From a virus, in the IMG/VR virus record IMGVR_UViG_3300042569_003487, positions 77,926 through 141,925 of that record: a DNA stretch of 64,000 bases, one strand, 5' to 3'. Below the pieces are notes generated by a model. That model did not search any database. It worked only from the letters and a program-made list of their open reading frames with translations, and was not told the origin of the DNA. Numbering within the stretch: position 1 is the first letter of the stretch; each line of letters begins with the position of its first letter. The position numbers and the translations under genes are program-made. Of the stretch, positions 1-64,000 are shown one piece after another.

Positions 1-1
1 T

Positions 2-2152
2 TCCAGTAGTTAAATAGGTATTTGAATCAACTGAACCATCTGCTTTTAAAAATTGACTTGATGTTCCTCCAACCTTAATAAAGGATCTGCCTGTAATATC
101 GTTTGCAGCAAGATCTGCAAGTGCAAATGAAGCATGTGAAGTATCAATAAATGGAGAAGCATCTGGTTCTGGCGTATATCCCTTAAAGAATTTCCAAGTA
201 TTATCAGTTGCATCTCTAAATAATCCGGCATGGGCATAAGAACCATCATTGTAACCAGCAGCAAATCCTAAATCTGGATTAGCATTTGATTTAGCTCTTG
301 CAGTACCACCTGAACTATAGGATCCAGTTGCACTATTTGCAATTGTAAATGAGTTTGTTGAAACTCCAGTAATTATTTGATTTGATAAGTTGTATGCAGT
401 TGGACTTACACCAGTAATAGTAACTGACATTCCAATAACATAGTTATGGGTCTCTTGCGTTGTATAAACTACGCTTGAACCATTTCCTACTGCATTTGTA
501 ATTGTAGTAGCAATTCCATTGTTCAGATAAATCATGTTATCTGATACTGCTAGGTTTTGCGCATAAACTGTAGTCGTAGTACCTCCAATTATTAAGTTTC
601 CTACTACATTAAGATCTCCACCAACATATAGATTCTTTGCAATACCTACACCGCCTGCTGTAACGATTGTTCCAGTTGAGGTTGATGTTGCTTGCGTTGT
701 ACCCGAAAAAGTTTTAATTCCTGCAATAGATTCATTACCTGTGGTATGGACAACATTTGCATCATTGGCTGGTGTAAATCCTAACCAGCCTGCAATTGTT
801 TTATTAACCCATAAGGTTCCATCGTATCCTAAAATATGTCCATTAACTGGAACAGTTGTAATTAGGTCAACATCATGAATTTCCTTTAGTTCAAATCCAT
901 TTTGAACTTTAACAAAGATCTCACCAGTATTTGCATTTTTTCTGGTAACAATACCGATAAAAACAAGATGTCTAGGCGCATATGGCTTATTAGGTAAACC
1001 ATAAATTAAGTTTCCATTATCGCCTAACCAAACTGGATCACCTTCAGTTCCAGCTAGAGACGTATCTAATCCGGCTAAAAGACCCTCTGTTACAACATTG
1101 GCCATTCCATTGATTGCAACGGTTGCATCTAAGAGACCCATTGTTTTTGATGAAGTTGCTTCACTTCCATTTGATGCAAGATCTACAATCATATTGGTTC
1201 CATCTGCACTTGTTACATAAACAGCTTGACCTTTATTAATTGCAACGGCTGCTTTTACACCATGTTGAACTCTTGATACATAGCTAACCGTATCAATTGT
1301 CCAAGCCCTGTTTGCGCTTAGGTCATATGAAGTTCCATTAATAGAAAGGGTTCTAGAAGTTGGTACATAGTTTGGAGTCCAATTAACCCATTGAGATCCA
1401 TTAAATTGTAATAATTGTCCAGTTGCGGCTAATGAAATTGTAACATCAGTTAGGCTATCTAAATTAGTAGGAATTGAAATATTTGTTGCAGATACTGCAG
1501 TAACCAAACCTTTGCCGTTAACTGTAATCACAGGAACTGCTGTTGCTGAACCAAATGTTCCAACGTTTGAGTTAACTGTTGCTAAGGCTAGGCCAATATT
1601 TCCGTTTGAAGTTAAAGGAGAGTTTGCAATTACAAAATCAGAACCAGTAATTCCAACTGAAGTTAAGGGTGGAGTTACTGTATTGTAACCAATCGTCCAC
1701 CAATAAGTTGTACCATCATAATAAACACCTAGAACATCTGTTGCATTTGCAGCAGAGCTTGCTGTATATGAACCTCCACCAACGATTGAACTTCCTCCAG
1801 GTAGAGTTAAGGTACGACCGCCGGCTGCATCTTGTTTAACTAAGATTAAACCAGTATCGCCGGCTTCCATATTGGCAATAACTAGAGTTCTTGCTCCAGC
1901 AATGGTTACCTTTGCATTAGCACCAGAATTAAAGTCCCAAGTAATAGCGGCGCCATCAGTTAGGGTCTGTTGAGCCATCGTAACTTTACCATTAACCTTA
2001 AGATTTCCACCAATTGTGAATTTTTTGGCAGACTGTAGGGTTAGGGTAAGATTACCGGCATTATCATGTTGTAGGACTGGCTTATTAGCAACGTTATCGC
2101 CAATAAATTCTAGTAAGCCTGTTGCTGGGGTTATCTTGACCGTTTGCGCCAC
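2..2152 (-). CDS. Long tail-fibre-like protein, truncated at the window edge (absent from the ORF track because no stop is reached)
   Basis: Manual translation of both ends from GTG at 2152 gives MAQTVKITPATGLLEF...QTLTDGAAITWDFNSG...ANPDLGFAAGYNDGSYAHAGLFRDATD...GGTSSQFLKADGSVDSNTYLT in one frame; these are modules typical of large-phage fibres. Confidence 0.8.
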   Translation of the reverse strand, partial: MAQTVKITPATGLLEFIGDNVANKPVLQHDNAGNLTLTLQSAKKFTIGGNLKVNGKVTMAQQTLTDGAAITWDFNSGANAKVTIAGARTLVIANMEAGDTGLILVKQDAAGGRTLTLPGGSSIVGGGSYTASSAANATDVLGVYYDGTTYWWTIGYNTVTPPLTSVGITGSDFVIANSPLTSNGNIGLALATVNSNVGTFGSATAVPVITVNGKGLVTAVSATNISIPTNLDSLTDVTISLAATGQLLQFNGSQWVNWTPNYVPTSRTLSINGTSYDLSANRAWTIDTVSYVSRVQHGVKAAVAINKGQAVYVTSADGTNMIVDLASNGSEATSSKTMGLLDATVAINGMANVVTEGLLAGLDTSLAGTEGDPVWLGDNGNLIYGLPNKPYAPRHLVFIGIVTRKNANTGEIFVKVQNGFELKEIHDVDLITTVPVNGHILGYDGTLWVNKTIAGWLGFTPANDANVVHTTGNESIAGIKTFSGTTQATSTSTGTIVTAGGVGIAKNLYVGGDLNVVGNLIIGGTTTTVYAQNLAVSDNMIYLNNGIATTITNAVGNGSSVVYTTQETHNYVIGMSVTITGVSPTAYNLSNQIITGVSTNSFTIANSATGSYSSGGTARAKSNANPDLGFAAGYNDGSYAHAGLFRDATDNTWKFFKGYTPEPDASPFIDTSHASFALADLAANDITGRSFIKVGGTSSQFLKADGSVDSNTYLTTG

Positions 2153-2173
2153 GTATGTAATAGACTATTTGAA

Positions 2174-2602
2174 TTATTTATTCATGTCTATCTCAATTTG
2201 CAATGGTTTAACATCTTTACGTTCAGCCTGAACTAAATAAAAGAATTGTGGTTTATGAGAGCCTGCTACTTCAAAATAAGTATCAGTAATTGCCTTAATC
2301 CAAAGCGATTGAGATTTACCGAATGGTGTAATTGTAACTGTTATTGAGTCCTTATTTGCTAGGCTTGCCCAATATTCTGGAAAAAAGATACGTTTTTCTT
2401 CACTTTTACCTCTAACATAGATTCCATGTTCAGGTCCCTCTAAGTTACCGTGAGCAAGCTTAAATCCTGGCTTAGTTGGATGATCGATTAAGAACTGCTT
2501 AGTTACAGCTGAAAAATTTCCATTATGATTAATATCTCCGGAAGATTCATTGTACGTCATGTGCGCACTAATATTAACTTGCTTTAATTTAACTTGAGCC
2601 AT
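2174..2602 (-). CDS. Stand-alone tail-fibre C-terminal (chaperone-like) domain protein
   Basis: KQFLIDHPTK...LEGPEHGIYVRG...PEYW...SITVTITPFG...AERKD, normally seen at fibre C-termini. Confidence 0.65.
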   Translation of the reverse strand: MAQVKLKQVNISAHMTYNESSGDINHNGNFSAVTKQFLIDHPTKPGFKLAHGNLEGPEHGIYVRGKSEEKRIFFPEYWASLANKDSITVTITPFGKSQSLWIKAITDTYFEVAGSHKPQFFYLVQAERKDVKPLQIEIDMNK

Positions 2603-2628
2603 TTATGAATTTGTATCTTTTCTATAGA

Positions 2629-2636
2629 TATTTATA
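2629..2636 (-). promoter_or_regulatory. T4-type late promoter TATAAATA
   Basis: Exact T4 late consensus 26 nt upstream of the 2602 start, just downstream of a terminator. Confidence 0.7.
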
Positions 2637-2660
2637 CTCCTAGTTTGGACTTTGGATAAT

Positions 2661-2687
2661 AAAAAAGCCTCCATAAAGGAGGCTCTT
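2661..2687 (-). terminator. Rho-independent terminator
   Basis: Minus strand AGCCTCC-TTTAT-GGAGGCT followed by a T-run, after the 491-aa gene. Confidence 0.8.
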
Positions 2688-2709
2688 ATTTAAATAGTTA
2701 AAATATTAA

Positions 2710-4185
2710 TTATGCTTGTCTGTATGTAATTTCAATTTCGTCAGTTGTTTCAATTGCATACGGTATACTATATAGCGCAAGCTCATTACCTGCATCTAAT
2801 TCCCATTGACTTACGAATTTTAAAGCAACTCCATTTATAGTAACTGAGAAAACTTCTGCCACTTGATTTGTTGTAGTAAGGTTTATTGTAGCATTAGCGG
2901 CAGCAGTTAATCCAGTAAATACCTGAAAATGTATAGGATTATTACTAACAGTTAGGGTAAGTGTATTGGTTGTACCTGGAGCAGCAGACCCGGTTGCAGC
3001 AAAGGTTAAACCCGCACCGGTTGCAAAGTTTAGAGTATCTGTATCTAAATCAAAACTAGTTGCAGTAGCACCTTCAGCACTTATATTTAATTGACTTGCA
3101 GCACCGATTAATGTTTTAAGATTTGCAAATGTAATTTTTTGGTTAACTGCTCCAGATGAACTGATTGCAATAAAGTCTGCATCTGCGATTGTCGTAACTG
3201 TTGTTAATTCAGAAAGATCTAAGTTAATAGTTAAGGTTCCAGAGCTATATGCAGTATCAATTCCATTTGTTCCACCCGCGATAGTTAGAGTTGAACCCAA
3301 TGCAACTGTACCTGTTCCAGTATCTCCAGCAAATGTGTGCGTGCTATTTACAAGCATCGCATTAGTTACTCCGCCATTTTTAATGTATAACGCGTCATTG
3401 ATATCAATTCCAATTGAAGAGTTATCGAAGTTTACATTAAACTTGGTACCGACTCTAGTTAATCCAACTCCCGCTTCAGCGACTCCCGCTGCTGAGAACT
3501 GTGTAAATTGAATTTGAGCGTTTCCTGTAGGGTTTTCATCAAAGTGCCATAAACCAGAAGTTCCAGTCGCTGGAATTGAACCATTTGGAAAACTTAGAAC
3601 CCATCCGGTATCTCCATAAACTGTTCCTTGTTCAACAAAGGTAAACATACCACCTGAAACTTCTCCAGTTTCGACTTGGTTATCTGAATCGGTTGCTCTA
3701 ACTAGACGCTGAGCCTCAAATACATAAATACCATTTATTTTTTGTCTTCCAGCCTCTTCTGCTGCAATTAATACTCGATCTCCATCTGCAAGTGTAACAC
3801 CATCTAACATAAGAGTTGCGATTGGAGTTCCATTATTCATCGTAGTAAATAGGTCTTGGTCAATAAACGACGAACCATTCAATTCATTTTGTACTGAAAT
3901 TGCAGGAGTTCCGCCTGATGCTGCAGTAGATGGTCGATAAATCGCAACTACTGATTTTTTTACGTCTAATCCAGTCGCAACTGAATCAACATAGGCTTTG
4001 TTTACAGCGTGGTTATCTGCACCCGGAGTTCCATTGATTTGGATATTTCCAACTGTTGCTGAAATTAAACCATTTAATATATTAAGAGTTCCTGTTGCAA
4101 CACCGCTGCCACCAGTAGTTCCTCCGAATAATTTAGTTAGGTTAACTGAGTTGTTTTCCAGCTGTTTACCTTTAATTAGTGCCAT
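2710..4185 (-). CDS. Virion structural / tail-fibre-related protein
   Basis: HAVNKAYVDSVATGLDVK...DGVTLADGDRVLI...NGIYV...RATD...FTFVEQG module; rich in Thr/Gly/Ala. Confidence 0.7.
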   Translation of the reverse strand: MALIKGKQLENNSVNLTKLFGGTTGGSGVATGTLNILNGLISATVGNIQINGTPGADNHAVNKAYVDSVATGLDVKKSVVAIYRPSTAASGGTPAISVQNELNGSSFIDQDLFTTMNNGTPIATLMLDGVTLADGDRVLIAAEEAGRQKINGIYVFEAQRLVRATDSDNQVETGEVSGGMFTFVEQGTVYGDTGWVLSFPNGSIPATGTSGLWHFDENPTGNAQIQFTQFSAAGVAEAGVGLTRVGTKFNVNFDNSSIGIDINDALYIKNGGVTNAMLVNSTHTFAGDTGTGTVALGSTLTIAGGTNGIDTAYSSGTLTINLDLSELTTVTTIADADFIAISSSGAVNQKITFANLKTLIGAASQLNISAEGATATSFDLDTDTLNFATGAGLTFAATGSAAPGTTNTLTLTVSNNPIHFQVFTGLTAAANATINLTTTNQVAEVFSVTINGVALKFVSQWELDAGNELALYSIPYAIETTDEIEITYRQA

Positions 4186-4211
4186 TGTTTATGGAGTCTT
4201 TTTATTTAAGT

Positions 4212-4219
4212 TATTTATT
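4212..4219 (-). promoter_or_regulatory. Late promoter AATAAATA
   Basis: Motif copy in the intergenic gap upstream of 4185. Confidence 0.6.
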
Positions 4220-4225
4220 TGTTAG

Positions 4226-5515
4226 TTAGGGCGTAAATGTAAATCCCCAAGTTGAACCTATGACAACCTGTCCAGCTGTTAAAGTTTGTGGATCTGGTGT
4301 AACATAGACATCTGTCCATGCAAAACCTGGATTGGTTGGAGTAGTTGTGACAGTCCACGTCCCATAGTTAACAGTTGGATTATTTTTATCAAATCCTGTA
4401 ATAGTTGTCCCAACTGGTAGGCTAGTTAATGTTGAGAGTATTGATGTTTGTGGATTTCCATTTACATCATCTGGAATATTGTTTAATCCAAAGTAATGGG
4501 TTCCAAATGGTGCATTATATCCTCTAACAAACTCCCCTGGATTTGAACTACTGCCACCAGTCCAATAGTATGTAGCAGACGGCGCTGGCTGTGCCAGAGT
4601 AACAGTTCCTCCACTAAAATATTCAAGCAAAATAAGATCAGTTGTTTCTAATCCATGTTCTAAATATGCTGGGCGAACATATAGTGAATCGCCTGCTTCT
4701 ACTTGAGCTAATAATAATTGATTACCTCCGCCAGTTCTGCTAAAGAAGAAAGGCGATGTATTGGAATCAGTTAGGAGTCGTCTTACTCCGTTTACGCTAA
4801 TACAAACAGTTGAATCTACGTGAATAGACTTAGTAATTGGCGAGTTTGCAGCAAGAGAATAACTTCCAGTATTTGAAGTATATGCAACAAAATTTGCGTT
4901 TCCTTGTTCAGCACTAGGTGTAATTGGTGCAATCAGACTTGGAATAACTCGGATATGTCCTTTCATTACAGTCTGATTAGCTGTACATACATAGAAAAGA
5001 TCGTCTGGCGCATCAAATGGAACGGTCCATAAGATATAACCGCCGGTATTTTGAGTATTAGATCCAGTACCACTAGTTGGCATTCCAACCGAATACGAAG
5101 TTCCATCTGCACTTCGGATTTGAAGTGTGTGTCCTATACTTGCAGCAACTTTAAATTTGTAAATGTTTCCTCTAAAAACATAAATTGTAGGATTAGCATT
5201 ATTACCACTATTAAAATCAGATGCCTCATTTACTAACCATGAAGTATTTTGAGGATGTGCAACAAAGGTTAAGAGATTTGCATTAGTTGGTGAAAATTCA
5301 ATAAGATCTGCATCTAGAACTCCATCTTTAAACCAATACATTTTATTATCGTCATTATCGACGATTCTAACCATCATTGTAGGGAATCTAATAGCCTGTG
5401 GAATATTAGATAGCGCTTCAGTTGTAGTTGAATATGGACCAGAATAACCGTCCACTGGAACTGGATTAACTGGTGTAATACCATAAGGTAATTGAAGTCC
5501 TGGTGTAAAACTCAT
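4226..5515 (-). CDS. Virion structural protein with a cupredoxin-like module
   Basis: RGNIYKF...GHTLQI...WTVPFDAPDDLFYVC...MKGHI; lies in a late operon. Confidence 0.55.
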   Translation of the reverse strand: MSFTPGLQLPYGITPVNPVPVDGYSGPYSTTTEALSNIPQAIRFPTMMVRIVDNDDNKMYWFKDGVLDADLIEFSPTNANLLTFVAHPQNTSWLVNEASDFNSGNNANPTIYVFRGNIYKFKVAASIGHTLQIRSADGTSYSVGMPTSGTGSNTQNTGGYILWTVPFDAPDDLFYVCTANQTVMKGHIRVIPSLIAPITPSAEQGNANFVAYTSNTGSYSLAANSPITKSIHVDSTVCISVNGVRRLLTDSNTSPFFFSRTGGGNQLLLAQVEAGDSLYVRPAYLEHGLETTDLILLEYFSGGTVTLAQPAPSATYYWTGGSSSNPGEFVRGYNAPFGTHYFGLNNIPDDVNGNPQTSILSTLTSLPVGTTITGFDKNNPTVNYGTWTVTTTPTNPGFAWTDVYVTPDPQTLTAGQVVIGSTWGFTFTP

Positions 5516-5517
5516 GG

Positions 5518-7749
5518 TTATGCGATAGTTATTTGGTGACGGTGATCAGCACTATAAGGAATAGCATTGGTCAACGTGTATATTTTATATGCAACTGGAG
5601 TTCCTCCACCATCATTAACATTAAAGGTTGAAAGTACATAGTTTGCTGTGATATTTGCGTTTAGTGCATCTAAGTCTAATACTTCAGTTAGTGACATGGT
5701 TGCTGGTACTGCCACTGTAAATATAGTTTGAGCAGCTCCAGTATTTAAGATAAAGGTATTTCCAGCATCGGTAAATCTCCTATTGGCTAGTGCTCTAACT
5801 CCAGCTGAATTTGTTGGTGCGCTTGCACTAGGTCCATAGAATACCACGTATTTGTAAGTTATGTTATATGACGCAGTTGCGGTTGTATAAGAATCTGTAA
5901 CTGAAACTCGATAGGTTGCACTGGTTGCAGACGAAGTAATTGAAGTATCTGTAAAATTCGTAAAACTTCCTCCAGCATCAGCTAAGGTTCCAGCTGTTCC
6001 AATATTTGCATAGGCTCCACCATTAAATGAAACCGCATATTGATAACCGCTAATTGGGACATTAACTCTATTTCTAGAAGTTGATCCTTGTAAAACAGAT
6101 GAAGTATTTCCACGCTCTCTAACCTGATTGCTTTCAATATTAAGAGCTAGGGTTGAAGCTGGTGCGCTAAATGAAATGCTTGGAGATTGATATGATTGTG
6201 GTGTAATTGTCCAAGTGGCAGTCGCAGTTGCGCTAGCACTATCGGTTACAATATATTGATAGTTGAACGGTTGCGTATTAAATGCAGTATCAGTTAGGGA
6301 ATGGGTATAGGTTGAAGCATTAACATCTGACATTAATGTTGTCCAAGCACCTGAGTTATTGCGCCTCCACTGTAAAACTGCAGTTGCCACATTTGCACCA
6401 AGCGTATTAATTGTTTTGGAAAAATTTAGGACATTTACAATTGGGAGTTGATTAAATAAGATACTTGTAGGGGAACTTAGAGACACCGTAGGCGCAATTG
6501 GTTCTTGCGCAATAAGGTTAAACACCTCTTCAGCAGTTTTACCCGCAGCGGGAATCGTTTCGCCACTATTATATCGACCTACCGATTTACCAAATGGTAA
6601 ACTTACAACAATATCTGCATCAAATGTAGGAGGAGCGATTGGTCTTACAAAAACTGTTACCTTATCACTAGATGGATCGGCTACTGCTAAAATTGATGAA
6701 CTTAGGTTAGATGGACCCTCTTTAAAATCGAGTTGTTCCATTTTAGTTAAGTTTGTAGCAGGATCAGTTGATGCAATATCGGTTCCATCATTACTTACAG
6801 TAAATGCAGAAACTGAATTAAGCGCTTCGGAATCAATTGAGATTGAAATCTGCTTGGTCGCTGGATTAAAATTAATATTAACTCCATCTTCTCCAGCAAT
6901 TCTAACCGTATCATTAATTGAGGCAGCTTCAAATTGGATAGATCCGCTTGCACTTGCAATTTTAGAAAATCCTGGAGTTTGAACTGGCGAATTAATTGTT
7001 ACCTTATTGGTTGCGTTATTAAATGAAACTGTAGTATCTCCAGTACCTTCAATTCTAAAAATACTTTCTGGACCGGCTGCTGTTAGTTGAACGTTACCTA
7101 GAGCATTTGCAATTTGACTAAATGAATTAGTATTAGCATTTGCTGAACTAATTATGACTCTCTTATTTACTGAGTCTAAAGTTACGGTAGTACCGCCCTG
7201 TCCTTCAAATCCTAAAGTATCAGTTGCATTACTTGCTCCAAATATTACGGTACCTTGCGCATTGGCAATTCCAGTAAATGCTGTTCCAACTGGACCAGAT
7301 GCAGCTTGACCGCTGGAGAGCTTAACCCAACCGTTATCTTCAGTATAACCATAGAAACCTTCTCCGGCTGGAGCCGTATCGTTTGCATAAATTACATCTC
7401 CAATAATACCAGCCGCTGCAAGCTTTCCAGTATTATCTTGAAGTCTAAGTAAAGGTGTTTGAAATAGATTAGCAAGGGCAGATTGGGTTGTTAAAACACC
7501 ATCTGCATCAACCTGCATTTTAATTGAACCATTCTGAACAACTCGTATCGTTGAATTTGCAACAATTGAAGTTGCATTGATTTGATTTACCGAAATATTA
7601 TTATTGGTTTCGTCAAATGAAATCGCCGATAAAAATGCCTGGATGGCTGCCTGTAAATTATCAAAATTCTGGTTAGACGTCGATATACTCGAGCTTAAGC
7701 TTGAATCAGATAAATCCGTAATGTTTGTTAAGTTAGAATAGACTCCCAT
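5518..7749 (-). CDS. Virion structural protein (fibre/baseplate-associated) with internal repeats
   Basis: Three F-x-x-IA-(N/S)A-x-G...EG...V repeats (FTGIANAQG, FSQIANALG, FSKIASASG); Ig-like C-terminal half. Confidence 0.6.
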   Translation of the reverse strand: MGVYSNLTNITDLSDSSLSSSISTSNQNFDNLQAAIQAFLSAISFDETNNNISVNQINATSIVANSTIRVVQNGSIKMQVDADGVLTTQSALANLFQTPLLRLQDNTGKLAAAGIIGDVIYANDTAPAGEGFYGYTEDNGWVKLSSGQAASGPVGTAFTGIANAQGTVIFGASNATDTLGFEGQGGTTVTLDSVNKRVIISSANANTNSFSQIANALGNVQLTAAGPESIFRIEGTGDTTVSFNNATNKVTINSPVQTPGFSKIASASGSIQFEAASINDTVRIAGEDGVNINFNPATKQISISIDSEALNSVSAFTVSNDGTDIASTDPATNLTKMEQLDFKEGPSNLSSSILAVADPSSDKVTVFVRPIAPPTFDADIVVSLPFGKSVGRYNSGETIPAAGKTAEEVFNLIAQEPIAPTVSLSSPTSILFNQLPIVNVLNFSKTINTLGANVATAVLQWRRNNSGAWTTLMSDVNASTYTHSLTDTAFNTQPFNYQYIVTDSASATATATWTITPQSYQSPSISFSAPASTLALNIESNQVRERGNTSSVLQGSTSRNRVNVPISGYQYAVSFNGGAYANIGTAGTLADAGGSFTNFTDTSITSSATSATYRVSVTDSYTTATASYNITYKYVVFYGPSASAPTNSAGVRALANRRFTDAGNTFILNTGAAQTIFTVAVPATMSLTEVLDLDALNANITANYVLSTFNVNDGGGTPVAYKIYTLTNAIPYSADHRHQITIA

Positions 7750-7770
7750 CTATGCCCAGTTTGTTTTTGT

Positions 7771-7778
7771 TATTTATT
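7771..7778 (-). promoter_or_regulatory. Late promoter AATAAATA inside a CCAGTT/AACTGG inverted repeat
   Basis: TAATAAATAACAAAAA context is shared with the copies at 28405 and 34650. Confidence 0.65.
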
Positions 7779-7796
7779 AACCAGAACTGGCTTTGC

Positions 7797-9107
7797 TTAA
7801 AGAGCAATCTCAGTCTTAGAATCTTTAGTTGCATGGTATGCAAGAGGCGACCCTACGACTAGGCATTCAGTTAAATTTGCAGAAACTTGCATGTCTGGAC
7901 GACCCTTAATTGTTGATTGTTGAATCGTATTAACTCCAGATTGATTAAAATTACAATTAGAGAGATTTGAATATCTAATATCATTTTTATCAAAAATTGT
8001 ACACTCTAATAATCTAGAGCTTCTAACTTTACAGTTAAGAATTGTACATTCAGAAAGTTCGGCTTGAATAGACGAGTTAATAAAAACAATATTTGAAAGA
8101 TTAAATCCATTTTTAATTCGACCCTCTAAAACTTCAATTTGATTAGTTTCAGAATTATAGTTGACATTTCCTCTAACAAGACCGCCGTATGTTACCAAAT
8201 CAAAAAGTTTTTCTCTAACAAGATTAAATTTAGCTGATAAAATTTCTGGTCTAGGATCTAAATCCATTGTTAATTTTATCAGTGGATATTTAGTTTCAAA
8301 TGTAGAATAGCTTTTTAGTCCGCTTAGGTGGGTTTTTTGTTCAGTTAAAATTTCTTTAATTTTTGCACGATCTGTATCTGAATAAACTGAATTTGATTTT
8401 AGTGTTGAAAATAAGGATTCTATTACTAGATTTAAAAGTTCAACGGCTTGGGTTGATCTCTTTTCATAGTTCTTTCCGCCAATATACTTAACTGTCACAA
8501 AACCTTCGCTTATTCGGTCAAAGTTAACACCAAATTGTTTTGATCTTGGAAAGCTAAATTCCATTTGTGAAGAGTAACTTCCAGCCGGAACGGTTGCTTC
8601 AGCAATAAATTTATTTTTTGGGTATATTAGATTTATAGAATGCTTGAAAATTTTACTAGAGCGAATTTCTTGGGGCCACAACTCAAATGCTTTAGCTTCA
8701 TTAAAATTAAGTAAAAATTTAAATTTATTTAGTTGAGGAATTCTTGCTCCCTCATTCATTTTTGAAAAGCCTAAATCAATCTTAACTTTACATAATTCAT
8801 TAGTATAACCATTTTCTTCAATAAACTTAAATGATTTAAGTAAAGCATTAACCCCTTCATAGTAATAAACTGGGCCAATTGTCATGCGCTTCATTTTAAA
8901 ACCATTATTATAGAGATTAGTTAACCTTGCTCCATTTTCTTTTACTGGTTGCCAAGCATCCTTTGTTGCGCCAACTTCTACTTCTCTATGTAAAGAAGAC
9001 TGGGCCTTTTCTGCAAGCTGTTGAATTGATTTATTTGAAAAGAAATCCACAGTAAGTACAAACTGTGCAGATTCAACCTGTTCTCTATTTTTAATGTCTA
9101 AAATCAT
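7797..9107 (-). CDS. Amidoligase (COOH-NH2 ligase type 2)-like protein, catalytic residues apparently lost, with a C-terminal beta-helix-like region
   Basis: GP-x-x-Y...FIEENGYTNE-x-C, KQFGVNF and YIGGKNYEK patterns recall phage amidoligase homologues; pentapeptide-like tail. Confidence 0.45.
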   Translation of the reverse strand: MILDIKNREQVESAQFVLTVDFFSNKSIQQLAEKAQSSLHREVEVGATKDAWQPVKENGARLTNLYNNGFKMKRMTIGPVYYYEGVNALLKSFKFIEENGYTNELCKVKIDLGFSKMNEGARIPQLNKFKFLLNFNEAKAFELWPQEIRSSKIFKHSINLIYPKNKFIAEATVPAGSYSSQMEFSFPRSKQFGVNFDRISEGFVTVKYIGGKNYEKRSTQAVELLNLVIESLFSTLKSNSVYSDTDRAKIKEILTEQKTHLSGLKSYSTFETKYPLIKLTMDLDPRPEILSAKFNLVREKLFDLVTYGGLVRGNVNYNSETNQIEVLEGRIKNGFNLSNIVFINSSIQAELSECTILNCKVRSSRLLECTIFDKNDIRYSNLSNCNFNQSGVNTIQQSTIKGRPDMQVSANLTECLVVGSPLAYHATKDSKTEIAL

Positions 9108-9117
9108 AAAATATTTA

Positions 9118-11181
9118 TTATCTGTTTATACCAATATAAGGAATATTTAATCTTGGACGGCAGTTATCGATTATTCTTAGGATCGATTCATCCTTAATGA
9201 ATAATTGGCTGATTACAAAATCATGGTCTTCCTCTTGAACCATTGTATTAAAAATTCTAATATTTGCAATATCAATCGGTGAAGAAACTAATCTAAAGTT
9301 TTCATTAATTGAAAAATTAAATGAACTTGCTCCAGTTAGGGTCTTTGCTGAATTATGTAATTGCGTAATTTCATTAAAGTTATTTGCATTAGCTGGATCT
9401 TGAGTAAATCCATAAATTGTTAATGCGGCTTGATTAAATTGACTTGAAATTGGAACAAATATTGCATACCATTTATCAATCTCTAACCTAACTTGATTAA
9501 ATTGAGTTAGAGTTGAATTTATTTCAAGTCTAACTGTTACATTTTTATCGGTTGAATTATTAATAGTACTAATACTTCCATCCAGTTTTAATCCCTTTGA
9601 ATTATTATTATCGTAAGTATCAATAAAACTAATTGAATCAGTTAGCGAGTTTATTTTAAATAGCGCAAAGAACGTCATATTAGACTTGTCTTCTCCGAGT
9701 TTTCCAACTTCATTATAGACTACTCCATAATCTCTAGTTAAAATATGCACATGTCCATTTACATCTTCTTCAAATGCTAATTGTCCAGGCGTAAAAAAGT
9801 TTGAATCATTATATCTGTCGATTTTAATATATCGACCTAATAATGGATCGTTTGAATTATACGGTCCTCTAATTTTAATTGGAGCACCATTACTTAAATC
9901 ATAGGTTGTTAATTTATAACCCGCCCATAGAGCAAACAGCTCAGATTCTTCGTATGCGATTAGAGTGTATTTAGTAGCTGGATCTTCATATTTAACCGAG
10001 TATTTAGTAAAATTCGTTGAAACTGGATCCACTGTAATTGGTACGCTAGGTACGCTTTTACTTTCATAATAGTATTGAATTAGCGGCGAATAATTATAGG
10101 TTAGGGCTAACTGTTTAATCTTAAGATCTGGATGAAGAGCCTTACGCGTTTCATCAAATCTAGTAGAAATTGTTTTAAATTGTTGAGGCATAGTTGCATC
10201 TTTAACCTCATCAATCATTTGATCTGCAAATAATTCGTCAGTACTTGTAATAATATTATCCAAGAACGTACGGTCCTCGGCCTTCATCATCATATCAATA
10301 TTAGGTTGGAATTTAACTAATTGAATTTTCCAATAAACTGGTTCCTGCATAATTCCACGATATAAGTAGGTACCTTGAATTTCATACATACGATTAGTTA
10401 ATGGAAAATAGAGGAAATCTTTTTTGCGAGGATGCGCCGCTGCACCAAAGATTGTTTGGAAATATTCGTGATCGAGATGGATTTCGAACGGCATTTCAAA
10501 ATCAACACCAAATTCTGCGTATGTAGGCTTATTATCTGGAAATTTATTTCCGGGTACAAGGACCTTAATGCACTTTCGGCTAATAGTTTTGAATAGAGTC
10601 CACTCTTTGAAAACATAGTCTGCAGAGTCTCTATCTGGTTCTGTTTTAAAATAAACAACTTCATGTCCAAATAATTTATTAGTATTAAAACTTAATTGTT
10701 TAAAAATATTTACTGCCTGGTCTGCCGCATAAGGATTAAACGACATTGTACCAGTTGAAATAAGAGCTGGACAAACCTCATCACTGCAAGTAATACTTGG
10801 TGTAAATAGACTTGGCACAGAATCCGCTGCAACAATTTTAAACTTTATTTCATTTACAACAATTGGATTTGCAAGTTGGTCCCTAGTCGTATTATTATAT
10901 TCATACTTTAATTCAACAAATAAATCCGAATTGTTAAAAGCAAGTGCTGTAATGTCCGCAATATCATACCAAAGTGACCAGTTTCCACGGTCTACTGAAT
11001 ATCTAAACTTTTTGCTTAAATAGTTTTGGTTATTACCGTTTAAGTCAACATCGTCAGTAAAACTTGTAATTGAATATGCTCCAGGCAAAGGATCCTTTGT
11101 TGAAAATAATCTATAGTTACTACTGAATGTCAGACTTGACTTAGAAGTCTCTGGAATAAGCTTTAGGGTAATTGTCTGCAT
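9118..11181 (-). CDS. Neck/head-completion protein (T4 gp14-like domain) with a C-terminal LamG-like domain
   Basis: FGHEVVYF...FGVDFE...F...PRKKDFLYFPLTNRMYEI...WKIQLVKF. Confidence 0.6.
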   Translation of the reverse strand: MQTITLKLIPETSKSSLTFSSNYRLFSTKDPLPGAYSITSFTDDVDLNGNNQNYLSKKFRYSVDRGNWSLWYDIADITALAFNNSDLFVELKYEYNNTTRDQLANPIVVNEIKFKIVAADSVPSLFTPSITCSDEVCPALISTGTMSFNPYAADQAVNIFKQLSFNTNKLFGHEVVYFKTEPDRDSADYVFKEWTLFKTISRKCIKVLVPGNKFPDNKPTYAEFGVDFEMPFEIHLDHEYFQTIFGAAAHPRKKDFLYFPLTNRMYEIQGTYLYRGIMQEPVYWKIQLVKFQPNIDMMMKAEDRTFLDNIITSTDELFADQMIDEVKDATMPQQFKTISTRFDETRKALHPDLKIKQLALTYNYSPLIQYYYESKSVPSVPITVDPVSTNFTKYSVKYEDPATKYTLIAYEESELFALWAGYKLTTYDLSNGAPIKIRGPYNSNDPLLGRYIKIDRYNDSNFFTPGQLAFEEDVNGHVHILTRDYGVVYNEVGKLGEDKSNMTFFALFKINSLTDSISFIDTYDNNNSKGLKLDGSISTINNSTDKNVTVRLEINSTLTQFNQVRLEIDKWYAIFVPISSQFNQAALTIYGFTQDPANANNFNEITQLHNSAKTLTGASSFNFSINENFRLVSSPIDIANIRIFNTMVQEEDHDFVISQLFIKDESILRIIDNCRPRLNIPYIGINR

Positions 11182-11201
11182 TACAGATGGCGCTTTCTTT
11201 T

Positions 11202-11209
11202 TATTTATC
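11202..11209 (-). promoter_or_regulatory. Late promoter GATAAATA (divergent pair)
   Basis: Upstream of the 11181 start. Confidence 0.6.
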
Positions 11210-11234
11210 CAAGTTTGGCCTGGCGGCTAACTTA

Positions 11235-11242
11235 AATAAATA
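11235..11242 (+). promoter_or_regulatory. Late promoter AATAAATA (divergent pair)
   Basis: Upstream of the 11262 start. Confidence 0.55.
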
Positions 11243-11261
11243 TCAATAAAGATCCGGCACC

Positions 11262-12062
11262 ATGAAGTCTAACTTGAATGTGCCAGTCCTGGATCCACTA
11301 TGGCTGGCAAACTCTAAATATGTGGATCTCGAATACTATAATTATGTTTTGCTTGATGCTAAACAAAAGTATCTCGCAGATCTTAAGTCGGGATCTTTTT
11401 CTAGATTCCATGAAATCCTATTTCATTATCTGAATTTAAACACTGTAATTGTCGATAAGGGAGTATACGATTCTTCCTATAACTTTAAAAAGGACGATCG
11501 GCACGTTATGGAAATTATTGCCTCATTAACCAGAAGTAGAGAAGAATTTGGTGGAGAAATCCTAAGAATGGGGTCTACAATTCTCTCAGAAACCCTTACT
11601 GAATATTTAGATATTATGCTAGATAAACTGGCATACACTAGACTCTATTTTAACTCAGCTAAGCTCCATAAGTTAGATTCAATTTATGTTGCTACTACGC
11701 AAAATCGGGCTAAACTAAATCATATTTGGAAGATTGCTAAAGATAAAGACGTACCATTTATGATTAGTCATGAACATCAACTAGAAATTAATGAGTTTTC
11801 TTGTGAAGATGGAGAATTTGATGAACTGCTAAGTCAAGTTAAGCCTGAAATTAAGGACTTTTCTGCTAAGAAGAATGTTATGGTAATATCGTCAGTTAAG
11901 AAAATAAAGGACGATCGGCTGTTTGATCTAGCATTGGCTACGATCGTTGCCAATAAGCTTCTGAATCACTCCAGTGGATTTAATTCCAATATCTTATTGG
12001 ATATTAAGTCTACATTTGAAAGAGGCCAGGTGATCCCCTATAAGCTCAGATCTTTAACTTAG
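11262..12062 (+). CDS. Hypothetical protein (only plus-strand gene in the structural block)
   Basis: 266-aa ORF that exactly fills the gap; N-terminal W...DLEYYNYVLL motif. Confidence 0.75.
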   Translation: MKSNLNVPVLDPLWLANSKYVDLEYYNYVLLDAKQKYLADLKSGSFSRFHEILFHYLNLNTVIVDKGVYDSSYNFKKDDRHVMEIIASLTRSREEFGGEILRMGSTILSETLTEYLDIMLDKLAYTRLYFNSAKLHKLDSIYVATTQNRAKLNHIWKIAKDKDVPFMISHEHQLEINEFSCEDGEFDELLSQVKPEIKDFSAKKNVMVISSVKKIKDDRLFDLALATIVANKLLNHSSGFNSNILLDIKSTFERGQVIPYKLRSLT

Positions 12063-12674
12063 TTATCGATTAGTATTAGCGAAAAAGTATCTATAATCTT
12101 GCTCCAAAACAATTGAGGCTGGAATAGATGCTTTTAAAGTTCGGTTTGGATATCTTATGATTCGGTCAATAATCTTAGAGTCAGTAGGATAGTCACGAGT
12201 TAATTCTACTAAGTATTCTCCTATTAGAGTTACGTCAGGTGAATTACGGCGGTCGACTAAAAACGAACCCTCAGAGGAGTCCTTTTTTAAAAATCCTATC
12301 TTTTTATGAGTAATCTGTGTTGGCTTAAAATCTAGCGAAGTTATTTCAGAAAATGAAATATCGTGAATTAACTGGCTTGACCATTGTACGTCAATTAAAA
12401 TTGCACTAGTATTTAGGGCTAAGTCGTACATTAAATATAGATCTCTTTCGAGCTGAGCATTATCAACAGTATCTGACAATAAAACCAGATCGACATCCCA
12501 AGTTGAATTAAAGTCATATAAAATTCCACCGGTTATATGCACAGAATATCGTTTAAGAATATCTGTATTGAATTGTAATTCCAATAAAAAGTTTTTAACA
12601 CTTTCGTATGAGGGTCTATTCCACGGAATCGTCGTCGATACCTTACCAATTTGATAATAAAATGGGAGCCCCAT
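12063..12674 (-). CDS. Pol-beta-superfamily nucleotidyltransferase-like protein (start corrected to ATG at 12674)
   Basis: hGG-x8-DVD motif (ITGGILYDFNSTWDVDL) plus a third acidic residue (LIDVQW); the ATG follows the upstream stop directly. Confidence 0.55.
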   Translation of the reverse strand: MGLPFYYQIGKVSTTIPWNRPSYESVKNFLLELQFNTDILKRYSVHITGGILYDFNSTWDVDLVLLSDTVDNAQLERDLYLMYDLALNTSAILIDVQWSSQLIHDISFSEITSLDFKPTQITHKKIGFLKKDSSEGSFLVDRRNSPDVTLIGEYLVELTRDYPTDSKIIDRIIRYPNRTLKASIPASIVLEQDYRYFFANTNR

Positions 12675-12675
12675 A

Positions 12676-13713
12676 TTACTGGAAGCTTTGATAGAAACCT
12701 CCACCGCTTGACATTCCACCACCGCCAGAATAACCACCTGAATAGTAAGTTTCACCACCAGAATAAGTAAAGGTTGAACTTGTAATTGGTGCAGTATAAC
12801 TAAATACTAGATCAATTTCGGTAATCGTTTGATTTGATAATGCAGGGGTTGGGTTTGTACCTGATCCAATTAGTTCTTGATTAAATGGTATGCTTGTACT
12901 TTGTGAGCCGGTCGTCGGAGACTTTAACTGCCAATAAGAGAAAGAATAACCAGAAGGAAGCGACGAAGAAACTGATACGTTAACATTTTGATTACTACTA
13001 AATGATCTAATAATTTGATTAGAGTTTCCAGATTGAGGAATACCTGCAAAACCATTTGATGTAATTGTAATGTATGAAGATAGAGTACTTGATGAAATTG
13101 ATGCTCCAGTTGTTCTAATTAAATTTACTTTAAAAATACCTCCATAAAAAGTTGCAGCAGTCGCAGATGCACCAACGGCAGGGGCATAATTTGCAGAAAT
13201 AATTCTCCAAGTATAAGTTTGAGGAGTAGCTAATCCTCTAGATGTACGTTGACACTGAACGGTTACCGAGTTAATTGGAAGGTTTGCAACAGTTGTAATA
13301 GCAGCACTAGTTAAAGGAAGAGCCGATAAATTTATTACAGTTGTATCAGTATTACCTGATGTAAACTTAACTTCGATTGGCGAACTTTTTTGATTAACTA
13401 AAACATAGGTCCTGTGCAAAACTTCTGCAGTAGGCGACGGTAGAACCATGCTAGTAATTGCGCTAGTCGATCCAGCGTATACAGCATAGTGTCCATTATT
13501 TAGTTCTAATGCTCCACTCTTGTCACTTCCAAAATAGGCGACCGACGGCAAACTTAATGATCCATTAAGCATAAAGTGTGAAGTTGGATTAGAAAGAACT
13601 GCATCCATGGTTGCATCTTCATAATAATTAAACTTACCAGCTGCCATTCTACCATCACGAGTAACGGTAAATTTAATAGCTTTTAGTACGTTAGATAGAC
13701 TTAATGTTTTCAT
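12676..13713 (-). CDS. Putative virion structural protein
   Basis: Ser/Thr-rich beta-type sequence with a Gly-rich tail, in a late operon. Confidence 0.5.
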   Translation of the reverse strand: MKTLSLSNVLKAIKFTVTRDGRMAAGKFNYYEDATMDAVLSNPTSHFMLNGSLSLPSVAYFGSDKSGALELNNGHYAVYAGSTSAITSMVLPSPTAEVLHRTYVLVNQKSSPIEVKFTSGNTDTTVINLSALPLTSAAITTVANLPINSVTVQCQRTSRGLATPQTYTWRIISANYAPAVGASATAATFYGGIFKVNLIRTTGASISSSTLSSYITITSNGFAGIPQSGNSNQIIRSFSSNQNVNVSVSSSLPSGYSFSYWQLKSPTTGSQSTSIPFNQELIGSGTNPTPALSNQTITEIDLVFSYTAPITSSTFTYSGGETYYSGGYSGGGGMSSGGGFYQSFQ

Positions 13714-13727
13714 TTGTTATGTGTATT

Positions 13728-15365
13728 TTATACTGACTCATTTAAATTTGTTGATGCTAAAGTTCCTACAAAGTCAACTAAAGCAGGATCGCTTGAATAT
13801 GATAAGAAATGTAAACTACCATCTCTTGTTGTAATAAATGCAGATCCAGTTCCAATTGTTCCAGTTGGATTATCATCGCGGTATGTAAAGTTCATATTAC
13901 CATTATCATCAAAATAAGAATTAAATCCAACATAGCTTGCAAGTTGTGAGGCAATTGCAACATTAGCTGGAATAAGTTCGCCTTGACCGGTCAATAGAGT
14001 TTTGCGTGGCTTAAATAATTCAGTAAGACCAGAACCAGATGTAGGCAAACTGTTTTTTGTCATTGAACCAATATTAACTTGGTCAGCTAAATACCTAGTA
14101 TCAGAAACACTATCAGTTGTACTCTTGGTTCCATATACAGTAACTGATGAATTTGGTGATCCACCAAAACCTACTGCAGTTGTTTTATCATTTAGGCCAA
14201 ATCTTTTCGCAACAACCTTTTTAGTATCATTAAGTGTTGATCCAAATACTCCAATTGAAATATCACCAGATGCGCAAATATCAAATGCAGCCTTTGTAAT
14301 AAGGTATGATATGTTTGAAGAATTTATACCTAGAGCTAATCTAGTCTTTGATGAAGCAGTTGCTCTTTCAATTAATAATCCATTTAGATCAAATGTTGCA
14401 TCATTATCAGCAAAGCTCTTAATTGCAGAAGAACCTCCAGTATAAAGAGTAACTCCATTATGTGCAGAACCATCCATTTGAGATGCCCTAAACTTAAACG
14501 CTGAGGTTGCACCATTTACTGAATTTGTATATGAAGAATCTCCACCTGCATTAAATTCAGATAGGAAGTATGCAACCGAAGGACTTGCTGTTGTGTTATT
14601 AATTAGAGCGTGCTTAATTCTAAGGTTATTTTCGGCAGCACTCATTTGATGTTGACCGTTTGGCAATTTATACAAAGATCCAAGTTGAATGTGGTATCTA
14701 CTTGCAGATTCATCGGAAGTTGTTACAAAGTTAGAATAAATTGTAGTAATTGCTTTGCTAACATCTCCAATAAGAGCGTCGACACTGCTATTTGCAACAA
14801 AATTATTTTTGTAAACGTCTAAATCGAAGTTATTTAAAAATAAAGTTGAATTAGTATAAGTAGAAGAAGAACTTCCATAATTAATTCCGTCTGGGTTAAC
14901 GTCGGCTAAGTCTGCACCAGCATTTTTAAGAAATCTAACAATTCCATAGTTCTTTTTCTTGGTGCTTGCAGTAAAGTTTGAGTCATTGTCACTAATTGTA
15001 AATAATTGCTTATTTAAGAAAAATTCAGTAGAGACTGCTAATAGGTCATTTATATTAAATATTTGTGACCAGGCATTAGTAGTTTTTGTGTAGAATTTAC
15101 CGCCAGTTGTAATAAAAATATCGTCGACTACCGCTGTAGTATTTGTGGTTTGATCGGCTCCACTAAATATTCTAGAACCCTTTACTCCCCTAGGTCCGAT
15201 TGGGCCAGCTGGGCCAACTCCACCGGTTGCTCCGGCAGGACCGCTTGGACCGACTGCGCCTATTCCAAGCTCAATTAACTTCGTAAAGTTAAAATTTAGT
15301 TTGTCTGCCAATACGGCTTGGTTATCTGTTGTAAAAACCTCTTTAAGATTTAATTGTACTGGCAT
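13728..15365 (-). CDS. Collagen-repeat tail-fibre-like protein
   Basis: GAVGPSGPAGATGGVGPAGPIGPRGVKG run of Gly-X-Y; N-terminal D...KLNFNF motif. Confidence 0.7.
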   Translation of the reverse strand: MPVQLNLKEVFTTDNQAVLADKLNFNFTKLIELGIGAVGPSGPAGATGGVGPAGPIGPRGVKGSRIFSGADQTTNTTAVVDDIFITTGGKFYTKTTNAWSQIFNINDLLAVSTEFFLNKQLFTISDNDSNFTASTKKKNYGIVRFLKNAGADLADVNPDGINYGSSSSTYTNSTLFLNNFDLDVYKNNFVANSSVDALIGDVSKAITTIYSNFVTTSDESASRYHIQLGSLYKLPNGQHQMSAAENNLRIKHALINNTTASPSVAYFLSEFNAGGDSSYTNSVNGATSAFKFRASQMDGSAHNGVTLYTGGSSAIKSFADNDATFDLNGLLIERATASSKTRLALGINSSNISYLITKAAFDICASGDISIGVFGSTLNDTKKVVAKRFGLNDKTTAVGFGGSPNSSVTVYGTKSTTDSVSDTRYLADQVNIGSMTKNSLPTSGSGLTELFKPRKTLLTGQGELIPANVAIASQLASYVGFNSYFDDNGNMNFTYRDDNPTGTIGTGSAFITTRDGSLHFLSYSSDPALVDFVGTLASTNLNESV

Positions 15366-15367
15366 TT

Positions 15368-18300
15368 TTAAATAAATTTCATTTTTGGTTCAATAATTAA
15401 ACTCAACTTACCGGTCGTTTTTAGAGGAACTCTTAACTGAACGGCTAGTCCGTTTTTAATATTTATTTGAACTCCTTCCAGCTTCTTATATCCTAACGCG
15501 TAGCGTTCGGCAGCAGTCTTAGTAACTATTTCTAGACCAGTAGGCTTGCCTTTATCTTCTACATACCAAATAGCTAATTGGTCTATTGCATAGGTTGGAA
15601 GAATATTTTCGATTGCATATTGTTTAACATATGAGGTAAAATCATAGGCACCTAATAATTCTGGGTTTCTAACAGTTGGGTCAATGTTAAAACTAGATAA
15701 AATTTTAGCTTCTAACCCAAGATCCATTACCTTTTTAGTAAAGACATTTGTTAAATTTATATCAAGTTGAGCATCCGTTGTATTTACTTTATACAAAACG
15801 TCAAAGTCTCTATTAATGTAATCAGTTGAAATTGAAGGAAACTCGGTAACTTCCTTTGAAGTAACTGTGTCTATCTCAATTGAAGTTGGTAATGAAGCAA
15901 GTTTTGCCATGAAATATGAGTCTTCTGCAATTCGTCTGGTACCAAATGCTGGAACAGATTCAGTTTTATTAATATATTCTAAATGGAATCCATAATCCCA
16001 GTTTGATGCCAATAAGTATAGATCTCCGCTTGAAATTGGGGTTTCCCCAATTAACTCAAACATTGGTTTATATTTGTCATTACCTTCAAGTTCCAAAATC
16101 TTCTTTTCTGAAACTTTAATATGTTCAAATCCTTTAACTTCAAAAAATCGGTTTGCAATTGGATTAAATTTACAATTAGCGTCCTTAACCTCTTCTGAAT
16201 TCAAGGTCGTATCTGGCATAAACGCGGTAATTTCTCTAAATATTGGAGAGTATGTCGATCCATGTCTTCTTAAATATATTGGATTTTGTAAATAGGACTC
16301 AGTTGCAGTATACCCAACTAAATTAGAAGCCTGTCTTTTACTTGTAGTATCAGCTTGTGTCAATTGAATATTAACTGGAGAAACGGTTGGAATCTTTAAT
16401 TTTTCAACAATAGTTGCTTCTTCTAACTCAATATAAAATTCATTTGTACTTACAGTTCCATTAGAATATGTAGTATATGTAATGTTGGAACGGCTTCTTT
16501 CAATTGATCGCTTAAAGTCATTAAAACTTAGTCTTTTAAATAAGCCCTTATAATAAGAGTCGCCGCCTAATAAGAACGCAAAATTAATTGATTCCCAATG
16601 GCTTGTATCTAAAGAAGGAATAGTAGACTCTCTCTTAATAATTTTATCAATGTTAAATGTAGTAGTTCCAGCTGAAGTTTTTGAAACAGGTAAGCCAGTA
16701 AATAGCATTTCCCCTATTCCAGCATTAGATGACATAACTATTCCATTTGGTAAGATTTCAGAAATGCCCGAGTAGTTATCTAGCCTATAGATAACTTGAT
16801 CAATTATTCTAAGTAATCTTTTATTAGTATCTCCGGCATAAGGCAAAATATTAAATGTTGAATTTGTTTCGGATGCCAATAGCTGAGCGTTTGGATAAGT
16901 ATATCCAGTTGCACCAGTTGAAGTATTCTTCAATTCTAAGATATCGATAACGTTTATTAGAGAAGAACTTGCAGAGGCTACTCTATTTTGAGTTGCAATC
17001 GCATGTTTAATTTCAGCTTGATAAAAATCTGCTGATGCAGCCGCTGCCTTTTGGAAAAATTTAATACCTACTGGAGAAGATGTTACTGTTGCATTAGCGG
17101 AAAGAGTTATCTTTGGCCTGGTTTGGCCGTTTGTATCAAGAACAGTATTATCAACTGCAACGATGTACGCCCCAGCTGGAATACCTGTACCTGTTACATA
17201 AACCTTATTGGATGCGTTGTAGTTTTGACCAGATGGATCTCCATATGAGGTCACATCTAAATTTATTCCGTCTAATAAGTAAATATCTGGGCTACCCGAA
17301 GTTAATTCAGCAACTTGATTTTGCTTAGCAATATTGGATAAAATTGGTTTACTTATTGTTAAGGTAGTTCCACTAATTGCAGTAACGGTTGTACCAAATT
17401 GAGTCCATCCGGTAATTCCAACCTCTGCTCCAATTAAAATTGGAGTTGCTGGAGTTGCGCTTAGTATAATGGTAGAAGAACCTGCTTCAACACTTGCTGT
17501 AAGAGGAGTTGGTGTAACGGCGCTTCCGGTTATAGCGATTTGATTAACAAACGAATACTTAATACTATTAGAAGTAACTAAACGATCTTTAATAAATGGA
17601 TATAAACTTAAACCTGATGCCAAGTAGGAATTATTCTCAGTGGTGGTAATACCTTGGCTAGTTCCACCTGGGAGAGTAACTATATTAATTGCTTGACCCT
17701 GTCCGTTTGATCCTAATCCATTTGCGTCAATAGGGAATTCAATTGTATAATAATCAAATGCGGCTGTACCAAACACTTTAGTTGAAGTGTTATCTTTAAA
17801 TGATAACATACTGTTTTCATTAACTCGACTAATTTCATCTACGATTTGAATATCTGTGCCCTTATCGATTGAAAATATAAATGGAAGACCTCTATCTCCA
17901 TAATTAGTAGGTAATGATAGGTCAAAACTATTTACTAGATTTATACTACTAAAGCTGGCCGGTAAAGTATTATACTTTTTGTTTTTAGCATAATACATAA
18001 ATGCAAGGGTAATATCAGAAATTGGTTTATTTCCAGCTGGAGTAGGTGCTGAATTTATATTAATTTTGTAATCAGCAAAAGAGTTGTTTATATTATTAAA
18101 TACATGGTCTTCGGTTGGAGCAAGTCCGCCCGTTTTAGTTACAATTAGGCTTTTAGGAGAATCGACTAAGCTAGAAACTTTTTTGTTTAATCTTAATTCA
18201 ATTACCAATGTAATAAATTTAAAATCTCTAGATTCAATAAATTTAAATTGAATTGGGTTTTCTCCAGAATATGGAGTATCTTCAATTACCTTTAATATTG

Positions 18301-21300
18301 AAGTAAATCTATAGTCATTAAATCTATTTGATTCCCGAACATATTTAAGTGCACCAGACAGTTCCTTTTCTGTAGTATTTGGAACAACTTCTTTAAAAAC
18401 AAATTTAATTCCTTTAAAAATAGTTTTAGCAAGTCCAGTCAATTTATCCTTTTTAACTTGAGAAAAACGATATTGTGTTCTGGCACAAGGAGTTAATACT
18501 GAATTATTTAAATAACTTGGAGTAAAAATAAAATAATCTTCAAAATATCCTTCTTGTGTTACTGCTAATGTTGGATCAAATGGCGTATCAAAATATAATT
18601 TATTTTGAGAGGCGGCTGTTATGTCATGAACATAGTCATATAGTGATTCAATATAAAACCACTCATGTGTCATTAAACTTGAATCTGGTTCAGCCTTATT
18701 TGGTTCAGGCGAAAAATTATTTACACCAAATACTGTGTCAGCATTAAGTCGATATGGATTTGATCTAGAATCAAGTGAACCGTCTGCACCCCATTTACAA
18801 ATGTATTTAACTAGACGGTTTTTTCCAGCGTTTTCCAATAAGAATCTTTCATAGTTGGAATCGTATTCAGATGAGATTTTTCCACTAGTAAATCTATCTC
18901 GATAAATATATGCGTTTGTCTTAGTTGGACTCAATTCAGCATAATCAGATGTGATTGTAAAAAATCCTTTAAAATCTAGAATATCTGGATTTTCCTCAGC
19001 CAACTCTACGTCATAGGTTGGAGTTAATGTAGATAAAGCTGGAATAACAAATGGATCGCCAGTTATTTTCGAAAAACTAACAATGGTTGAAGTAGAGGTT
19101 TTTTCAATTAGATCACCGTCTTCATATACAGTTGATCCAATTTTAATAGTTCCATTTAGAACTCTATACGCAGACTTTCCTAGATTAATCATATTTACAC
19201 CCTCTGGTATAAATGCAGATTTCCAAACATCGCTTAATTGAACTGATGCATATTGACTATCAATGTGATCAAAGTCAAAGTCTTTAATTGGTATAATTGA
19301 TAGAGCACTTACGTTAGGTTTAAACTTCTTTTTAAATTGGACTAATCCAAACTTTAATAAGGCTTCTGTGCCGGCTTCCGTTAAAATGTTTATATTATTG
19401 TCGTAATAATTAACTGCAAATATTTTATCAACCTCAGTGGTAAATGTATTTTCACTAACATAGTCGATGCTTTTTACAATATTTTCTATTTCAACCCAAC
19501 CTGATGGAGATTGAACTAAGATATCGGCTTTGTTTGCATGTAATTTTTCAAAATATTGTCCATCTACTGAAATATGAGAAGATAAAGCTGAACCTGGCTC
19601 AAAATTTACAACCGGACAACCAATAACAATAGTTTGATCTAAATTACCGATGCCAAACGTTAATGTTTTAACTCCAGCGTCAGCGATTAAAGAACCTAAC
19701 ACATAATTAGTTTGGTTAACACTTGGCTGAGCTTCACCATAAACAATATAATCGCTTGCAGTTAGGTCGATTGTTGTACTATTATTTGTTCCTAATAACT
19801 CGGCAGCAGTTTTTCTAAATTCTGGAGAATCTGATATTAAAATCTTTGGCTCATCCGTTGATGGAATATATTGAGCAGCATATTCTAGAGAAACATTACC
19901 TTCAGTATTTACAACAATAAAAACTCTATTGTCTTGTGAGTATGCCTTAAATCCACTGTTTTGGATAGCATTAATTGCTAAAGTTAAAGATTCTGCAATT
20001 TGATGTAAATTAGTTTCTAAATCCTCTTGTGAAACTACGTCAACACTATAGAAAAATTGATCTGGACCAAACTCGTTATAGACTGCAAGTGCATCTAAAA
20101 CTGGAGAACCTCCATAAGAGAATCCTGAAACCGCACTAAGCGTTTCATATCTTTTAGAATTTTGGTTTGTTGATTTTCCATTAGGATAATATATTCTAAT
20201 TTGATCTAGATGGTTTGGTATATCGTTAATAGTAATTTCAATAAATGAACGAATTCCGCCCTTAGTGTAGTCGGCCGAATCTTCCATAAAAGTCTCAGTC
20301 GGTCCATGTAATAGAGATAAGTCAATAGATTTACTTGAAATCTTTAATTTAGAATTTGCAATATCTACTTGTGAAATTTTATGTAAATTTCCAGACTTAT
20401 CTTCAATTGAAAGAATACCGGCTCCGCCTAATTCAGTTAATGCAGCAGAAACTGATTGTGGAATAGAATGAAATTTTAGGTCTAACCCAGCAGAGTTAGT
20501 TTGAATAAATTGAAGTTGAGCATATTCATAAGCATTTGGATTAGTTATACCTGGAGTATTTAATCCCAATGCCGCATGATCACTTAAATCAAAGTCTAAT
20601 TCAGCTAAATCGACAGTATTACAATACATTCCAAAATATCTGTTAAATTCAAAGTCATCTGAAGAATCTTCAAATAAAAACTCTAAATTTAAAATATATG
20701 GATAAATTATTGAATTCCTTTCATATCCAAGAGTTACGTATTCTTCAAAATCAGTAAGGGTTTTTCCTCCAATAATTAATTCTTGTAAATTCTCAAACTT
20801 TTCAGTATAACATCCAACTTTATATGCTATACCTGAATAAGAAGACAATAATCCTCGGTTAAATGGAAAATTTAAAGTATTTTCTGGAAAAAGCTGATTA
20901 CTCTGCATTTTTTTAATATACTTTCCTATGTTAGAATCTACTCCAAGATCAAAGGTTTTAATAATCTGCGCTGTATTTAATAAACTTGCAAGGTGCGTAG
21001 TTTTATTATATGGATAGCTATCTTTTGTTTCGGAGATTGGCAAATTACTTGCACCAGGTATTTTAAATATTACAAATTTTTCTGGAATTTCTTTATTTAG
21101 ATAAATTGGTGCAAAGTATTTAAATTTCTCAGAATAATTTTTAGAAATGCAATATCTTGCACCAGAAAAATATTCAGAAAAATCGTATTGGTCTGCAAAA
21201 TTAGCAGATGTTGCATTTAATGAAACATTGGTTTTTACATCAAACACAATAGACTCTGGTGTATTACCATTACTAAAAAATCTATATAAGTTCGAATCAT

Positions 21301-21493
21301 GATGAGAAGTTGGGTCAATTGGATAAGCTTTATACTTATCTTTAGCCAATTCCGTATTTGCATCAATTGATTCAAAAAATAAATTTTGACCAGAATCTAT
21401 TACTAACTTAACATTTCCGGTAAGTTTAGGGTTTGTTCTGACCAATCCAAATGATGTGTCAAAGGGTGTAATCTTTTTATAAGATAATGCCAC
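15368..21493 (-). CDS. Very large putative virion (baseplate/tail) protein, 2041 aa
   Basis: Long ORF with GTG start in a late operon; inserted TGTGIP-type beta modules. Confidence 0.6.
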   Translation of the reverse strand: MALSYKKITPFDTSFGLVRTNPKLTGNVKLVIDSGQNLFFESIDANTELAKDKYKAYPIDPTSHHDSNLYRFFSNGNTPESIVFDVKTNVSLNATSANFADQYDFSEYFSGARYCISKNYSEKFKYFAPIYLNKEIPEKFVIFKIPGASNLPISETKDSYPYNKTTHLASLLNTAQIIKTFDLGVDSNIGKYIKKMQSNQLFPENTLNFPFNRGLLSSYSGIAYKVGCYTEKFENLQELIIGGKTLTDFEEYVTLGYERNSIIYPYILNLEFLFEDSSDDFEFNRYFGMYCNTVDLAELDFDLSDHAALGLNTPGITNPNAYEYAQLQFIQTNSAGLDLKFHSIPQSVSAALTELGGAGILSIEDKSGNLHKISQVDIANSKLKISSKSIDLSLLHGPTETFMEDSADYTKGGIRSFIEITINDIPNHLDQIRIYYPNGKSTNQNSKRYETLSAVSGFSYGGSPVLDALAVYNEFGPDQFFYSVDVVSQEDLETNLHQIAESLTLAINAIQNSGFKAYSQDNRVFIVVNTEGNVSLEYAAQYIPSTDEPKILISDSPEFRKTAAELLGTNNSTTIDLTASDYIVYGEAQPSVNQTNYVLGSLIADAGVKTLTFGIGNLDQTIVIGCPVVNFEPGSALSSHISVDGQYFEKLHANKADILVQSPSGWVEIENIVKSIDYVSENTFTTEVDKIFAVNYYDNNINILTEAGTEALLKFGLVQFKKKFKPNVSALSIIPIKDFDFDHIDSQYASVQLSDVWKSAFIPEGVNMINLGKSAYRVLNGTIKIGSTVYEDGDLIEKTSTSTIVSFSKITGDPFVIPALSTLTPTYDVELAEENPDILDFKGFFTITSDYAELSPTKTNAYIYRDRFTSGKISSEYDSNYERFLLENAGKNRLVKYICKWGADGSLDSRSNPYRLNADTVFGVNNFSPEPNKAEPDSSLMTHEWFYIESLYDYVHDITAASQNKLYFDTPFDPTLAVTQEGYFEDYFIFTPSYLNNSVLTPCARTQYRFSQVKKDKLTGLAKTIFKGIKFVFKEVVPNTTEKELSGALKYVRESNRFNDYRFTSILKVIEDTPYSGENPIQFKFIESRDFKFITLVIELRLNKKVSSLVDSPKSLIVTKTGGLAPTEDHVFNNINNSFADYKININSAPTPAGNKPISDITLAFMYYAKNKKYNTLPASFSSINLVNSFDLSLPTNYGDRGLPFIFSIDKGTDIQIVDEISRVNENSMLSFKDNTSTKVFGTAAFDYYTIEFPIDANGLGSNGQGQAINIVTLPGGTSQGITTTENNSYLASGLSLYPFIKDRLVTSNSIKYSFVNQIAITGSAVTPTPLTASVEAGSSTIILSATPATPILIGAEVGITGWTQFGTTVTAISGTTLTISKPILSNIAKQNQVAELTSGSPDIYLLDGINLDVTSYGDPSGQNYNASNKVYVTGTGIPAGAYIVAVDNTVLDTNGQTRPKITLSANATVTSSPVGIKFFQKAAAASADFYQAEIKHAIATQNRVASASSSLINVIDILELKNTSTGATGYTYPNAQLLASETNSTFNILPYAGDTNKRLLRIIDQVIYRLDNYSGISEILPNGIVMSSNAGIGEMLFTGLPVSKTSAGTTTFNIDKIIKRESTIPSLDTSHWESINFAFLLGGDSYYKGLFKRLSFNDFKRSIERSRSNITYTTYSNGTVSTNEFYIELEEATIVEKLKIPTVSPVNIQLTQADTTSKRQASNLVGYTATESYLQNPIYLRRHGSTYSPIFREITAFMPDTTLNSEEVKDANCKFNPIANRFFEVKGFEHIKVSEKKILELEGNDKYKPMFELIGETPISSGDLYLLASNWDYGFHLEYINKTESVPAFGTRRIAEDSYFMAKLASLPTSIEIDTVTSKEVTEFPSISTDYINRDFDVLYKVNTTDAQLDINLTNVFTKKVMDLGLEAKILSSFNIDPTVRNPELLGAYDFTSYVKQYAIENILPTYAIDQLAIWYVEDKGKPTGLEIVTKTAAERYALGYKKLEGVQINIKNGLAVQLRVPLKTTGKLSLIIEPKMKFI

Positions 21494-21515
21494 GTGATTC
21501 TACTTAATTTTTATA

Positions 21516-24500
21516 TTACATAAAATTAGTGATAGAAGAATTCATGGATAAATCAAATGCTGAGTTTTTAAGAATATCAGTTAAATCTGATATGTAAACT
21601 CCGCCACCGCCTCCGCCACCAGATGAAACTGGCGTAAATATAGTTGGCGATGTAATAATTGTATCACGCTGATGCTTACCACTAACTTGAATATCAAATT
21701 CAAACAATCCACTTTTTGTGTAAATGTCCAATCCGATAATTTTTGTATATGTAATGTTGGTTAATTTTTGACCGGTTGACCAGCCTCCAATTTCACCGAT
21801 TTTATCAGTTGTTCTAAATTGAAAAACTACTGGCACTGTTATTGAAGCAGCCGATCCAGCCATAACTGTACGTTTAGATGATCTAGCGTTTGAACCATCT
21901 ACTGAAATTGATGCATAAGATTGTGGCATCATAAACAAATATGCACCACAGGTCTTTTTACCAATTAAGTAATCATCGCCAGTACCAAATCCCAACTTAA
22001 TTGGAAAAGTATTTAGGGCAGTATATAGCGCTCCGCCATATGCAGATGGCGAAACTGGTGTAACTCTTTCCGCTTGAGCATAATATGGTACGCCAAATTC
22101 GTTTGTTCCAGCTTCGACGCTTGTATTAAAGTGAATAGCTTGAGAAAACGGTAAATACTTTTGAGCAGTACTTGTTATAGTATTATTAGAAAATTCGTAA
22201 ATAGAATTTGTAGTTAATCCTAAGAAAATATTGTTAATTGTTGCAGTAGACGGAGATGCAACTGTACCTAATACAGAAAAATACGGGTGGTCTTTATGAA
22301 TACAAAACTCAGTATAGGTTCCATTTCCTTGACCTACACCATTTGTTACGGAACCGTTCCAAACTTCAATTGCAGATCCTCCAGATGGAATTGATGGTAA
22401 GTAGTGTCCTCCCATATAATTAGGCTTTCCAGAAACTGCGTTTGCTGATTGACTAAACGCATAGTTTTGGTTTGTAAAATATGAAGAAGGATTGGTGTTA
22501 GATCCAAATGCTGATGTATCTAATAGGTCACCATAATACAATCTCTTTCCATTATCTGAGTTATAATATCTAGCATAGACGTATTGGCTTTTTACTTGAG
22601 CAGATTGATATCCTGTTCTTTGAGTAAATGCCGCAAATCCTGCGCTAGCAACTCCATTTAAGTTTAATGGAATCTTATCATATCTTAGATATGCATTGTA
22701 TTGAGTATCTGTGTTTGCTCCTGGGAAAGAAGTTGGTGCAGCAACTCCAATACCTCCACCTAGAGTTGAAACTAGTTCAAGTGGAGTTTGTGAAGCATTT
22801 CTAATCTTTACTTGATATTCCTTTGATACAATTTTTCCCTTATCTAATGCGCCATCTGCTAATTTAGCAGAGTCTACATAATATCCGGCGAATAGATCAA
22901 CCATTTGACCATTTGTAACCTGAACTTCACTTCCTTCTGGTGTAACAATACTAACAATAAGTTCAGCAGTTGCAGTTGAAAGAGATGATTGAATTGCAGA
23001 AAGAGAATCAGCAATTTCCTTTAATTTATCATATAAAGAAATTGCAGTACCGTCTGCTAAGAAAAATCCAGATGCAATTGCATCAGTTGTATGTGAATAG
23101 TATTTGTCTTTACTACTAAACGCGGTTGATAGGTGAAGGTCTAACCCTCTAGCATTAAGTTCTTCTTGTAAAGCAATTCGACTTTCATCTGCCATTGCCT
23201 GTTGAGCAATCAAAGTATTTTCTTCAGACGATTGAATATTTGCTGGAAAATCTATAGTAATAGATTCTGACCAATCCGATTCAACTGGATTATCAGGAAA
23301 ACCTGCTTCAGATAAAGATTTAATTTTAATTTCTACAGATTCCCCTTTTCTAATTGCAATTTCTAATTGGTTAATGTTAACCGAATTTGGATCAGCTACA
23401 TTTTCCTCTGTCCATTCATATAGGCCAGTTGTTGAATTATAAACCTTTTGTTTAGATTTAGTTAAAACTTCTGTCCATGGAGAAAAATATCCAGTACGTT
23501 GAGTTCCAGTAGAATCAGTAAATGTAATAGGATCAGCTGCGGATGCATCTTTATTTGAACTTAAATATCGGTAAGCAATCTTAAACTGCACAGTTTTCTG
23601 TAAGCCATATGGCGAATTAATATCTGCTGGAATTTCCCAAAAACCTCTAACTCTATATTTAGGTGAAATGCTAAACTCAGGAGAAGTTTTTACATTTAAT
23701 GAAAGTTCTTTAACTACAGTTGATAGCTGAGAAAAGGCTTGTGCTCTAGCTGAAGTTTTATTGTTTAAATCAGACTGAGCTTTTAAACGAATTGCATCGT
23801 TTTGGTTACCCGAAGAATTAATAGTTTTCTTAAGAGTATCAATCGATTTATCAAGCTCTCTTAGATTAGAGTTAATTGACTCTTTTTGCGAAACTAGATT
23901 TTTAACAGTTGATGCAGAATCAGTATTTGTTACATGAGAATCAATTTGTAAAACTTTAAAATTTTCAGCATTTAATGCTGGGGCATTCGGTTGAAATCCT
24001 AATGAGTTAGGAAGTTTCTTTTCTTTAGCAAATGATAAAAATAGTAAACCAAAATCTGCTACAAAGTTATTATAGTATTCGTTTAGGGTTAAGTTTTGAC
24101 CAGTTTGTAGAGTAATTTGAAGTTCATTTGTATAAATTCCAAAACCACTAGAAATAAAATCTACAGTTAAGTCCATTTTTGAACTAATTGGTTTGATGAA
24201 AATTACTTCTCTTTCATTATAACCAATATTTACTGCAAGAATAGGTGAACGGTATATTTCCGGTTTAATTCTTAGGTTTTCAAATAAAACAATACCATCT
24301 GAACCAAATACGCGTTTTAAAATAACTGACTTGTCTTTAGTATCAACTGATTCAACTAAATATTCTGAATTTTCTTCAGTAATTAATCTTGAGCCAACTG
24401 ATAATTCTCGGCGCTGTGCCGCTGGAGTAGATCCAGTAACATCAGTATAGTCTAATCTATCTAAAACATACTTTATTTTGCTATAACTTAGGATTTCTCC

Positions 24501-25211
24501 GTTAATTGTTTCAGGAACGGTGATTTCCGATATAGTTTGGACTTTAAAGGTTCCTCTATATCTGTTAATTGCACCAGGTAAATCAACGATATTAGTATCT
24601 TCAAAATAAGAGATTCCATTATTTACTAAATCATTTAGTAAAGTAGTATAGTTGATTGTATTTTTTCCATTATAATTATTATTAAAATACGTAATTAAGT
24701 CAGTATCTTCTCCAACATTAACAATTACTCGACGAACTTCAAACTTAGAAATATCATCAGCCATATAATTGGTTACATCGATTGGAACATATAATAGTGG
24801 GCTAAGGAAACTTTCAAAAAACCAGTTGTTTTTGGTTTTAAATCTAGTCGGTAGGCTAAGCGACGCATCCCCAATTTTCTCTAAATCAGAGATAGTTTGA
24901 GTAATATCATTAAGCTCGAATCTTTTAACATTTCCTTGATCGTCTTTAATTCCAATGGTATTTCCATTTGCATTTATTAAAGTCTTAAATTTAGCATCAA
25001 TTTCCTCAATGCGACCATTCATATAACCAATTGAAGGAATTGGAATAGTCGTACTTGTAGTAGGATCGTCTGTGTTAATTTGAGTAACTTCAACTTGGCT
25101 AGAATTTGTAGTCAGAGCTTGATTCATTTTTGAAATAAGCTCTTGTGCGTTTGCTGACTGTACGCCAAGTGAACCTAGGATCTCTGATAAAGAGTTTGTT
25201 TCTTCAGCCAT
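21516..25211 (-). CDS. Large putative virion structural protein with a coiled coil
   Basis: 1231 aa; heptad segment LVSQKESINSNLRELDKSIDTLKK; FN3-like segment. Confidence 0.55.
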   Translation of the reverse strand: MAEETNSLSEILGSLGVQSANAQELISKMNQALTTNSSQVEVTQINTDDPTTSTTIPIPSIGYMNGRIEEIDAKFKTLINANGNTIGIKDDQGNVKRFELNDITQTISDLEKIGDASLSLPTRFKTKNNWFFESFLSPLLYVPIDVTNYMADDISKFEVRRVIVNVGEDTDLITYFNNNYNGKNTINYTTLLNDLVNNGISYFEDTNIVDLPGAINRYRGTFKVQTISEITVPETINGEILSYSKIKYVLDRLDYTDVTGSTPAAQRRELSVGSRLITEENSEYLVESVDTKDKSVILKRVFGSDGIVLFENLRIKPEIYRSPILAVNIGYNEREVIFIKPISSKMDLTVDFISSGFGIYTNELQITLQTGQNLTLNEYYNNFVADFGLLFLSFAKEKKLPNSLGFQPNAPALNAENFKVLQIDSHVTNTDSASTVKNLVSQKESINSNLRELDKSIDTLKKTINSSGNQNDAIRLKAQSDLNNKTSARAQAFSQLSTVVKELSLNVKTSPEFSISPKYRVRGFWEIPADINSPYGLQKTVQFKIAYRYLSSNKDASAADPITFTDSTGTQRTGYFSPWTEVLTKSKQKVYNSTTGLYEWTEENVADPNSVNINQLEIAIRKGESVEIKIKSLSEAGFPDNPVESDWSESITIDFPANIQSSEENTLIAQQAMADESRIALQEELNARGLDLHLSTAFSSKDKYYSHTTDAIASGFFLADGTAISLYDKLKEIADSLSAIQSSLSTATAELIVSIVTPEGSEVQVTNGQMVDLFAGYYVDSAKLADGALDKGKIVSKEYQVKIRNASQTPLELVSTLGGGIGVAAPTSFPGANTDTQYNAYLRYDKIPLNLNGVASAGFAAFTQRTGYQSAQVKSQYVYARYYNSDNGKRLYYGDLLDTSAFGSNTNPSSYFTNQNYAFSQSANAVSGKPNYMGGHYLPSIPSGGSAIEVWNGSVTNGVGQGNGTYTEFCIHKDHPYFSVLGTVASPSTATINNIFLGLTTNSIYEFSNNTITSTAQKYLPFSQAIHFNTSVEAGTNEFGVPYYAQAERVTPVSPSAYGGALYTALNTFPIKLGFGTGDDYLIGKKTCGAYLFMMPQSYASISVDGSNARSSKRTVMAGSAASITVPVVFQFRTTDKIGEIGGWSTGQKLTNITYTKIIGLDIYTKSGLFEFDIQVSGKHQRDTIITSPTIFTPVSSGGGGGGGVYISDLTDILKNSAFDLSMNSSITNFM

Positions 25212-27340
25212 TATCGTATTCTATCTATTTTAAAGTCCAAGTTTAAAGAATCTGTACAGATTATTTCAAAAATAGGGCGATTATCGCTGGACCAGCCGTA
25301 ATCTGTTAAAACTCCTATTCTTGTATTATATGCTTGAGTAACATTAGAAAAATCTAAATTTGTTGATCTTGCAAGAGCATCTGTTGAAAGTGTGATAGTA
25401 TAACCATTTAGGATAACTGGATCGGCAAACACTAAACGTAGAACTTGACCCTTTTTCCATTGGGTTAGGGTATCATTAACTTTAAGTGTAATGTTTCCAG
25501 TAAGAGTGTGCGAATTTCCAGATTTTTCGTGTCTATAGTAATTAGTAAACGGTACTAACGCAATTGACTGCGCAAGCGAAATATCAAATATTGGAGTAAT
25601 TTCAAAGTTATAATCTGGGGTTTCATTATTAATACTTACCTGATTATTAACTGAGCGACTAACCCCGATTCCGGTTCCACTCTTTACTACATCGGTATTA
25701 TATGCAACCTCTAATGAAGTTTTACCCTGTACAAAATTAGAAAGTTGACCTTCTACATTTGTAATTTTTTCAATAACGTTTTTAGTATTTAAGAATAGTG
25801 CGCTATTTGCTAGAAGAGCCTTTTCTAAGCTAGATAATCTAGCCTCAATATCAGAAGTTTTACTAGTAGTCAATAGACTGGCTTTGGCTTTTTCCCAATC
25901 TGTTTGTAGAGCTGCATATTTTGCAAGCCTATCCTCTTGATTAACCGCAATTGTTTGAAATCTATTCATTAAGTCAACAAATAAATCTAAGCTAAATCCA
26001 GCGTTTGCATTAATGTTTTTAACTGGCTCAATTGCAACATCTTCAATTGAAGTATCAAATTTAACATTTAATTTAAATGCATATGAGTTTCCATTAATTT
26101 TGCTTAATGGATCTGGTTTGTATTTAGTTAATCTTGGAATTTCAAATTCAAGACCATTTGATTGAATCTTATTTAGGAACAAGACTCCATATAGATTTTT
26201 TGCTTTTAATACTTTTGTTACTGGATCAATCACGTCATAATAAACTAAAACTGTGTTAAAGTCAAAGTTTTTATTTTGTACGTTAATATCGTTTAGCGCA
26301 GAAAATGATGTTACTGCATTTTGGGTTGCAACTAAATAGTCAGAAAGTTTAAAATCAATACAAACTCCATCTAGTGTAGATCTGGTGTAACTTATTGTAG
26401 TTGATACGCCACTAGTAACCTTAGTCTTTTTAATCTTTTTATTTACAGCAGTATTATATTTCCAAGCAGTAAGCTGTGTATTATAAGTACCATCTGTATA
26501 GTATGAATTATTAAGGGTTCCTTGAAACCAGTTTTGCGTAGTATATGTGCTACCGCCATATGCGGCTTGTTCTAATGTGACGGTCGAATCATCTAAATCA
26601 TAGAATGCATTTAGACTTAATCCTTGCGGGTGAACGTCTGTATAGTGACGACCAACAATTGTTTCTCTATCTTCCGGTAACTCTGGCGTATGAGTAATCG
26701 TCATATTTGGTCTATAATTAGCATCCTCAACCGAGTTAAACAATATGTATGGAGTTGATCCAGCATTGTTTGGAACATGCAAGTATAATTCGCTATATGA
26801 GTTTTCTTTACCTTTATATGAATTTACAATATCAATTTCTCCAATATATTGGACAACTTTGGAATATGAAGAGCCTACTGTCATATTTTCTTCTGCAAAT
26901 ATTCCAGTTTGAGATGTTTCTAGTGTATTTGCATCTCTCCAGCGAATTGCACCAGATTCCTTTAACCATTTCCAAAAAACTCTCTCTGATACATTGAGAG
27001 GAAGGTCTCTACTATATGAAGTTTGAGAAATTAAAAGAGCTTCTAAATTTAACGCGTAGTTTTGAAAGCTTTGTGCTAAATTGTAATTTTGGTTGCTTTG
27101 ATTATAAAGACCTGGGTCGGTCATTAAAGTTTCACCTTGAGCTTTAAAAAATAGCTTGTTATCTGAAGGAGTTCCGTCTGGAGTTCCAACATTAGGTAAA
27201 TTTAAAAGCACAAAGTTAGAAAACTTAAATTGATTACCACTATTGTTAAATGATAGAGTTAAGTCTTCTAACGAACTTTGAAAGGTGTAAAATATACCCT
27301 TTCTAGTTGTAATAGGTTTTATAATAGGAGCAACTGCCAT
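25211..27340 (-). CDS. Putative virion structural protein
   Basis: 709 aa, stop overlaps the next start; central coiled coil. Confidence 0.55.
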   Translation of the reverse strand: MAVAPIIKPITTRKGIFYTFQSSLEDLTLSFNNSGNQFKFSNFVLLNLPNVGTPDGTPSDNKLFFKAQGETLMTDPGLYNQSNQNYNLAQSFQNYALNLEALLISQTSYSRDLPLNVSERVFWKWLKESGAIRWRDANTLETSQTGIFAEENMTVGSSYSKVVQYIGEIDIVNSYKGKENSYSELYLHVPNNAGSTPYILFNSVEDANYRPNMTITHTPELPEDRETIVGRHYTDVHPQGLSLNAFYDLDDSTVTLEQAAYGGSTYTTQNWFQGTLNNSYYTDGTYNTQLTAWKYNTAVNKKIKKTKVTSGVSTTISYTRSTLDGVCIDFKLSDYLVATQNAVTSFSALNDINVQNKNFDFNTVLVYYDVIDPVTKVLKAKNLYGVLFLNKIQSNGLEFEIPRLTKYKPDPLSKINGNSYAFKLNVKFDTSIEDVAIEPVKNINANAGFSLDLFVDLMNRFQTIAVNQEDRLAKYAALQTDWEKAKASLLTTSKTSDIEARLSSLEKALLANSALFLNTKNVIEKITNVEGQLSNFVQGKTSLEVAYNTDVVKSGTGIGVSRSVNNQVSINNETPDYNFEITPIFDISLAQSIALVPFTNYYRHEKSGNSHTLTGNITLKVNDTLTQWKKGQVLRLVFADPVILNGYTITLSTDALARSTNLDFSNVTQAYNTRIGVLTDYGWSSDNRPIFEIICTDSLNLDFKIDRIR

Positions 27341-27361
27341 TTTGCGCTCTGGGTTTTATTT

Positions 27362-28384
27362 TTAGATGTTATAAACTGCGTTTGAATCTCCAGTTACAAC
27401 AAGTCTTGCTTGGTTAGTTCCCCAAGTTGAAGGTAAGTTTGCACTGTTTTTAACAGTACCTACATTCATTAGAGTAACAGATGAATTAAATAGATTTGTG
27501 CTTAATCCAACTGCCCATTGTGAAGCAAGCGTAGTATGAGTCGAATCTAGTCCTACTGCATCTTGATCCATTATTGCAAAATCTTGTCCTATAATTCTAA
27601 TTTTATGCGTAGCTGAGTTTGCCGCAGCAAAAGTTTCATAAGTTCCGCTTACGTGAGTTGTGGTACCACCAGTAGTATAGGTAATTGCTCGTACCATAAT
27701 TTTAAATTCTTGACCTGGTCTTATTGGAGAGTTTGTATCGTTTATTAGAACAATATCAATACCATCTGTAATGGTGCTCTGGAAAGCACTTCCACTATAA
27801 AATGAGCTAGCGTCTAGAGTTAATATAATTAAGGATTTGCTTGTTGCAGTTAGAGTAACTTCGGCTTTTGCACGGTTTGCACCAGATACCGCGACTAGAT
27901 TTTTTGTAACGTCTTCCTTACTATTAGAGAAGCTTCCAGTAATATTAACTGAACCAGCTAAGTTAGATTGACCGTTTGCTGTAATTGCTCCGGTAAAAGT
28001 TGATGTACCAGAGATAGCAAGGCCAGCTGAAGTAATTGAAGAGTTAGCGACTAAGGTTCCGGTTGTAATTTTACCTACAAGAGCACTGTTAACAGTTTCA
28101 GTTTCAAATTTAATTAAATCTGCAGTACCATTTACATTTTTAAAATATAACTGTCCGTTTTGAATAGTTAATACCCTTGTTTTTAACTCAGTTAGTGGAG
28201 TTAGGGTAGAATCTGGGTCAACTCCGATCTTTTTATCAGAAAGATCAATTTTTAAGTTGTTAATTAGATCTTCTAGTTTACTCTTAAGCAATCCAACATT
28301 GCTATTTGAGATAATACGCATATCTGAAACATACGTGGTTTCTAGAATTTCTTGTGTTGATAGTGATAGTGCAACAAAAGCCAT
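27362..28384 (-). CDS. Putative fibre/baseplate-associated structural protein
   Basis: First gene after a late promoter; fibre-like SGTSTFTGAITANG repeats. Confidence 0.55.
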   Translation of the reverse strand: MAFVALSLSTQEILETTYVSDMRIISNSNVGLLKSKLEDLINNLKIDLSDKKIGVDPDSTLTPLTELKTRVLTIQNGQLYFKNVNGTADLIKFETETVNSALVGKITTGTLVANSSITSAGLAISGTSTFTGAITANGQSNLAGSVNITGSFSNSKEDVTKNLVAVSGANRAKAEVTLTATSKSLIILTLDASSFYSGSAFQSTITDGIDIVLINDTNSPIRPGQEFKIMVRAITYTTGGTTTHVSGTYETFAAANSATHKIRIIGQDFAIMDQDAVGLDSTHTTLASQWAVGLSTNLFNSSVTLMNVGTVKNSANLPSTWGTNQARLVVTGDSNAVYNI

Positions 28385-28404
28385 TTGTTTTTTCTATTTT
28401 TTGT

Positions 28405-28412
28405 TATTTATT
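28405..28412 (-). promoter_or_regulatory. Late promoter AATAAATA inside a 13-bp perfect inverted repeat
   Basis: Arms 28391-28403 and 28460-28472. Confidence 0.7.
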
Positions 28413-28477
28413 AGTAGAGTGTCGCCTCACAAATAATGGACGACTAGCCTTCTTGTACTCAAAAAATAGAAACTGGC

Positions 28478-29302
28478 TTACGGATTACTTAAATTTATTG
28501 TAGAGCCGTCATTTCGATTAATTATCGTACCATCTGATAGGATTTCATAATCGTTGAAGTTAATATCTATCATCTGAGAATCGGCATTTAGTGTATTTTT
28601 TGCTAAACTTGAAGTAATTTCTCTTGAATTTAAACTGTTTTCGATATAATCTATGTAGGCTTCTTTAGATAGAACCTTTACGAATTGACTAGATGGCAGC
28701 GGGTGTTCATTGCCCCAAAGATCAATTACTGTACCAGATATTTCATATTCGCCAATTTTATCGAATCTCCAAATAAAGGTCCAGCCTGCTTCAACCTCAA
28801 TTATGGTTTTTGGAGCAGACCCTGCAGTTATATCAGTTAATTTCCAAAAAACTTTAGCTTTTCCCATAACCTCCCTGGCTGAGATAAACACAGGAAGATG
28901 TGTTGGAACAGTCAATCGATCAGTCGCAATTTTTAATTCTGATACGTCTAAGGAATTTTTGGTAAAAAATGATGGAATAAATCCAACCTGTTTTCCATCT
29001 TTATATGAAATAAAACCTCGGTTTTTCCAGTATTCTGGCTCAGAAACTTTTCTAGTTACCTCGACTCCATTTTCAATAAATTTTCTTCCATATATTTGAT
29101 CGTTAAGTGGTGCATATACCATAAGATTCTCAACATCAAACTCTGGAATAACTCCATATAATTTTAGTTGTTCAAGGTTTCCCATTTGTTCCTTTGAATA
29201 AGTATCAACTGGTTCATAATAAGAGTACTTATTTGCAGAAGTAAATGTAACATTTGCACTAGGTAATCCAATTGTCGATATATTAATATAAGTTATTGGC
29301 AT
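28478..29302 (-). CDS. Putative structural protein with a PKD/Ig-like segment
   Basis: FIWRFDKIGEYEISGTVIDLWGN resembles a PKD strand pattern. Confidence 0.5.
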   Translation of the reverse strand: MPITYINISTIGLPSANVTFTSANKYSYYEPVDTYSKEQMGNLEQLKLYGVIPEFDVENLMVYAPLNDQIYGRKFIENGVEVTRKVSEPEYWKNRGFISYKDGKQVGFIPSFFTKNSLDVSELKIATDRLTVPTHLPVFISAREVMGKAKVFWKLTDITAGSAPKTIIEVEAGWTFIWRFDKIGEYEISGTVIDLWGNEHPLPSSQFVKVLSKEAYIDYIENSLNSREITSSLAKNTLNADSQMIDINFNDYEILSDGTIINRNDGSTINLSNP

Positions 29303-32067
29303 TAATTGTGATCAATTTTTAATTTAGCAGATCTTACTCCAATACTAGACGGTTGAACTCTAATCTTAACGCTGTACGTATTTCCAGGAGTAATTGTAAT
29401 ATTATTAATAATTGCAACAACGTTTTCAGTTTGACCTGATCCAAGAACTAATTTAAATTCATCTCCATCCTGATCTATTGATATTGAGGCAATTTCAAGA
29501 TTTGTACCAGTTGAGGTATTTGTAATTGGAACAGTTAAATCTCTATCGGCACCGACCTCTGTTGAATTAAATACAATTGTTTCGTTTGCGGTTCCAACAT
29601 TAAAACTTGGGGCACTAACTAGAGTTGAGACATTAATTGTATTAGATACTACGGCATTTGGGCCTTTTACTCTAATTGCGAAAAGATCAGTTCCTGTATA
29701 ATTTGAAGTTGGAATATATCTAATTCCGTAATTTAGGATAGACAAAGTTCCTTGACTAGGCTGTGTAACTATTTCAAACCCATTAAATGAGGATCCATTT
29801 AGATTAACATACGGTAAGGTATTAATATCAACATAAGTATTTCTTGATACTATTTGTTGTGGAATTTGTGCTAATATTGGAGAAGGCGGTTGAACGGTTA
29901 GGGTAGCTGTAACCGTTGAGGTTTGTGCAGTTGGCATATTATCATTAACCGCAGTCGCTGTAATCGTATAGGTACCAGTCGGTACAGTTGTATATGTGAC
30001 TGGGCTATCTGGCGAGCCTGTTCCTAATGAAGAACTGATTGTATAGGTTTTAGCATATTGAGTAGATACATTGATTGTTACATTACTACCGCTTGTTACT
30101 GGCGATGAAAATATTCCAGGATTACTAAAAGAAACCGTTGGAAATGGTGCAAGTACCTCTACTTGAAATTGTTTAGAAAAACTATTTGATAGCGATGTGT
30201 TTTTAAATGGTGACGTATAATTAATAGTTAGAGTGGGGGTAATACTCTCATATGCTGGATTTACTCCCCAAAGAGCAGTAAACGATCTGGTTGAGTTATT
30301 TACGTTAATCAATGGAATAACAGTCGATCCAGTTTGAGTTACGGTAATACCATACAAAGAATCTTCAGAAAATTCTGGAATCCACTCTGGATAAGTTGAG
30401 GTGGCTCCAACTTGGATTGTTCCTGAAATACCCTGTCTTAATAGTTGATTTGCGATATAAGTATCACTAATCGGTTCGCCTACTACAACTTCTTCGTATA
30501 CTTGAAATCCAACTGAATTCTCAAATGCGCCCTTAAGACCAAACCTATAATAACCAGGTACTCTTGGTCTAAAAGATACTGAGATTAATCCCTGTCCATA
30601 TTGATAATATGAAAATCCTGGAATTTCTGGTAAAGAATTTAAGTCGGTATTTGTAGTTACCTCTGCAACATTTTGCCAATCAGTTTCACCTGGGCTGGTT
30701 TTTTGTTGAATTGTCCAAAAAAGAGTTGCAGCGTTTACTTGTTGTAAATTTGCAGAAATCTTATAGACTCCTGGAATAGGATCATCTGGCGACTGTTCAA
30801 TAATAGAAACGTAAGTTCTATCTTGGTTTGCAGCTGATGCTGTAATATATGAATAAGATTGAGATGTTCCAACACTACCGGAGATGGCCTCGGCTGCAAT
30901 ACTAAGAGACGCTAGGTTTTGACCCTGTGGAACACTACTAGTTGTAAAAGTTACAAAGCTTGAATATAAGTAAGAGCCGTCTGATCCCTGAAGATAGGCT
31001 TTTAAATAGTATGGACGATTTGCAGTTAACCCTGAAAGTTGGGTAACTAAATTAGATGGACTGACTCCTGAATTAAATGGGCCAGACTCAAATCTAACTA
31101 CGCCAGGCTGTCCTATTTCTAAGTTTGTAGAATTATCTAGTTTGTAAATAACACCATACCTAACGTAAGCATCGCCTCCACTATTAGTAAAAGTTGAAGT
31201 ACTGATTGCACTAGTTTGTGTAATAGCACTTATGGTTGGGGTAGTAATTGTACTTGCTCCAACCGTACTAAAACTTCCAGTAGGTGATGTCCCTACTCCA
31301 GTTGAGTTTGTTGCAGCTGCAGTTAATGTATACGCAGATCCGGCAATCAATCCATTAAATTGAACAGATATTCCAAGAGAAAAATCAGTAAGGGTTTGGG
31401 TTCCAACTTGCGTACCATTTTTAAACAATTTAAATTGAACACTAGTTACAGTACTACCGCCGTTATTTGAAATTGTGGTTGTTGCAATTACTGAGGTTGC
31501 TGTAATTGAACTAAAAGTCGGTGTTGTTAGCGTTGCAACCGTACCGGTTTGAGGTGGAGTACATGCTTGATATCGAACAGTTTCTCCTATACACTCTCCG
31601 CCATTTGAGGCTGGGGTAACAACGTATCTGGTTTGTTGCTCTTGATAAGATCCATTAATTAATCGGCATGGGCCCCAAGCTCCAACTACAAATGACTCTT
31701 GAGTTTCTCCATAACCCCAATCGCTTAATACACAATTGACTGGGCTTCCTCCAACTACACATTCGTTATGATCAAAACATGAAGTAAATCCTCCAGAAAC
31801 TGTTATGTCATATTGACCAGGATCAAACACATAGTCGCCGTATACCCTAATTAAAGGTTGTGAGGTTGAACATACTGCTAAAGTTACAATTGACCCATTT
31901 TGACTTTGAAACCAGTTTGAAGCTTGTACAATAGTCGACTGGTTACTAGAAAAATCAGTATATTGAAACTCAACTGCATTAATTGGAGTTTGATTAGTAT
32001 CAATGTCAATTTGATAACAAAATGGACTTCCATTTACTTCTTCCGGTTGGTCTATGAATGCTGGCAT
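29302..32067 (-). CDS. Multi-domain virion adhesin: TSP1-like, two FN3-like, Ig/cadherin-like and C-terminal ASH-like domains
   Basis: PVNCVLSDW...WGPC...QTRYVVTPASNGGEC...QAC; GLIAGSAYTLTAAATNSTG; GLTANRPYYLKAY; QPSQGTL...YIPTSNYTGTDLF. Confidence 0.65.
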   Translation of the reverse strand: MPAFIDQPEEVNGSPFCYQIDIDTNQTPINAVEFQYTDFSSNQSTIVQASNWFQSQNGSIVTLAVCSTSQPLIRVYGDYVFDPGQYDITVSGGFTSCFDHNECVVGGSPVNCVLSDWGYGETQESFVVGAWGPCRLINGSYQEQQTRYVVTPASNGGECIGETVRYQACTPPQTGTVATLTTPTFSSITATSVIATTTISNNGGSTVTSVQFKLFKNGTQVGTQTLTDFSLGISVQFNGLIAGSAYTLTAAATNSTGVGTSPTGSFSTVGASTITTPTISAITQTSAISTSTFTNSGGDAYVRYGVIYKLDNSTNLEIGQPGVVRFESGPFNSGVSPSNLVTQLSGLTANRPYYLKAYLQGSDGSYLYSSFVTFTTSSVPQGQNLASLSIAAEAISGSVGTSQSYSYITASAANQDRTYVSIIEQSPDDPIPGVYKISANLQQVNAATLFWTIQQKTSPGETDWQNVAEVTTNTDLNSLPEIPGFSYYQYGQGLISVSFRPRVPGYYRFGLKGAFENSVGFQVYEEVVVGEPISDTYIANQLLRQGISGTIQVGATSTYPEWIPEFSEDSLYGITVTQTGSTVIPLINVNNSTRSFTALWGVNPAYESITPTLTINYTSPFKNTSLSNSFSKQFQVEVLAPFPTVSFSNPGIFSSPVTSGSNVTINVSTQYAKTYTISSSLGTGSPDSPVTYTTVPTGTYTITATAVNDNMPTAQTSTVTATLTVQPPSPILAQIPQQIVSRNTYVDINTLPYVNLNGSSFNGFEIVTQPSQGTLSILNYGIRYIPTSNYTGTDLFAIRVKGPNAVVSNTINVSTLVSAPSFNVGTANETIVFNSTEVGADRDLTVPITNTSTGTNLEIASISIDQDGDEFKLVLGSGQTENVVAIINNITITPGNTYSVKIRVQPSSIGVRSAKLKIDHN

Positions 32068-32068
32068 A

Positions 32069-34633
32069 TTAGTTTTGAGTTACTTTTACTGTAAAATTAT
32101 TTGTATTTGAACTTTCTTTAGCAGTAGCATATACTTTATTATTTACAACTTTATATCTAAATTTAGAAATAGCACTATGTGTTGACGCATTTAATTGAGT
32201 AACTAAATTATCGATATTTGAATAGGTTGGAACTGTGTATGGATCGTGTAAACCTAATCTTATTTTATGACCGACGGTTGGTGCATCAATTGAAAATCCT
32301 TGTAAGAAATCTGATTGATACGATAATTGATAGAATTTAGTATGGAAGAGATCTCCAATTTTTGCATTAGAAATATCACTCACTCTAGGCTTAACCGAAT
32401 TGTCTCCAAGTCCCCAAGAATACGCATAATCTGAAACTAGGGTTGGATCGCTAACGACCTTAAATTCACCAGTTAGCTTGTCTTTTATTTTTGCTTGAGT
32501 CGGTGCTGTATTATTACTAAAGTTATTTGCGTAATATGACCAATCGAATAGTTCTTTTTCTAAATCAATTGATCCTATTTTTTGGGTGAATGAAGGAATT
32601 GTTACATTTGGGTTAAACATGTAACTTCCTCCCATATCTCCGACTGTAACATTAGTTAAGTCTTTAAACTGATATGAAAACTTATCTGATGTTCTGGTAA
32701 AACCAACTGTAGTTGAAATAGTTGGATTTACTTTAAATTTAATAAAATCTACAGATATTCCAGCAAATTGATCGTATACTCTTGCTTCAATTAAATATTC
32801 TCCAATATATGGTAAAACATGTGCAATCTTATTGAAATCATAAATGTTTCCTCTATAACTCCACTTATATGCGTTTGGTGAGTTTGGTTCCGGATTCTTT
32901 GTAATTATCCATTCAATATCAACTAAATTTAGATATACTGCAATATCTCTTAGTCTTACTCCTTCAGTTTCTAAATCGCTAAATGTTATTCCATCATAGT
33001 CTAACATTTGATACAGTGGAAGATTTGCTTTTAAAATAATAGGGCAGCCTATTTGTGATTGTTCATTAACTTCGCCATTCGACCAATAGTAAGATCTTCC
33101 GTGCTTTCTCCATTCTTCAATTGAAACCTGTTCATAAAATGTGGTTATTGCTAATATTAGAGCTTTTTGTTGAGCTGCTGAATAGGTTTGACCTCCGTCA
33201 TATGGATTTACAATTGCAGAAAAGACTGGGGTCATATCAATCTGCGGTTGAAGTAGCCCTGGTAAAATATTAGGTACACCCTTTCCGGTATTAAATGAAT
33301 ATTTAGGAAACCCTTCTAAAATTTTAGTTGGATTACCTATTTCAGCCTTGTCTGAATAGAATAATGGTCTAATATCTCTAATGTATGGAACGGCAATTTC
33401 AGATGAAGGTGAATGGACGCTTGCTTTGATTTTAGTGTTAATATTAACACTTTTAATCTCTGTGTCATCTGTCCAATATCTAAGATTAAATTTTTCAAAA
33501 AATATAAATTCACCAATAATATCCCTAACTACAACGTTTATAGGTAGAATTTCGCGCTTTAACTTTTTAGCAAGACCGTCTAATTTATAAAAAATCTCGG
33601 CTGGAGTAAAATCCGTAGTTTCAACTACTTCAGGTAAACCGTCATCGTCGTAATTATCAGTTGCTTTGGTAAATTGATAGCACAGTGCTAAAAATGAAGT
33701 TTTCTTAAATTGAGCAGAATCTGTTAAGGCTCCACCAGTAGAAACACTAACCATATTATCAATTTTGCCATCATCTAACATATCTGTAATGTTAACTAGT
33801 GCAAATGTATTTAAATATTGAGAGGTTGAGTTTGAGTTTTTCCAAAATTCTTTAGCTTCAAGAACATCTTTATATCCAAACAGATTGATAAAATTAACTA
33901 AACCTTTATAGGTACCGACATATGGAAAAACCTGATCGCGATTTACTAAAATTTCCTTTCTTGCCTGGTTAATCTGTTCCCAATCTGGTAAACCTTCTTT
34001 AATGTTATAATCTTTTAATAGTTGAGCATCTTCAATGTGAAACGATATTCCAAAATTTTCCATCCAATTACGATATCTAGAATCCTCGTCTACACCTTCT
34101 CCATAATAGTCTATTTCAAGTATTTTGGTTGAAGTAATATTTCCATTTGATACAATTTCGTGATATGCAAGTAGCTTTCTGGTATAAATTTTTTCTTCAG
34201 TTGGAGAAAAGGCAATATTTACCTGCATTGGATATTTAATGTAAAGTTGCGAAGAAGACCCGTTTGAAAAATCTGAATGATTTAACGTGATTGAATCGGC
34301 TTTTTCAATAAAGGGTAAGTCTGTATCACTATTACCACTTATATCCTGTTTTATATTATAGAAAAAGAAGCTATTTGTAGGGTCAGATGTTTCCCATTTA
34401 AAAACAATTCTCTCGTTTTGGTTAAGTGTTGGAAAAAGATACTCTGGGTTAGAGTATTCCAAGATAAAGATTTGTCGACTATCAAATAAGCCTAATGATA
34501 CTGGTTTAATATACTCTCGACCATACTGCCAGGCAATAGAGTCACTTTTACTAGTTTCAGCATTATACTTAGTAAACTGGAAGTTATAGTTTTCACCAAA
34601 CTTATCAAAAAATATGAGGTTAGACAGTTGCAT
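32069..34633 (-). CDS. Putative baseplate wedge-like structural protein
   Basis: YVGTYKGLVNFINLFGY recalls wedge/tail-I motifs; ATG at 34633 (ORF track starts at TTG 34636); late promoter upstream. Confidence 0.45.
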   Translation of the reverse strand: MQLSNLIFFDKFGENYNFQFTKYNAETSKSDSIAWQYGREYIKPVSLGLFDSRQIFILEYSNPEYLFPTLNQNERIVFKWETSDPTNSFFFYNIKQDISGNSDTDLPFIEKADSITLNHSDFSNGSSSQLYIKYPMQVNIAFSPTEEKIYTRKLLAYHEIVSNGNITSTKILEIDYYGEGVDEDSRYRNWMENFGISFHIEDAQLLKDYNIKEGLPDWEQINQARKEILVNRDQVFPYVGTYKGLVNFINLFGYKDVLEAKEFWKNSNSTSQYLNTFALVNITDMLDDGKIDNMVSVSTGGALTDSAQFKKTSFLALCYQFTKATDNYDDDGLPEVVETTDFTPAEIFYKLDGLAKKLKREILPINVVVRDIIGEFIFFEKFNLRYWTDDTEIKSVNINTKIKASVHSPSSEIAVPYIRDIRPLFYSDKAEIGNPTKILEGFPKYSFNTGKGVPNILPGLLQPQIDMTPVFSAIVNPYDGGQTYSAAQQKALILAITTFYEQVSIEEWRKHGRSYYWSNGEVNEQSQIGCPIILKANLPLYQMLDYDGITFSDLETEGVRLRDIAVYLNLVDIEWIITKNPEPNSPNAYKWSYRGNIYDFNKIAHVLPYIGEYLIEARVYDQFAGISVDFIKFKVNPTISTTVGFTRTSDKFSYQFKDLTNVTVGDMGGSYMFNPNVTIPSFTQKIGSIDLEKELFDWSYYANNFSNNTAPTQAKIKDKLTGEFKVVSDPTLVSDYAYSWGLGDNSVKPRVSDISNAKIGDLFHTKFYQLSYQSDFLQGFSIDAPTVGHKIRLGLHDPYTVPTYSNIDNLVTQLNASTHSAISKFRYKVVNNKVYATAKESSNTNNFTVKVTQN

Positions 34634-34649
34634 CAACTTGGCTTTTTGT

Positions 34650-34657
34650 TATTTATT
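34650..34657 (-). promoter_or_regulatory. Late promoter AATAAATA inside inverted repeats
   Basis: Flanked by TGGCT/AGCCA and AACTTG/CAAGTT. Confidence 0.65.
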
Positions 34658-34674
34658 AGCCAGGAATTGGCAAG

Positions 34675-35094
34675 TTAGATAGTGTAGATTTCGCTCTCGC
34701 CAGAATGACTTAGTGAGATAGTTACGATCTTTTCACCCTTTCCTATATGTTTATAGATCTTCTTGTATTCCTTGGCATATCCATTTTTTGCAATTTGGGT
34801 AAAATACGCAAATGCATTATTGGATTTTTCTTCATTAAAGTTCCTCCAATATCGTAAAAGATCTAAAAGAGCTGATTGAATACAGTCTTCCCTGTCTAGT
34901 GGATTTTGGAATTTTAATTTTTGAATAGCACGATTTGCTAAAAGGATAAAATAGTCGATTGCTTTTGGGGAAAGTTCGCCTTTTGTATGCTGATAACCAG
35001 TTTCTTCATTTAAGAGACCGTGTTTACAACGGATAATTTCATTTGTGAAGTCTCTATTATTAATATAATACTTCGGGTCTTTAATTCTTGCCAT
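34675..35094 (-). CDS. gp55: T4 gp55-like late-transcription sigma factor
   Basis: YYINNRDF...REDCIQ...NFNEEKSNNAFAYFTQI signature; matching late promoter motif throughout the window. Confidence 0.85.
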   Translation of the reverse strand: MARIKDPKYYINNRDFTNEIIRCKHGLLNEETGYQHTKGELSPKAIDYFILLANRAIQKLKFQNPLDREDCIQSALLDLLRYWRNFNEEKSNNAFAYFTQIAKNGYAKEYKKIYKHIGKGEKIVTISLSHSGESEIYTI

Positions 35095-35756
35095 TAGTTT
35101 AGGGCCTGGTAAATTTTTAATACACTTAAATAAGAATCGACTAGGTCTGGAAATGGTGATTTAATTTCAGAAGCTGTGACTAGTTCTGTACTATATTTAT
35201 TTAAGCATTGAGCTAGGGCAGAGTTTCGTGCTGCCTCTATTTTAGGGTCTTCTATAAATTGATTAAAGACATCAAACTTATTAGCGTTACCCTTTGCTCC
35301 TATTGCATTTTTTAATTCTGATGGAGAAAATATGAATAACCCAGCTAAGTTATTATCAAGTAATCTATCAGTAATAGTTTTTTTAAGAATTCCTGTAGTT
35401 TGGACAATATCAACTAGTGAATTACCCTTTGCTCCATAAGCAAAGCCTTCAATTCCAACAATAATAGGTTTTTGTGAAACTTTAGTTAAGACAGTATCAA
35501 TTAAAGTATTAACTAAAAGTAATTGATTTTGCAGTTTCTTTCTTTCAGTATCGGAATAACTTAAGCCTTTATTATTCTTTTCACCTAAATTAACAATATG
35601 AATATCTGGAAACTCTAAATTGATTCCTTCTAAGAAGTGAAGGTAAGACTTACTTAATTTAGTATTGGTGACAGCAACCCATTTAAAGGTCTTGAAATCA
35701 TGACTGATACAAGCCGCTGGGAAGTTAATAGAGAAGTCAAATCCTATAATAGTCAC
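35094..35756 (-). CDS. RuvC-like (RNase H fold) nuclease / resolvase
   Basis: IIGFDFS, VGIEGFAYG, PSELK...GNANK and DLVDSY acidic motifs. Confidence 0.7.
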   Translation of the reverse strand: MTIIGFDFSINFPAACISHDFKTFKWVAVTNTKLSKSYLHFLEGINLEFPDIHIVNLGEKNNKGLSYSDTERKKLQNQLLLVNTLIDTVLTKVSQKPIIVGIEGFAYGAKGNSLVDIVQTTGILKKTITDRLLDNNLAGLFIFSPSELKNAIGAKGNANKFDVFNQFIEDPKIEAARNSALAQCLNKYSTELVTASEIKSPFPDLVDSYLSVLKIYQALN

Positions 35757-35857
35757 GCATAGTTAAGTAATTTGTAATACTTTACTGAAAAATTTATAAA
35801 AGGTTTCTAAAACCTTCTTCAAAAGCACTATAAAATAAGGGAAAGGTTTGGGAGGGT

Positions 35858-35940
35858 GTCAGACTGATAATCAGACTGATACTTATCGACTCTATTCTCT
35901 TTATTTTTTTAAAAATAAAGAATTAGAGACTCAGTCTGAC
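35858..35940. repeat. Large imperfect inverted repeat with internal direct repeats at the strand switch
   Basis: GTCAGACTGA (35858-67) / TCAGTCTGAC (35931-40); CTTTATTTTT / AAAAATAAAG core; TCAGACTGATA twice. Confidence 0.8.
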
Positions 35941-35985
35941 CAAAACTTAAGACTCTTTAGTATATTGTTTCTAAATTATTAGGCA

Positions 35986-36735
35986 ATGTTTACACCACAA
36001 CAAATTTCTAAGATGGTCTTTTTTGATATTGAGACCTCTACTACTACACAGGATGCTGGTTCCTTGAGCCCCGCACTACAGAATCAATGGCACAAACGTG
36101 CTGAATACCTTCGTGATACTCTTTCACAAAAATATCCAGATAATAAGACCCTAAGTGATGAAGACCTTTTTACCCAAAAGGCTGCACTTCAAGCAGAGTT
36201 CGGCAGAATAGTCTGTATTAGTTTTGGTCGTATTGTTTATAAAGACGGCGAACCTACATTTACAGTTGCTGCTATTTCAGGAGAAAACGAAGAAGAACTC
36301 TTAACTAAAGCCCAAAAATCTATTTCTAAAATATTTGCAACTGGAGGAACCCTAGTTGGTCATAATATTAAAAGATTTGATATTCCTTATCTATGTAAGA
36401 GATTATTAATTAATGGTTTGGCTATTCCAGACGAACTCCATTTTCATAACAAGAAACCTTGGGAAATTCCAATGCAAGATACAATGGACGTTTGGTCATT
36501 TGGAGCTTGGCAAGAAGGCTTTGCTTCACTAGATCTTATTTGTGGAGTTCTTGATATTCCATCACCTAAAGGAGCAATGCGAGGTGAAGAAGTTCCGGCT
36601 GCGTTTTGGGAAGGTCGTCTTCAAGAAATTGCTCAATATAATATGGAAGATGTCATTGCACTCGGGCGTATTATATTAAAGGTCTCAGGACTAAACTTGT
36701 TTGAAGAAGAGAGTATAACAAGAAATACGCTATAA
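35986..36735 (+). CDS. Stand-alone DnaQ-like (PolB-related) 3'-5' exonuclease
   Basis: Exo I FFDIET, Exo II GHNIKRFDIPYL, Exo III YNMEDV. Confidence 0.85.
   Translation: MFTPQQISKMVFFDIETSTTTQDAGSLSPALQNQWHKRAEYLRDTLSQKYPDNKTLSDEDLFTQKAALQAEFGRIVCISFGRIVYKDGEPTFTVAAISGENEEELLTKAQKSISKIFATGGTLVGHNIKRFDIPYLCKRLLINGLAIPDELHFHNKKPWEIPMQDTMDVWSFGAWQEGFASLDLICGVLDIPSPKGAMRGEEVPAAFWEGRLQEIAQYNMEDVIALGRIILKVSGLNLFEEESITRNTL
36693..36719 (+). promoter_or_regulatory. Putative pre-replicative promoter AAAC-N16-GTATAAC
   Basis: Same spacing as the copies at 42639 and 48555. Confidence 0.45.
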
Positions 36736-36753
36736 AAATATTTAAAAAGATAA

Positions 36754-38346
36754 ATGTCAAAGACTATAATTTTTGATGCTGATGCAAGAAACCGACTTAA
36801 AGTTGGTGTTGATACATTAGCAAATTCAGTAAAAGTAACAATGGGTCCAGGTGGACGTAATGTTGTTATTGCAAGAGACGGTGGATTAGCTGTCACAAAA
36901 GATGGAGTTTCTGTTGCTAGAGAAGTTGAACTGTCAGATAATATTGCTGATGTTGGTGCACAAATGGTAAAACAAGTTGCGCATAAAGTAGCACAATTAG
37001 CTGGTGACGGAACTACAACTGCAACTGTATTAACTCAAGAAATTTTTAATCGTGGACTTAAAGCAGTTGCGACTGGTGCAAATCCAATTGAATTAAAAAG
37101 AGGAATGGATGCAGCTTTATCTGAAGTAGTTGAGGCATTATCGAATTCTTCAATTCCAGTTAAAGATCTTACGCACATTCACCAAGTTGCAACAATTTCT
37201 GCCAATAACGATGAGTCAATGGGTGCCCTAATTACCCAATGTATGGAGGCAGTTGGTTTTGATGGAATTATTACAGTTGAACAAAGTAAGTCTGCTGAAA
37301 CTTATGTTGATATTGTAGAAGGAATGCAATTTAAGTCTGGTTACCTATCACCATATTTTATTAATTCTAATGAGAAACCTCAAGTTGAATTTGAAAACGC
37401 TTTAGTTCTACTTGTTGATGGTAAAGTATCAGTCTTAAATGATATTGTTCAATTTTTAGAATATTCAAATCAAAAAGGTCGACCACTTTTAGTTATTTCT
37501 GAAAGTGTAGATGGAGATGCTCTAAATACAATGGTACTTAATAAATTAAGAGGCACAATTAAAGCAGCGGCTGTACGTGCACCAGGTTTTGGTGAATTAC
37601 GTAAAGAAAATCTTGATGATATTGCAATTTTAACAGGGGCAAAAACTGTTTCTGAACGTGAAGGTTATACGCTAAGCGAAACGGTTGCATCTGAAGTATT
37701 AGGTTCAGCTAATAAAGTTATTATTACTGCAGAATCTACTACAATAATTGGAGGAGACGGCGAGGCTGAATCAATTAAAGAAAGAATTACTGATATTAAT
37801 GCTCAAATTGAAAATAGTACCAGTGAATCTGCTTCGTTAATACTTAAAGAGCGTCTTGCTAGATTAGATGGAGGAGTTGCAATTATTAAAGTTGGAGCCC
37901 ACTCTGAAATTGAAATGCGCGAAAAAATAGATCGTATTGATGATGCAATTGGAGCCACTAGAGCCGCTGTTGAAGAAGGTATTGTTGTAGGCGGTGGAGT
38001 TGCTCTTTGTAAAATTGCAGAATCACTTAAACCAACTATTGATACTACGCCAAACTTTGAACATAGACTCGGTCGTACAATCTTATTGGAATCATGTTTA
38101 GCGCCATTTCAAGTAATTTTAAATAATGCTGGAGAATCACCAGATGCAGTTCTTGCACAAATGAAAAATCTTGGTAAAGAATATAACGTTAAGGCTAGAG
38201 AATACTGTGACTTTATTGAATCTGGTATCATTGATCCTGTGAAAGTTACTAGGGTTGCACTAGAAAATGCAGTTTCAATTGCTTCTATGATGCTAACCAC
38301 CGAGTGCCTAATGGTTCAGGATAAAACTACAGAAACTAAGGCTTAA
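36754..38346 (+). CDS. groEL: Chaperonin GroEL
   Basis: VKVTMGPGGRNV, TKDGVSVA, AGDGTTTAT, GIIDPVKVTRVALENAVS. Confidence 0.97.
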   Translation: MSKTIIFDADARNRLKVGVDTLANSVKVTMGPGGRNVVIARDGGLAVTKDGVSVAREVELSDNIADVGAQMVKQVAHKVAQLAGDGTTTATVLTQEIFNRGLKAVATGANPIELKRGMDAALSEVVEALSNSSIPVKDLTHIHQVATISANNDESMGALITQCMEAVGFDGIITVEQSKSAETYVDIVEGMQFKSGYLSPYFINSNEKPQVEFENALVLLVDGKVSVLNDIVQFLEYSNQKGRPLLVISESVDGDALNTMVLNKLRGTIKAAAVRAPGFGELRKENLDDIAILTGAKTVSEREGYTLSETVASEVLGSANKVIITAESTTIIGGDGEAESIKERITDINAQIENSTSESASLILKERLARLDGGVAIIKVGAHSEIEMREKIDRIDDAIGATRAAVEEGIVVGGGVALCKIAESLKPTIDTTPNFEHRLGRTILLESCLAPFQVILNNAGESPDAVLAQMKNLGKEYNVKAREYCDFIESGIIDPVKVTRVALENAVSIASMMLTTECLMVQDKTTETKA

Positions 38347-38367
38347 TTATATTTTGCCTAAGTCTTC

Positions 38368-38375
38368 GTTAAATA
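38368..38375 (+). promoter_or_regulatory. Late-promoter variant GTTAAATA in the loop of an 8-bp inverted repeat
   Basis: AAGTCTTC (38360-67) / GAAGACTT (38383-90), ending 3 nt before the TTG start. Confidence 0.5.
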
Positions 38376-38393
38376 AAAAAAAGAAGACTTGCT

Positions 38394-41300
38394 TTGTCAG
38401 AAATCGACAGTCTTATTGAACAAATTAAATGCGAGCTAAGAGAAAACCCCTTCTTTTCTGAAGGGGATCTTGCTGCTTTAGATGCATGTTTACCTAGCTC
38501 AGATGAATTAGAAAATGCTCAAATTGAAGCTATTGAAGAAATAGTTGCGGAAAATCCCTGTGCTAAAAAATCAATTGATGCAATAAATTCAGAGCTAGAA
38601 AAAAACGATGCAAAATTAAAGGCTGCAGTCAAAGCAAAATACGTAATATCTAGATTACAAGAACTTAGAGACCTTCTTTACCCAGCTGAATATTTTTATA
38701 AAACCAGATCAGAATTTTTTAATAAGATTATCAAAGACCTAGATAATAGGTTTACTGTAGCTGGTGCAAACTACAATACAGAATTTACTAATATTTTAAA
38801 TAAGTATGAACTAAATTCATATAAATTTAATGCAGTTGCAACAACAACAACAATATCAGCAATTGATCAATTAAACAAAGATATTAAGTCTCAAATTGAA
38901 GATTATTTTAGTAAAAGAACCTTTGCTGTTACTAATACTGATCCAATTAAATATTCATATAATTCAGATAATCCAACATTTTCTATAAGTCTTCCTGGAA
39001 AGGATGGATTTTCTATTAAGTCTTCTGAAAATCAAAAAACAGGAAAGGTTGATTCTTTTGGTAATTCTGAAACCAAGCAAGTTGAAGTTAATGTTAAAAT
39101 TTTACCAGAAGATTCAATTTATGAAACTAAAGATAAAGTTTTTCAAAAACGTACCCTTAATTTAGTTAACATCTCTTCACAAAGGTATACAGATAAATCT
39201 GCAACTGATTCACTATATCCATTTTCTGGACATCTTGCAAATTTCTATAAGAAAATTGAAGACCCTCTTACTCTTTTCACACTAGAAGAAAAAGGATTAA
39301 CCACTGATTCTGTAAAAACTGATAAAAATCTTACCAAAGAAAAATTAGATGGAATTGTTAAAGAGCAAAGAGCAGATGGAAGAGAAGAACAATTTTATAT
39401 TGAAAATACAGAAACCTATCAAAAATTTTATGAAAATCTTGAACCTAAGATTGAGGAAAGAATTGAGGCTGAACGTACTAAATTTAGAAAAGGTCTAATT
39501 GAAACAGGTAAGCTAATAAAATTATCAAATCTTGCTAAAAAACAGGTATTTGATTTAGTTAACAATAGTCAGTTAATATCTACTCCAACTGAAAAGCTTA
39601 TCGTTAATGGTAAAGAGATTAAACCTAGCGAATACGGCCAACAGATTAGAGATAAAATTCAAAAGAGCGCCGACGAAATTTCTAAATTAGTTAAAGACAT
39701 TGAAGCTCGTATTGCCGCTATTAAAAAAGCAAACACGCCAAATCCAGATGATTTAGCAAGCGCTCTTTCTGCAACCGGATGTCTTCCCCCAACTGAACCT
39801 CCATGTAAATCTTTACCTAAAGCTGGATCTGACCCATTGGGTTATAAATCAATGACTATTCCAGCAACAATGGCTCAACCAGATTATACTTGTAATTGTT
39901 ATTGGAAAGAAGTTACTAAACACCTAAATAAATTAAATCTACTTCCAATTCCAGATATAATGCGATTGCCGGCACTTAGATATTGGCCAGTAGGAATCTT
40001 AATTCCTTTGCCTGTTCCAATTAGAATTCCGCTTCCTCAAATTTGGAAACATATTATAACATTAAATTTACCATTTGGTACACTTGTTGTTTGGTATATT
40101 CAATGCGGAATAGTACCATCTCCAATTGTTATGTACATCGGGCCAGATGGAAAAAAGATTATTCTATTAGGATTTAGAGCGCTTCAAGGTCAATTTGATC
40201 CAGTTGGCTATACAATTAACGAAAGCCCTAAACAACCAGCTCCGCTTGGAGTTACCCTTAGTGAAATTGGAAAACCTACTGGAACTTCAATTAAAACTCT
40301 AACGTTTGGCACGATTTTACCAGATTCAGTCATGGAAAAAACTGCGAAAGTTATAGCTAAGGCTCAAGTAATTACAGAACTTGTTACTGAAGGTAGACTA
40401 ATGCCAAATGGCTTTAATATTCCATTTAAGCTTGGCGAAAAACCTAATTTTAATACCGGTGACGCTGACCTACTTAGTCAAGTTGCAGATGGAGTTGAGG
40501 ATTTTCAGTTATTTGTTGAAAATCTTAGTCGACGTATTTGTAGGAAAATTGATGAAATTGGAGATATCGATTTACCTAATTTTACTCTAGCTCTAGTTGA
40601 TGCTGAACAAGCTGCTAAAGATAGAGCTCAAATATTAAGCGGCCTACCATATAATTTTGATTCAGCTTGGTTAAATTGTGATCCAGCTAACCTATCAAAT
40701 AATATACCAGCTGATGTTATTACAAGTGCAAATACTGATGCTGGCACGCAATGTAAAGAAGTTATTCTATCACTTTCATTAGATTTAGATAGTTTTTTAG
40801 ATAAACTCAAACTAGGAACATATAAATTTCCAAAAAAGAAAGGAAAACAAATTAAACCACAAGCATTTTTAGATGAAATTGTTGATAATTTAATTGAATA
40901 CTTATCTGATACAAACTTTGGAAAAAGCAGAAATATTAATTTAAATAAAAGATTTAGAAAAGCTATGCAAGATCTAGACTTGGATGCAGAAATTGATGCA
41001 ATCCAAGCTAGCGTTGATCTTAGTAAAAATGAAGACTTAATTGCATTTAAGAAAACCCTAAAGAAATACGTAGATGAAATTTGTGATGTAATGTCTGGTA
41101 AAAATATAAAGGTTGATAAAACTAAGCCAGCCTTTAAGCGAAGAGTCAATAATGAAAGAAAGCGCAGAATCCGATTTAATTTAATAAATGGAATCAATAT
41201 TAAAGATATGGTTGGGTCTACTCCAAATAAAGACGATAAAGATTTGTTAATAGACATGTTTAAACAACAAATTGCAAAATCGAACATTGATCCAACTGCT

Positions 41301-42635
41301 ATTACTGACTCGGAATTATTTAATATTATAGAAACTTCTCCAAAGATTAATGATGATTATAAGAAAAGCCATGTTAAACAGGAGCAAATTACTAGAGACT
41401 ACACGAAAAAAGCTCTAAAGCGAAAGGGCGGATCCTTTGATAAATTATCATTCGATAGCGAGGCAGATTACATGGATAGTAAAATGACAATAAAGGAAAA
41501 TAAAGTAAGTCAATTTATCTATGATGCGGAAGTGCGTAAACGTGAAAGAATTTCCGAGATATTAGGTCAAACTATATTGGGATTAACCAAAGATATTCAA
41601 AAAAATTTAGGACAAATTACCCAAATTGTTAAGCCTAAATGCTGCCCAGATCAATTAGAACTGCCTCAATTTATAGACCCATTAGTGTTAGCGTTAGTTA
41701 TGTCATTTAAGCAACTTGCTCATACTGCAATTGATGCATTAACTACTGAAATATTAGGTCAAATTTTTGGTCAAGTTTTTCAATTAACAAAAGATACAGT
41801 TAAAGCAGTTGTTGATCTAGTAGCAAAAAACATTCCGGATATAGATCTACCACTAAATGGTGCAGCCTTTATTAAATTAATCATAAACGCTCTTAAACCG
41901 TTTTTACCGTTACTTAGAATTCCATTAGGGCCTCTTCCTAGAACGCTTGGAGTTCCTCAGCTAACCCTTAACCTAGATTCGATTGTTAAACCTCTACTCA
42001 AAAGTGCAATCCAAATTTTATTAGACAAGCTACTAAGCTATTTTCCATTTAAGGTTTGTGATTTGCCGTTTACCACAATTTCATCAAACATACTTAACGC
42101 AATTGTTAGAGGAATAAAGTCTGCCCTTAAACGAGCTATTATGGAATTAATTTCAGTAATATTAGATCCACTTCAATCAATATTTAAACTTTTAAATTTA
42201 ATAAAAAGTGTTAAAGGTGCATTTACTTCACTATTTGATATGACCAATCCATTTCTTAAAATTTATAAAATGATTAAAGAAATGTTAGAAAGAGAACTGC
42301 CAACCGCCGCGTTTATTAAATCAATAAACTCTCTATTACTATTAGCACAATTAGAAGCACTTAAAGTTTTAGATAAAGCTTCTAAAAATTTACCAGATAT
42401 TGCTGTGTATCTTCCAATTGCAGCGGGGTCTTCATTGGGGCTTGGCCCAATCCTAAGGTCAGCAGTCCACCCCATTCTAAATCAAGATGACCTTCCTACT
42501 TGGGATAGACTTAGTCTAAAGAATCCATTATACGTAATGTTTTTAGATGATTTAGCACATAAAGCAAAAGCCTCAACTGGTTCAATTCTGGGACAAGATT
42601 TTCTTGGTACACCAGTCTATATTCCGACACCTTAA
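38394..42635 (+). CDS. Large hypothetical protein (probably late/virion) with Pro-rich hydrophobic and amphipathic segments
   Basis: 1413-aa ORF with TTG start; no recognisable catalytic motif. Confidence 0.7.
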   Translation: MSEIDSLIEQIKCELRENPFFSEGDLAALDACLPSSDELENAQIEAIEEIVAENPCAKKSIDAINSELEKNDAKLKAAVKAKYVISRLQELRDLLYPAEYFYKTRSEFFNKIIKDLDNRFTVAGANYNTEFTNILNKYELNSYKFNAVATTTTISAIDQLNKDIKSQIEDYFSKRTFAVTNTDPIKYSYNSDNPTFSISLPGKDGFSIKSSENQKTGKVDSFGNSETKQVEVNVKILPEDSIYETKDKVFQKRTLNLVNISSQRYTDKSATDSLYPFSGHLANFYKKIEDPLTLFTLEEKGLTTDSVKTDKNLTKEKLDGIVKEQRADGREEQFYIENTETYQKFYENLEPKIEERIEAERTKFRKGLIETGKLIKLSNLAKKQVFDLVNNSQLISTPTEKLIVNGKEIKPSEYGQQIRDKIQKSADEISKLVKDIEARIAAIKKANTPNPDDLASALSATGCLPPTEPPCKSLPKAGSDPLGYKSMTIPATMAQPDYTCNCYWKEVTKHLNKLNLLPIPDIMRLPALRYWPVGILIPLPVPIRIPLPQIWKHIITLNLPFGTLVVWYIQCGIVPSPIVMYIGPDGKKIILLGFRALQGQFDPVGYTINESPKQPAPLGVTLSEIGKPTGTSIKTLTFGTILPDSVMEKTAKVIAKAQVITELVTEGRLMPNGFNIPFKLGEKPNFNTGDADLLSQVADGVEDFQLFVENLSRRICRKIDEIGDIDLPNFTLALVDAEQAAKDRAQILSGLPYNFDSAWLNCDPANLSNNIPADVITSANTDAGTQCKEVILSLSLDLDSFLDKLKLGTYKFPKKKGKQIKPQAFLDEIVDNLIEYLSDTNFGKSRNINLNKRFRKAMQDLDLDAEIDAIQASVDLSKNEDLIAFKKTLKKYVDEICDVMSGKNIKVDKTKPAFKRRVNNERKRRIRFNLINGINIKDMVGSTPNKDDKDLLIDMFKQQIAKSNIDPTAITDSELFNIIETSPKINDDYKKSHVKQEQITRDYTKKALKRKGGSFDKLSFDSEADYMDSKMTIKENKVSQFIYDAEVRKRERISEILGQTILGLTKDIQKNLGQITQIVKPKCCPDQLELPQFIDPLVLALVMSFKQLAHTAIDALTTEILGQIFGQVFQLTKDTVKAVVDLVAKNIPDIDLPLNGAAFIKLIINALKPFLPLLRIPLGPLPRTLGVPQLTLNLDSIVKPLLKSAIQILLDKLLSYFPFKVCDLPFTTISSNILNAIVRGIKSALKRAIMELISVILDPLQSIFKLLNLIKSVKGAFTSLFDMTNPFLKIYKMIKEMLERELPTAAFIKSINSLLLLAQLEALKVLDKASKNLPDIAVYLPIAAGSSLGLGPILRSAVHPILNQDDLPTWDRLSLKNPLYVMFLDDLAHKAKASTGSILGQDFLGTPVYIPTP

Positions 42636-42638
42636 TTA

Positions 42639-42665
42639 AAACTACTAGTACTTTATCGGTATAAT
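42639..42665 (+). promoter_or_regulatory. Putative pre-replicative promoter AAAC-N16-GTATAAT
   Basis: Intergenic, upstream of the S1-like gene. Confidence 0.5.
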
Positions 42666-42691
42666 ATTTTAGATTATTCAAATTTAAAAAT

Positions 42692-43870
42692 ATGACTTAT
42701 ACCAACGAAGAACTTGAATTTATTTTTGCACAAGGAAACGCGAAAGTAAACAAAGCTGTTAAATTGACTGCTGCTGATAAAAAAGCCGGTGTTAAAATTT
42801 TCTGTAAAGAACCGTACGCTCAAGAGATGTACGATCGTTATTTTAGCTCTGAAGCAGGCCATCCAATGCCAGCTGGAAATAAAGATATTCCAGTAGGAGA
42901 AATTAGAACTGTTAGCATTAAGAAAATTGACTTTGCAATGTCAATGGTAGAAATGGAAGATGCGTCGACTATGACTAGTATCTTTGTTCCATTTAGAGAA
43001 TTTTCACAAGAACCTTCTTTAAGTCTTTTAAATGAAGATAAAGATCGTAAATACAAAGTTATGATCTATAAATCAAATATGAGCGAGATTCTAGGTTCAG
43101 AAAAACGTTGTGCTGCTCTTACTCTTAGAGAAGACGTTGAATACTTTGCTAAAAATAATAAGTGGTTCTACGTTAAAGTGGTTGAACTTATTAAAGGCGG
43201 TTACCTTGCAATCTATAAAAACCAAATCAAATGTTTCCTTCCAGGATCTCATGCTGCAGCAAACGTAATTAGAGACTTCTCTGAATACTTGCACAAAGAA
43301 ATTCCAGTTATGGTTGAAAACTTTGATTCAGTTAATAACTTATTCATTGTTTCATACAAGAAATACATTAAGGAAACTCTTCCTCAAAAAGTATCTGATC
43401 TTTCATTTGGTCAGAAATATACAGGGACTCTTACCAATAATCCATACGATTTTGGAGTCTTTGTTGAATTCCAAAACTACTATACAGGACTTATACACAA
43501 GTCAGATTTTGAAAATGACGCTGCCTTTAGAGAATTTAGTAAAGGCTTACGTTCAGGCGATCAAATTGACTTCTGGGTTAAAGACGTTGTACAGAAGAAA
43601 GGAGATTATCGAATTATACTTACAGTAAATCCGGAATCAATCGATCCAGTTAAGAAAAGCTGGCAAAGCCTTAAAGATGGCATCGAGGGTCAAACATTAG
43701 ATTACTCTTATGAAAAGGGTTCTATGAAAATGACTCTACCAGATGAACAAACCATCTCTGTTTCAGTTTCATCTCAAGTAATGCAAGGTCGTTCAGCAGA
43801 AGGCCAGGTATTAATTCAAAAAGTTGATGTTTTGAAGCAAAATTTAGGGTTCGAGATACTAGGTAATTAA
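42692..43870 (+). CDS. Ribosomal protein S1-like multi-S1-domain RNA-binding protein
   Basis: KGGYLA...CFLPGSH...IVSYKKY and G...DFGVFVEF...GLIHKSD...GDQI S1 repeats. Confidence 0.8.
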   Translation: MTYTNEELEFIFAQGNAKVNKAVKLTAADKKAGVKIFCKEPYAQEMYDRYFSSEAGHPMPAGNKDIPVGEIRTVSIKKIDFAMSMVEMEDASTMTSIFVPFREFSQEPSLSLLNEDKDRKYKVMIYKSNMSEILGSEKRCAALTLREDVEYFAKNNKWFYVKVVELIKGGYLAIYKNQIKCFLPGSHAAANVIRDFSEYLHKEIPVMVENFDSVNNLFIVSYKKYIKETLPQKVSDLSFGQKYTGTLTNNPYDFGVFVEFQNYYTGLIHKSDFENDAAFREFSKGLRSGDQIDFWVKDVVQKKGDYRIILTVNPESIDPVKKSWQSLKDGIEGQTLDYSYEKGSMKMTLPDEQTISVSVSSQVMQGRSAEGQVLIQKVDVLKQNLGFEILGN

Positions 43871-43894
43871 GTATATTAAGATAAATATCTTTAT

Positions 43895-44035
43895 ATGACA
43901 CACGGCAAAATTACACCAGATGTTACGTTGAAAGCACGTCAAATTACAGAGAACAGCGCAGCTTATCACAAATCAACATCCATTTTTAAAGCCCAACCGA
44001 GTCAAACTTTATTCACCTTTAAAAAATTAAATTAA
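43895..44035 (+). CDS. Small 46-aa ORF (MTHGKITPDVTLKARQ...FTFKKLN)
   Basis: Manual translation; fills the gap before nrdB; GATAAATA at 43880-43887 directly upstream. Confidence 0.45.
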   Translation: MTHGKITPDVTLKARQITENSAAYHKSTSIFKAQPSQTLFTFKKLN

Positions 44036-44041
44036 AAAAAA

Positions 44042-45004
44042 ATGGAACCGATTCTAACTGAGAATCCGAACAGGTTTGTCATCTTCCCTATCCAGCACCA
44101 TGACCTTTGGGACTTCTACAAAAAGTCTGAAGCGTCTTTCTGGACAGCAGAGGAAATTGACTTAGCCGCGGATCTAACTGACTGGAGAACTAAACTTAAC
44201 GACGAAGAGCGTTATTTTATTAAAAATGTTTTAGCTTTCTTTGCCGCATCTGACGGTATTGTAAATGAGAACCTAGCTGAGAATTTTGTGAGAGAGGTAC
44301 AATACCCTGAAGCTAAATTTTTCTATGGCTTTCAAATTATGATGGAGAATATCCATTCTGAAACATATTCTCTTCTTATTGATACTTATATTAATGACGA
44401 AGAAGAAAAAGCAAAATTATTTAACGCAATTGATACAATCGATGCCGTTAAGAAAAAAGCGCAATGGGCGCTAAAATGGATTAAGAGCGATTCTTTTGCA
44501 GAGCGCCTAATTGCATTTGCCGCAGTTGAAGGTATTTTCTTTTCTGGTTCTTTTTGTTCAATCTTTTGGTTAAAGAAACGTGGTCTTATGCCAGGTCTAA
44601 GCTTCTCAAACGAGCTTATTTCAAGAGACGAAGGTATGCATACAGACTTTGCCGTACACTTACATAATAATCATATTGTAAATAAAGTTTCTGAAGCAAA
44701 AATTAAAGAAATTATTCTTTCTGCTTTGGAAATCGAAAAAGAATTCATTACTGAGTCTCTTCCAGTTAGACTCATCGGTATGAATGCTGATCTAATGAAG
44801 CAGTATCTAGAATTTGTTACTGATAGATTGCTTCTTGACTTAGGTTGCAGTAAAGAGTTTAATGTTCAAAATCCATTTGACTTTATGACTAACATTGCAC
44901 TTAAAGGAAAAACTAACTTCTTTGAAAAAAGAGTTGGTGAATACCAAAAGGCCGGCGTAAAATCTGCGATTGTGCAAGATTTTTCTACCGATGAAGATTT
45001 TTAA
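44042..45004 (+). CDS. nrdB: Ribonucleotide reductase class Ia beta subunit
   Basis: [53 protein letters not shown]. Confidence 0.98.
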
Positions 45005-45025
45005 AAAATAGAGACACAGAAAAAA

Positions 45026-47434
45026 ATGAAGGTTACAAAAAGAGATGGCTCATTAGAGACACTAAAACTAGATAAGATCACCAACCGTATTAAAAAACAA
45101 ACATACGGTTTAAATTTAGATTTCGTAGATGCCCTAGAAGTTGCAACTAAAGTTGTAGCAGGTATCTATGATGGAATTACTACAGTTGAACTGGATAATT
45201 TAGCAGCTGAAACATCAGCTTCTTTAAATCACGTACATCCAGATTATTCATATCTTGCAGCTAGAGTTGCAATTACCAGATTGCACAAAACAGTTAGCAA
45301 GAAATTTTCAGAAGTAATTGAGGCTTTATATTCATATACTGATCCAAAAACTGGTCTTCCAGCTGGATTAATTAATGATGATGTAATTAAAGCAGTTCGC
45401 AAACACGCCGATATTTTAAATGAATCTATCTTACATGATAGAGATTTTAATTTTGATTACTTTGGATTTAAGACTCTAGAAAAGAGTTACCTACTTAAGA
45501 TCAATGGTCAGACAGCTGAAGCTCCTCAACATATGTACATGAGAGTTGCAGTTGGTATTTGGGGAGATGATATTCAAAATGTTCTAAAGACATACGAACT
45601 ATTATCTACTCATAAAATGACCCATGCTACGCCTACTCTATTTAATGCTGGAACAAAAAGACCTCAATTATCTTCTTGTTTCTTATTAACTATGCAGGAA
45701 GATTCTATTCAAGGAATTTACAAAACCCTATCTGACGTTGCTGCAATTTCACAAAATGCAGGCGGTATTGGATTAGCTATTCATAATGTTAGAGCAACCG
45801 GTTCTTATATTAAAGGAACCAATGGTACTTCTAATGGAATTGTTCCAATGCTTAAAGTATTTAACGAAACTGCTAGATACGTTGATCAAGGCGGTGGAAA
45901 ACGCAAAGGTTCATTTGCAATTTATCTTGAACCTTGGCACGCTGACGTTGAAGATTGGTTAGACCTTCGTAAAAACCATGGTAAAGAAGAGCGCAGAGCT
46001 AGAGATCTTTTCTTAGCTCTATGGACTCCAGATTTATTTATGGAAAGAGTTGAAGCCGATGCAGATTGGACTCTATTTTGTCCGGCCGAAATTGGTGTTG
46101 AACTTTGGGAAATGCATGGTCAAGAATTTAGAGATAATTACGAAAGACTTGAACGTGAAGGTAAAGGTCGCCGTACAATAAAAGCAAGAGCTCTTTGGCA
46201 AAAAGTATTAGAATCTCAAATTGAAACCGGAACACCTTATATTCTTTATAAAGATGCGGCCAATGAGAAATCTAACCAAAAAAATCTAGGTACAATTAAG
46301 TCTTCTAACTTATGTACTGAGATTATGGAATACACAAGCAAAGACGAACAGGCTGTTTGTAACTTAGCTTCAATTGCAGTTAATCAATTTATTAAGTTTC
46401 CAGAAAAGAGATCTTTAAAACAGCGTAGAGCCCATGCAGAATATGATCACCAAGCCCTATACGATGTTACATATCAAACTACCTTAAATCTTAATAAAGT
46501 AATTGATATTAATTTCTATCCAACTCCAGAGACTAAAGCTTCTAATATGAAGCATCGTCCAATTGGAATCGGTATTCAGGGAATGGCAGATACTTTTGCA
46601 ATTTTAGGTTTACCTTTTACATCAGATGAAGCTAAGAAATTAAATGAAGATATTTTTGAAACAATTTATTTTGCTTCAATGAAAGCTTCAGCTGATCTTT
46701 CTAAAAAACTTGGAGCGTACGAATCATTTGAAGGAAGCCCATTAAGTGAAGGTAAATTCCAATTTAATCTTTGGGGTTTCGAAGATTCTCAACTTTCAGG
46801 CAGATGGGATTGGTCAGCCCTTAGAAAACAAGTTATGAAAACTGGTGCTCGTAATTCTTTATTGTTAGCTCCAATGCCGACTGCATCAACCGCTCAAATC
46901 ATGGGTAATAATGAAGCGTTTGAAGCATTTACCTCAAACTTGTATACTAGAAGAACACTTTCTGGAGAATTTGTTATTGTTAACAAACATCTAGTAAGAG
47001 ACCTAGTTGAATTAGATTTATGGTCAGATAATTTAAAAAATAAAATTATTACTGAAAAGGGGTCAATTCAAAATATTGCAGAAATCCCAGTTGAAATTAG
47101 AGAAATCTATAAAACTGTATGGGAATTAAAGCAAAGAGAAGTAATTGATATGTCAGCAGATCGTGGTAAATTTATTTGTCAATCACAATCGCTTAACCTT
47201 TTTATTAAGGACGCAAATGCTGCAAAATTAACTTCTGCTCATTTCCATTCTTGGAGAAAGGGCCTTAAAACTGGAATGTATTATTTAAGAACAGAATCTG
47301 CAGTTGATGCTATTGCTGGTCTTGGAGTAGACTCTGCTGCACTAAAGCAGTCAACTCTATCTGCTGAACAAATCCAAAGCGATCTAGTTTGTTCGCTTGA
47401 TAATCCAGACGATTGTATTGCCTGTTCTTCTTAA
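45026..47434 (+). CDS. nrdA: Ribonucleotide reductase class Ia alpha subunit with ATP cone
   Basis: VTKRDG ATP cone, QLSSCF, SNLCTEI, APMPTAST, KTGMYYLR, C-terminal CIAC. Confidence 0.98.
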   Translation: MKVTKRDGSLETLKLDKITNRIKKQTYGLNLDFVDALEVATKVVAGIYDGITTVELDNLAAETSASLNHVHPDYSYLAARVAITRLHKTVSKKFSEVIEALYSYTDPKTGLPAGLINDDVIKAVRKHADILNESILHDRDFNFDYFGFKTLEKSYLLKINGQTAEAPQHMYMRVAVGIWGDDIQNVLKTYELLSTHKMTHATPTLFNAGTKRPQLSSCFLLTMQEDSIQGIYKTLSDVAAISQNAGGIGLAIHNVRATGSYIKGTNGTSNGIVPMLKVFNETARYVDQGGGKRKGSFAIYLEPWHADVEDWLDLRKNHGKEERRARDLFLALWTPDLFMERVEADADWTLFCPAEIGVELWEMHGQEFRDNYERLEREGKGRRTIKARALWQKVLESQIETGTPYILYKDAANEKSNQKNLGTIKSSNLCTEIMEYTSKDEQAVCNLASIAVNQFIKFPEKRSLKQRRAHAEYDHQALYDVTYQTTLNLNKVIDINFYPTPETKASNMKHRPIGIGIQGMADTFAILGLPFTSDEAKKLNEDIFETIYFASMKASADLSKKLGAYESFEGSPLSEGKFQFNLWGFEDSQLSGRWDWSALRKQVMKTGARNSLLLAPMPTASTAQIMGNNEAFEAFTSNLYTRRTLSGEFVIVNKHLVRDLVELDLWSDNLKNKIITEKGSIQNIAEIPVEIREIYKTVWELKQREVIDMSADRGKFICQSQSLNLFIKDANAAKLTSAHFHSWRKGLKTGMYYLRTESAVDAIAGLGVDSAALKQSTLSAEQIQSDLVCSLDNPDDCIACSS

Positions 47435-47440
47435 TAAATA
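47433..47440 (+). promoter_or_regulatory. Late promoter AATAAATA
   Basis: Overlaps the nrdA stop, upstream of a CTS-bearing gene. Confidence 0.55.
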
Positions 47441-47458
47441 GAATAAAGACCAATTATT

Positions 47459-47893
47459 ATGCTTAAGAACTTTACTTCCTGGTTAACTGAACAAGCCGAT
47501 CCAATGGCACCAGATGCAGCAATGCCTGTTCCAGGTGAAGCCGGAGCCCCAGCTGCAGCACCGGGTGAAAAGTCTCAAATTAGAGCAATTTTAATATCTA
47601 ATCCAATTGGATCAGTCGATAAACCTGGCGACATGACAACTAAACAATATAATGAATATGTTTTAGACATGGACCGAGTTAAAGAATGGATTGAAAAGAA
47701 TGCAAAAGATTCTTCTCAAGATATATTAGACTATTTAAATGGAAAGGACGTTGATATTAAAGATTCACATAAGAAATTTACAGCAGCAGTTCAAGCAAAT
47801 GAGTTTGGAAAGCCTCAAACTGTAATTGATGTAGATTTTACAAAAGATGGAGAACCAACAACAAAAGATATTAATTTAATATTTTTAGCATAA
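47459..47893 (+). CDS. Putative internal head protein with a capsid-targeting-like N-terminus
   Basis: MLKNFTSWLTE resembles the T4 CTS MKTYQEFIAE. Confidence 0.5.
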   Translation: MLKNFTSWLTEQADPMAPDAAMPVPGEAGAPAAAPGEKSQIRAILISNPIGSVDKPGDMTTKQYNEYVLDMDRVKEWIEKNAKDSSQDILDYLNGKDVDIKDSHKKFTAAVQANEFGKPQTVIDVDFTKDGEPTTKDINLIFLA

Positions 47894-48555
47894 TGGAGCT
47901 TAGTGAAATTTCTCAAAATGTAACGGACGATATCCTTCGATTAATTCAGAAAAATTCTGGAAAGATCGGAAGATATCGTTCTTTTACTTTAGAATATACG
48001 AAGCCTCTTTATTTTGAATTAACTGTAAATATTAAAGTTACCGAAACTCTATTTGGATCAAGAGATTTATATTTTAAGAATATTCCATCTGAAGTTTTAA
48101 AATTTGAAAGATTTGGCCATGCAATAGACGGGGACTCCTTTGGTGGAGACTCAGAAGATGGGGCCGAAATTGAAATTTCAGTTGCAGTTGATCCAACTCA
48201 AATAACTTCACAAAAATTAAAGTCTAGACTACTTGATGTAGTTAGACATGAACTTGAACATATTGTTCAGCGAGGCCCAAATTTTTCAGCTGATCATAAA
48301 GTTAAAATACCTAGACCAATTACTAGAGAATCTGCAAAGTCAGATTATCGCTATTTTATCTTAAGCGATGAAATACCTGCACAAGTTAGAGGACTCGCTG
48401 AAGAAGCTCAGCACTCTGGCCAAACAGTTAAAGAATGTGCAATTGAATACTTAACCCCATTCCTAGAACTAGGATTTATTACCCAGGAGCAAATCAATAT
48501 TGTTCTCAACACCTGGAAAAACTGGGCAATCCAACATAATATTAAATTCGAGTAA
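47893..48555 (+). CDS. Zincin-like metallopeptidase-domain protein
   Basis: VRHELEH (HExxH) with a downstream DEIPAQ glutamate. Confidence 0.55.
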   Translation: MELSEISQNVTDDILRLIQKNSGKIGRYRSFTLEYTKPLYFELTVNIKVTETLFGSRDLYFKNIPSEVLKFERFGHAIDGDSFGGDSEDGAEIEISVAVDPTQITSQKLKSRLLDVVRHELEHIVQRGPNFSADHKVKIPRPITRESAKSDYRYFILSDEIPAQVRGLAEEAQHSGQTVKECAIEYLTPFLELGFITQEQINIVLNTWKNWAIQHNIKFE

Positions 48556-48581
48556 AACTTTGGCAGTTTATTGGGTAAAAT
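48555..48581 (+). promoter_or_regulatory. Putative pre-replicative promoter AAAC-N16-GTAAAAT
   Basis: Intergenic, upstream of the SSB gene. Confidence 0.45.
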
Positions 48582-48613
48582 ATCTATAATAAACTTAAAA
48601 AACCAAAGTAACA

Positions 48614-49639
48614 ATGGATTTATTCAATTTAAACACCGACGACTTTACCGCGCCAAAAGCAGGCACCGCACGCAAAGTAGATGAAAACCTCTACAATCCT
48701 GGACCAGATCAAGCTCAAAATGGAGTTTATCGTTCAGTAATCAGATTTATTCCTTGGATCGGGGATCCAGCTAAGAGTAAGTACAAAAAGTACTACGCTC
48801 GAATGACAAACCCTTTGACTGGTGAAAGATTTACAATCGATTGCCCTTCTTCATTAGGAAAATCTTCAATCTTATGGACTCTTGATCTAGAGCTTCGTAA
48901 ATTAGCAAACGAAGAACCAGAAATTGTAAAAGAGATTCAAAAGAATTTCATGAGAGCTTACAATTATTACTCTCTTGTTTACATTAAGAAAGACCCTCAG
49001 TTTCCACAGCTTGAAGGAAAAATTAAAGTGTATAGCTTTGGCTACAACATTGATAATTTGATCCAGCAAGAATTGAGTCCAGAAGCAGAATTGATGAATA
49101 TTAAGAAAATCAATCCTTACTCAATGTTGGAAGGAAAGGACATGGTACTTGTAGTAAAACGTAAAACTAAGAGCTGGAGAGATTATTCTTCTTCTAAATT
49201 TATGTCAGAAACAAGCCCGCTAATCCTAAAATTAGATGACGGTCGTGAACTTCCAGTAAATGGAGAAGAAAAAGTTCAAACCTATGTAAAAGGATTCTTG
49301 GAGAAAAATTCTCCAGATCTAGGTCAATACTTCTACAAAGAGTGGTCTGACTCAGATTATGAAAAGGTTGCAGAATTTATTAAAGCAATTATTCCTCACA
49401 AATCTATTCTTGATGCAGTATTAGCAAACACAAGAGATGAGAAAATCAAACCTTACTTCTCTGCAATTAAATCTGCTCAACCAGTAAACCGAGTAGTAGC
49501 AGACGATTTAGATTTTGCTACACCATCTAAACCAATTTCAACTAATGCATTTGATGATTTTGATTCAGCTCCAGCACCAGCTGCTCCGGCTAAGTCTACA
49601 CCATCTAATGATTTTGATGACTTATTGGCAGATCTTTAA
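48614..49639 (+). CDS. gp32: T4 gp32-like single-stranded DNA-binding protein
   Basis: VIRFIP, YYSLVYIKKDP...EGKIKVYSFG, DYSSSKF, acidic tail DFDDLLADL. Confidence 0.88.
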   Translation: MDLFNLNTDDFTAPKAGTARKVDENLYNPGPDQAQNGVYRSVIRFIPWIGDPAKSKYKKYYARMTNPLTGERFTIDCPSSLGKSSILWTLDLELRKLANEEPEIVKEIQKNFMRAYNYYSLVYIKKDPQFPQLEGKIKVYSFGYNIDNLIQQELSPEAELMNIKKINPYSMLEGKDMVLVVKRKTKSWRDYSSSKFMSETSPLILKLDDGRELPVNGEEKVQTYVKGFLEKNSPDLGQYFYKEWSDSDYEKVAEFIKAIIPHKSILDAVLANTRDEKIKPYFSAIKSAQPVNRVVADDLDFATPSKPISTNAFDDFDSAPAPAAPAKSTPSNDFDDLLADL

Positions 49640-49660
49640 TCTTTAAAATAATTTAAATAC

Positions 49661-49975
49661 ATGTCACAAGAACAAGTAAATGCTGAGGCAACTCCTCAAC
49701 CAGAATTACAGAAGACATATTTGTTATCTACCATTTCTTACACAGATAAGGCAGATTATGATAAGTTTTTAGAAAATTTGTCTCCTGAACATGCACTAAT
49801 AGTGTTAATTTCAGCAGCAAATCATGGACAACTTAAAGGAGCATATAATTTGGATGAAGCTGAACTTATTGCAAAAGCAATTCGTAAAATTACTCCATCT
49901 GCTGCTCAAGAAGAACAACCCGCAGAAGAGGAAGCTCCTAAGAAAGCAAAAACTACTGCTAAAAAAGCTAAATAA
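49661..49975 (+). CDS. Hypothetical protein
   Basis: 104-aa ORF between the SSB and RNase H genes; Lys/Ala-rich tail. Confidence 0.7.
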   Translation: MSQEQVNAEATPQPELQKTYLLSTISYTDKADYDKFLENLSPEHALIVLISAANHGQLKGAYNLDEAELIAKAIRKITPSAAQEEQPAEEEAPKKAKTTAKKAK

Positions 49976-51087
49976 TGAATATAGTAATTGATGGAAATGC
50001 TTTTCTTAACGTATCCGCTTCTATTGTCAAAAATATGTTACATAATGACAAAAGAATTGGTGAAAAGTACTTTGTCAATGATCTATTGGATGACAGCAAG
50101 TTTATGCTTAAACAGCAAGCTGCTGTAACATTTAGAAATTTTGTTATCAACTACTTCAGCTCCATTGTTTCTCCATTTAAGGGAAGCGCTGGAGCTGTTT
50201 TTTTCGTTTTTGACTCAAAGAGCTGGAGAAAAGAATATATTAAACAATTCTTTGCAACAGAAGAAGACAGAAAAGACGACCAATTTGAATATAAAGGCAA
50301 TCGAAAATACGATGATAAAATATATCTTTTCTTTGAATTATTTCAAAATGAGATATTATCAGACTTAAAGGAAATGGGAGCAGTATCTTCCAGAATACTT
50401 GGAGCTGAGGGCGACGACTTAATCGCGCATATCGTTGATAATTTTGAAGGAGATATTTGTATTTGGTCAGTAGATAAGGATTTAATTCAATTGTTAGAAA
50501 GTGGCAAACGCTCAGTTATATTAGTTACACCAAAAATGATGACTAAAAATAAAAGAGTATTTGTTGCACATAAAAAACAAGAAGAAGCCTCAATTGATAT
50601 TTTTAATTTTGAATCAGCTGTCGATAATTCTAATATTGATGAACTTCTTAGAGAATTTACTCAAAGAGACTTTGTTAAATATGAAGTAGACCCAGCCGAA
50701 GAACTTATGTTAAAGATATTAGGTGGAGATCCGTCTGATACAATTCCTAGAGTCCATCCAAAGATGACAAAGTCTAAGATTGAAGCAGTAATTTCTAAAC
50801 TTAAAGAAAATGAAGGAGACTGGTCAATCCTTGTACATAAACTAAGAACCAATGATCCTTATGTAAAGGATATGATTGTTGAAGCTAGTACAAAAGAGCT
50901 TAAATTAACTACCCAAGAGTTACAGGATCAATTCAGAAAGACCTTGGACTTTAATATTAAGATTATATGTCTTTCAATAGATCATGTCCCTGCGAAGCTC
51001 TCTGGCTCAATACGAGAGTCTTTTGACTTTACCTCTATAAAGAGATTTGACATTAACTCATTTAAAAAATATCATTCTACAAAATGA
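49975..51087 (+). CDS. rnh: T4 RNase H-like 5'-3' exonuclease / flap endonuclease
   Basis: IDGN, FDSKSWRK, YKGNR, EGDDLIA, SVDKDLIQL, GDPSDTIP. Confidence 0.88.
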   Translation: MNIVIDGNAFLNVSASIVKNMLHNDKRIGEKYFVNDLLDDSKFMLKQQAAVTFRNFVINYFSSIVSPFKGSAGAVFFVFDSKSWRKEYIKQFFATEEDRKDDQFEYKGNRKYDDKIYLFFELFQNEILSDLKEMGAVSSRILGAEGDDLIAHIVDNFEGDICIWSVDKDLIQLLESGKRSVILVTPKMMTKNKRVFVAHKKQEEASIDIFNFESAVDNSNIDELLREFTQRDFVKYEVDPAEELMLKILGGDPSDTIPRVHPKMTKSKIEAVISKLKENEGDWSILVHKLRTNDPYVKDMIVEASTKELKLTTQELQDQFRKTLDFNIKIICLSIDHVPAKLSGSIRESFDFTSIKRFDINSFKKYHSTK

Positions 51088-51398
51088 ATTCACCAATAAT
51101 CCCAATTTACGATCGAGTGGTTCTTCAACCAGACGAGCAAAATAAAAAAACTGAAACAGGTATTATTCTTCCACCTGACACCAGAAAGCGCTCAAATAGC
51201 GGAACTGTTATTGCAGTCGGTAATGGTTTAGAGCGACCTATTCCATTGGAACCAGGAGATAGAGTAATCTATCAGCGCCATGCAGGTTTAGATATGCAAT
51301 GGAATGGCGAAAACTATCTAGTAGTTCTTGCCCATGAAATTGTTGCTAAAATTGTAGCAGACTCTGTTCCAACCTTTGTTGAACCAGGCGAAAGATAA
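51084..51398 (+). CDS. groES: Co-chaperonin GroES
   Basis: PIYDRVVL, KTETGIILP mobile loop, GTVIAVG, GDRVIY. Confidence 0.92.
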   Translation: MNSPIIPIYDRVVLQPDEQNKKTETGIILPPDTRKRSNSGTVIAVGNGLERPIPLEPGDRVIYQRHAGLDMQWNGENYLVVLAHEIVAKIVADSVPTFVEPGER

Positions 51399-51419
51399 CT
51401 GACATTTACTCATTATATT

Positions 51420-51449
51420 AAGCCCTAAGTATTATGCTTGGGGCTTTTT
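51420..51449 (+). terminator. Rho-independent terminator
   Basis: AAGCCCTAAGT-ATTAT-GCTTGGGGCTT followed by a T-run. Confidence 0.75.
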
Positions 51450-51469
51450 GTTTATAGTATATTAACTAT

Positions 51470-52006
51470 ATGAAAGTGTTATTTGTTAGTGTATTACTTT
51501 TTATTCAATTAAGCAGTTTAGCACAAACCGTACAGTCTGTTAAAATAAAAGACTTTCTCTTAGATAAGAGGGAACCAACTATTAATGGAATTTTTGAGGA
51601 CTTGCAAAATTTTAGAGATTCTTTGAATTTAGCGCCAGTCCAATTAGATAAACAGCTATGTATGGCAGCTCAACTACAAGCAAATTGGGTTGCTTGTACA
51701 GGGTTATTTCAGCATAATCAGACTATTGTCTGTGACTCGACCTTGCAGGTGATTTTGCAAACTTCATCAGACCGCGGAAATTATGTAGGAGCAATTGTTA
51801 AATCTGAAAATCTTCATACTGGCTGGAAACTTTTGCCTGAACACCTTATCGTTAAATCTTGGGGAATTTCACCTGGGCATAGGGCAAATATGTGCAGGAC
51901 CCCTCCGCCTGGTAATAATTTGTTAGTTGGCTTAGCTATAGCCCATTATAAAAATGACCCAAATCGAATTGTAGTAGTATTAACAATTGGAAATAGTACA
52001 AAATAA
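51470..52006 (+). CDS. CAP/SCP-domain protein with N-terminal signal peptide
   Basis: MKVLFVSVLLFIQLSSLA signal; L...AAQ..A...FQH...ENL...W..SPGHRANM. Confidence 0.8.
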   Translation: MKVLFVSVLLFIQLSSLAQTVQSVKIKDFLLDKREPTINGIFEDLQNFRDSLNLAPVQLDKQLCMAAQLQANWVACTGLFQHNQTIVCDSTLQVILQTSSDRGNYVGAIVKSENLHTGWKLLPEHLIVKSWGISPGHRANMCRTPPPGNNLLVGLAIAHYKNDPNRIVVVLTIGNSTK

Positions 52007-52030
52007 AAAAGGTCCCATTTGGGACCTTTT
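52005..52030. terminator. Bidirectional terminator between convergent genes
   Basis: AAAAAA-GGTCCC-ATTT-GGGACC-TTTT. Confidence 0.85.
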
Positions 52031-52049
52031 CTTTATTAGGTTAATAGTA

Positions 52050-53273
52050 TTACCACTTAGGGCATTTAATAGCTCCCCAATTCTTTCCCTTTTTATATTT
52101 ACCAGAGTGTTTACGCCAAAGTCTTCCAGATATTTCAATTTTTGGCAATCTAAATCTAAGGTCAATTCCCTTAGGTCTTGAGAAGAAGCCAATTCCATAG
52201 TCCTTCGTTGGAACATCTATTTTTATTACGTCATAATCTTCGTCACCGTCTTTAGTTGGATCTGGTTCAGGCTTTTCTGACCATCCAGTATTTGCAACTA
52301 TCTCAATTCCAGCTATACAATATTTAAATTTATCGTATCCAGTCTTATCAGTCAATGGCGACCCAAATTGACCACGAGCCTCTTCTTTAGCGAGGGTTGA
52401 TTCTTTTCCATCTTTAGTAATAGCAATTCCTTTAGGTGGGTTAGGTCCAGTTGAACCATCTCCATTTCCTCCTACCCAATCTTGAGTAATTACAGTATCT
52501 GCATCTGCTAATACTCCAAGTTCAGCAAGTTTTTTAATAATAAAGTCTTTAGCTGCAGTATTTCTAGCCTTAGATAATTCAGCAAATGTCATATTAGCGG
52601 CAGCCCCAGTATTTCTATATCTCGAACACGATGTATGAACCTCAATTGACTTTAAGAAAAATTTAGGCTTTGTCATATCTACATTATATTTCATAGACTC
52701 TGCAATTTGACGTAATGGTTCAAGAACTTCAGTATTAAGTCTAGCTTCAAAGTCCGATGTAGGAACCCATGCATTATCTGCAAATAAGTTATTAGATGGG
52801 CCATTCATTGGAAATTCAATCGGCATATTAATTCCATTTGTGTTTCCTAAATCTGAATCTCCAGTTGGGGCCTTTGGAATCTTTTTAAGTTCTTCTTTAA
52901 TGCCTGCCTCATTGTCACAAAAAACATGCTGCCACTTATAAGTTGGATAAGATTCAATAAATTTCTCTAATGCAACTACAGCATACCCTTTAATTTTAGG
53001 GTCAGCTTTAATTTCGTTCCAATGTAATTTACTAGCCTCACTCATTTTTGCAAGAATTTGTGATTCATTTTCAGTCAAATAATCATCCCATTCAGCCTCT
53101 GGCGTTTGAACTTCTTGTTCCCAGGTCATTGGATCAATGGTTAGAGCTCCACCGGGTCTCCAAACCCAGTTTTTTCCACGGAGTTTACCTCTACCTATTT
53201 TAATTTTAAGTTTTTCGTTAATTTGGCTTGGATCTAAACTTTCCGCAAGCCATTGTGAATAGTTTTTAATCAT
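52050..53273 (-). CDS. Putative internal head protein (CTS-like N-terminus) with an OmpA-C-like segment
   Basis: MIKNYSQWLAES; IEVHTSCS...ELSKARNTAAKDFI..KL..LGV. Confidence 0.5.
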   Translation of the reverse strand: MIKNYSQWLAESLDPSQINEKLKIKIGRGKLRGKNWVWRPGGALTIDPMTWEQEVQTPEAEWDDYLTENESQILAKMSEASKLHWNEIKADPKIKGYAVVALEKFIESYPTYKWQHVFCDNEAGIKEELKKIPKAPTGDSDLGNTNGINMPIEFPMNGPSNNLFADNAWVPTSDFEARLNTEVLEPLRQIAESMKYNVDMTKPKFFLKSIEVHTSCSRYRNTGAAANMTFAELSKARNTAAKDFIIKKLAELGVLADADTVITQDWVGGNGDGSTGPNPPKGIAITKDGKESTLAKEEARGQFGSPLTDKTGYDKFKYCIAGIEIVANTGWSEKPEPDPTKDGDEDYDVIKIDVPTKDYGIGFFSRPKGIDLRFRLPKIEISGRLWRKHSGKYKKGKNWGAIKCPKW

Positions 53274-53296
53274 TTTATTGATTAGTAATTTTTAGT

Positions 53297-53304
53297 TATT
53301 TATT
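53297..53304 (-). promoter_or_regulatory. Late promoter AATAAATA
   Basis: Between the sheath terminator and the 53273 start. Confidence 0.65.
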
Positions 53305-53320
53305 TAGTCTAGTTAAATAG

Positions 53321-53345
53321 AAAAAGCCGCTTAGTGCGGCTTTTT
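53321..53345 (-). terminator. Rho-independent terminator of the tail sheath gene (symmetric)
   Basis: AAAAAGCCGC-TTAGT-GCGGCTTTTT. Confidence 0.85.
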
Positions 53346-53367
53346 CGTTTATTAAATAGTCTTCTTA

Positions 53368-56300
53368 TTAGAAAGAAGGAATAAATCCAGTAGCTTGAGA
53401 AGAAAGACCTCCACCAACTTTTGTAATTGTAATACGGTTGATGAATTTGTGAATACCTCTTGGGAAATCTAAGAATACGTCAATGATTGCTGTATTTGCA
53501 GATAATACCTCTGGGCCATTATTTGTTGTATCAAATACCACAGTGTATGTTGCAATACCTTGTGCATTCTTTGCTCTCTCCAAATATCCTTCAACTAGAG
53601 TTTTAATTCTTAGACGAGTAATCTCATCATTAAAATCAAATAGGAAGTTGAATAGGATTCTTTCGATATCTTTTTCAATTGTTGCAAGAGCTTCTCTAAC
53701 GTGAATGTTGTTAAGAGCTGAATTAATTTTTTGATATGCAGTATTGTTTGTGAATACCATAATACCAAAACCTCTTCTTCTAACAATCATATTAAAACCA
53801 GCTGGTTCTAGATAGTCTCTGTCTTCTTGTGATAATTCATATTCAACATTAACTACATCAGAATCTCCGATTATACCGTGTTTACCTGCTACAATTGAGA
53901 AAGGTCTGCCAGATTCATACTTATTCATAAATGCATTTGCAACATACGCTGCAGGTGGAACTGATTTATTTCTTCCATTATCATTTACAATTAAGTTAGG
54001 CATAAAATATGCAGCGTAAGATCCCATTGGAACTCCATTAACTTCTTCATCTACGAATCTAAATGTTGTAGTTGGATTAAGATCCAAATTACCACCATCT
54101 GCGATATGTTTAGCAGAAACTAATTTTGTAGTTACATCAGCAAATGAAGGTTCAGTTGATAATTCAAGTTGTCTAATTGATGGAGAGTTTAGGATAGCTA
54201 AACACTGTCCGTTATCTGCTGCAATTTTTGCTAAATAATATTTAGAAGAACCTGAAATATCTCCTTCAAATGTATCAATAATGTATCTAAAATCTACGAT
54301 TTCGCCTTCAGCTAACGTCTTAGCGATATTTGTATTTTCATACAACCATCCTAAAATATCAGATTGACGGGCAGATGTTCCATTAGGAAGTTGAGCATCT
54401 CTCATTGTAAATCCTCCTAGTTTTACACCTTTTGCTGCAGTAATATAATTTCTAATACCTTTATGGAAAATCATATTTGAATCAATATCAATACCAATAA
54501 TCGTTGAATCACTAGGTACTAACGTTGTAACTACAAAGTTCTTATAGGTTTTTACAGTAGTTGTTGTGTAACCAGGAACTAAAGCTTTTGTAAACGTGTA
54601 AGTTCCACCGCTAACTCCGGTAGTTGGAGTAGATAGAGTTAATACTAAACCTACTTTATTTGTTACTGTAGTATTTGGTGCAATACCTGTACCAGATACA
54701 GCACATCCAATTACAATATTTGCATTTGCTGCGCTTAGCGTAATACTAGTTGCTGCTGCGATAAATGCATCTATTGCGATTCCACTTTCATTAACTGCAG
54801 GCACGGCTGGCGTAGGTACTGCACTAGTTGAAATAATATCAGTTCCAGCAACTGAAACAATTTTTAAGAATCTTGAACGACCTGCTCCATTTGCTTTAGC
54901 TTTAACATAATAGTTAGGCTTTACAAATTCTGCAACTTCTGCTAAATAAGAAGCATTGCTTGGAGTTACAGTAGCCGCAGCATTTCCTACCGTTACTGAA
55001 GTTGAGCTAAGAACTTTCATCTCAATTTTATTAAGAGCAAGCTTAGTTGTTGTAATTTCAGCACCGTTATTATTTGCAGCAAGCTCAGCAGCAAAATCAA
55101 ATACTTTCGTAGTTGAGTTTGTTCCGTGAATGTCTAACGAAAGTTTAACAAAAGTATCAACTACTGTAATTACTGGAATAGTTGCGCTCTGGTTAGTTAA
55201 AGTAATGTTATCGAAACACTTAATTTTAATATAGTTTTTGGTAACTAAGTTAACTACTTCAGTAAATCCTGATTCAACTTTAACATATTTAGATGCGGTC
55301 GTTCCATTTTGAGTAGTAATAAAACCATTACCTGTTACAATAAATCCGTCATACCATGCTTTATAAAGTTGAGTACCTTCACGAGCAATAATAATTTGAT
55401 TACCATTCTCAGTTACAACTCTACATGAATCAGAAATTCCAGTTGTAACTTCAAATACTGCAGTATTTTTAACAGGAGCTTTATAACCAAGTACATCTAA
55501 TTTAGCATTAGCATCAGTGTAGTCTCCAAGGAAACCATTATCAATGAAATAATCTTGGAAATCTGCTGCAATAAGATCCATGTAACCATGTCCAGCTAAA
55601 TCGATTCTGTGCGAATCCATAGAAGCATTTGCAAATGCAGTTTCAAGATCGATTAATTCGATTTTATTTTCATCTAATGCGCAAAATAATTCGGTTTGAG
55701 AGAATAGTCTATTGAATACTCTATCAATTGAAATATCTGCACCAGATGCGTCTTTAAATTGAGGAATTAGCGAACCGTTTACTCTTGCGATATTCTTAAC
55801 TTCTCTTAAGTTTAAGAATCCGTTAATCTTAGACATAATAATACCTCTTTCATTGAAGTATGATTTGTAAACAGGGTCGTTTGCAAGTCTTGCATTATCT
55901 GTCCAATCACCTTCTACGGCGATTAATTCGATGATATAGTCAGCAACAATATCATCTGGGTGAAGATATGTCGGAATAGTTACTTTATCACCACCGGTAA
56001 CTTTGTAATATTCCTTAATTGTTACATCGTATCCAGCAACATCAGCTAGTTTTGCCCAAACAGTAACTGGGCGCTTTCCTAGGTTAACAATAGAAAAAAT
56101 CTTATTGTCATCTTCTGAGCTCAACGCGTTATTTTTAGTTCTGTTGAACTGGTCTTCGTCAGCATACCATAATTTCTGTGTGTTAAAGAAACTAGAAAGT
56201 GGTTGCTCGAATGCAGATGCAGTAAAGTCTGAATTAAATGATCCAGATTCAGTGTTGAATGTTGCAAATGTTACTTTGTCTAATGTATCGTCAGTTGGCA

Positions 56301-56580
56301 ATACGTTCAAAGCATAAACTGGGCCTTTTCTTAGCGCTACTTCTAGTGTTCTATGGAAATAACTGCCCTTGCTTTCAAGTTTAGTGTCTCTTTCACCATA
56401 AACTGCTAGCGCACTGTTTAAGTCGCTTAAAGCCACAACTGTATTGATTGGTCCTCTTTTGCTAGATCCGATAACTAATCGGCCAGTTCCTAGAGGTAAT
56501 GCAATGTTTTGGCTCTCATCGATTTCGACTGTGTAGACGCCACTTGATTTAAAGCGATTGAGATTTAATTTTTGTGCCAT
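53368..56580 (-). CDS. gp18: Contractile tail sheath protein (T4 gp18-like) with large insertions
   Basis: SGVYTVEID, GPINT, VPPAAYV, NNIHVRE...FLFDFNDEITR...VVFDTTNN. Confidence 0.9.
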   Translation of the reverse strand: MAQKLNLNRFKSSGVYTVEIDESQNIALPLGTGRLVIGSSKRGPINTVVALSDLNSALAVYGERDTKLESKGSYFHRTLEVALRKGPVYALNVLPTDDTLDKVTFATFNTESGSFNSDFTASAFEQPLSSFFNTQKLWYADEDQFNRTKNNALSSEDDNKIFSIVNLGKRPVTVWAKLADVAGYDVTIKEYYKVTGGDKVTIPTYLHPDDIVADYIIELIAVEGDWTDNARLANDPVYKSYFNERGIIMSKINGFLNLREVKNIARVNGSLIPQFKDASGADISIDRVFNRLFSQTELFCALDENKIELIDLETAFANASMDSHRIDLAGHGYMDLIAADFQDYFIDNGFLGDYTDANAKLDVLGYKAPVKNTAVFEVTTGISDSCRVVTENGNQIIIAREGTQLYKAWYDGFIVTGNGFITTQNGTTASKYVKVESGFTEVVNLVTKNYIKIKCFDNITLTNQSATIPVITVVDTFVKLSLDIHGTNSTTKVFDFAAELAANNNGAEITTTKLALNKIEMKVLSSTSVTVGNAAATVTPSNASYLAEVAEFVKPNYYVKAKANGAGRSRFLKIVSVAGTDIISTSAVPTPAVPAVNESGIAIDAFIAAATSITLSAANANIVIGCAVSGTGIAPNTTVTNKVGLVLTLSTPTTGVSGGTYTFTKALVPGYTTTTVKTYKNFVVTTLVPSDSTIIGIDIDSNMIFHKGIRNYITAAKGVKLGGFTMRDAQLPNGTSARQSDILGWLYENTNIAKTLAEGEIVDFRYIIDTFEGDISGSSKYYLAKIAADNGQCLAILNSPSIRQLELSTEPSFADVTTKLVSAKHIADGGNLDLNPTTTFRFVDEEVNGVPMGSYAAYFMPNLIVNDNGRNKSVPPAAYVANAFMNKYESGRPFSIVAGKHGIIGDSDVVNVEYELSQEDRDYLEPAGFNMIVRRRGFGIMVFTNNTAYQKINSALNNIHVREALATIEKDIERILFNFLFDFNDEITRLRIKTLVEGYLERAKNAQGIATYTVVFDTTNNGPEVLSANTAIIDVFLDFPRGIHKFINRITITKVGGGLSSQATGFIPSF

Positions 56581-56602
56581 TTCGGTCCTACTATTTTTAA
56601 GT

Positions 56603-56610
56603 TATTTATT
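56603..56610 (-). promoter_or_regulatory. Late promoter AATAAATA at a hairpin apex (second copy GATAAATA at 56657-56664)
   Basis: TAAGTTA/TAACTTA and GTCCTA/TAGGAC arms. Confidence 0.7.
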
Positions 56611-56728
56611 TAACTTAGGACTCATGATTTTGGTCTAGATTGTCCTTTGCTATCATTATTTATCATCGTAAAGATCTTAGTATATCTAAGACAGTATAAG
56701 AAATTACTAAAAACCCAATTACTCACAA

Positions 56729-57217
56729 ATGAATGCAATGAAAAGAACTCCAAAACCTCTATCTAGAGGAGAATTAATTAGATTTATTAAGATTGGTGAC
56801 GTAAAAACTCCCGAATATGGAACTCCAGGGTCGGCTGGTATCGACTTTTTTGTTCCAAATGATTTTAAATCAGTTTTTCTTGAGCCAGGCGAATCAGTTT
56901 TAATCCCAAGTGGTATTCGTGCAAGGCTTCCTCTACATACAGCCCTAATCGCATTTAATAAAAGCGGAGTTGCTACAAAAAAGAGACTCCAAGTTGGCGC
57001 CCAAGTAGTAGATTGTGATTACCAAGGAGAGATCCACCTCCATCACTATAATTGTGGAACAACCGATCAATTAATTTCGCCAGGCGATAAGATAGTTCAG
57101 TTTATTTTAACCCCAATTATTAAAGCCAAATTAATTGAATGTCACAGTGAAGAAGAGGTATTTCCAACTCAGTCAGAAAGAGGTTCTGGCGGATTTGGTT
57201 CCACTGGAACAAATTAA
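56729..57217 (+). CDS. dut: Trimeric dUTPase
   Basis: GSAGIDF, KSG, VVDCDYQGEI, RGSGGFGSTG. Confidence 0.95.
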   Translation: MNAMKRTPKPLSRGELIRFIKIGDVKTPEYGTPGSAGIDFFVPNDFKSVFLEPGESVLIPSGIRARLPLHTALIAFNKSGVATKKRLQVGAQVVDCDYQGEIHLHHYNCGTTDQLISPGDKIVQFILTPIIKAKLIECHSEEEVFPTQSERGSGGFGSTGTN

Positions 57218-57246
57218 TTGGTATATTAACCCAAAGTAAGATAAAA

Positions 57247-58626
57247 ATGATAATAAGCTCAGAATTTAAGCAAGACGATTCTAAACTAGTAGTTTCATAT
57301 TATGATGAAGCAGGTAATGTTGCATATGCAGTAAAGCATATCCACGATGCGGATCAATTCAATTGGAAATTGACAGGTCGCCCTTCAGAATATCGAAATT
57401 GGGATAATAAATTTGTTGACAAAAGCAAAAGTAAATGGCTTAGCCGATTCAGAATCGAAGAGCTTATTCAAACCCGTTTTTCTGAAGAAGAACTTGCTCA
57501 AATCTATTCTGACCATAATCCAAAGAAATACTTTCTCGATATTGAGATTCAGTTAACTTCAAACGAGTTCCCTGATCCAGCTAAAGCTGCCATGCCAGTT
57601 AACCTAATTTCATTTTGTGGTCCAGATAATGTGACGTATATTCTATCAACTATGAAAAAACTTGATAATGAAGCCATTTCTAAAATGGAATCAGAAATCA
57701 ATGAATATTTAAGTGCTCAAGGTCAGGTCTTTACTATTAAATATATGTTCTTTGAGAAAGAAGAAGACTTAATGTCAACCTTCTTTCATAGAATTCTTCC
57801 TAAACTTCCATTTATTACTGGTTGGAATGTAATTGAGTTTGACTGGAAATATCTAATCAATCGCTGTAAGCGCCTTAATATTAAACCAATGGAATCTATG
57901 GTTTGCGATAAGCTTATTGGTAAAGGTCAATCTCCAGTTCACTTAGGTCTTCTCGATTATCTTGAAGTATTTATGAACCTTAAACCAATTAAGGTTGTTG
58001 AAAACTATAAATTAGACTATATTTCACAATTGGTTCTTGGTGTAAGTAAATTACATCACGATTATGGATCAATGATGGAAGCTCAACAAGATGTTGAAAA
58101 CTTCGTAAAGTATAACGCGATTGACGTTATGCTAGTTAAACTAATTGAAGACAAATTAAGTCTTCTTGATGTAGCATTTGCTATTTCTAAAACTGCACAA
58201 GTCGATGTATCAAAAGTCTTTAGTGCAGTGTTTATTACAGAATCCCTAATGTGTCGCCACTTTTTACGAGATGGCAAGAAAATGGCTTCAGATAAACGAG
58301 ATCTAGCTGAACAGGTAACGTATGAAGGTGCTTATGTAAGTAAACCTGTTCCAGGTCACCACAAATACGTTTCATGTTTTGACTTCTCATCAATGTACCC
58401 TAACGTACAAATTCAATTTAATATTTCACCAGATACCTATTTAGGTAAAATGAAACCTGGTCATACTCTTAAAGAGGATGAAATCTATACAAAAAATGGT
58501 ACTCTTTTTACTAAGAAAAAAGACTCTGCTGCAAGAGTTATTTTAAAGTCGATGTACGATCGACGTATGAGTATTAAAGGCCACATCACAGAATTAAAAC
58601 AAGCAGCTAAAAAAGCAGCAAACTAA
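57247..58626 (+). CDS. Family B DNA polymerase, N-terminal half only (exonuclease plus motif A; gp43A-like)
   Basis: FLDIE, GWNVIEFDWKYL, YNAIDV, YEGAYV..P..G, FDFSSMYPN...NISPDT; ends before motifs B and C. Confidence 0.88.
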   Translation: MIISSEFKQDDSKLVVSYYDEAGNVAYAVKHIHDADQFNWKLTGRPSEYRNWDNKFVDKSKSKWLSRFRIEELIQTRFSEEELAQIYSDHNPKKYFLDIEIQLTSNEFPDPAKAAMPVNLISFCGPDNVTYILSTMKKLDNEAISKMESEINEYLSAQGQVFTIKYMFFEKEEDLMSTFFHRILPKLPFITGWNVIEFDWKYLINRCKRLNIKPMESMVCDKLIGKGQSPVHLGLLDYLEVFMNLKPIKVVENYKLDYISQLVLGVSKLHHDYGSMMEAQQDVENFVKYNAIDVMLVKLIEDKLSLLDVAFAISKTAQVDVSKVFSAVFITESLMCRHFLRDGKKMASDKRDLAEQVTYEGAYVSKPVPGHHKYVSCFDFSSMYPNVQIQFNISPDTYLGKMKPGHTLKEDEIYTKNGTLFTKKKDSAARVILKSMYDRRMSIKGHITELKQAAKKAAN

Positions 58627-59219
58627 TGCTAAAATGGATAAAAAACAAAATAAACAAATATATGTACGATATTGATGCACTTGCCCAAACAAGAGATTTT
58701 ATTATGGGCAAAGATTACCAATGGGTAAACACACCAGACGATACTAAAATTGCAACTGTAACTAGAGTAATTGATGTATTTAGTCGAGGCGGTCTAATTG
58801 CTGCCAAGTTAGAGGATGGCTCAGTTGTTAGTTTAGATGAATTAAACTCTAGGCTTATGGCAATTATGGATGGACAAGAACCTTTAACTAGAGGCGAATG
58901 TATGTCTATTAGAGGACCAATTATTGATCCAAATAAGCCTAAAGCTGAACCTGTACAAGAATCAGCGACGCCTCAAGTCAAGGCAGTGATCCAACCAAAT
59001 CCAAAGTCAGCTGGCATTTTTGAAATGTTTGCAACCGAGGAGTCTCTTCTAAACTTAAATCTAAGAGTGAACTTACCGTCTATTAATCTATTAAAGATGA
59101 TGTATAAAAGCTCACAGAATAAATCTGAATTTTTAACTGAATTAGCAAACCATATAAATAATCAAATAACAGCAGACCACATTAAAGATGCTCTGTTGAA
59201 AAAACTTGATTCTAAATAG
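58626..59219 (+). CDS. Hypothetical protein
   Basis: 197-aa ORF coupled to the polymerase fragment; no KxxxNSxYG or DTDS. Confidence 0.7.
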   Translation: MLKWIKNKINKYMYDIDALAQTRDFIMGKDYQWVNTPDDTKIATVTRVIDVFSRGGLIAAKLEDGSVVSLDELNSRLMAIMDGQEPLTRGECMSIRGPIIDPNKPKAEPVQESATPQVKAVIQPNPKSAGIFEMFATEESLLNLNLRVNLPSINLLKMMYKSSQNKSEFLTELANHINNQITADHIKDALLKKLDSK

Positions 59220-59569
59220 TGGAGCTAATTATTTTACCGATTGAGGTTTCTGACTCAGAAAAATTAAGAGCAATTTATTGCACGCCAGAAGGCGAACCAA
59301 TAACAATACAAGTCGATCATGCAAAGGACGCATCAAGCTTTTCCGCAATTAAACGCATGTATCAAGAGCTTGGGGTAGAAGACTTAGACCAATCTAGAAT
59401 ATTTAAATTAGGAAAAATAGACAAGGATATTTGCTTTGCAGTTAACATTAGTGGATTAAAACCAGAATCAGAGTTAACCAGAGTTCCTTTTTATAAAATA
59501 ATGCAGGGTGATTATTCAAACTCAAAATTACTTTCTGCAAGCTTCCTAACTATATCATACTTTGCCTAA
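59219..59569 (+). CDS. Hypothetical protein, possibly a degenerate Nudix fold
   Basis: GTG start overlapping the TAG stop; SAIKRMYQELGV at a Nudix-box-like position. Confidence 0.5.
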   Translation: MELIILPIEVSDSEKLRAIYCTPEGEPITIQVDHAKDASSFSAIKRMYQELGVEDLDQSRIFKLGKIDKDICFAVNISGLKPESELTRVPFYKIMQGDYSNSKLLSASFLTISYFA

Positions 59570-59623
59570 GATCCTTTATCCCCTGCTGTGTAAAAGAGGG
59601 TATAACAAAAGGATTAAATATTT

Positions 59624-60817
59624 ATGGCAAAATCTACATTAGATGCATTCGCAAAGTTTAATGATTTACTTGAAAAGAAAGTAAAATCTAAAATTGAAAT
59701 TCGTGGCTTCTCCGATATTGAGGAGTATATTCCAACCGGAAATTATCTACTAAATGCCCAAATGTCGGGCTCTCTATTCGGTGGATATCCAAACACAAGA
59801 AGTATTGGAATCGCTGGAGATTCAGGTGCAGGTAAAACATTCCTATGTTTAAATGCAGTTCGTGAATTACAGAAAAAAGACTACATGGTATTTTATATTG
59901 ATACTGAAGGTGCAATCGACTCTTCAGACTATGTAAAATTTGGAGTTGACTTAACTAAACTTAAGTATCTTCGTATGGGTCTTATTAGCGAAGTAAAATT
60001 CTTCGTTAATGACTTAATTGATACAATCAAAGAAAATCCAGGTCTTAAAATTGCGCTATTCGTTGACTCCGTTGGAATGTTAGATACTGATAAAAGTAAA
60101 ACTGACATGGACAAGGGTAAAAATGCAGCGGATATGGGTCTTCGTGCAAAGGAGATGCGTTCTCTATTTAAGTCCCTAACCCTAGACCTTTCTAATCACA
60201 AAGTTCCATTTATTTTTACAAACCACACCTATGCCTCAATGGATCAATATACTCCAAAGGGAATGTCAGGCGGAGGTGGACCAGAGTTTTCTGCTTCAAT
60301 TATTTTAATGTTGAGCAAAGGAACGCTTCGCGATGAAAACAAAACGACAACTGGTATTATTGTTCGTAGTAAAACCAAAAAGAATCGTTTGGCCCGTCCT
60401 CTTGATATTGAATTCCATATTTCATTCCATAAGGGTATGAATCCATTCGTCGGATTGGAACAATATGTAAGTTGGGAAACATGTGGAGTAGGTCGTGGAG
60501 TTATTGTAACACAAAAGGAATTTGAAAAAATGAAAGCTGACGAGCAGGAAATACTGTCACCATTTGAATTAAATGGAGAGCAGGTTTATTTCTATCCTAA
60601 AAAGCTCGGAAAATCTTATATCGTTCGTCATAACGGTGATGCTGTTCCAGTCAAGGAATTTTTCTCATCAAGACTATTTACTGATGAGGTCCTAAAACAA
60701 CTTGATGAAAAAATTATTAAACCAACCTTTAAGTTCCCTGAAACTCAGGATGGAATTGATGATATGGAAACAGATGAATTAAACGAAATGACAGAATTTG
60801 ATGGATCAGAAGATTAA
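59624..60817 (+). CDS. uvsX: UvsX/RecA-like recombinase
   Basis: PTGNYLLN..MSGSLFGG, Walker A GDSGAGKT, YIDTEGA, VDSVGML, FTNHTY, MSGGGG. Confidence 0.93.
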   Translation: MAKSTLDAFAKFNDLLEKKVKSKIEIRGFSDIEEYIPTGNYLLNAQMSGSLFGGYPNTRSIGIAGDSGAGKTFLCLNAVRELQKKDYMVFYIDTEGAIDSSDYVKFGVDLTKLKYLRMGLISEVKFFVNDLIDTIKENPGLKIALFVDSVGMLDTDKSKTDMDKGKNAADMGLRAKEMRSLFKSLTLDLSNHKVPFIFTNHTYASMDQYTPKGMSGGGGPEFSASIILMLSKGTLRDENKTTTGIIVRSKTKKNRLARPLDIEFHISFHKGMNPFVGLEQYVSWETCGVGRGVIVTQKEFEKMKADEQEILSPFELNGEQVYFYPKKLGKSYIVRHNGDAVPVKEFFSSRLFTDEVLKQLDEKIIKPTFKFPETQDGIDDMETDELNEMTEFDGSED

Positions 60818-61145
60818 TTATAAGCTTAAGCCAGAGTTACCGATTAAATACGAATTAAATTTGCATAGGGTTCTTCCAAGCTACCCAACTGAAACTGATT
60901 TTGTAGTTGATATTATTCAGTACATAATTAAGGTTTGCGAAATAAAGAATAAAGAATTTAATCCTTCCGACTTAAAATTTTCAGCAAAAACTCTTAAATA
61001 TGTGTTTAATGAAAATGAGGTAACTCCTGGTTTTAAGGATAAACTAAGAATTGTAATAAAAAATTTAATGGATGCAGAAACTCTTGTTAAAAAGGGAGAA
61101 TTTTTGTATATTAATAAAGCAGTATTTAACGAACTGTATAACTAA
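60798..61145 (+). CDS. Hypothetical protein (possible winged helix)
   Basis: 115-aa ORF between uvsX and the helicase gene. Confidence 0.6.
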   Translation: MMDQKINYKLKPELPIKYELNLHRVLPSYPTETDFVVDIIQYIIKVCEIKNKEFNPSDLKFSAKTLKYVFNENEVTPGFKDKLRIVIKNLMDAETLVKKGEFLYINKAVFNELYN

Positions 61146-61150
61146 AAAAT

Positions 61151-62638
61151 ATGATAGACTTTAAAGAAAACATCGAGTTGCTAGAAAAGGTTATTCTTAA
61201 CTTTATTCTAATGGATGACAATAATGAGACCTTAATTAGGCCAAAGAACGTAGAGGCCCTTGATATTAGGGAAGTTATTCCAAAAATGAAAACTCAGTAT
61301 TTCAATAACGATGATCTTGGAAATATCTTTAAAGTTGTAAAAAACTATTATAAAGAATATCATAAGATTCCATCTAAAACTGAAATTCGAGAAATGCTTA
61401 ACTTAACCAGTTATGAAATTTCGGATGACACTTTTAATACTTTGCTTGGTGTAAATCTTGGAGAATACAATTATGAATTCTTAACTAAATACACAAAGTC
61501 ATTTATATTAATTAAGAATCTTAACTCATCTATCGTTGATATTTTATCTTTCTTAAAGACTTCTGAAATAAGTCCAGAAAATGTTAATATTATTACAGAT
61601 CAGGTTCGAACTAAACTTAATACAAACTTAAATGTTTCCTTTAGTAATGCTGAATCCGGATTAAATTTCTTTAATGCTGGCGACCACGTTCAGGTTTCTA
61701 AAACTGGAACTCCAACTGGGTTTCCATTTTTTGACAAGACATTAGGTGGAGGTTGGAATCCAAAAACCCTAGTAGTTTTTCAAGGTCGACCTAAGGTTGG
61801 TAAATCAATGGTTCTTTCAAATATTGCAGCGCGTGCCTTTATGTCAGGCTGCCAAACTGGTGTTGCCACTCTCGAATTAGCTGATACTAAATATATGAAA
61901 CGTTTAGGATCTAATATCTTAAATATTCCATACAATCAATATAATGAGATTACATCAAAAGATCGTACTCAATTAATTGAAGCCAAAATCGAACAATTTA
62001 AACAAAGCGGCTCTCAGCCTGGAGAATTATGGGTTAAGGAATTTGCAACAGGTAGTGCAACTGCAGTTGATATTGAAAACTACTTTTTAAAAGTTCAAGA
62101 AAGTACAGGTAAGCGTCTTCAAGTTGTAGTCGTAGATTATATTAACTTGATGAGACCTATGCGTGAACAAGGAAATACTTATGAAAAAATCAAAGTAATT
62201 TCTGAAGAATTACGTGCAGTCGCTCAACGTAATGAATGGACTATTATTACTGCAACTCAAATTAAACGTGATGCAGTAGATGATCAAGATATTGGAATGT
62301 CAGATATTGCTGAATCCTTTGGTCTTGTACACACAGTGGATTCTCTATATGGTCTAATGAGAGGACCAATGGAAAAAAGAATTAAAATCAAGGTTATTGC
62401 TAACCGTGATGAAGGCTACACAGAAAGCTTTAAAATGTATCGAATGTTCTATGATTTCTCTAGACTTGTAGAAGAAACTGATCCAGCAAGCGAATACTAC
62501 TCTGATGACGATGATATTTCTTCAATTGAAGACGATTTGCGTCAACAATATGCAAACGTCCAGGTTAAACCACAATTGACAGTTGCTCCTAGTATCAAGC
62601 AGTTTGGCGAACATGAAGATATTTTAGGAGATTTATAA
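61151..62638 (+). CDS. gp41: Replicative DnaB-like helicase (T4 gp41-like)
   Basis: TGFPFFD..LGGG, Walker A GRPKVGKS, VVDYINLM, EELRAVA, TATQ, IAESFGL. Confidence 0.93.
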   Translation: MIDFKENIELLEKVILNFILMDDNNETLIRPKNVEALDIREVIPKMKTQYFNNDDLGNIFKVVKNYYKEYHKIPSKTEIREMLNLTSYEISDDTFNTLLGVNLGEYNYEFLTKYTKSFILIKNLNSSIVDILSFLKTSEISPENVNIITDQVRTKLNTNLNVSFSNAESGLNFFNAGDHVQVSKTGTPTGFPFFDKTLGGGWNPKTLVVFQGRPKVGKSMVLSNIAARAFMSGCQTGVATLELADTKYMKRLGSNILNIPYNQYNEITSKDRTQLIEAKIEQFKQSGSQPGELWVKEFATGSATAVDIENYFLKVQESTGKRLQVVVVDYINLMRPMREQGNTYEKIKVISEELRAVAQRNEWTIITATQIKRDAVDDQDIGMSDIAESFGLVHTVDSLYGLMRGPMEKRIKIKVIANRDEGYTESFKMYRMFYDFSRLVEETDPASEYYSDDDDISSIEDDLRQQYANVQVKPQLTVAPSIKQFGEHEDILGDL

Positions 62639-62653
62639 AAAAACTACAATATT

Positions 62654-63322
62654 ATGTGGAAGAAAAAAACTAAAGAAGAGGACCTATTCATTAATGAAGG
62701 TGACGATTGGTCAGCTTTAGATGGAGAAGATTTTGAAGGACTTGATCAGCTTGAAGGAGATGAAGACGATGAAATTGGACAAGTTGATCACGAATCAATT
62801 GATGATGAAGATGAAGCCCGATACCAACAACATCTAAAATTAAAAAGAGAAGATAAGATCTTTAATAATTCTTGGAATAGTGGTGAAGGAGTTAGTGACG
62901 AAATGTATCATAACACTGGAATTAGATTAGATCCAGGTCATACAGATAGTCATCTTTTAGATGGTGCATCATATGACAAATACATGGATAAAGTTATCAT
63001 TGAAAGAGATCTAAACAATATCGCTATTAATGATGAGATTTTAGTTAAATTGATGGACATTACAATGGTTGATGGTAGAAAATTTACAAAGCCCGAAATC
63101 AATCTTGCCTTTTCTAGACTTTGTGATTTAGTTAGAGAAAATAATAAAACTACATTCATTGGTCCAATCGATGTTTTAGATTTTGTTTCAATGATTTCTC
63201 AAATGGATTTTAAGCGATTGTTTGAGTCTCTTGAATATGAATACAAAGAAGTTCTCCTATTAGAACTTAATAATAAATTTGGAATACTAGACGGTAAAGT
63301 TAGATTTAAAAAACTATTTTAA
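62654..63322 (+). CDS. Hypothetical protein with a highly acidic N-terminus
   Basis: 222-aa ORF; D/E-rich first 55 aa. Confidence 0.7.
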   Translation: MWKKKTKEEDLFINEGDDWSALDGEDFEGLDQLEGDEDDEIGQVDHESIDDEDEARYQQHLKLKREDKIFNNSWNSGEGVSDEMYHNTGIRLDPGHTDSHLLDGASYDKYMDKVIIERDLNNIAINDEILVKLMDITMVDGRKFTKPEINLAFSRLCDLVRENNKTTFIGPIDVLDFVSMISQMDFKRLFESLEYEYKEVLLLELNNKFGILDGKVRFKKLF

Positions 63323-64000
63323 TGAAGTTAAACAATATAAACAAAATATTCTTGGTAGGCGACTTACACTTAGGAATTAGAAATAATTCAGTGGAGTGGG
63401 CAGATATTCAAAAAGATTTTCTTTTAGAAGTTTTGCCAAAGACTGCTCAAGAAAATGGTTTTAATCCAGATACAGATATTCTTATTTTAGAAGGTGATAT
63501 CTTTCATTCCAGAGAATCAATTAATGTTAGAATTCAAAATGATTCAATGGAAATTTTTGAAAAACTTTCTAAAGTATTTAAGCGAGGAGTCTTTATTATT
63601 TTAGGAAACCATGATGTTTATTATAAAGACTCTAATCAAGTTAATTCAGTTAGACACCTTAAACACCTAGCCGAAAATATTCATGTATTTGAAAGCCCAG
63701 AAATCTTAACTATTAACGATACTGAAAATTGGTTAATGTTACCTTGGGTTGAAGATACTAAAACTTTAGGTAATTATGTTGCAGACTATGCAAATATGTG
63801 TAAACGTATTGTATGTCACGCAGATATCAAAGGACTAAAGTTTAATAGATGGACTAAAGTTGAACATGGATTAGAAATTACCGCACTATCCCAGTATGAC
63901 AGGGTTTACTCTGGTCACATCCATCACAGACAAGAACAAGATAATATATTGTATACTGGAACTCCTTACCAGATGGACAGGGGTGATCGTGGGAACACTA
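63322..64000 (+). CDS. gp47: Mre11/SbcD-like recombination nuclease (T4 gp47-like), truncated at the window end
   Basis: Manual translation: VGDLHLG, GDIFH, ILGNHD, SGHIH, YTGTPYQ phosphoesterase motifs. Confidence 0.9.
   Translation, partial: MKLNNINKIFLVGDLHLGIRNNSVEWADIQKDFLLEVLPKTAQENGFNPDTDILILEGDIFHSRESINVRIQNDSMEIFEKLSKVFKRGVFIILGNHDVYYKDSNQVNSVRHLKHLAENIHVFESPEILTINDTENWLMLPWVEDTKTLGNYVADYANMCKRIVCHADIKGLKFNRWTKVEHGLEITALSQYDRVYSGHIHHRQEQDNILYTGTPYQMDRGDRGNT

Follow-up and report, generated by a model that had tools for sequence, protein, structure and literature searches.

Promoter-spanning hairpins at a minority of late genes in a T4-like phage of a Bacteroidota-type host

Several genes of phage T4 carry translational masks, hairpins with a late promoter embedded in them. 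They are known for e, soc, 49 and I-TevI, as the first-pass annotation of the DNA studied here had stated, and also for I-TevII/III and Aeh1 mobE (PMC3014915). The window, a stretch of 64,000 nucleotides of viral DNA, raises the question of whether a related phage has extended this arrangement to its late genes as a class. The first-pass annotation had listed seven late-gene starts (7749, 11181, 28384, 34633, 38394, 43895 and 56580) at which a promoter motif was placed inside an inverted repeat, and had read them as a second layer of late control that blocks translation of read-through RNA. Genes are named below by the window position of their start codon.

The window is the late/structural portion of a 142-kb contig from a T4-like myovirus. 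A megablast comparison of 20 kb with a phage collection gave no matches, so identification rested on protein searches. On this basis the window is from a T4-superfamily myovirus, with an apparently Shine-Dalgarno-less host of Bacteroidota type; the cultured phages closest to it have Flavobacterium, Tenacibaculum and Prevotella as hosts. A gene for a late sigma factor of the gp55 type (139 aa) lies at 34675-35094 on the minus strand and matches phrog_234, 'late sigma transcription factor', with an E value of 4.6e-18 (8.6e-19 in a genome-wide search). T4 gp55 itself matches phrog_234 with an E value of 2.9e-69, and gp55 homologues are present in nine of the 10 relatives searched (G001-G008 and G010).

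The promoter half of the proposal is well founded. ATAAATA 8-mers are enriched 30-40-fold in the 50 nt that precede ORF starts, and 22 of the 25 genome copies of AATAAATA lie in such positions. Across the contig, 34 copies of the extended motif lie close to genes, on both strands and ahead of structural genes (sheath, neck, decoration-like); the window contains 12-13 of these copies. Its consensus is a-ATAAATA-A-Y-a-A-a-A-A, with information content near zero upstream of the box and no -35 element. Spacing to the start codon falls into two classes, 16-28 nt and a near-leaderless 4-8 nt. Before the sheath gene the motif is kept in 38 distinct relatives. The cultured relatives Flavobacterium phage MaF61 and Tenacibaculum phage pT24 share this type of promoter. 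Together with the gp55 homologue, these sites bear out the earlier claim of a late-type promoter at these genes, and we conclude that the ATAAATA motif acts as a gp55-type late promoter, from which the transcript would start about 6 nt after the box. The leaders are 49-53% A, and Shine-Dalgarno cores occur in 7% of them compared with 13% inside genes, in agreement with their earlier description as Shine-Dalgarno-less. Cyanomyoviruses have NATAAATA variants of the T4-family late box.

Of the seven listed starts, 7749, 28384, 34633, 38394 and 56580 have the described geometry, the one at 38394 with a weak motif; 11181 and 43895 do not. The promoter of 7749 (ATAAATA, 7771-7777, minus strand, conserved in relatives) lies 21 nt before the ATG, within a hairpin at 7756-7790 in which CCAGTT (7785-7790) faces AACTGG (7756-7761) across a 23-nt loop. 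The 3' arm ends 6 nt before the ATG. The helix has an energy of -4.8 kcal/mol and is present in the minimum free energy fold, with a z score against shuffles of +0.10. At the sheath gene 56580 (phrog_34521, E 2.9e-92) the promoter (56603-56609, minus strand) is 22 nt before the ATG, and GTCCTA (56616-56621) pairs with TAGGAC (56585-56590) in a hairpin at 56585-56621 (fold z -2.39; -5.1 kcal/mol). A second late motif is found on the same strand at 56657-56663, upstream of the 5' arm of this hairpin.

The gene at 34633, which codes for an 855-aa protein, is directly downstream of the gp55 gene. Two alternative stems surround its promoter (34650-34656, minus strand) within 34635-34676, with a fold z of -1.60. 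The inner stem pairs TGGC(T) (34658-34662) with (A)GCCA (34639-34643) at -3.3 kcal/mol, and the outer stem pairs AACTTG (34671-34676) with CAAGTT (34635-34640) at -1.5 kcal/mol, its 3' arm abutting the ATG. A sixth stem was absent from the first-pass list. It surrounds the late promoter at 2175-2181 (minus strand) ahead of the GTG at 2152, the start of a gene for a 2056-aa protein, and is formed by ATAGAC (2186-2191) and GTCTAT (2160-2165), spanning 2160-2191 with a helix energy of -3.6 kcal/mol.

At 28384 the promoter (28405-28411, minus strand, 20 nt before the ATG) is enclosed by a long-range 12-bp inverted repeat (28392-28471), all A/T but two, with a 56-nt loop between the 5' arm (28460-28471) and the 3' arm (28392-28403). 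The 3' arm lies inside the A-rich leader, and the repeat has an energy of -7.6 kcal/mol. At no other site is the long RNA clearly more occluded; here the opening energy is 10.6 versus 3.6 kcal/mol, with a z score of 2.8 against shuffled upstream sequence. At 38394, an 8-bp hairpin at 38360-38390 on the plus strand (AAGTCTTC and GAAGACTT; fold z -2.15; -8.7 kcal/mol) has an A-rich 15-nt loop containing TTAAATA and ends 3 nt before the TTG start of a gene for a 1413-aa protein. The box has a PWM score of 9.2, the bottom of the training range, which 49 genome positions equal. A standard late promoter is ruled out here by this score, and orthologues of other clades have near-leaderless promoters instead.

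As the first-pass annotation had noted, the arm sequences differ at every site, and this rules out binding sites for a dimeric regulator. Terminators are ruled out as well, because the loops measure 15-56 nt and are followed by no T run. The promoter lies between the arms at 7749, 28384, 34633, 56580 and 2152, so late RNA with the predicted start sites would lack the 5' arm. At 7749, 56580, 34633, 2152 and 38394 a gap of 2-7 nt separates the 3' arm from the start codon. The helix energies of the close-in stems are weak (-1.5 to -5 kcal/mol) because their loops are 16-30 nt long. The predicted extra opening energy on long RNA is 1-2 kcal/mol at 7749, 34633 and 56580 and 7 kcal/mol at 28384 and 2152.

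Other late promoters of the window have no such stem. Upstream of 11181, two late promoters are arranged back to back (11202-11208, minus strand; 11236-11242, plus strand), and the larger palindrome seen there is a product of this divergent pair. The fold of the 11181 region contains one hairpin that is entirely 5' of, or abuts, the motif and a second small hairpin on the ATG that late RNA would contain too; the lock geometry was not found. At 43895 (46-aa ORF; 43881-43897, plus strand; fold z -0.66) the ATG comes 7 nt after the motif, so the gene is essentially without a leader and belongs to the near-leaderless class. The stem at this start is formed by the motif itself, and again the lock geometry was not found. 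The promoters of 2602 (2629-2635; fold z -0.17) and 53273 (53297-53303), both on the minus strand, each follow a terminator-like hairpin with a T run (2661-2685 and 53321-53345, respectively) and lack a leader stem, as had been described. The contrast with other late genes that was built on these two carries no weight, because five other stem-less late promoters (4185, 9107, 11262, 47459 and 43895) have no upstream terminator. Those of 4185 (4212-4218, minus strand; q=0.98) and 47459 (47434-47440, plus strand) simply lack a stem, and that of 9107 (9112-9118, minus strand) is near-leaderless, 4 nt before the ATG.

Whether stems exceed chance was assessed against flanks and leaders joined in chimeric combinations and against shuffled sequence. 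With flanks of 25-60 nt there was no excess in this genome (p=0.30 to 0.69), and among 224 sites from six genomes 9-10 fell in the top 5% compared with 11.2 expected. RNAduplex, partition-function cross-pairing and best-helix scoring all gave null or marginal results at these flank lengths. These long-flank tests proved insensitive to short close-in stems; their null results count against a general device and not against every stem. Accessibility of the start site pointed the same way. The extra opening energy on long RNA was 1.58 kcal/mol for late genes and 1.87 kcal/mol for other genes (Mann-Whitney p=0.68), and occlusion of late genes did not differ from that with shuffled upstream sequence (mean z -0.13). 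A mean fold z of about -1.3 over the seven named windows was discarded as evidence because sites and window edges had been picked for stems.

A test restricted to the 12 nt that immediately precede the motif, which is post hoc and was picked after the broader tests had failed, gave a different result. In this genome (G000) seven sites reached a score of 13 compared with 1.9 expected (p=0.002). The stem at 7749 beat all chimeras (q=0.00), and that at 2152 had q=0.03. Excesses were also seen in G002 (p=0.029), G004 (p=0.005) and G006 (p=0.014). Pooling 404 sites from 10 genomes gave p=0.0005, with 24 sites scoring at least 15 (11.0 expected) and 11 scoring at least 17 (3.2 expected). In strong stems the 3' arm lies a median of 4 nt from the ATG when flank and leader are matched and 8 nt when they are chimeric (p=0.02). 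In five hold-out genomes, however, the excess replicated in only one (pooled p=0.36). The same geometry is also overrepresented at motif-free gene starts (21 versus 12.9) and intergenic midpoints (56 versus 29), so the excess may be general to non-coding DNA. A minority of sites appear to carry close-in bracketing stems beyond chimeric expectation; about 27 of the 34 late promoters on the contig carry none.

Conservation of the window's stems in relatives is uneven. No compensatory pairs were found at any of them; among close relatives the 5' arms decay one-sidedly, and the 3' arms are fixed within conserved leaders. Both arms at 7749 are identical between G000 and G001 although about one-third of the adjacent loop bases differ, and the relative L156 lacks the 5' arm with no compensating change. 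At 28384 decay is confined to the 5' arm, with an unchanged 3' arm and likewise no compensatory pairs. The 5' arm of the sheath stem carries an uncompensated T>G in close relatives, and 37-38 distinct sheath orthologues gave p=0.07 to 0.65. In G001, which is 89% identical, stems at window coordinates 56603, -20982 and -39080 are degraded, and the 2152 stem is identical. The 34633 stems are invariant in close relatives. At 38394, stem and loop are conserved in four close relatives, two of which have lost the outer pair. The stems of 7749, 28384 and 56580 were not found in distant orthologues, and the orthologue groups of 28384, 11181 (mean quantile 0.76), 11262 and the sheath gene show no conserved stem.

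Compensatory change was observed elsewhere in the lineage. For the prohead protease gene (Peptidase_S77/phrog_207), which is absent from this contig, 44 distinct orthologues gave a mean matched helix score of 11.45 compared with 8.86 for chimeras (sd 0.31, p<1e-4). Their leaders contain about 13 different complementary arm pairs, with a TTG or GTG start in or beside the 3' arm. RNAalifold on 14 protease leaders returned no consensus structure because the arms are in different registers in each clade, and the conclusion therefore draws on matched against chimeric scores and on the different arm pairs, in place of a pair-count table. Judged from these orthologues, related phages maintain covarying promoter-in-loop stems at the protease gene; in the clade to which the window belongs (L216-L221), the stem is weak or missing. 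At the 34633 gene, 50 distinct orthologues gave 9.82 versus 9.03 (p=0.0056), a signal that weakly suggests covariation. Stems kept at the protease gene, and weakly at 34633, make gene-specific T4-like locks plausible in this lineage.

A lock against early read-through, as the first-pass annotation had envisaged, fits only 34633. The upstream neighbours of 7749 and 2152 have their own late promoters, and a lock within the 2152-11181 block would not oppose early read-through because the upstream genes are themselves late. We regard 34633 as the best lock candidate in the window because it lies directly behind the gp55 gene, which must precede late-gene expression.

The proposal of a class-wide device, in which hairpins across the promoters keep late genes from being translated on read-through RNA, draws on the geometry at five of the seven named sites, on the close-in excess in this genome (7 versus 1.9), and on the Shine-Dalgarno-less leaders, with which weak structure could matter (PMC6847099). 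Against it stand the roughly 27 stem-less promoters, a start-site accessibility that matches non-late genes and shuffles, top-5% counts at expectation over 224 sites, the lack of a conserved stem in the four orthologue groups, and the many late upstream neighbours, whose read-through RNA would be late too. The first-pass annotation had itself named shuffled spacers and covariation in relatives as what should decide, and on these grounds the generalised device is largely refuted; we consider it highly improbable. The reading that we favour, and think probable, is that gp55 drives the late promoters and that a few genes carry weak, gene-specific bracketing stems as in T4, with no general layer. 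The gp55-type sigma would recognise an extended -10-like box without a -35 element, followed by an A-rich leader, and most inverted repeats would be T-rich upstream DNA opposite that leader. At about five of the 34 contig promoters, stems of 5-7 bp with a 5' arm no more than 12 nt from the box would end 2-7 nt before the start. RNA started upstream would have both arms and fold over the initiation region; RNA that begins at the loop's own promoter would carry only the 3' arm and so be translated. Where they work at all, these stems probably work like those of T4 e, soc, 49 and I-TevI; their effect on translation and the timing of the read-through RNA are predictions of this model.

Alternatively, all of the window's stems could be functionless, the outcome of chance T-rich/A-rich complementarity and a generic inverted-repeat surplus in non-coding DNA. 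The nulls with 25-60 nt flanks, the comparable surplus at gene starts that lack the motif and at intergenic midpoints, the pooled hold-out p of 0.36, the one-sided decay of 5' arms beside 3' arms fixed in conserved leaders and the weak helix energies are all consistent with this. It is harder to reconcile with the 12-nt result in G000 (p=0.002) and the strong-stem tail across genomes, with the unchanged arms at 7749, with the 34633 orthologues, and with a lineage that maintains such stems at the protease gene, and we consider it rather unlikely. A further alternative is that the stems function, but not as read-through locks: the A-rich loop could be a single-stranded ribosome landing pad beside a weak start, the stem could set the translation ratio between tandem late promoters (56657 versus 56603), or it could act at the DNA level in promoter opening. 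The loop at 38394 is conserved along with its stem, TTG/GTG starts abut stems at 38394 and the protease genes, a second late motif lies upstream of the sheath 5' arm, and T4 genes 25 and 38 have initiation-enhancing hairpins (PMC3014915). However, a late RNA that begins about 6 nt downstream of the box would not include the 5' arm, so no loop could form on it, and established DNA energetics suggest that cruciforms are unlikely to extrude with loops of 15-30 nt; such a function seems improbable. A broader suggestion can be offered tentatively: T4-like phages of Shine-Dalgarno-less Bacteroidota hosts may maintain a Shine-Dalgarno-independent promoter-in-loop control that occludes the start codon or A-rich leader, often with a weak TTG/GTG start, with the protease gene as its best-conserved target and 34633, which follows the gp55 gene, as a second. 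The window's stems would then be local, partly decayed members of this set.

If the stems work, the T4 trick in which the RNA start site licenses translation would extend to hosts that ignore Shine-Dalgarno sequences. Only structure and A-richness set initiation in such hosts, and the stems would offer a simple test bed for the response of a Shine-Dalgarno-less ribosome to local structure. In practical terms the outcome is chiefly a correction: hairpins are easily seen by eye in AT-rich spacers, where T-rich faces A-rich sequence, and the claimed genome-wide second layer of late control fails the controls. Annotation of this uncultured phage group can make use of several well-supported by-products: the gp55 gene, the extended late consensus, the two spacing classes and the protease hairpin of relatives.

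The stems resemble the T4 masks in being gene-specific, with the late promoter between the arms and the 3' arm in the initiation region, and in that long RNA would fold while promoter-proximal RNA would lack the 5' arm. Unlike in T4, there is no Shine-Dalgarno sequence to hide, and the stems would cover only the A-rich leader or the start codon. Most 3' arms do not reach the ATG but end 2-7 nt before it, the helices are shorter, at 5-7 bp around loops of 16-30 nt, and no covariation was seen within the window's own sites. Late transcription in the T4 family uses gp55, gp33 and gp45 at a TATAAATA box (PMC2988020). Here, too, there is a gp55 homologue, an 8-bp A/T box at -10-like spacing without a -35 element, an A/T-rich downstream segment, and boxes on both strands before structural genes. 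In contrast to the TATAAATA box, the box here begins with A or G, not T, and its consensus continues 3' (A-Y-a-A-a-A-A); the host appears to be of Bacteroidota type, and a sizeable class of genes has its ATG 4-8 nt after the box. In Shine-Dalgarno-less Flavobacterium, initiation is tuned by mRNA structure (PMC6847099). The genes described here differ from the Flavobacterium johnsoniae case in being phage genes, and share with Shine-Dalgarno-independent initiation in Bacteroidia (PMC6847099, PMC7797042) A-rich leaders depleted in Shine-Dalgarno cores and start-region structure as the main tunable feature.

The late promoter proposed in the first-pass annotation is genuine, as judged from enrichment of its ATAAATA-type box upstream of genes, the presence of a gp55-family gene and retention of the box in relatives. 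Octamers containing ATAAATA are enriched 30-40-fold in the 50 nt preceding ORF starts, where 22 of the 25 genome copies of AATAAATA fall; the reverse-complement word shows no comparable placement before ORF starts. Gene-proximal copies of the box number 34 on the contig, with 12-13 inside the window. The consensus runs on 3' of the box (a-ATAAATA-A-Y-a-A-a-A-A) and holds zero information upstream of it, and therefore there is no -35 element. A minus-strand ORF at 34675-35094 encodes a gp55-family late sigma factor (phrog_234, E 4.6e-18), a family that T4 gp55 itself also matches, and a gp55-family gene is present in nine of the ten related contigs searched. The box of the tail sheath gene is kept in 38 distinct relatives.

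The IMG/VR viral contig is 141,925 bp long (35% GC), with an estimated completeness of ~55%, and the window is its right-hand 64 kb. The closest relatives of the tail sheath (53368-56580, minus strand) are from uncultured jumbo phages, Flavobacterium phage MaF61, Prevotella Lak phages and Tenacibaculum phage pT24. Further products include a neck/head-closure protein, a decoration-like protein, a baseplate-wedge connector and ribonucleotide reductase. Shine-Dalgarno (SD) cores occur in 7% of the -20..-4 regions compared with 13% inside genes, and the A content of the leaders is 49-53%. Ribosomes of the Bacteroidota type ignore the SD, and initiation is tuned by structure and A-rich context (PMC6847099, PMC7797042); the SD-poor, A-rich leaders fit hosts of this type.

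In each of the eleven genomes (this one and ten related contigs), the spacing between box and start codon is bimodal, with classes of 4-8 and 16-28 nt and few promoters between. The start codon lies just 4-8 nt past the box in ~15-20% of late promoters (for example ATAAATA-NCTTAT-ATG), including two in the window (box 9112-9118 with ATG at 9107; box 43881-43887 with ATG at 43895). If starts are placed as in T4, the late mRNAs of this class would be leaderless or nearly so. Orthologues of the 38394 gene, which encodes a 1413-aa protein, carry ATAAATA 6-9 nt ahead of an ATG/GTG start in G002 and G005, and in G006 (L179:19100-19170, plus strand) a terminator-like hairpin is followed by GTAAATA with the ATG 5 nt on. 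A near-leaderless late promoter outside the window (contig ~56,900, window coordinate ~-21,000) has just upstream GGTTCGACTCC..., which in sequence is like the end of a tRNA (T-arm and acceptor stem). A second word family (TTAGTATA, GTATAATA, AGTATAA) is enriched before genes at 56677-56690 (plus strand) and in other intergenic regions. It is kept in relatives as TTATACT on the sheath strand, and is probably a host-type promoter of the early or middle class that serves the divergent gene. In most other clades, a conserved T-rich box, TTTTTTTAGATTTATT, precedes the sheath promoter at a distance of 12-30 nt in the sheath leader; read on the opposite strand as AATAAATCTAAAAAAA, it resembles a divergent late promoter of near-consensus sequence.

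Stems with the 5' arm upstream of the box and the 3' arm near the start codon had been described at seven late-gene starts, and this geometry is found at five of them. They are 7749 (CCAGTT/AACTGG, helix-only -4.8 kcal/mol), 28384 (a 12-bp repeat, mostly A/T, with its 5' arm ~50 nt upstream of the box, -7.6 kcal/mol), 34633 (two alternative short stems, -3.3/-1.5 kcal/mol), 38394 (8 bp, -8.7 kcal/mol) and 56580 (GTCCTA/TAGGAC, -5.1 kcal/mol). The close-in stems have weak predicted energies, and the box at 38394 is TTAAATA, at the bottom of the promoter score range, with a TTG start codon. At 11181, the fold contains one hairpin entirely 5' of the box and no stem of this geometry. A second, small hairpin on the ATG would also be held by the late RNA, and the larger palindrome consists of two divergent late promoters facing apart. 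These back-to-back promoters at 11202-11242 serve 11181 (minus) and 11262 (plus), and their boxes form a palindrome that folds in silico. At 43895 the box itself forms the stem and the ATG follows 7 nt later, leaving no leader for a lock to act on. The interval between the arms of the 28384 repeat contains, at 28425-28455 (minus strand), a small stem with a conserved ATTATTTG as its loop; close relatives differ in the arms of this stem (GTCGTC/GGCGAC in this genome, GTTACC/GGTAAT in L146). A comparable stem at 2152 had been overlooked, as had five late promoters with neither stem nor terminator; because of these five, the contrast drawn with the terminator-insulated starts 2602 and 53273 loses its force.

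The main control for an excess of stems consisted of chimeras within the same genome, in which a late promoter's 5' flank was joined to the leader of a different one; composition and promoter context are thereby preserved, and only site-specific complementarity is lost. With 25-60 nt flanks, this genome gave p=0.06 to 0.69 for duplex energy, partition-function cross-promoter base pairs and best perfect helix. When five related contigs were taken in full (224 sites, six genomes), 9-10 sites fell in the top 5% of their own chimeras versus 11.2 expected. In a check that the first-pass annotation had proposed, the opening energy of -12..+6 was compared between a long RNA (-100..+30) and one beginning 6 nt past the box. 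On the long RNA, opening cost an extra 1.58 kcal/mol in late genes and 1.87 in the 105 remaining genes (Mann-Whitney p=0.68), and the late-gene mean z was -0.13 against dinucleotide shuffles of the upstream part; start-site accessibility thus does not distinguish late genes from other genes or shuffles. The only outlier is 28384 (10.6 vs 3.6 kcal/mol, z 2.8). The flank, chimera and shuffle tests are null or at best marginal, and by the refuting outcome that the first-pass annotation itself had named, the claim of a general lock fails.

Because the eye-catching stems start beside the box, the helix test was redone, post hoc, with just the 12 nt immediately 5' of it. This genome then reached p=0.002 and its close relative G001 p=0.045; G002 gave 0.029 and G004 0.005, and G003 and G005 showed no signal. 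Five hold-out contigs pooled gave p=0.36; four were null and G006 alone was positive (p=0.014). Pooled over ten non-duplicate genomes (404 sites), p was 0.0005 with a heavy tail: 24 sites versus 11.0 expected scored at least 15, 11 versus 3.2 at least 17 and 6 versus 1.0 at least 19. In this genome, 7 sites versus 1.9 expected scored at least 13. The 3' arm of strong matched stems lies a median of 4 nt from the ATG, compared with 8 nt in strong chimeric stems (p=0.02). The same geometry at a score of at least 15 gave 21 versus 12.9 at motif-free gene starts, and at box-free intergenic midpoints the counts were 56 versus 29, surpluses similar in size to that at late promoters; random, mostly coding positions showed none. 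The surplus of local stems is therefore real but small, involving a few per cent of late promoters, and is not clearly specific to them.

Close relatives were gathered for the genes at 7749, 28384, 34633 and 38394. Since they belong to conserved leaders, the 3' arms do not vary, and the sequence of the 5' arms drifts. L156 no longer has the 7749 stem, four of the five distinct relatives lack between one and three pairs of the 28384 stem, and at neither site is any pair altered on both sides among close relatives. In the 89%-identical clade, a T>G change in the 5' arm at the sheath gene has no compensating partner. G001 retains four of this genome's seven best stems unchanged and has the other three in degraded form. 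Both 7749 arms are the same in these two genomes even though roughly one in three of the loop bases beside them has changed, a mild sign of constraint.

When the proteins encoded downstream of all 445 sites were sorted into families, no conserved stem was seen in the 28384, 11181, 11262 and sheath families (sheath on its own, p=0.07). The family that stands out is a 660-aa prohead protease (Peptidase_S77 N-terminal domain, phrog_207), whose gene is absent from the window's contig; orthologues are at L111:12877-14853 (+), L102:15509-17482 (+), L181:13182-15209 (-), L189:17113-19059 (-) and in L212-L291. Among 44 distinct leaders, the matched helix score was 11.45 versus 8.86 for chimeras (sd 0.31, p<1e-4). 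There are ~13 distinct arm pairs (for example AAGCCC/GGGCTT, AAGTCTA/TAGACTT, TCAAGAGTCT/AGACTCTTGA and TGGTCT/AGACCA), in which C>T on one side is answered by G>A on the other. The loop always holds the box, and the start codon, often TTG/GTG, is within or beside the 3' arm. In the clade closest to the window (L216-L221) the stem is weak or missing, as it is in a second clade. This covariation indicates that the relatives' lineage does use the promoter-in-loop geometry at the protease gene. The 34633 family, directly behind the gp55 gene in most relatives, gave a modest signal (50 distinct leaders, 9.82 matched versus 9.03 chimeric, p=0.0056), and its G004 orthologue has an 11-bp stem ending at the ATG. 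In a second family (~630 aa, without Pfam/PHROG match; L110:9902-11770 (+), L182:9482-11395 (-) and five further orthologues), stems bracket the promoter in most genomes (mean quantile 0.12); their arms are pyrimidine-rich/purine-rich, so composition may contribute.

In the T4 late system, the 8-bp box lies one helical turn ahead of the start and there is no -35 element (PMC2988020). The window promoters agree with it in box type and in the absent -35, and we infer the start sites here. The T4 promoter-in-hairpin mechanism (PMC3014915) is most likely the natural model for the window stems: RNA initiated upstream would hold both arms and fold over the initiation region, and RNA begun at the box in the loop would not. 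SD-less initiation is known to be structure-sensitive (PMC6847099, PMC7797042). Within the window, such a lock would make biological sense mainly at 34633, because the upstream gene is the late sigma factor, which needs earlier expression. The genes upstream of 7749 and 2152 have late promoters of their own, and therefore read-through RNA there would also be late; for the sheath gene, the sole upstream element on the same strand is a second late box. The earlier reading was thus right on the promoter and partly right on the hairpins, and its extension to a second layer of late control blocking translation of read-through RNA is unsupported. What remains are new candidate members of a kind of control already known from T4, best evidenced outside the window.
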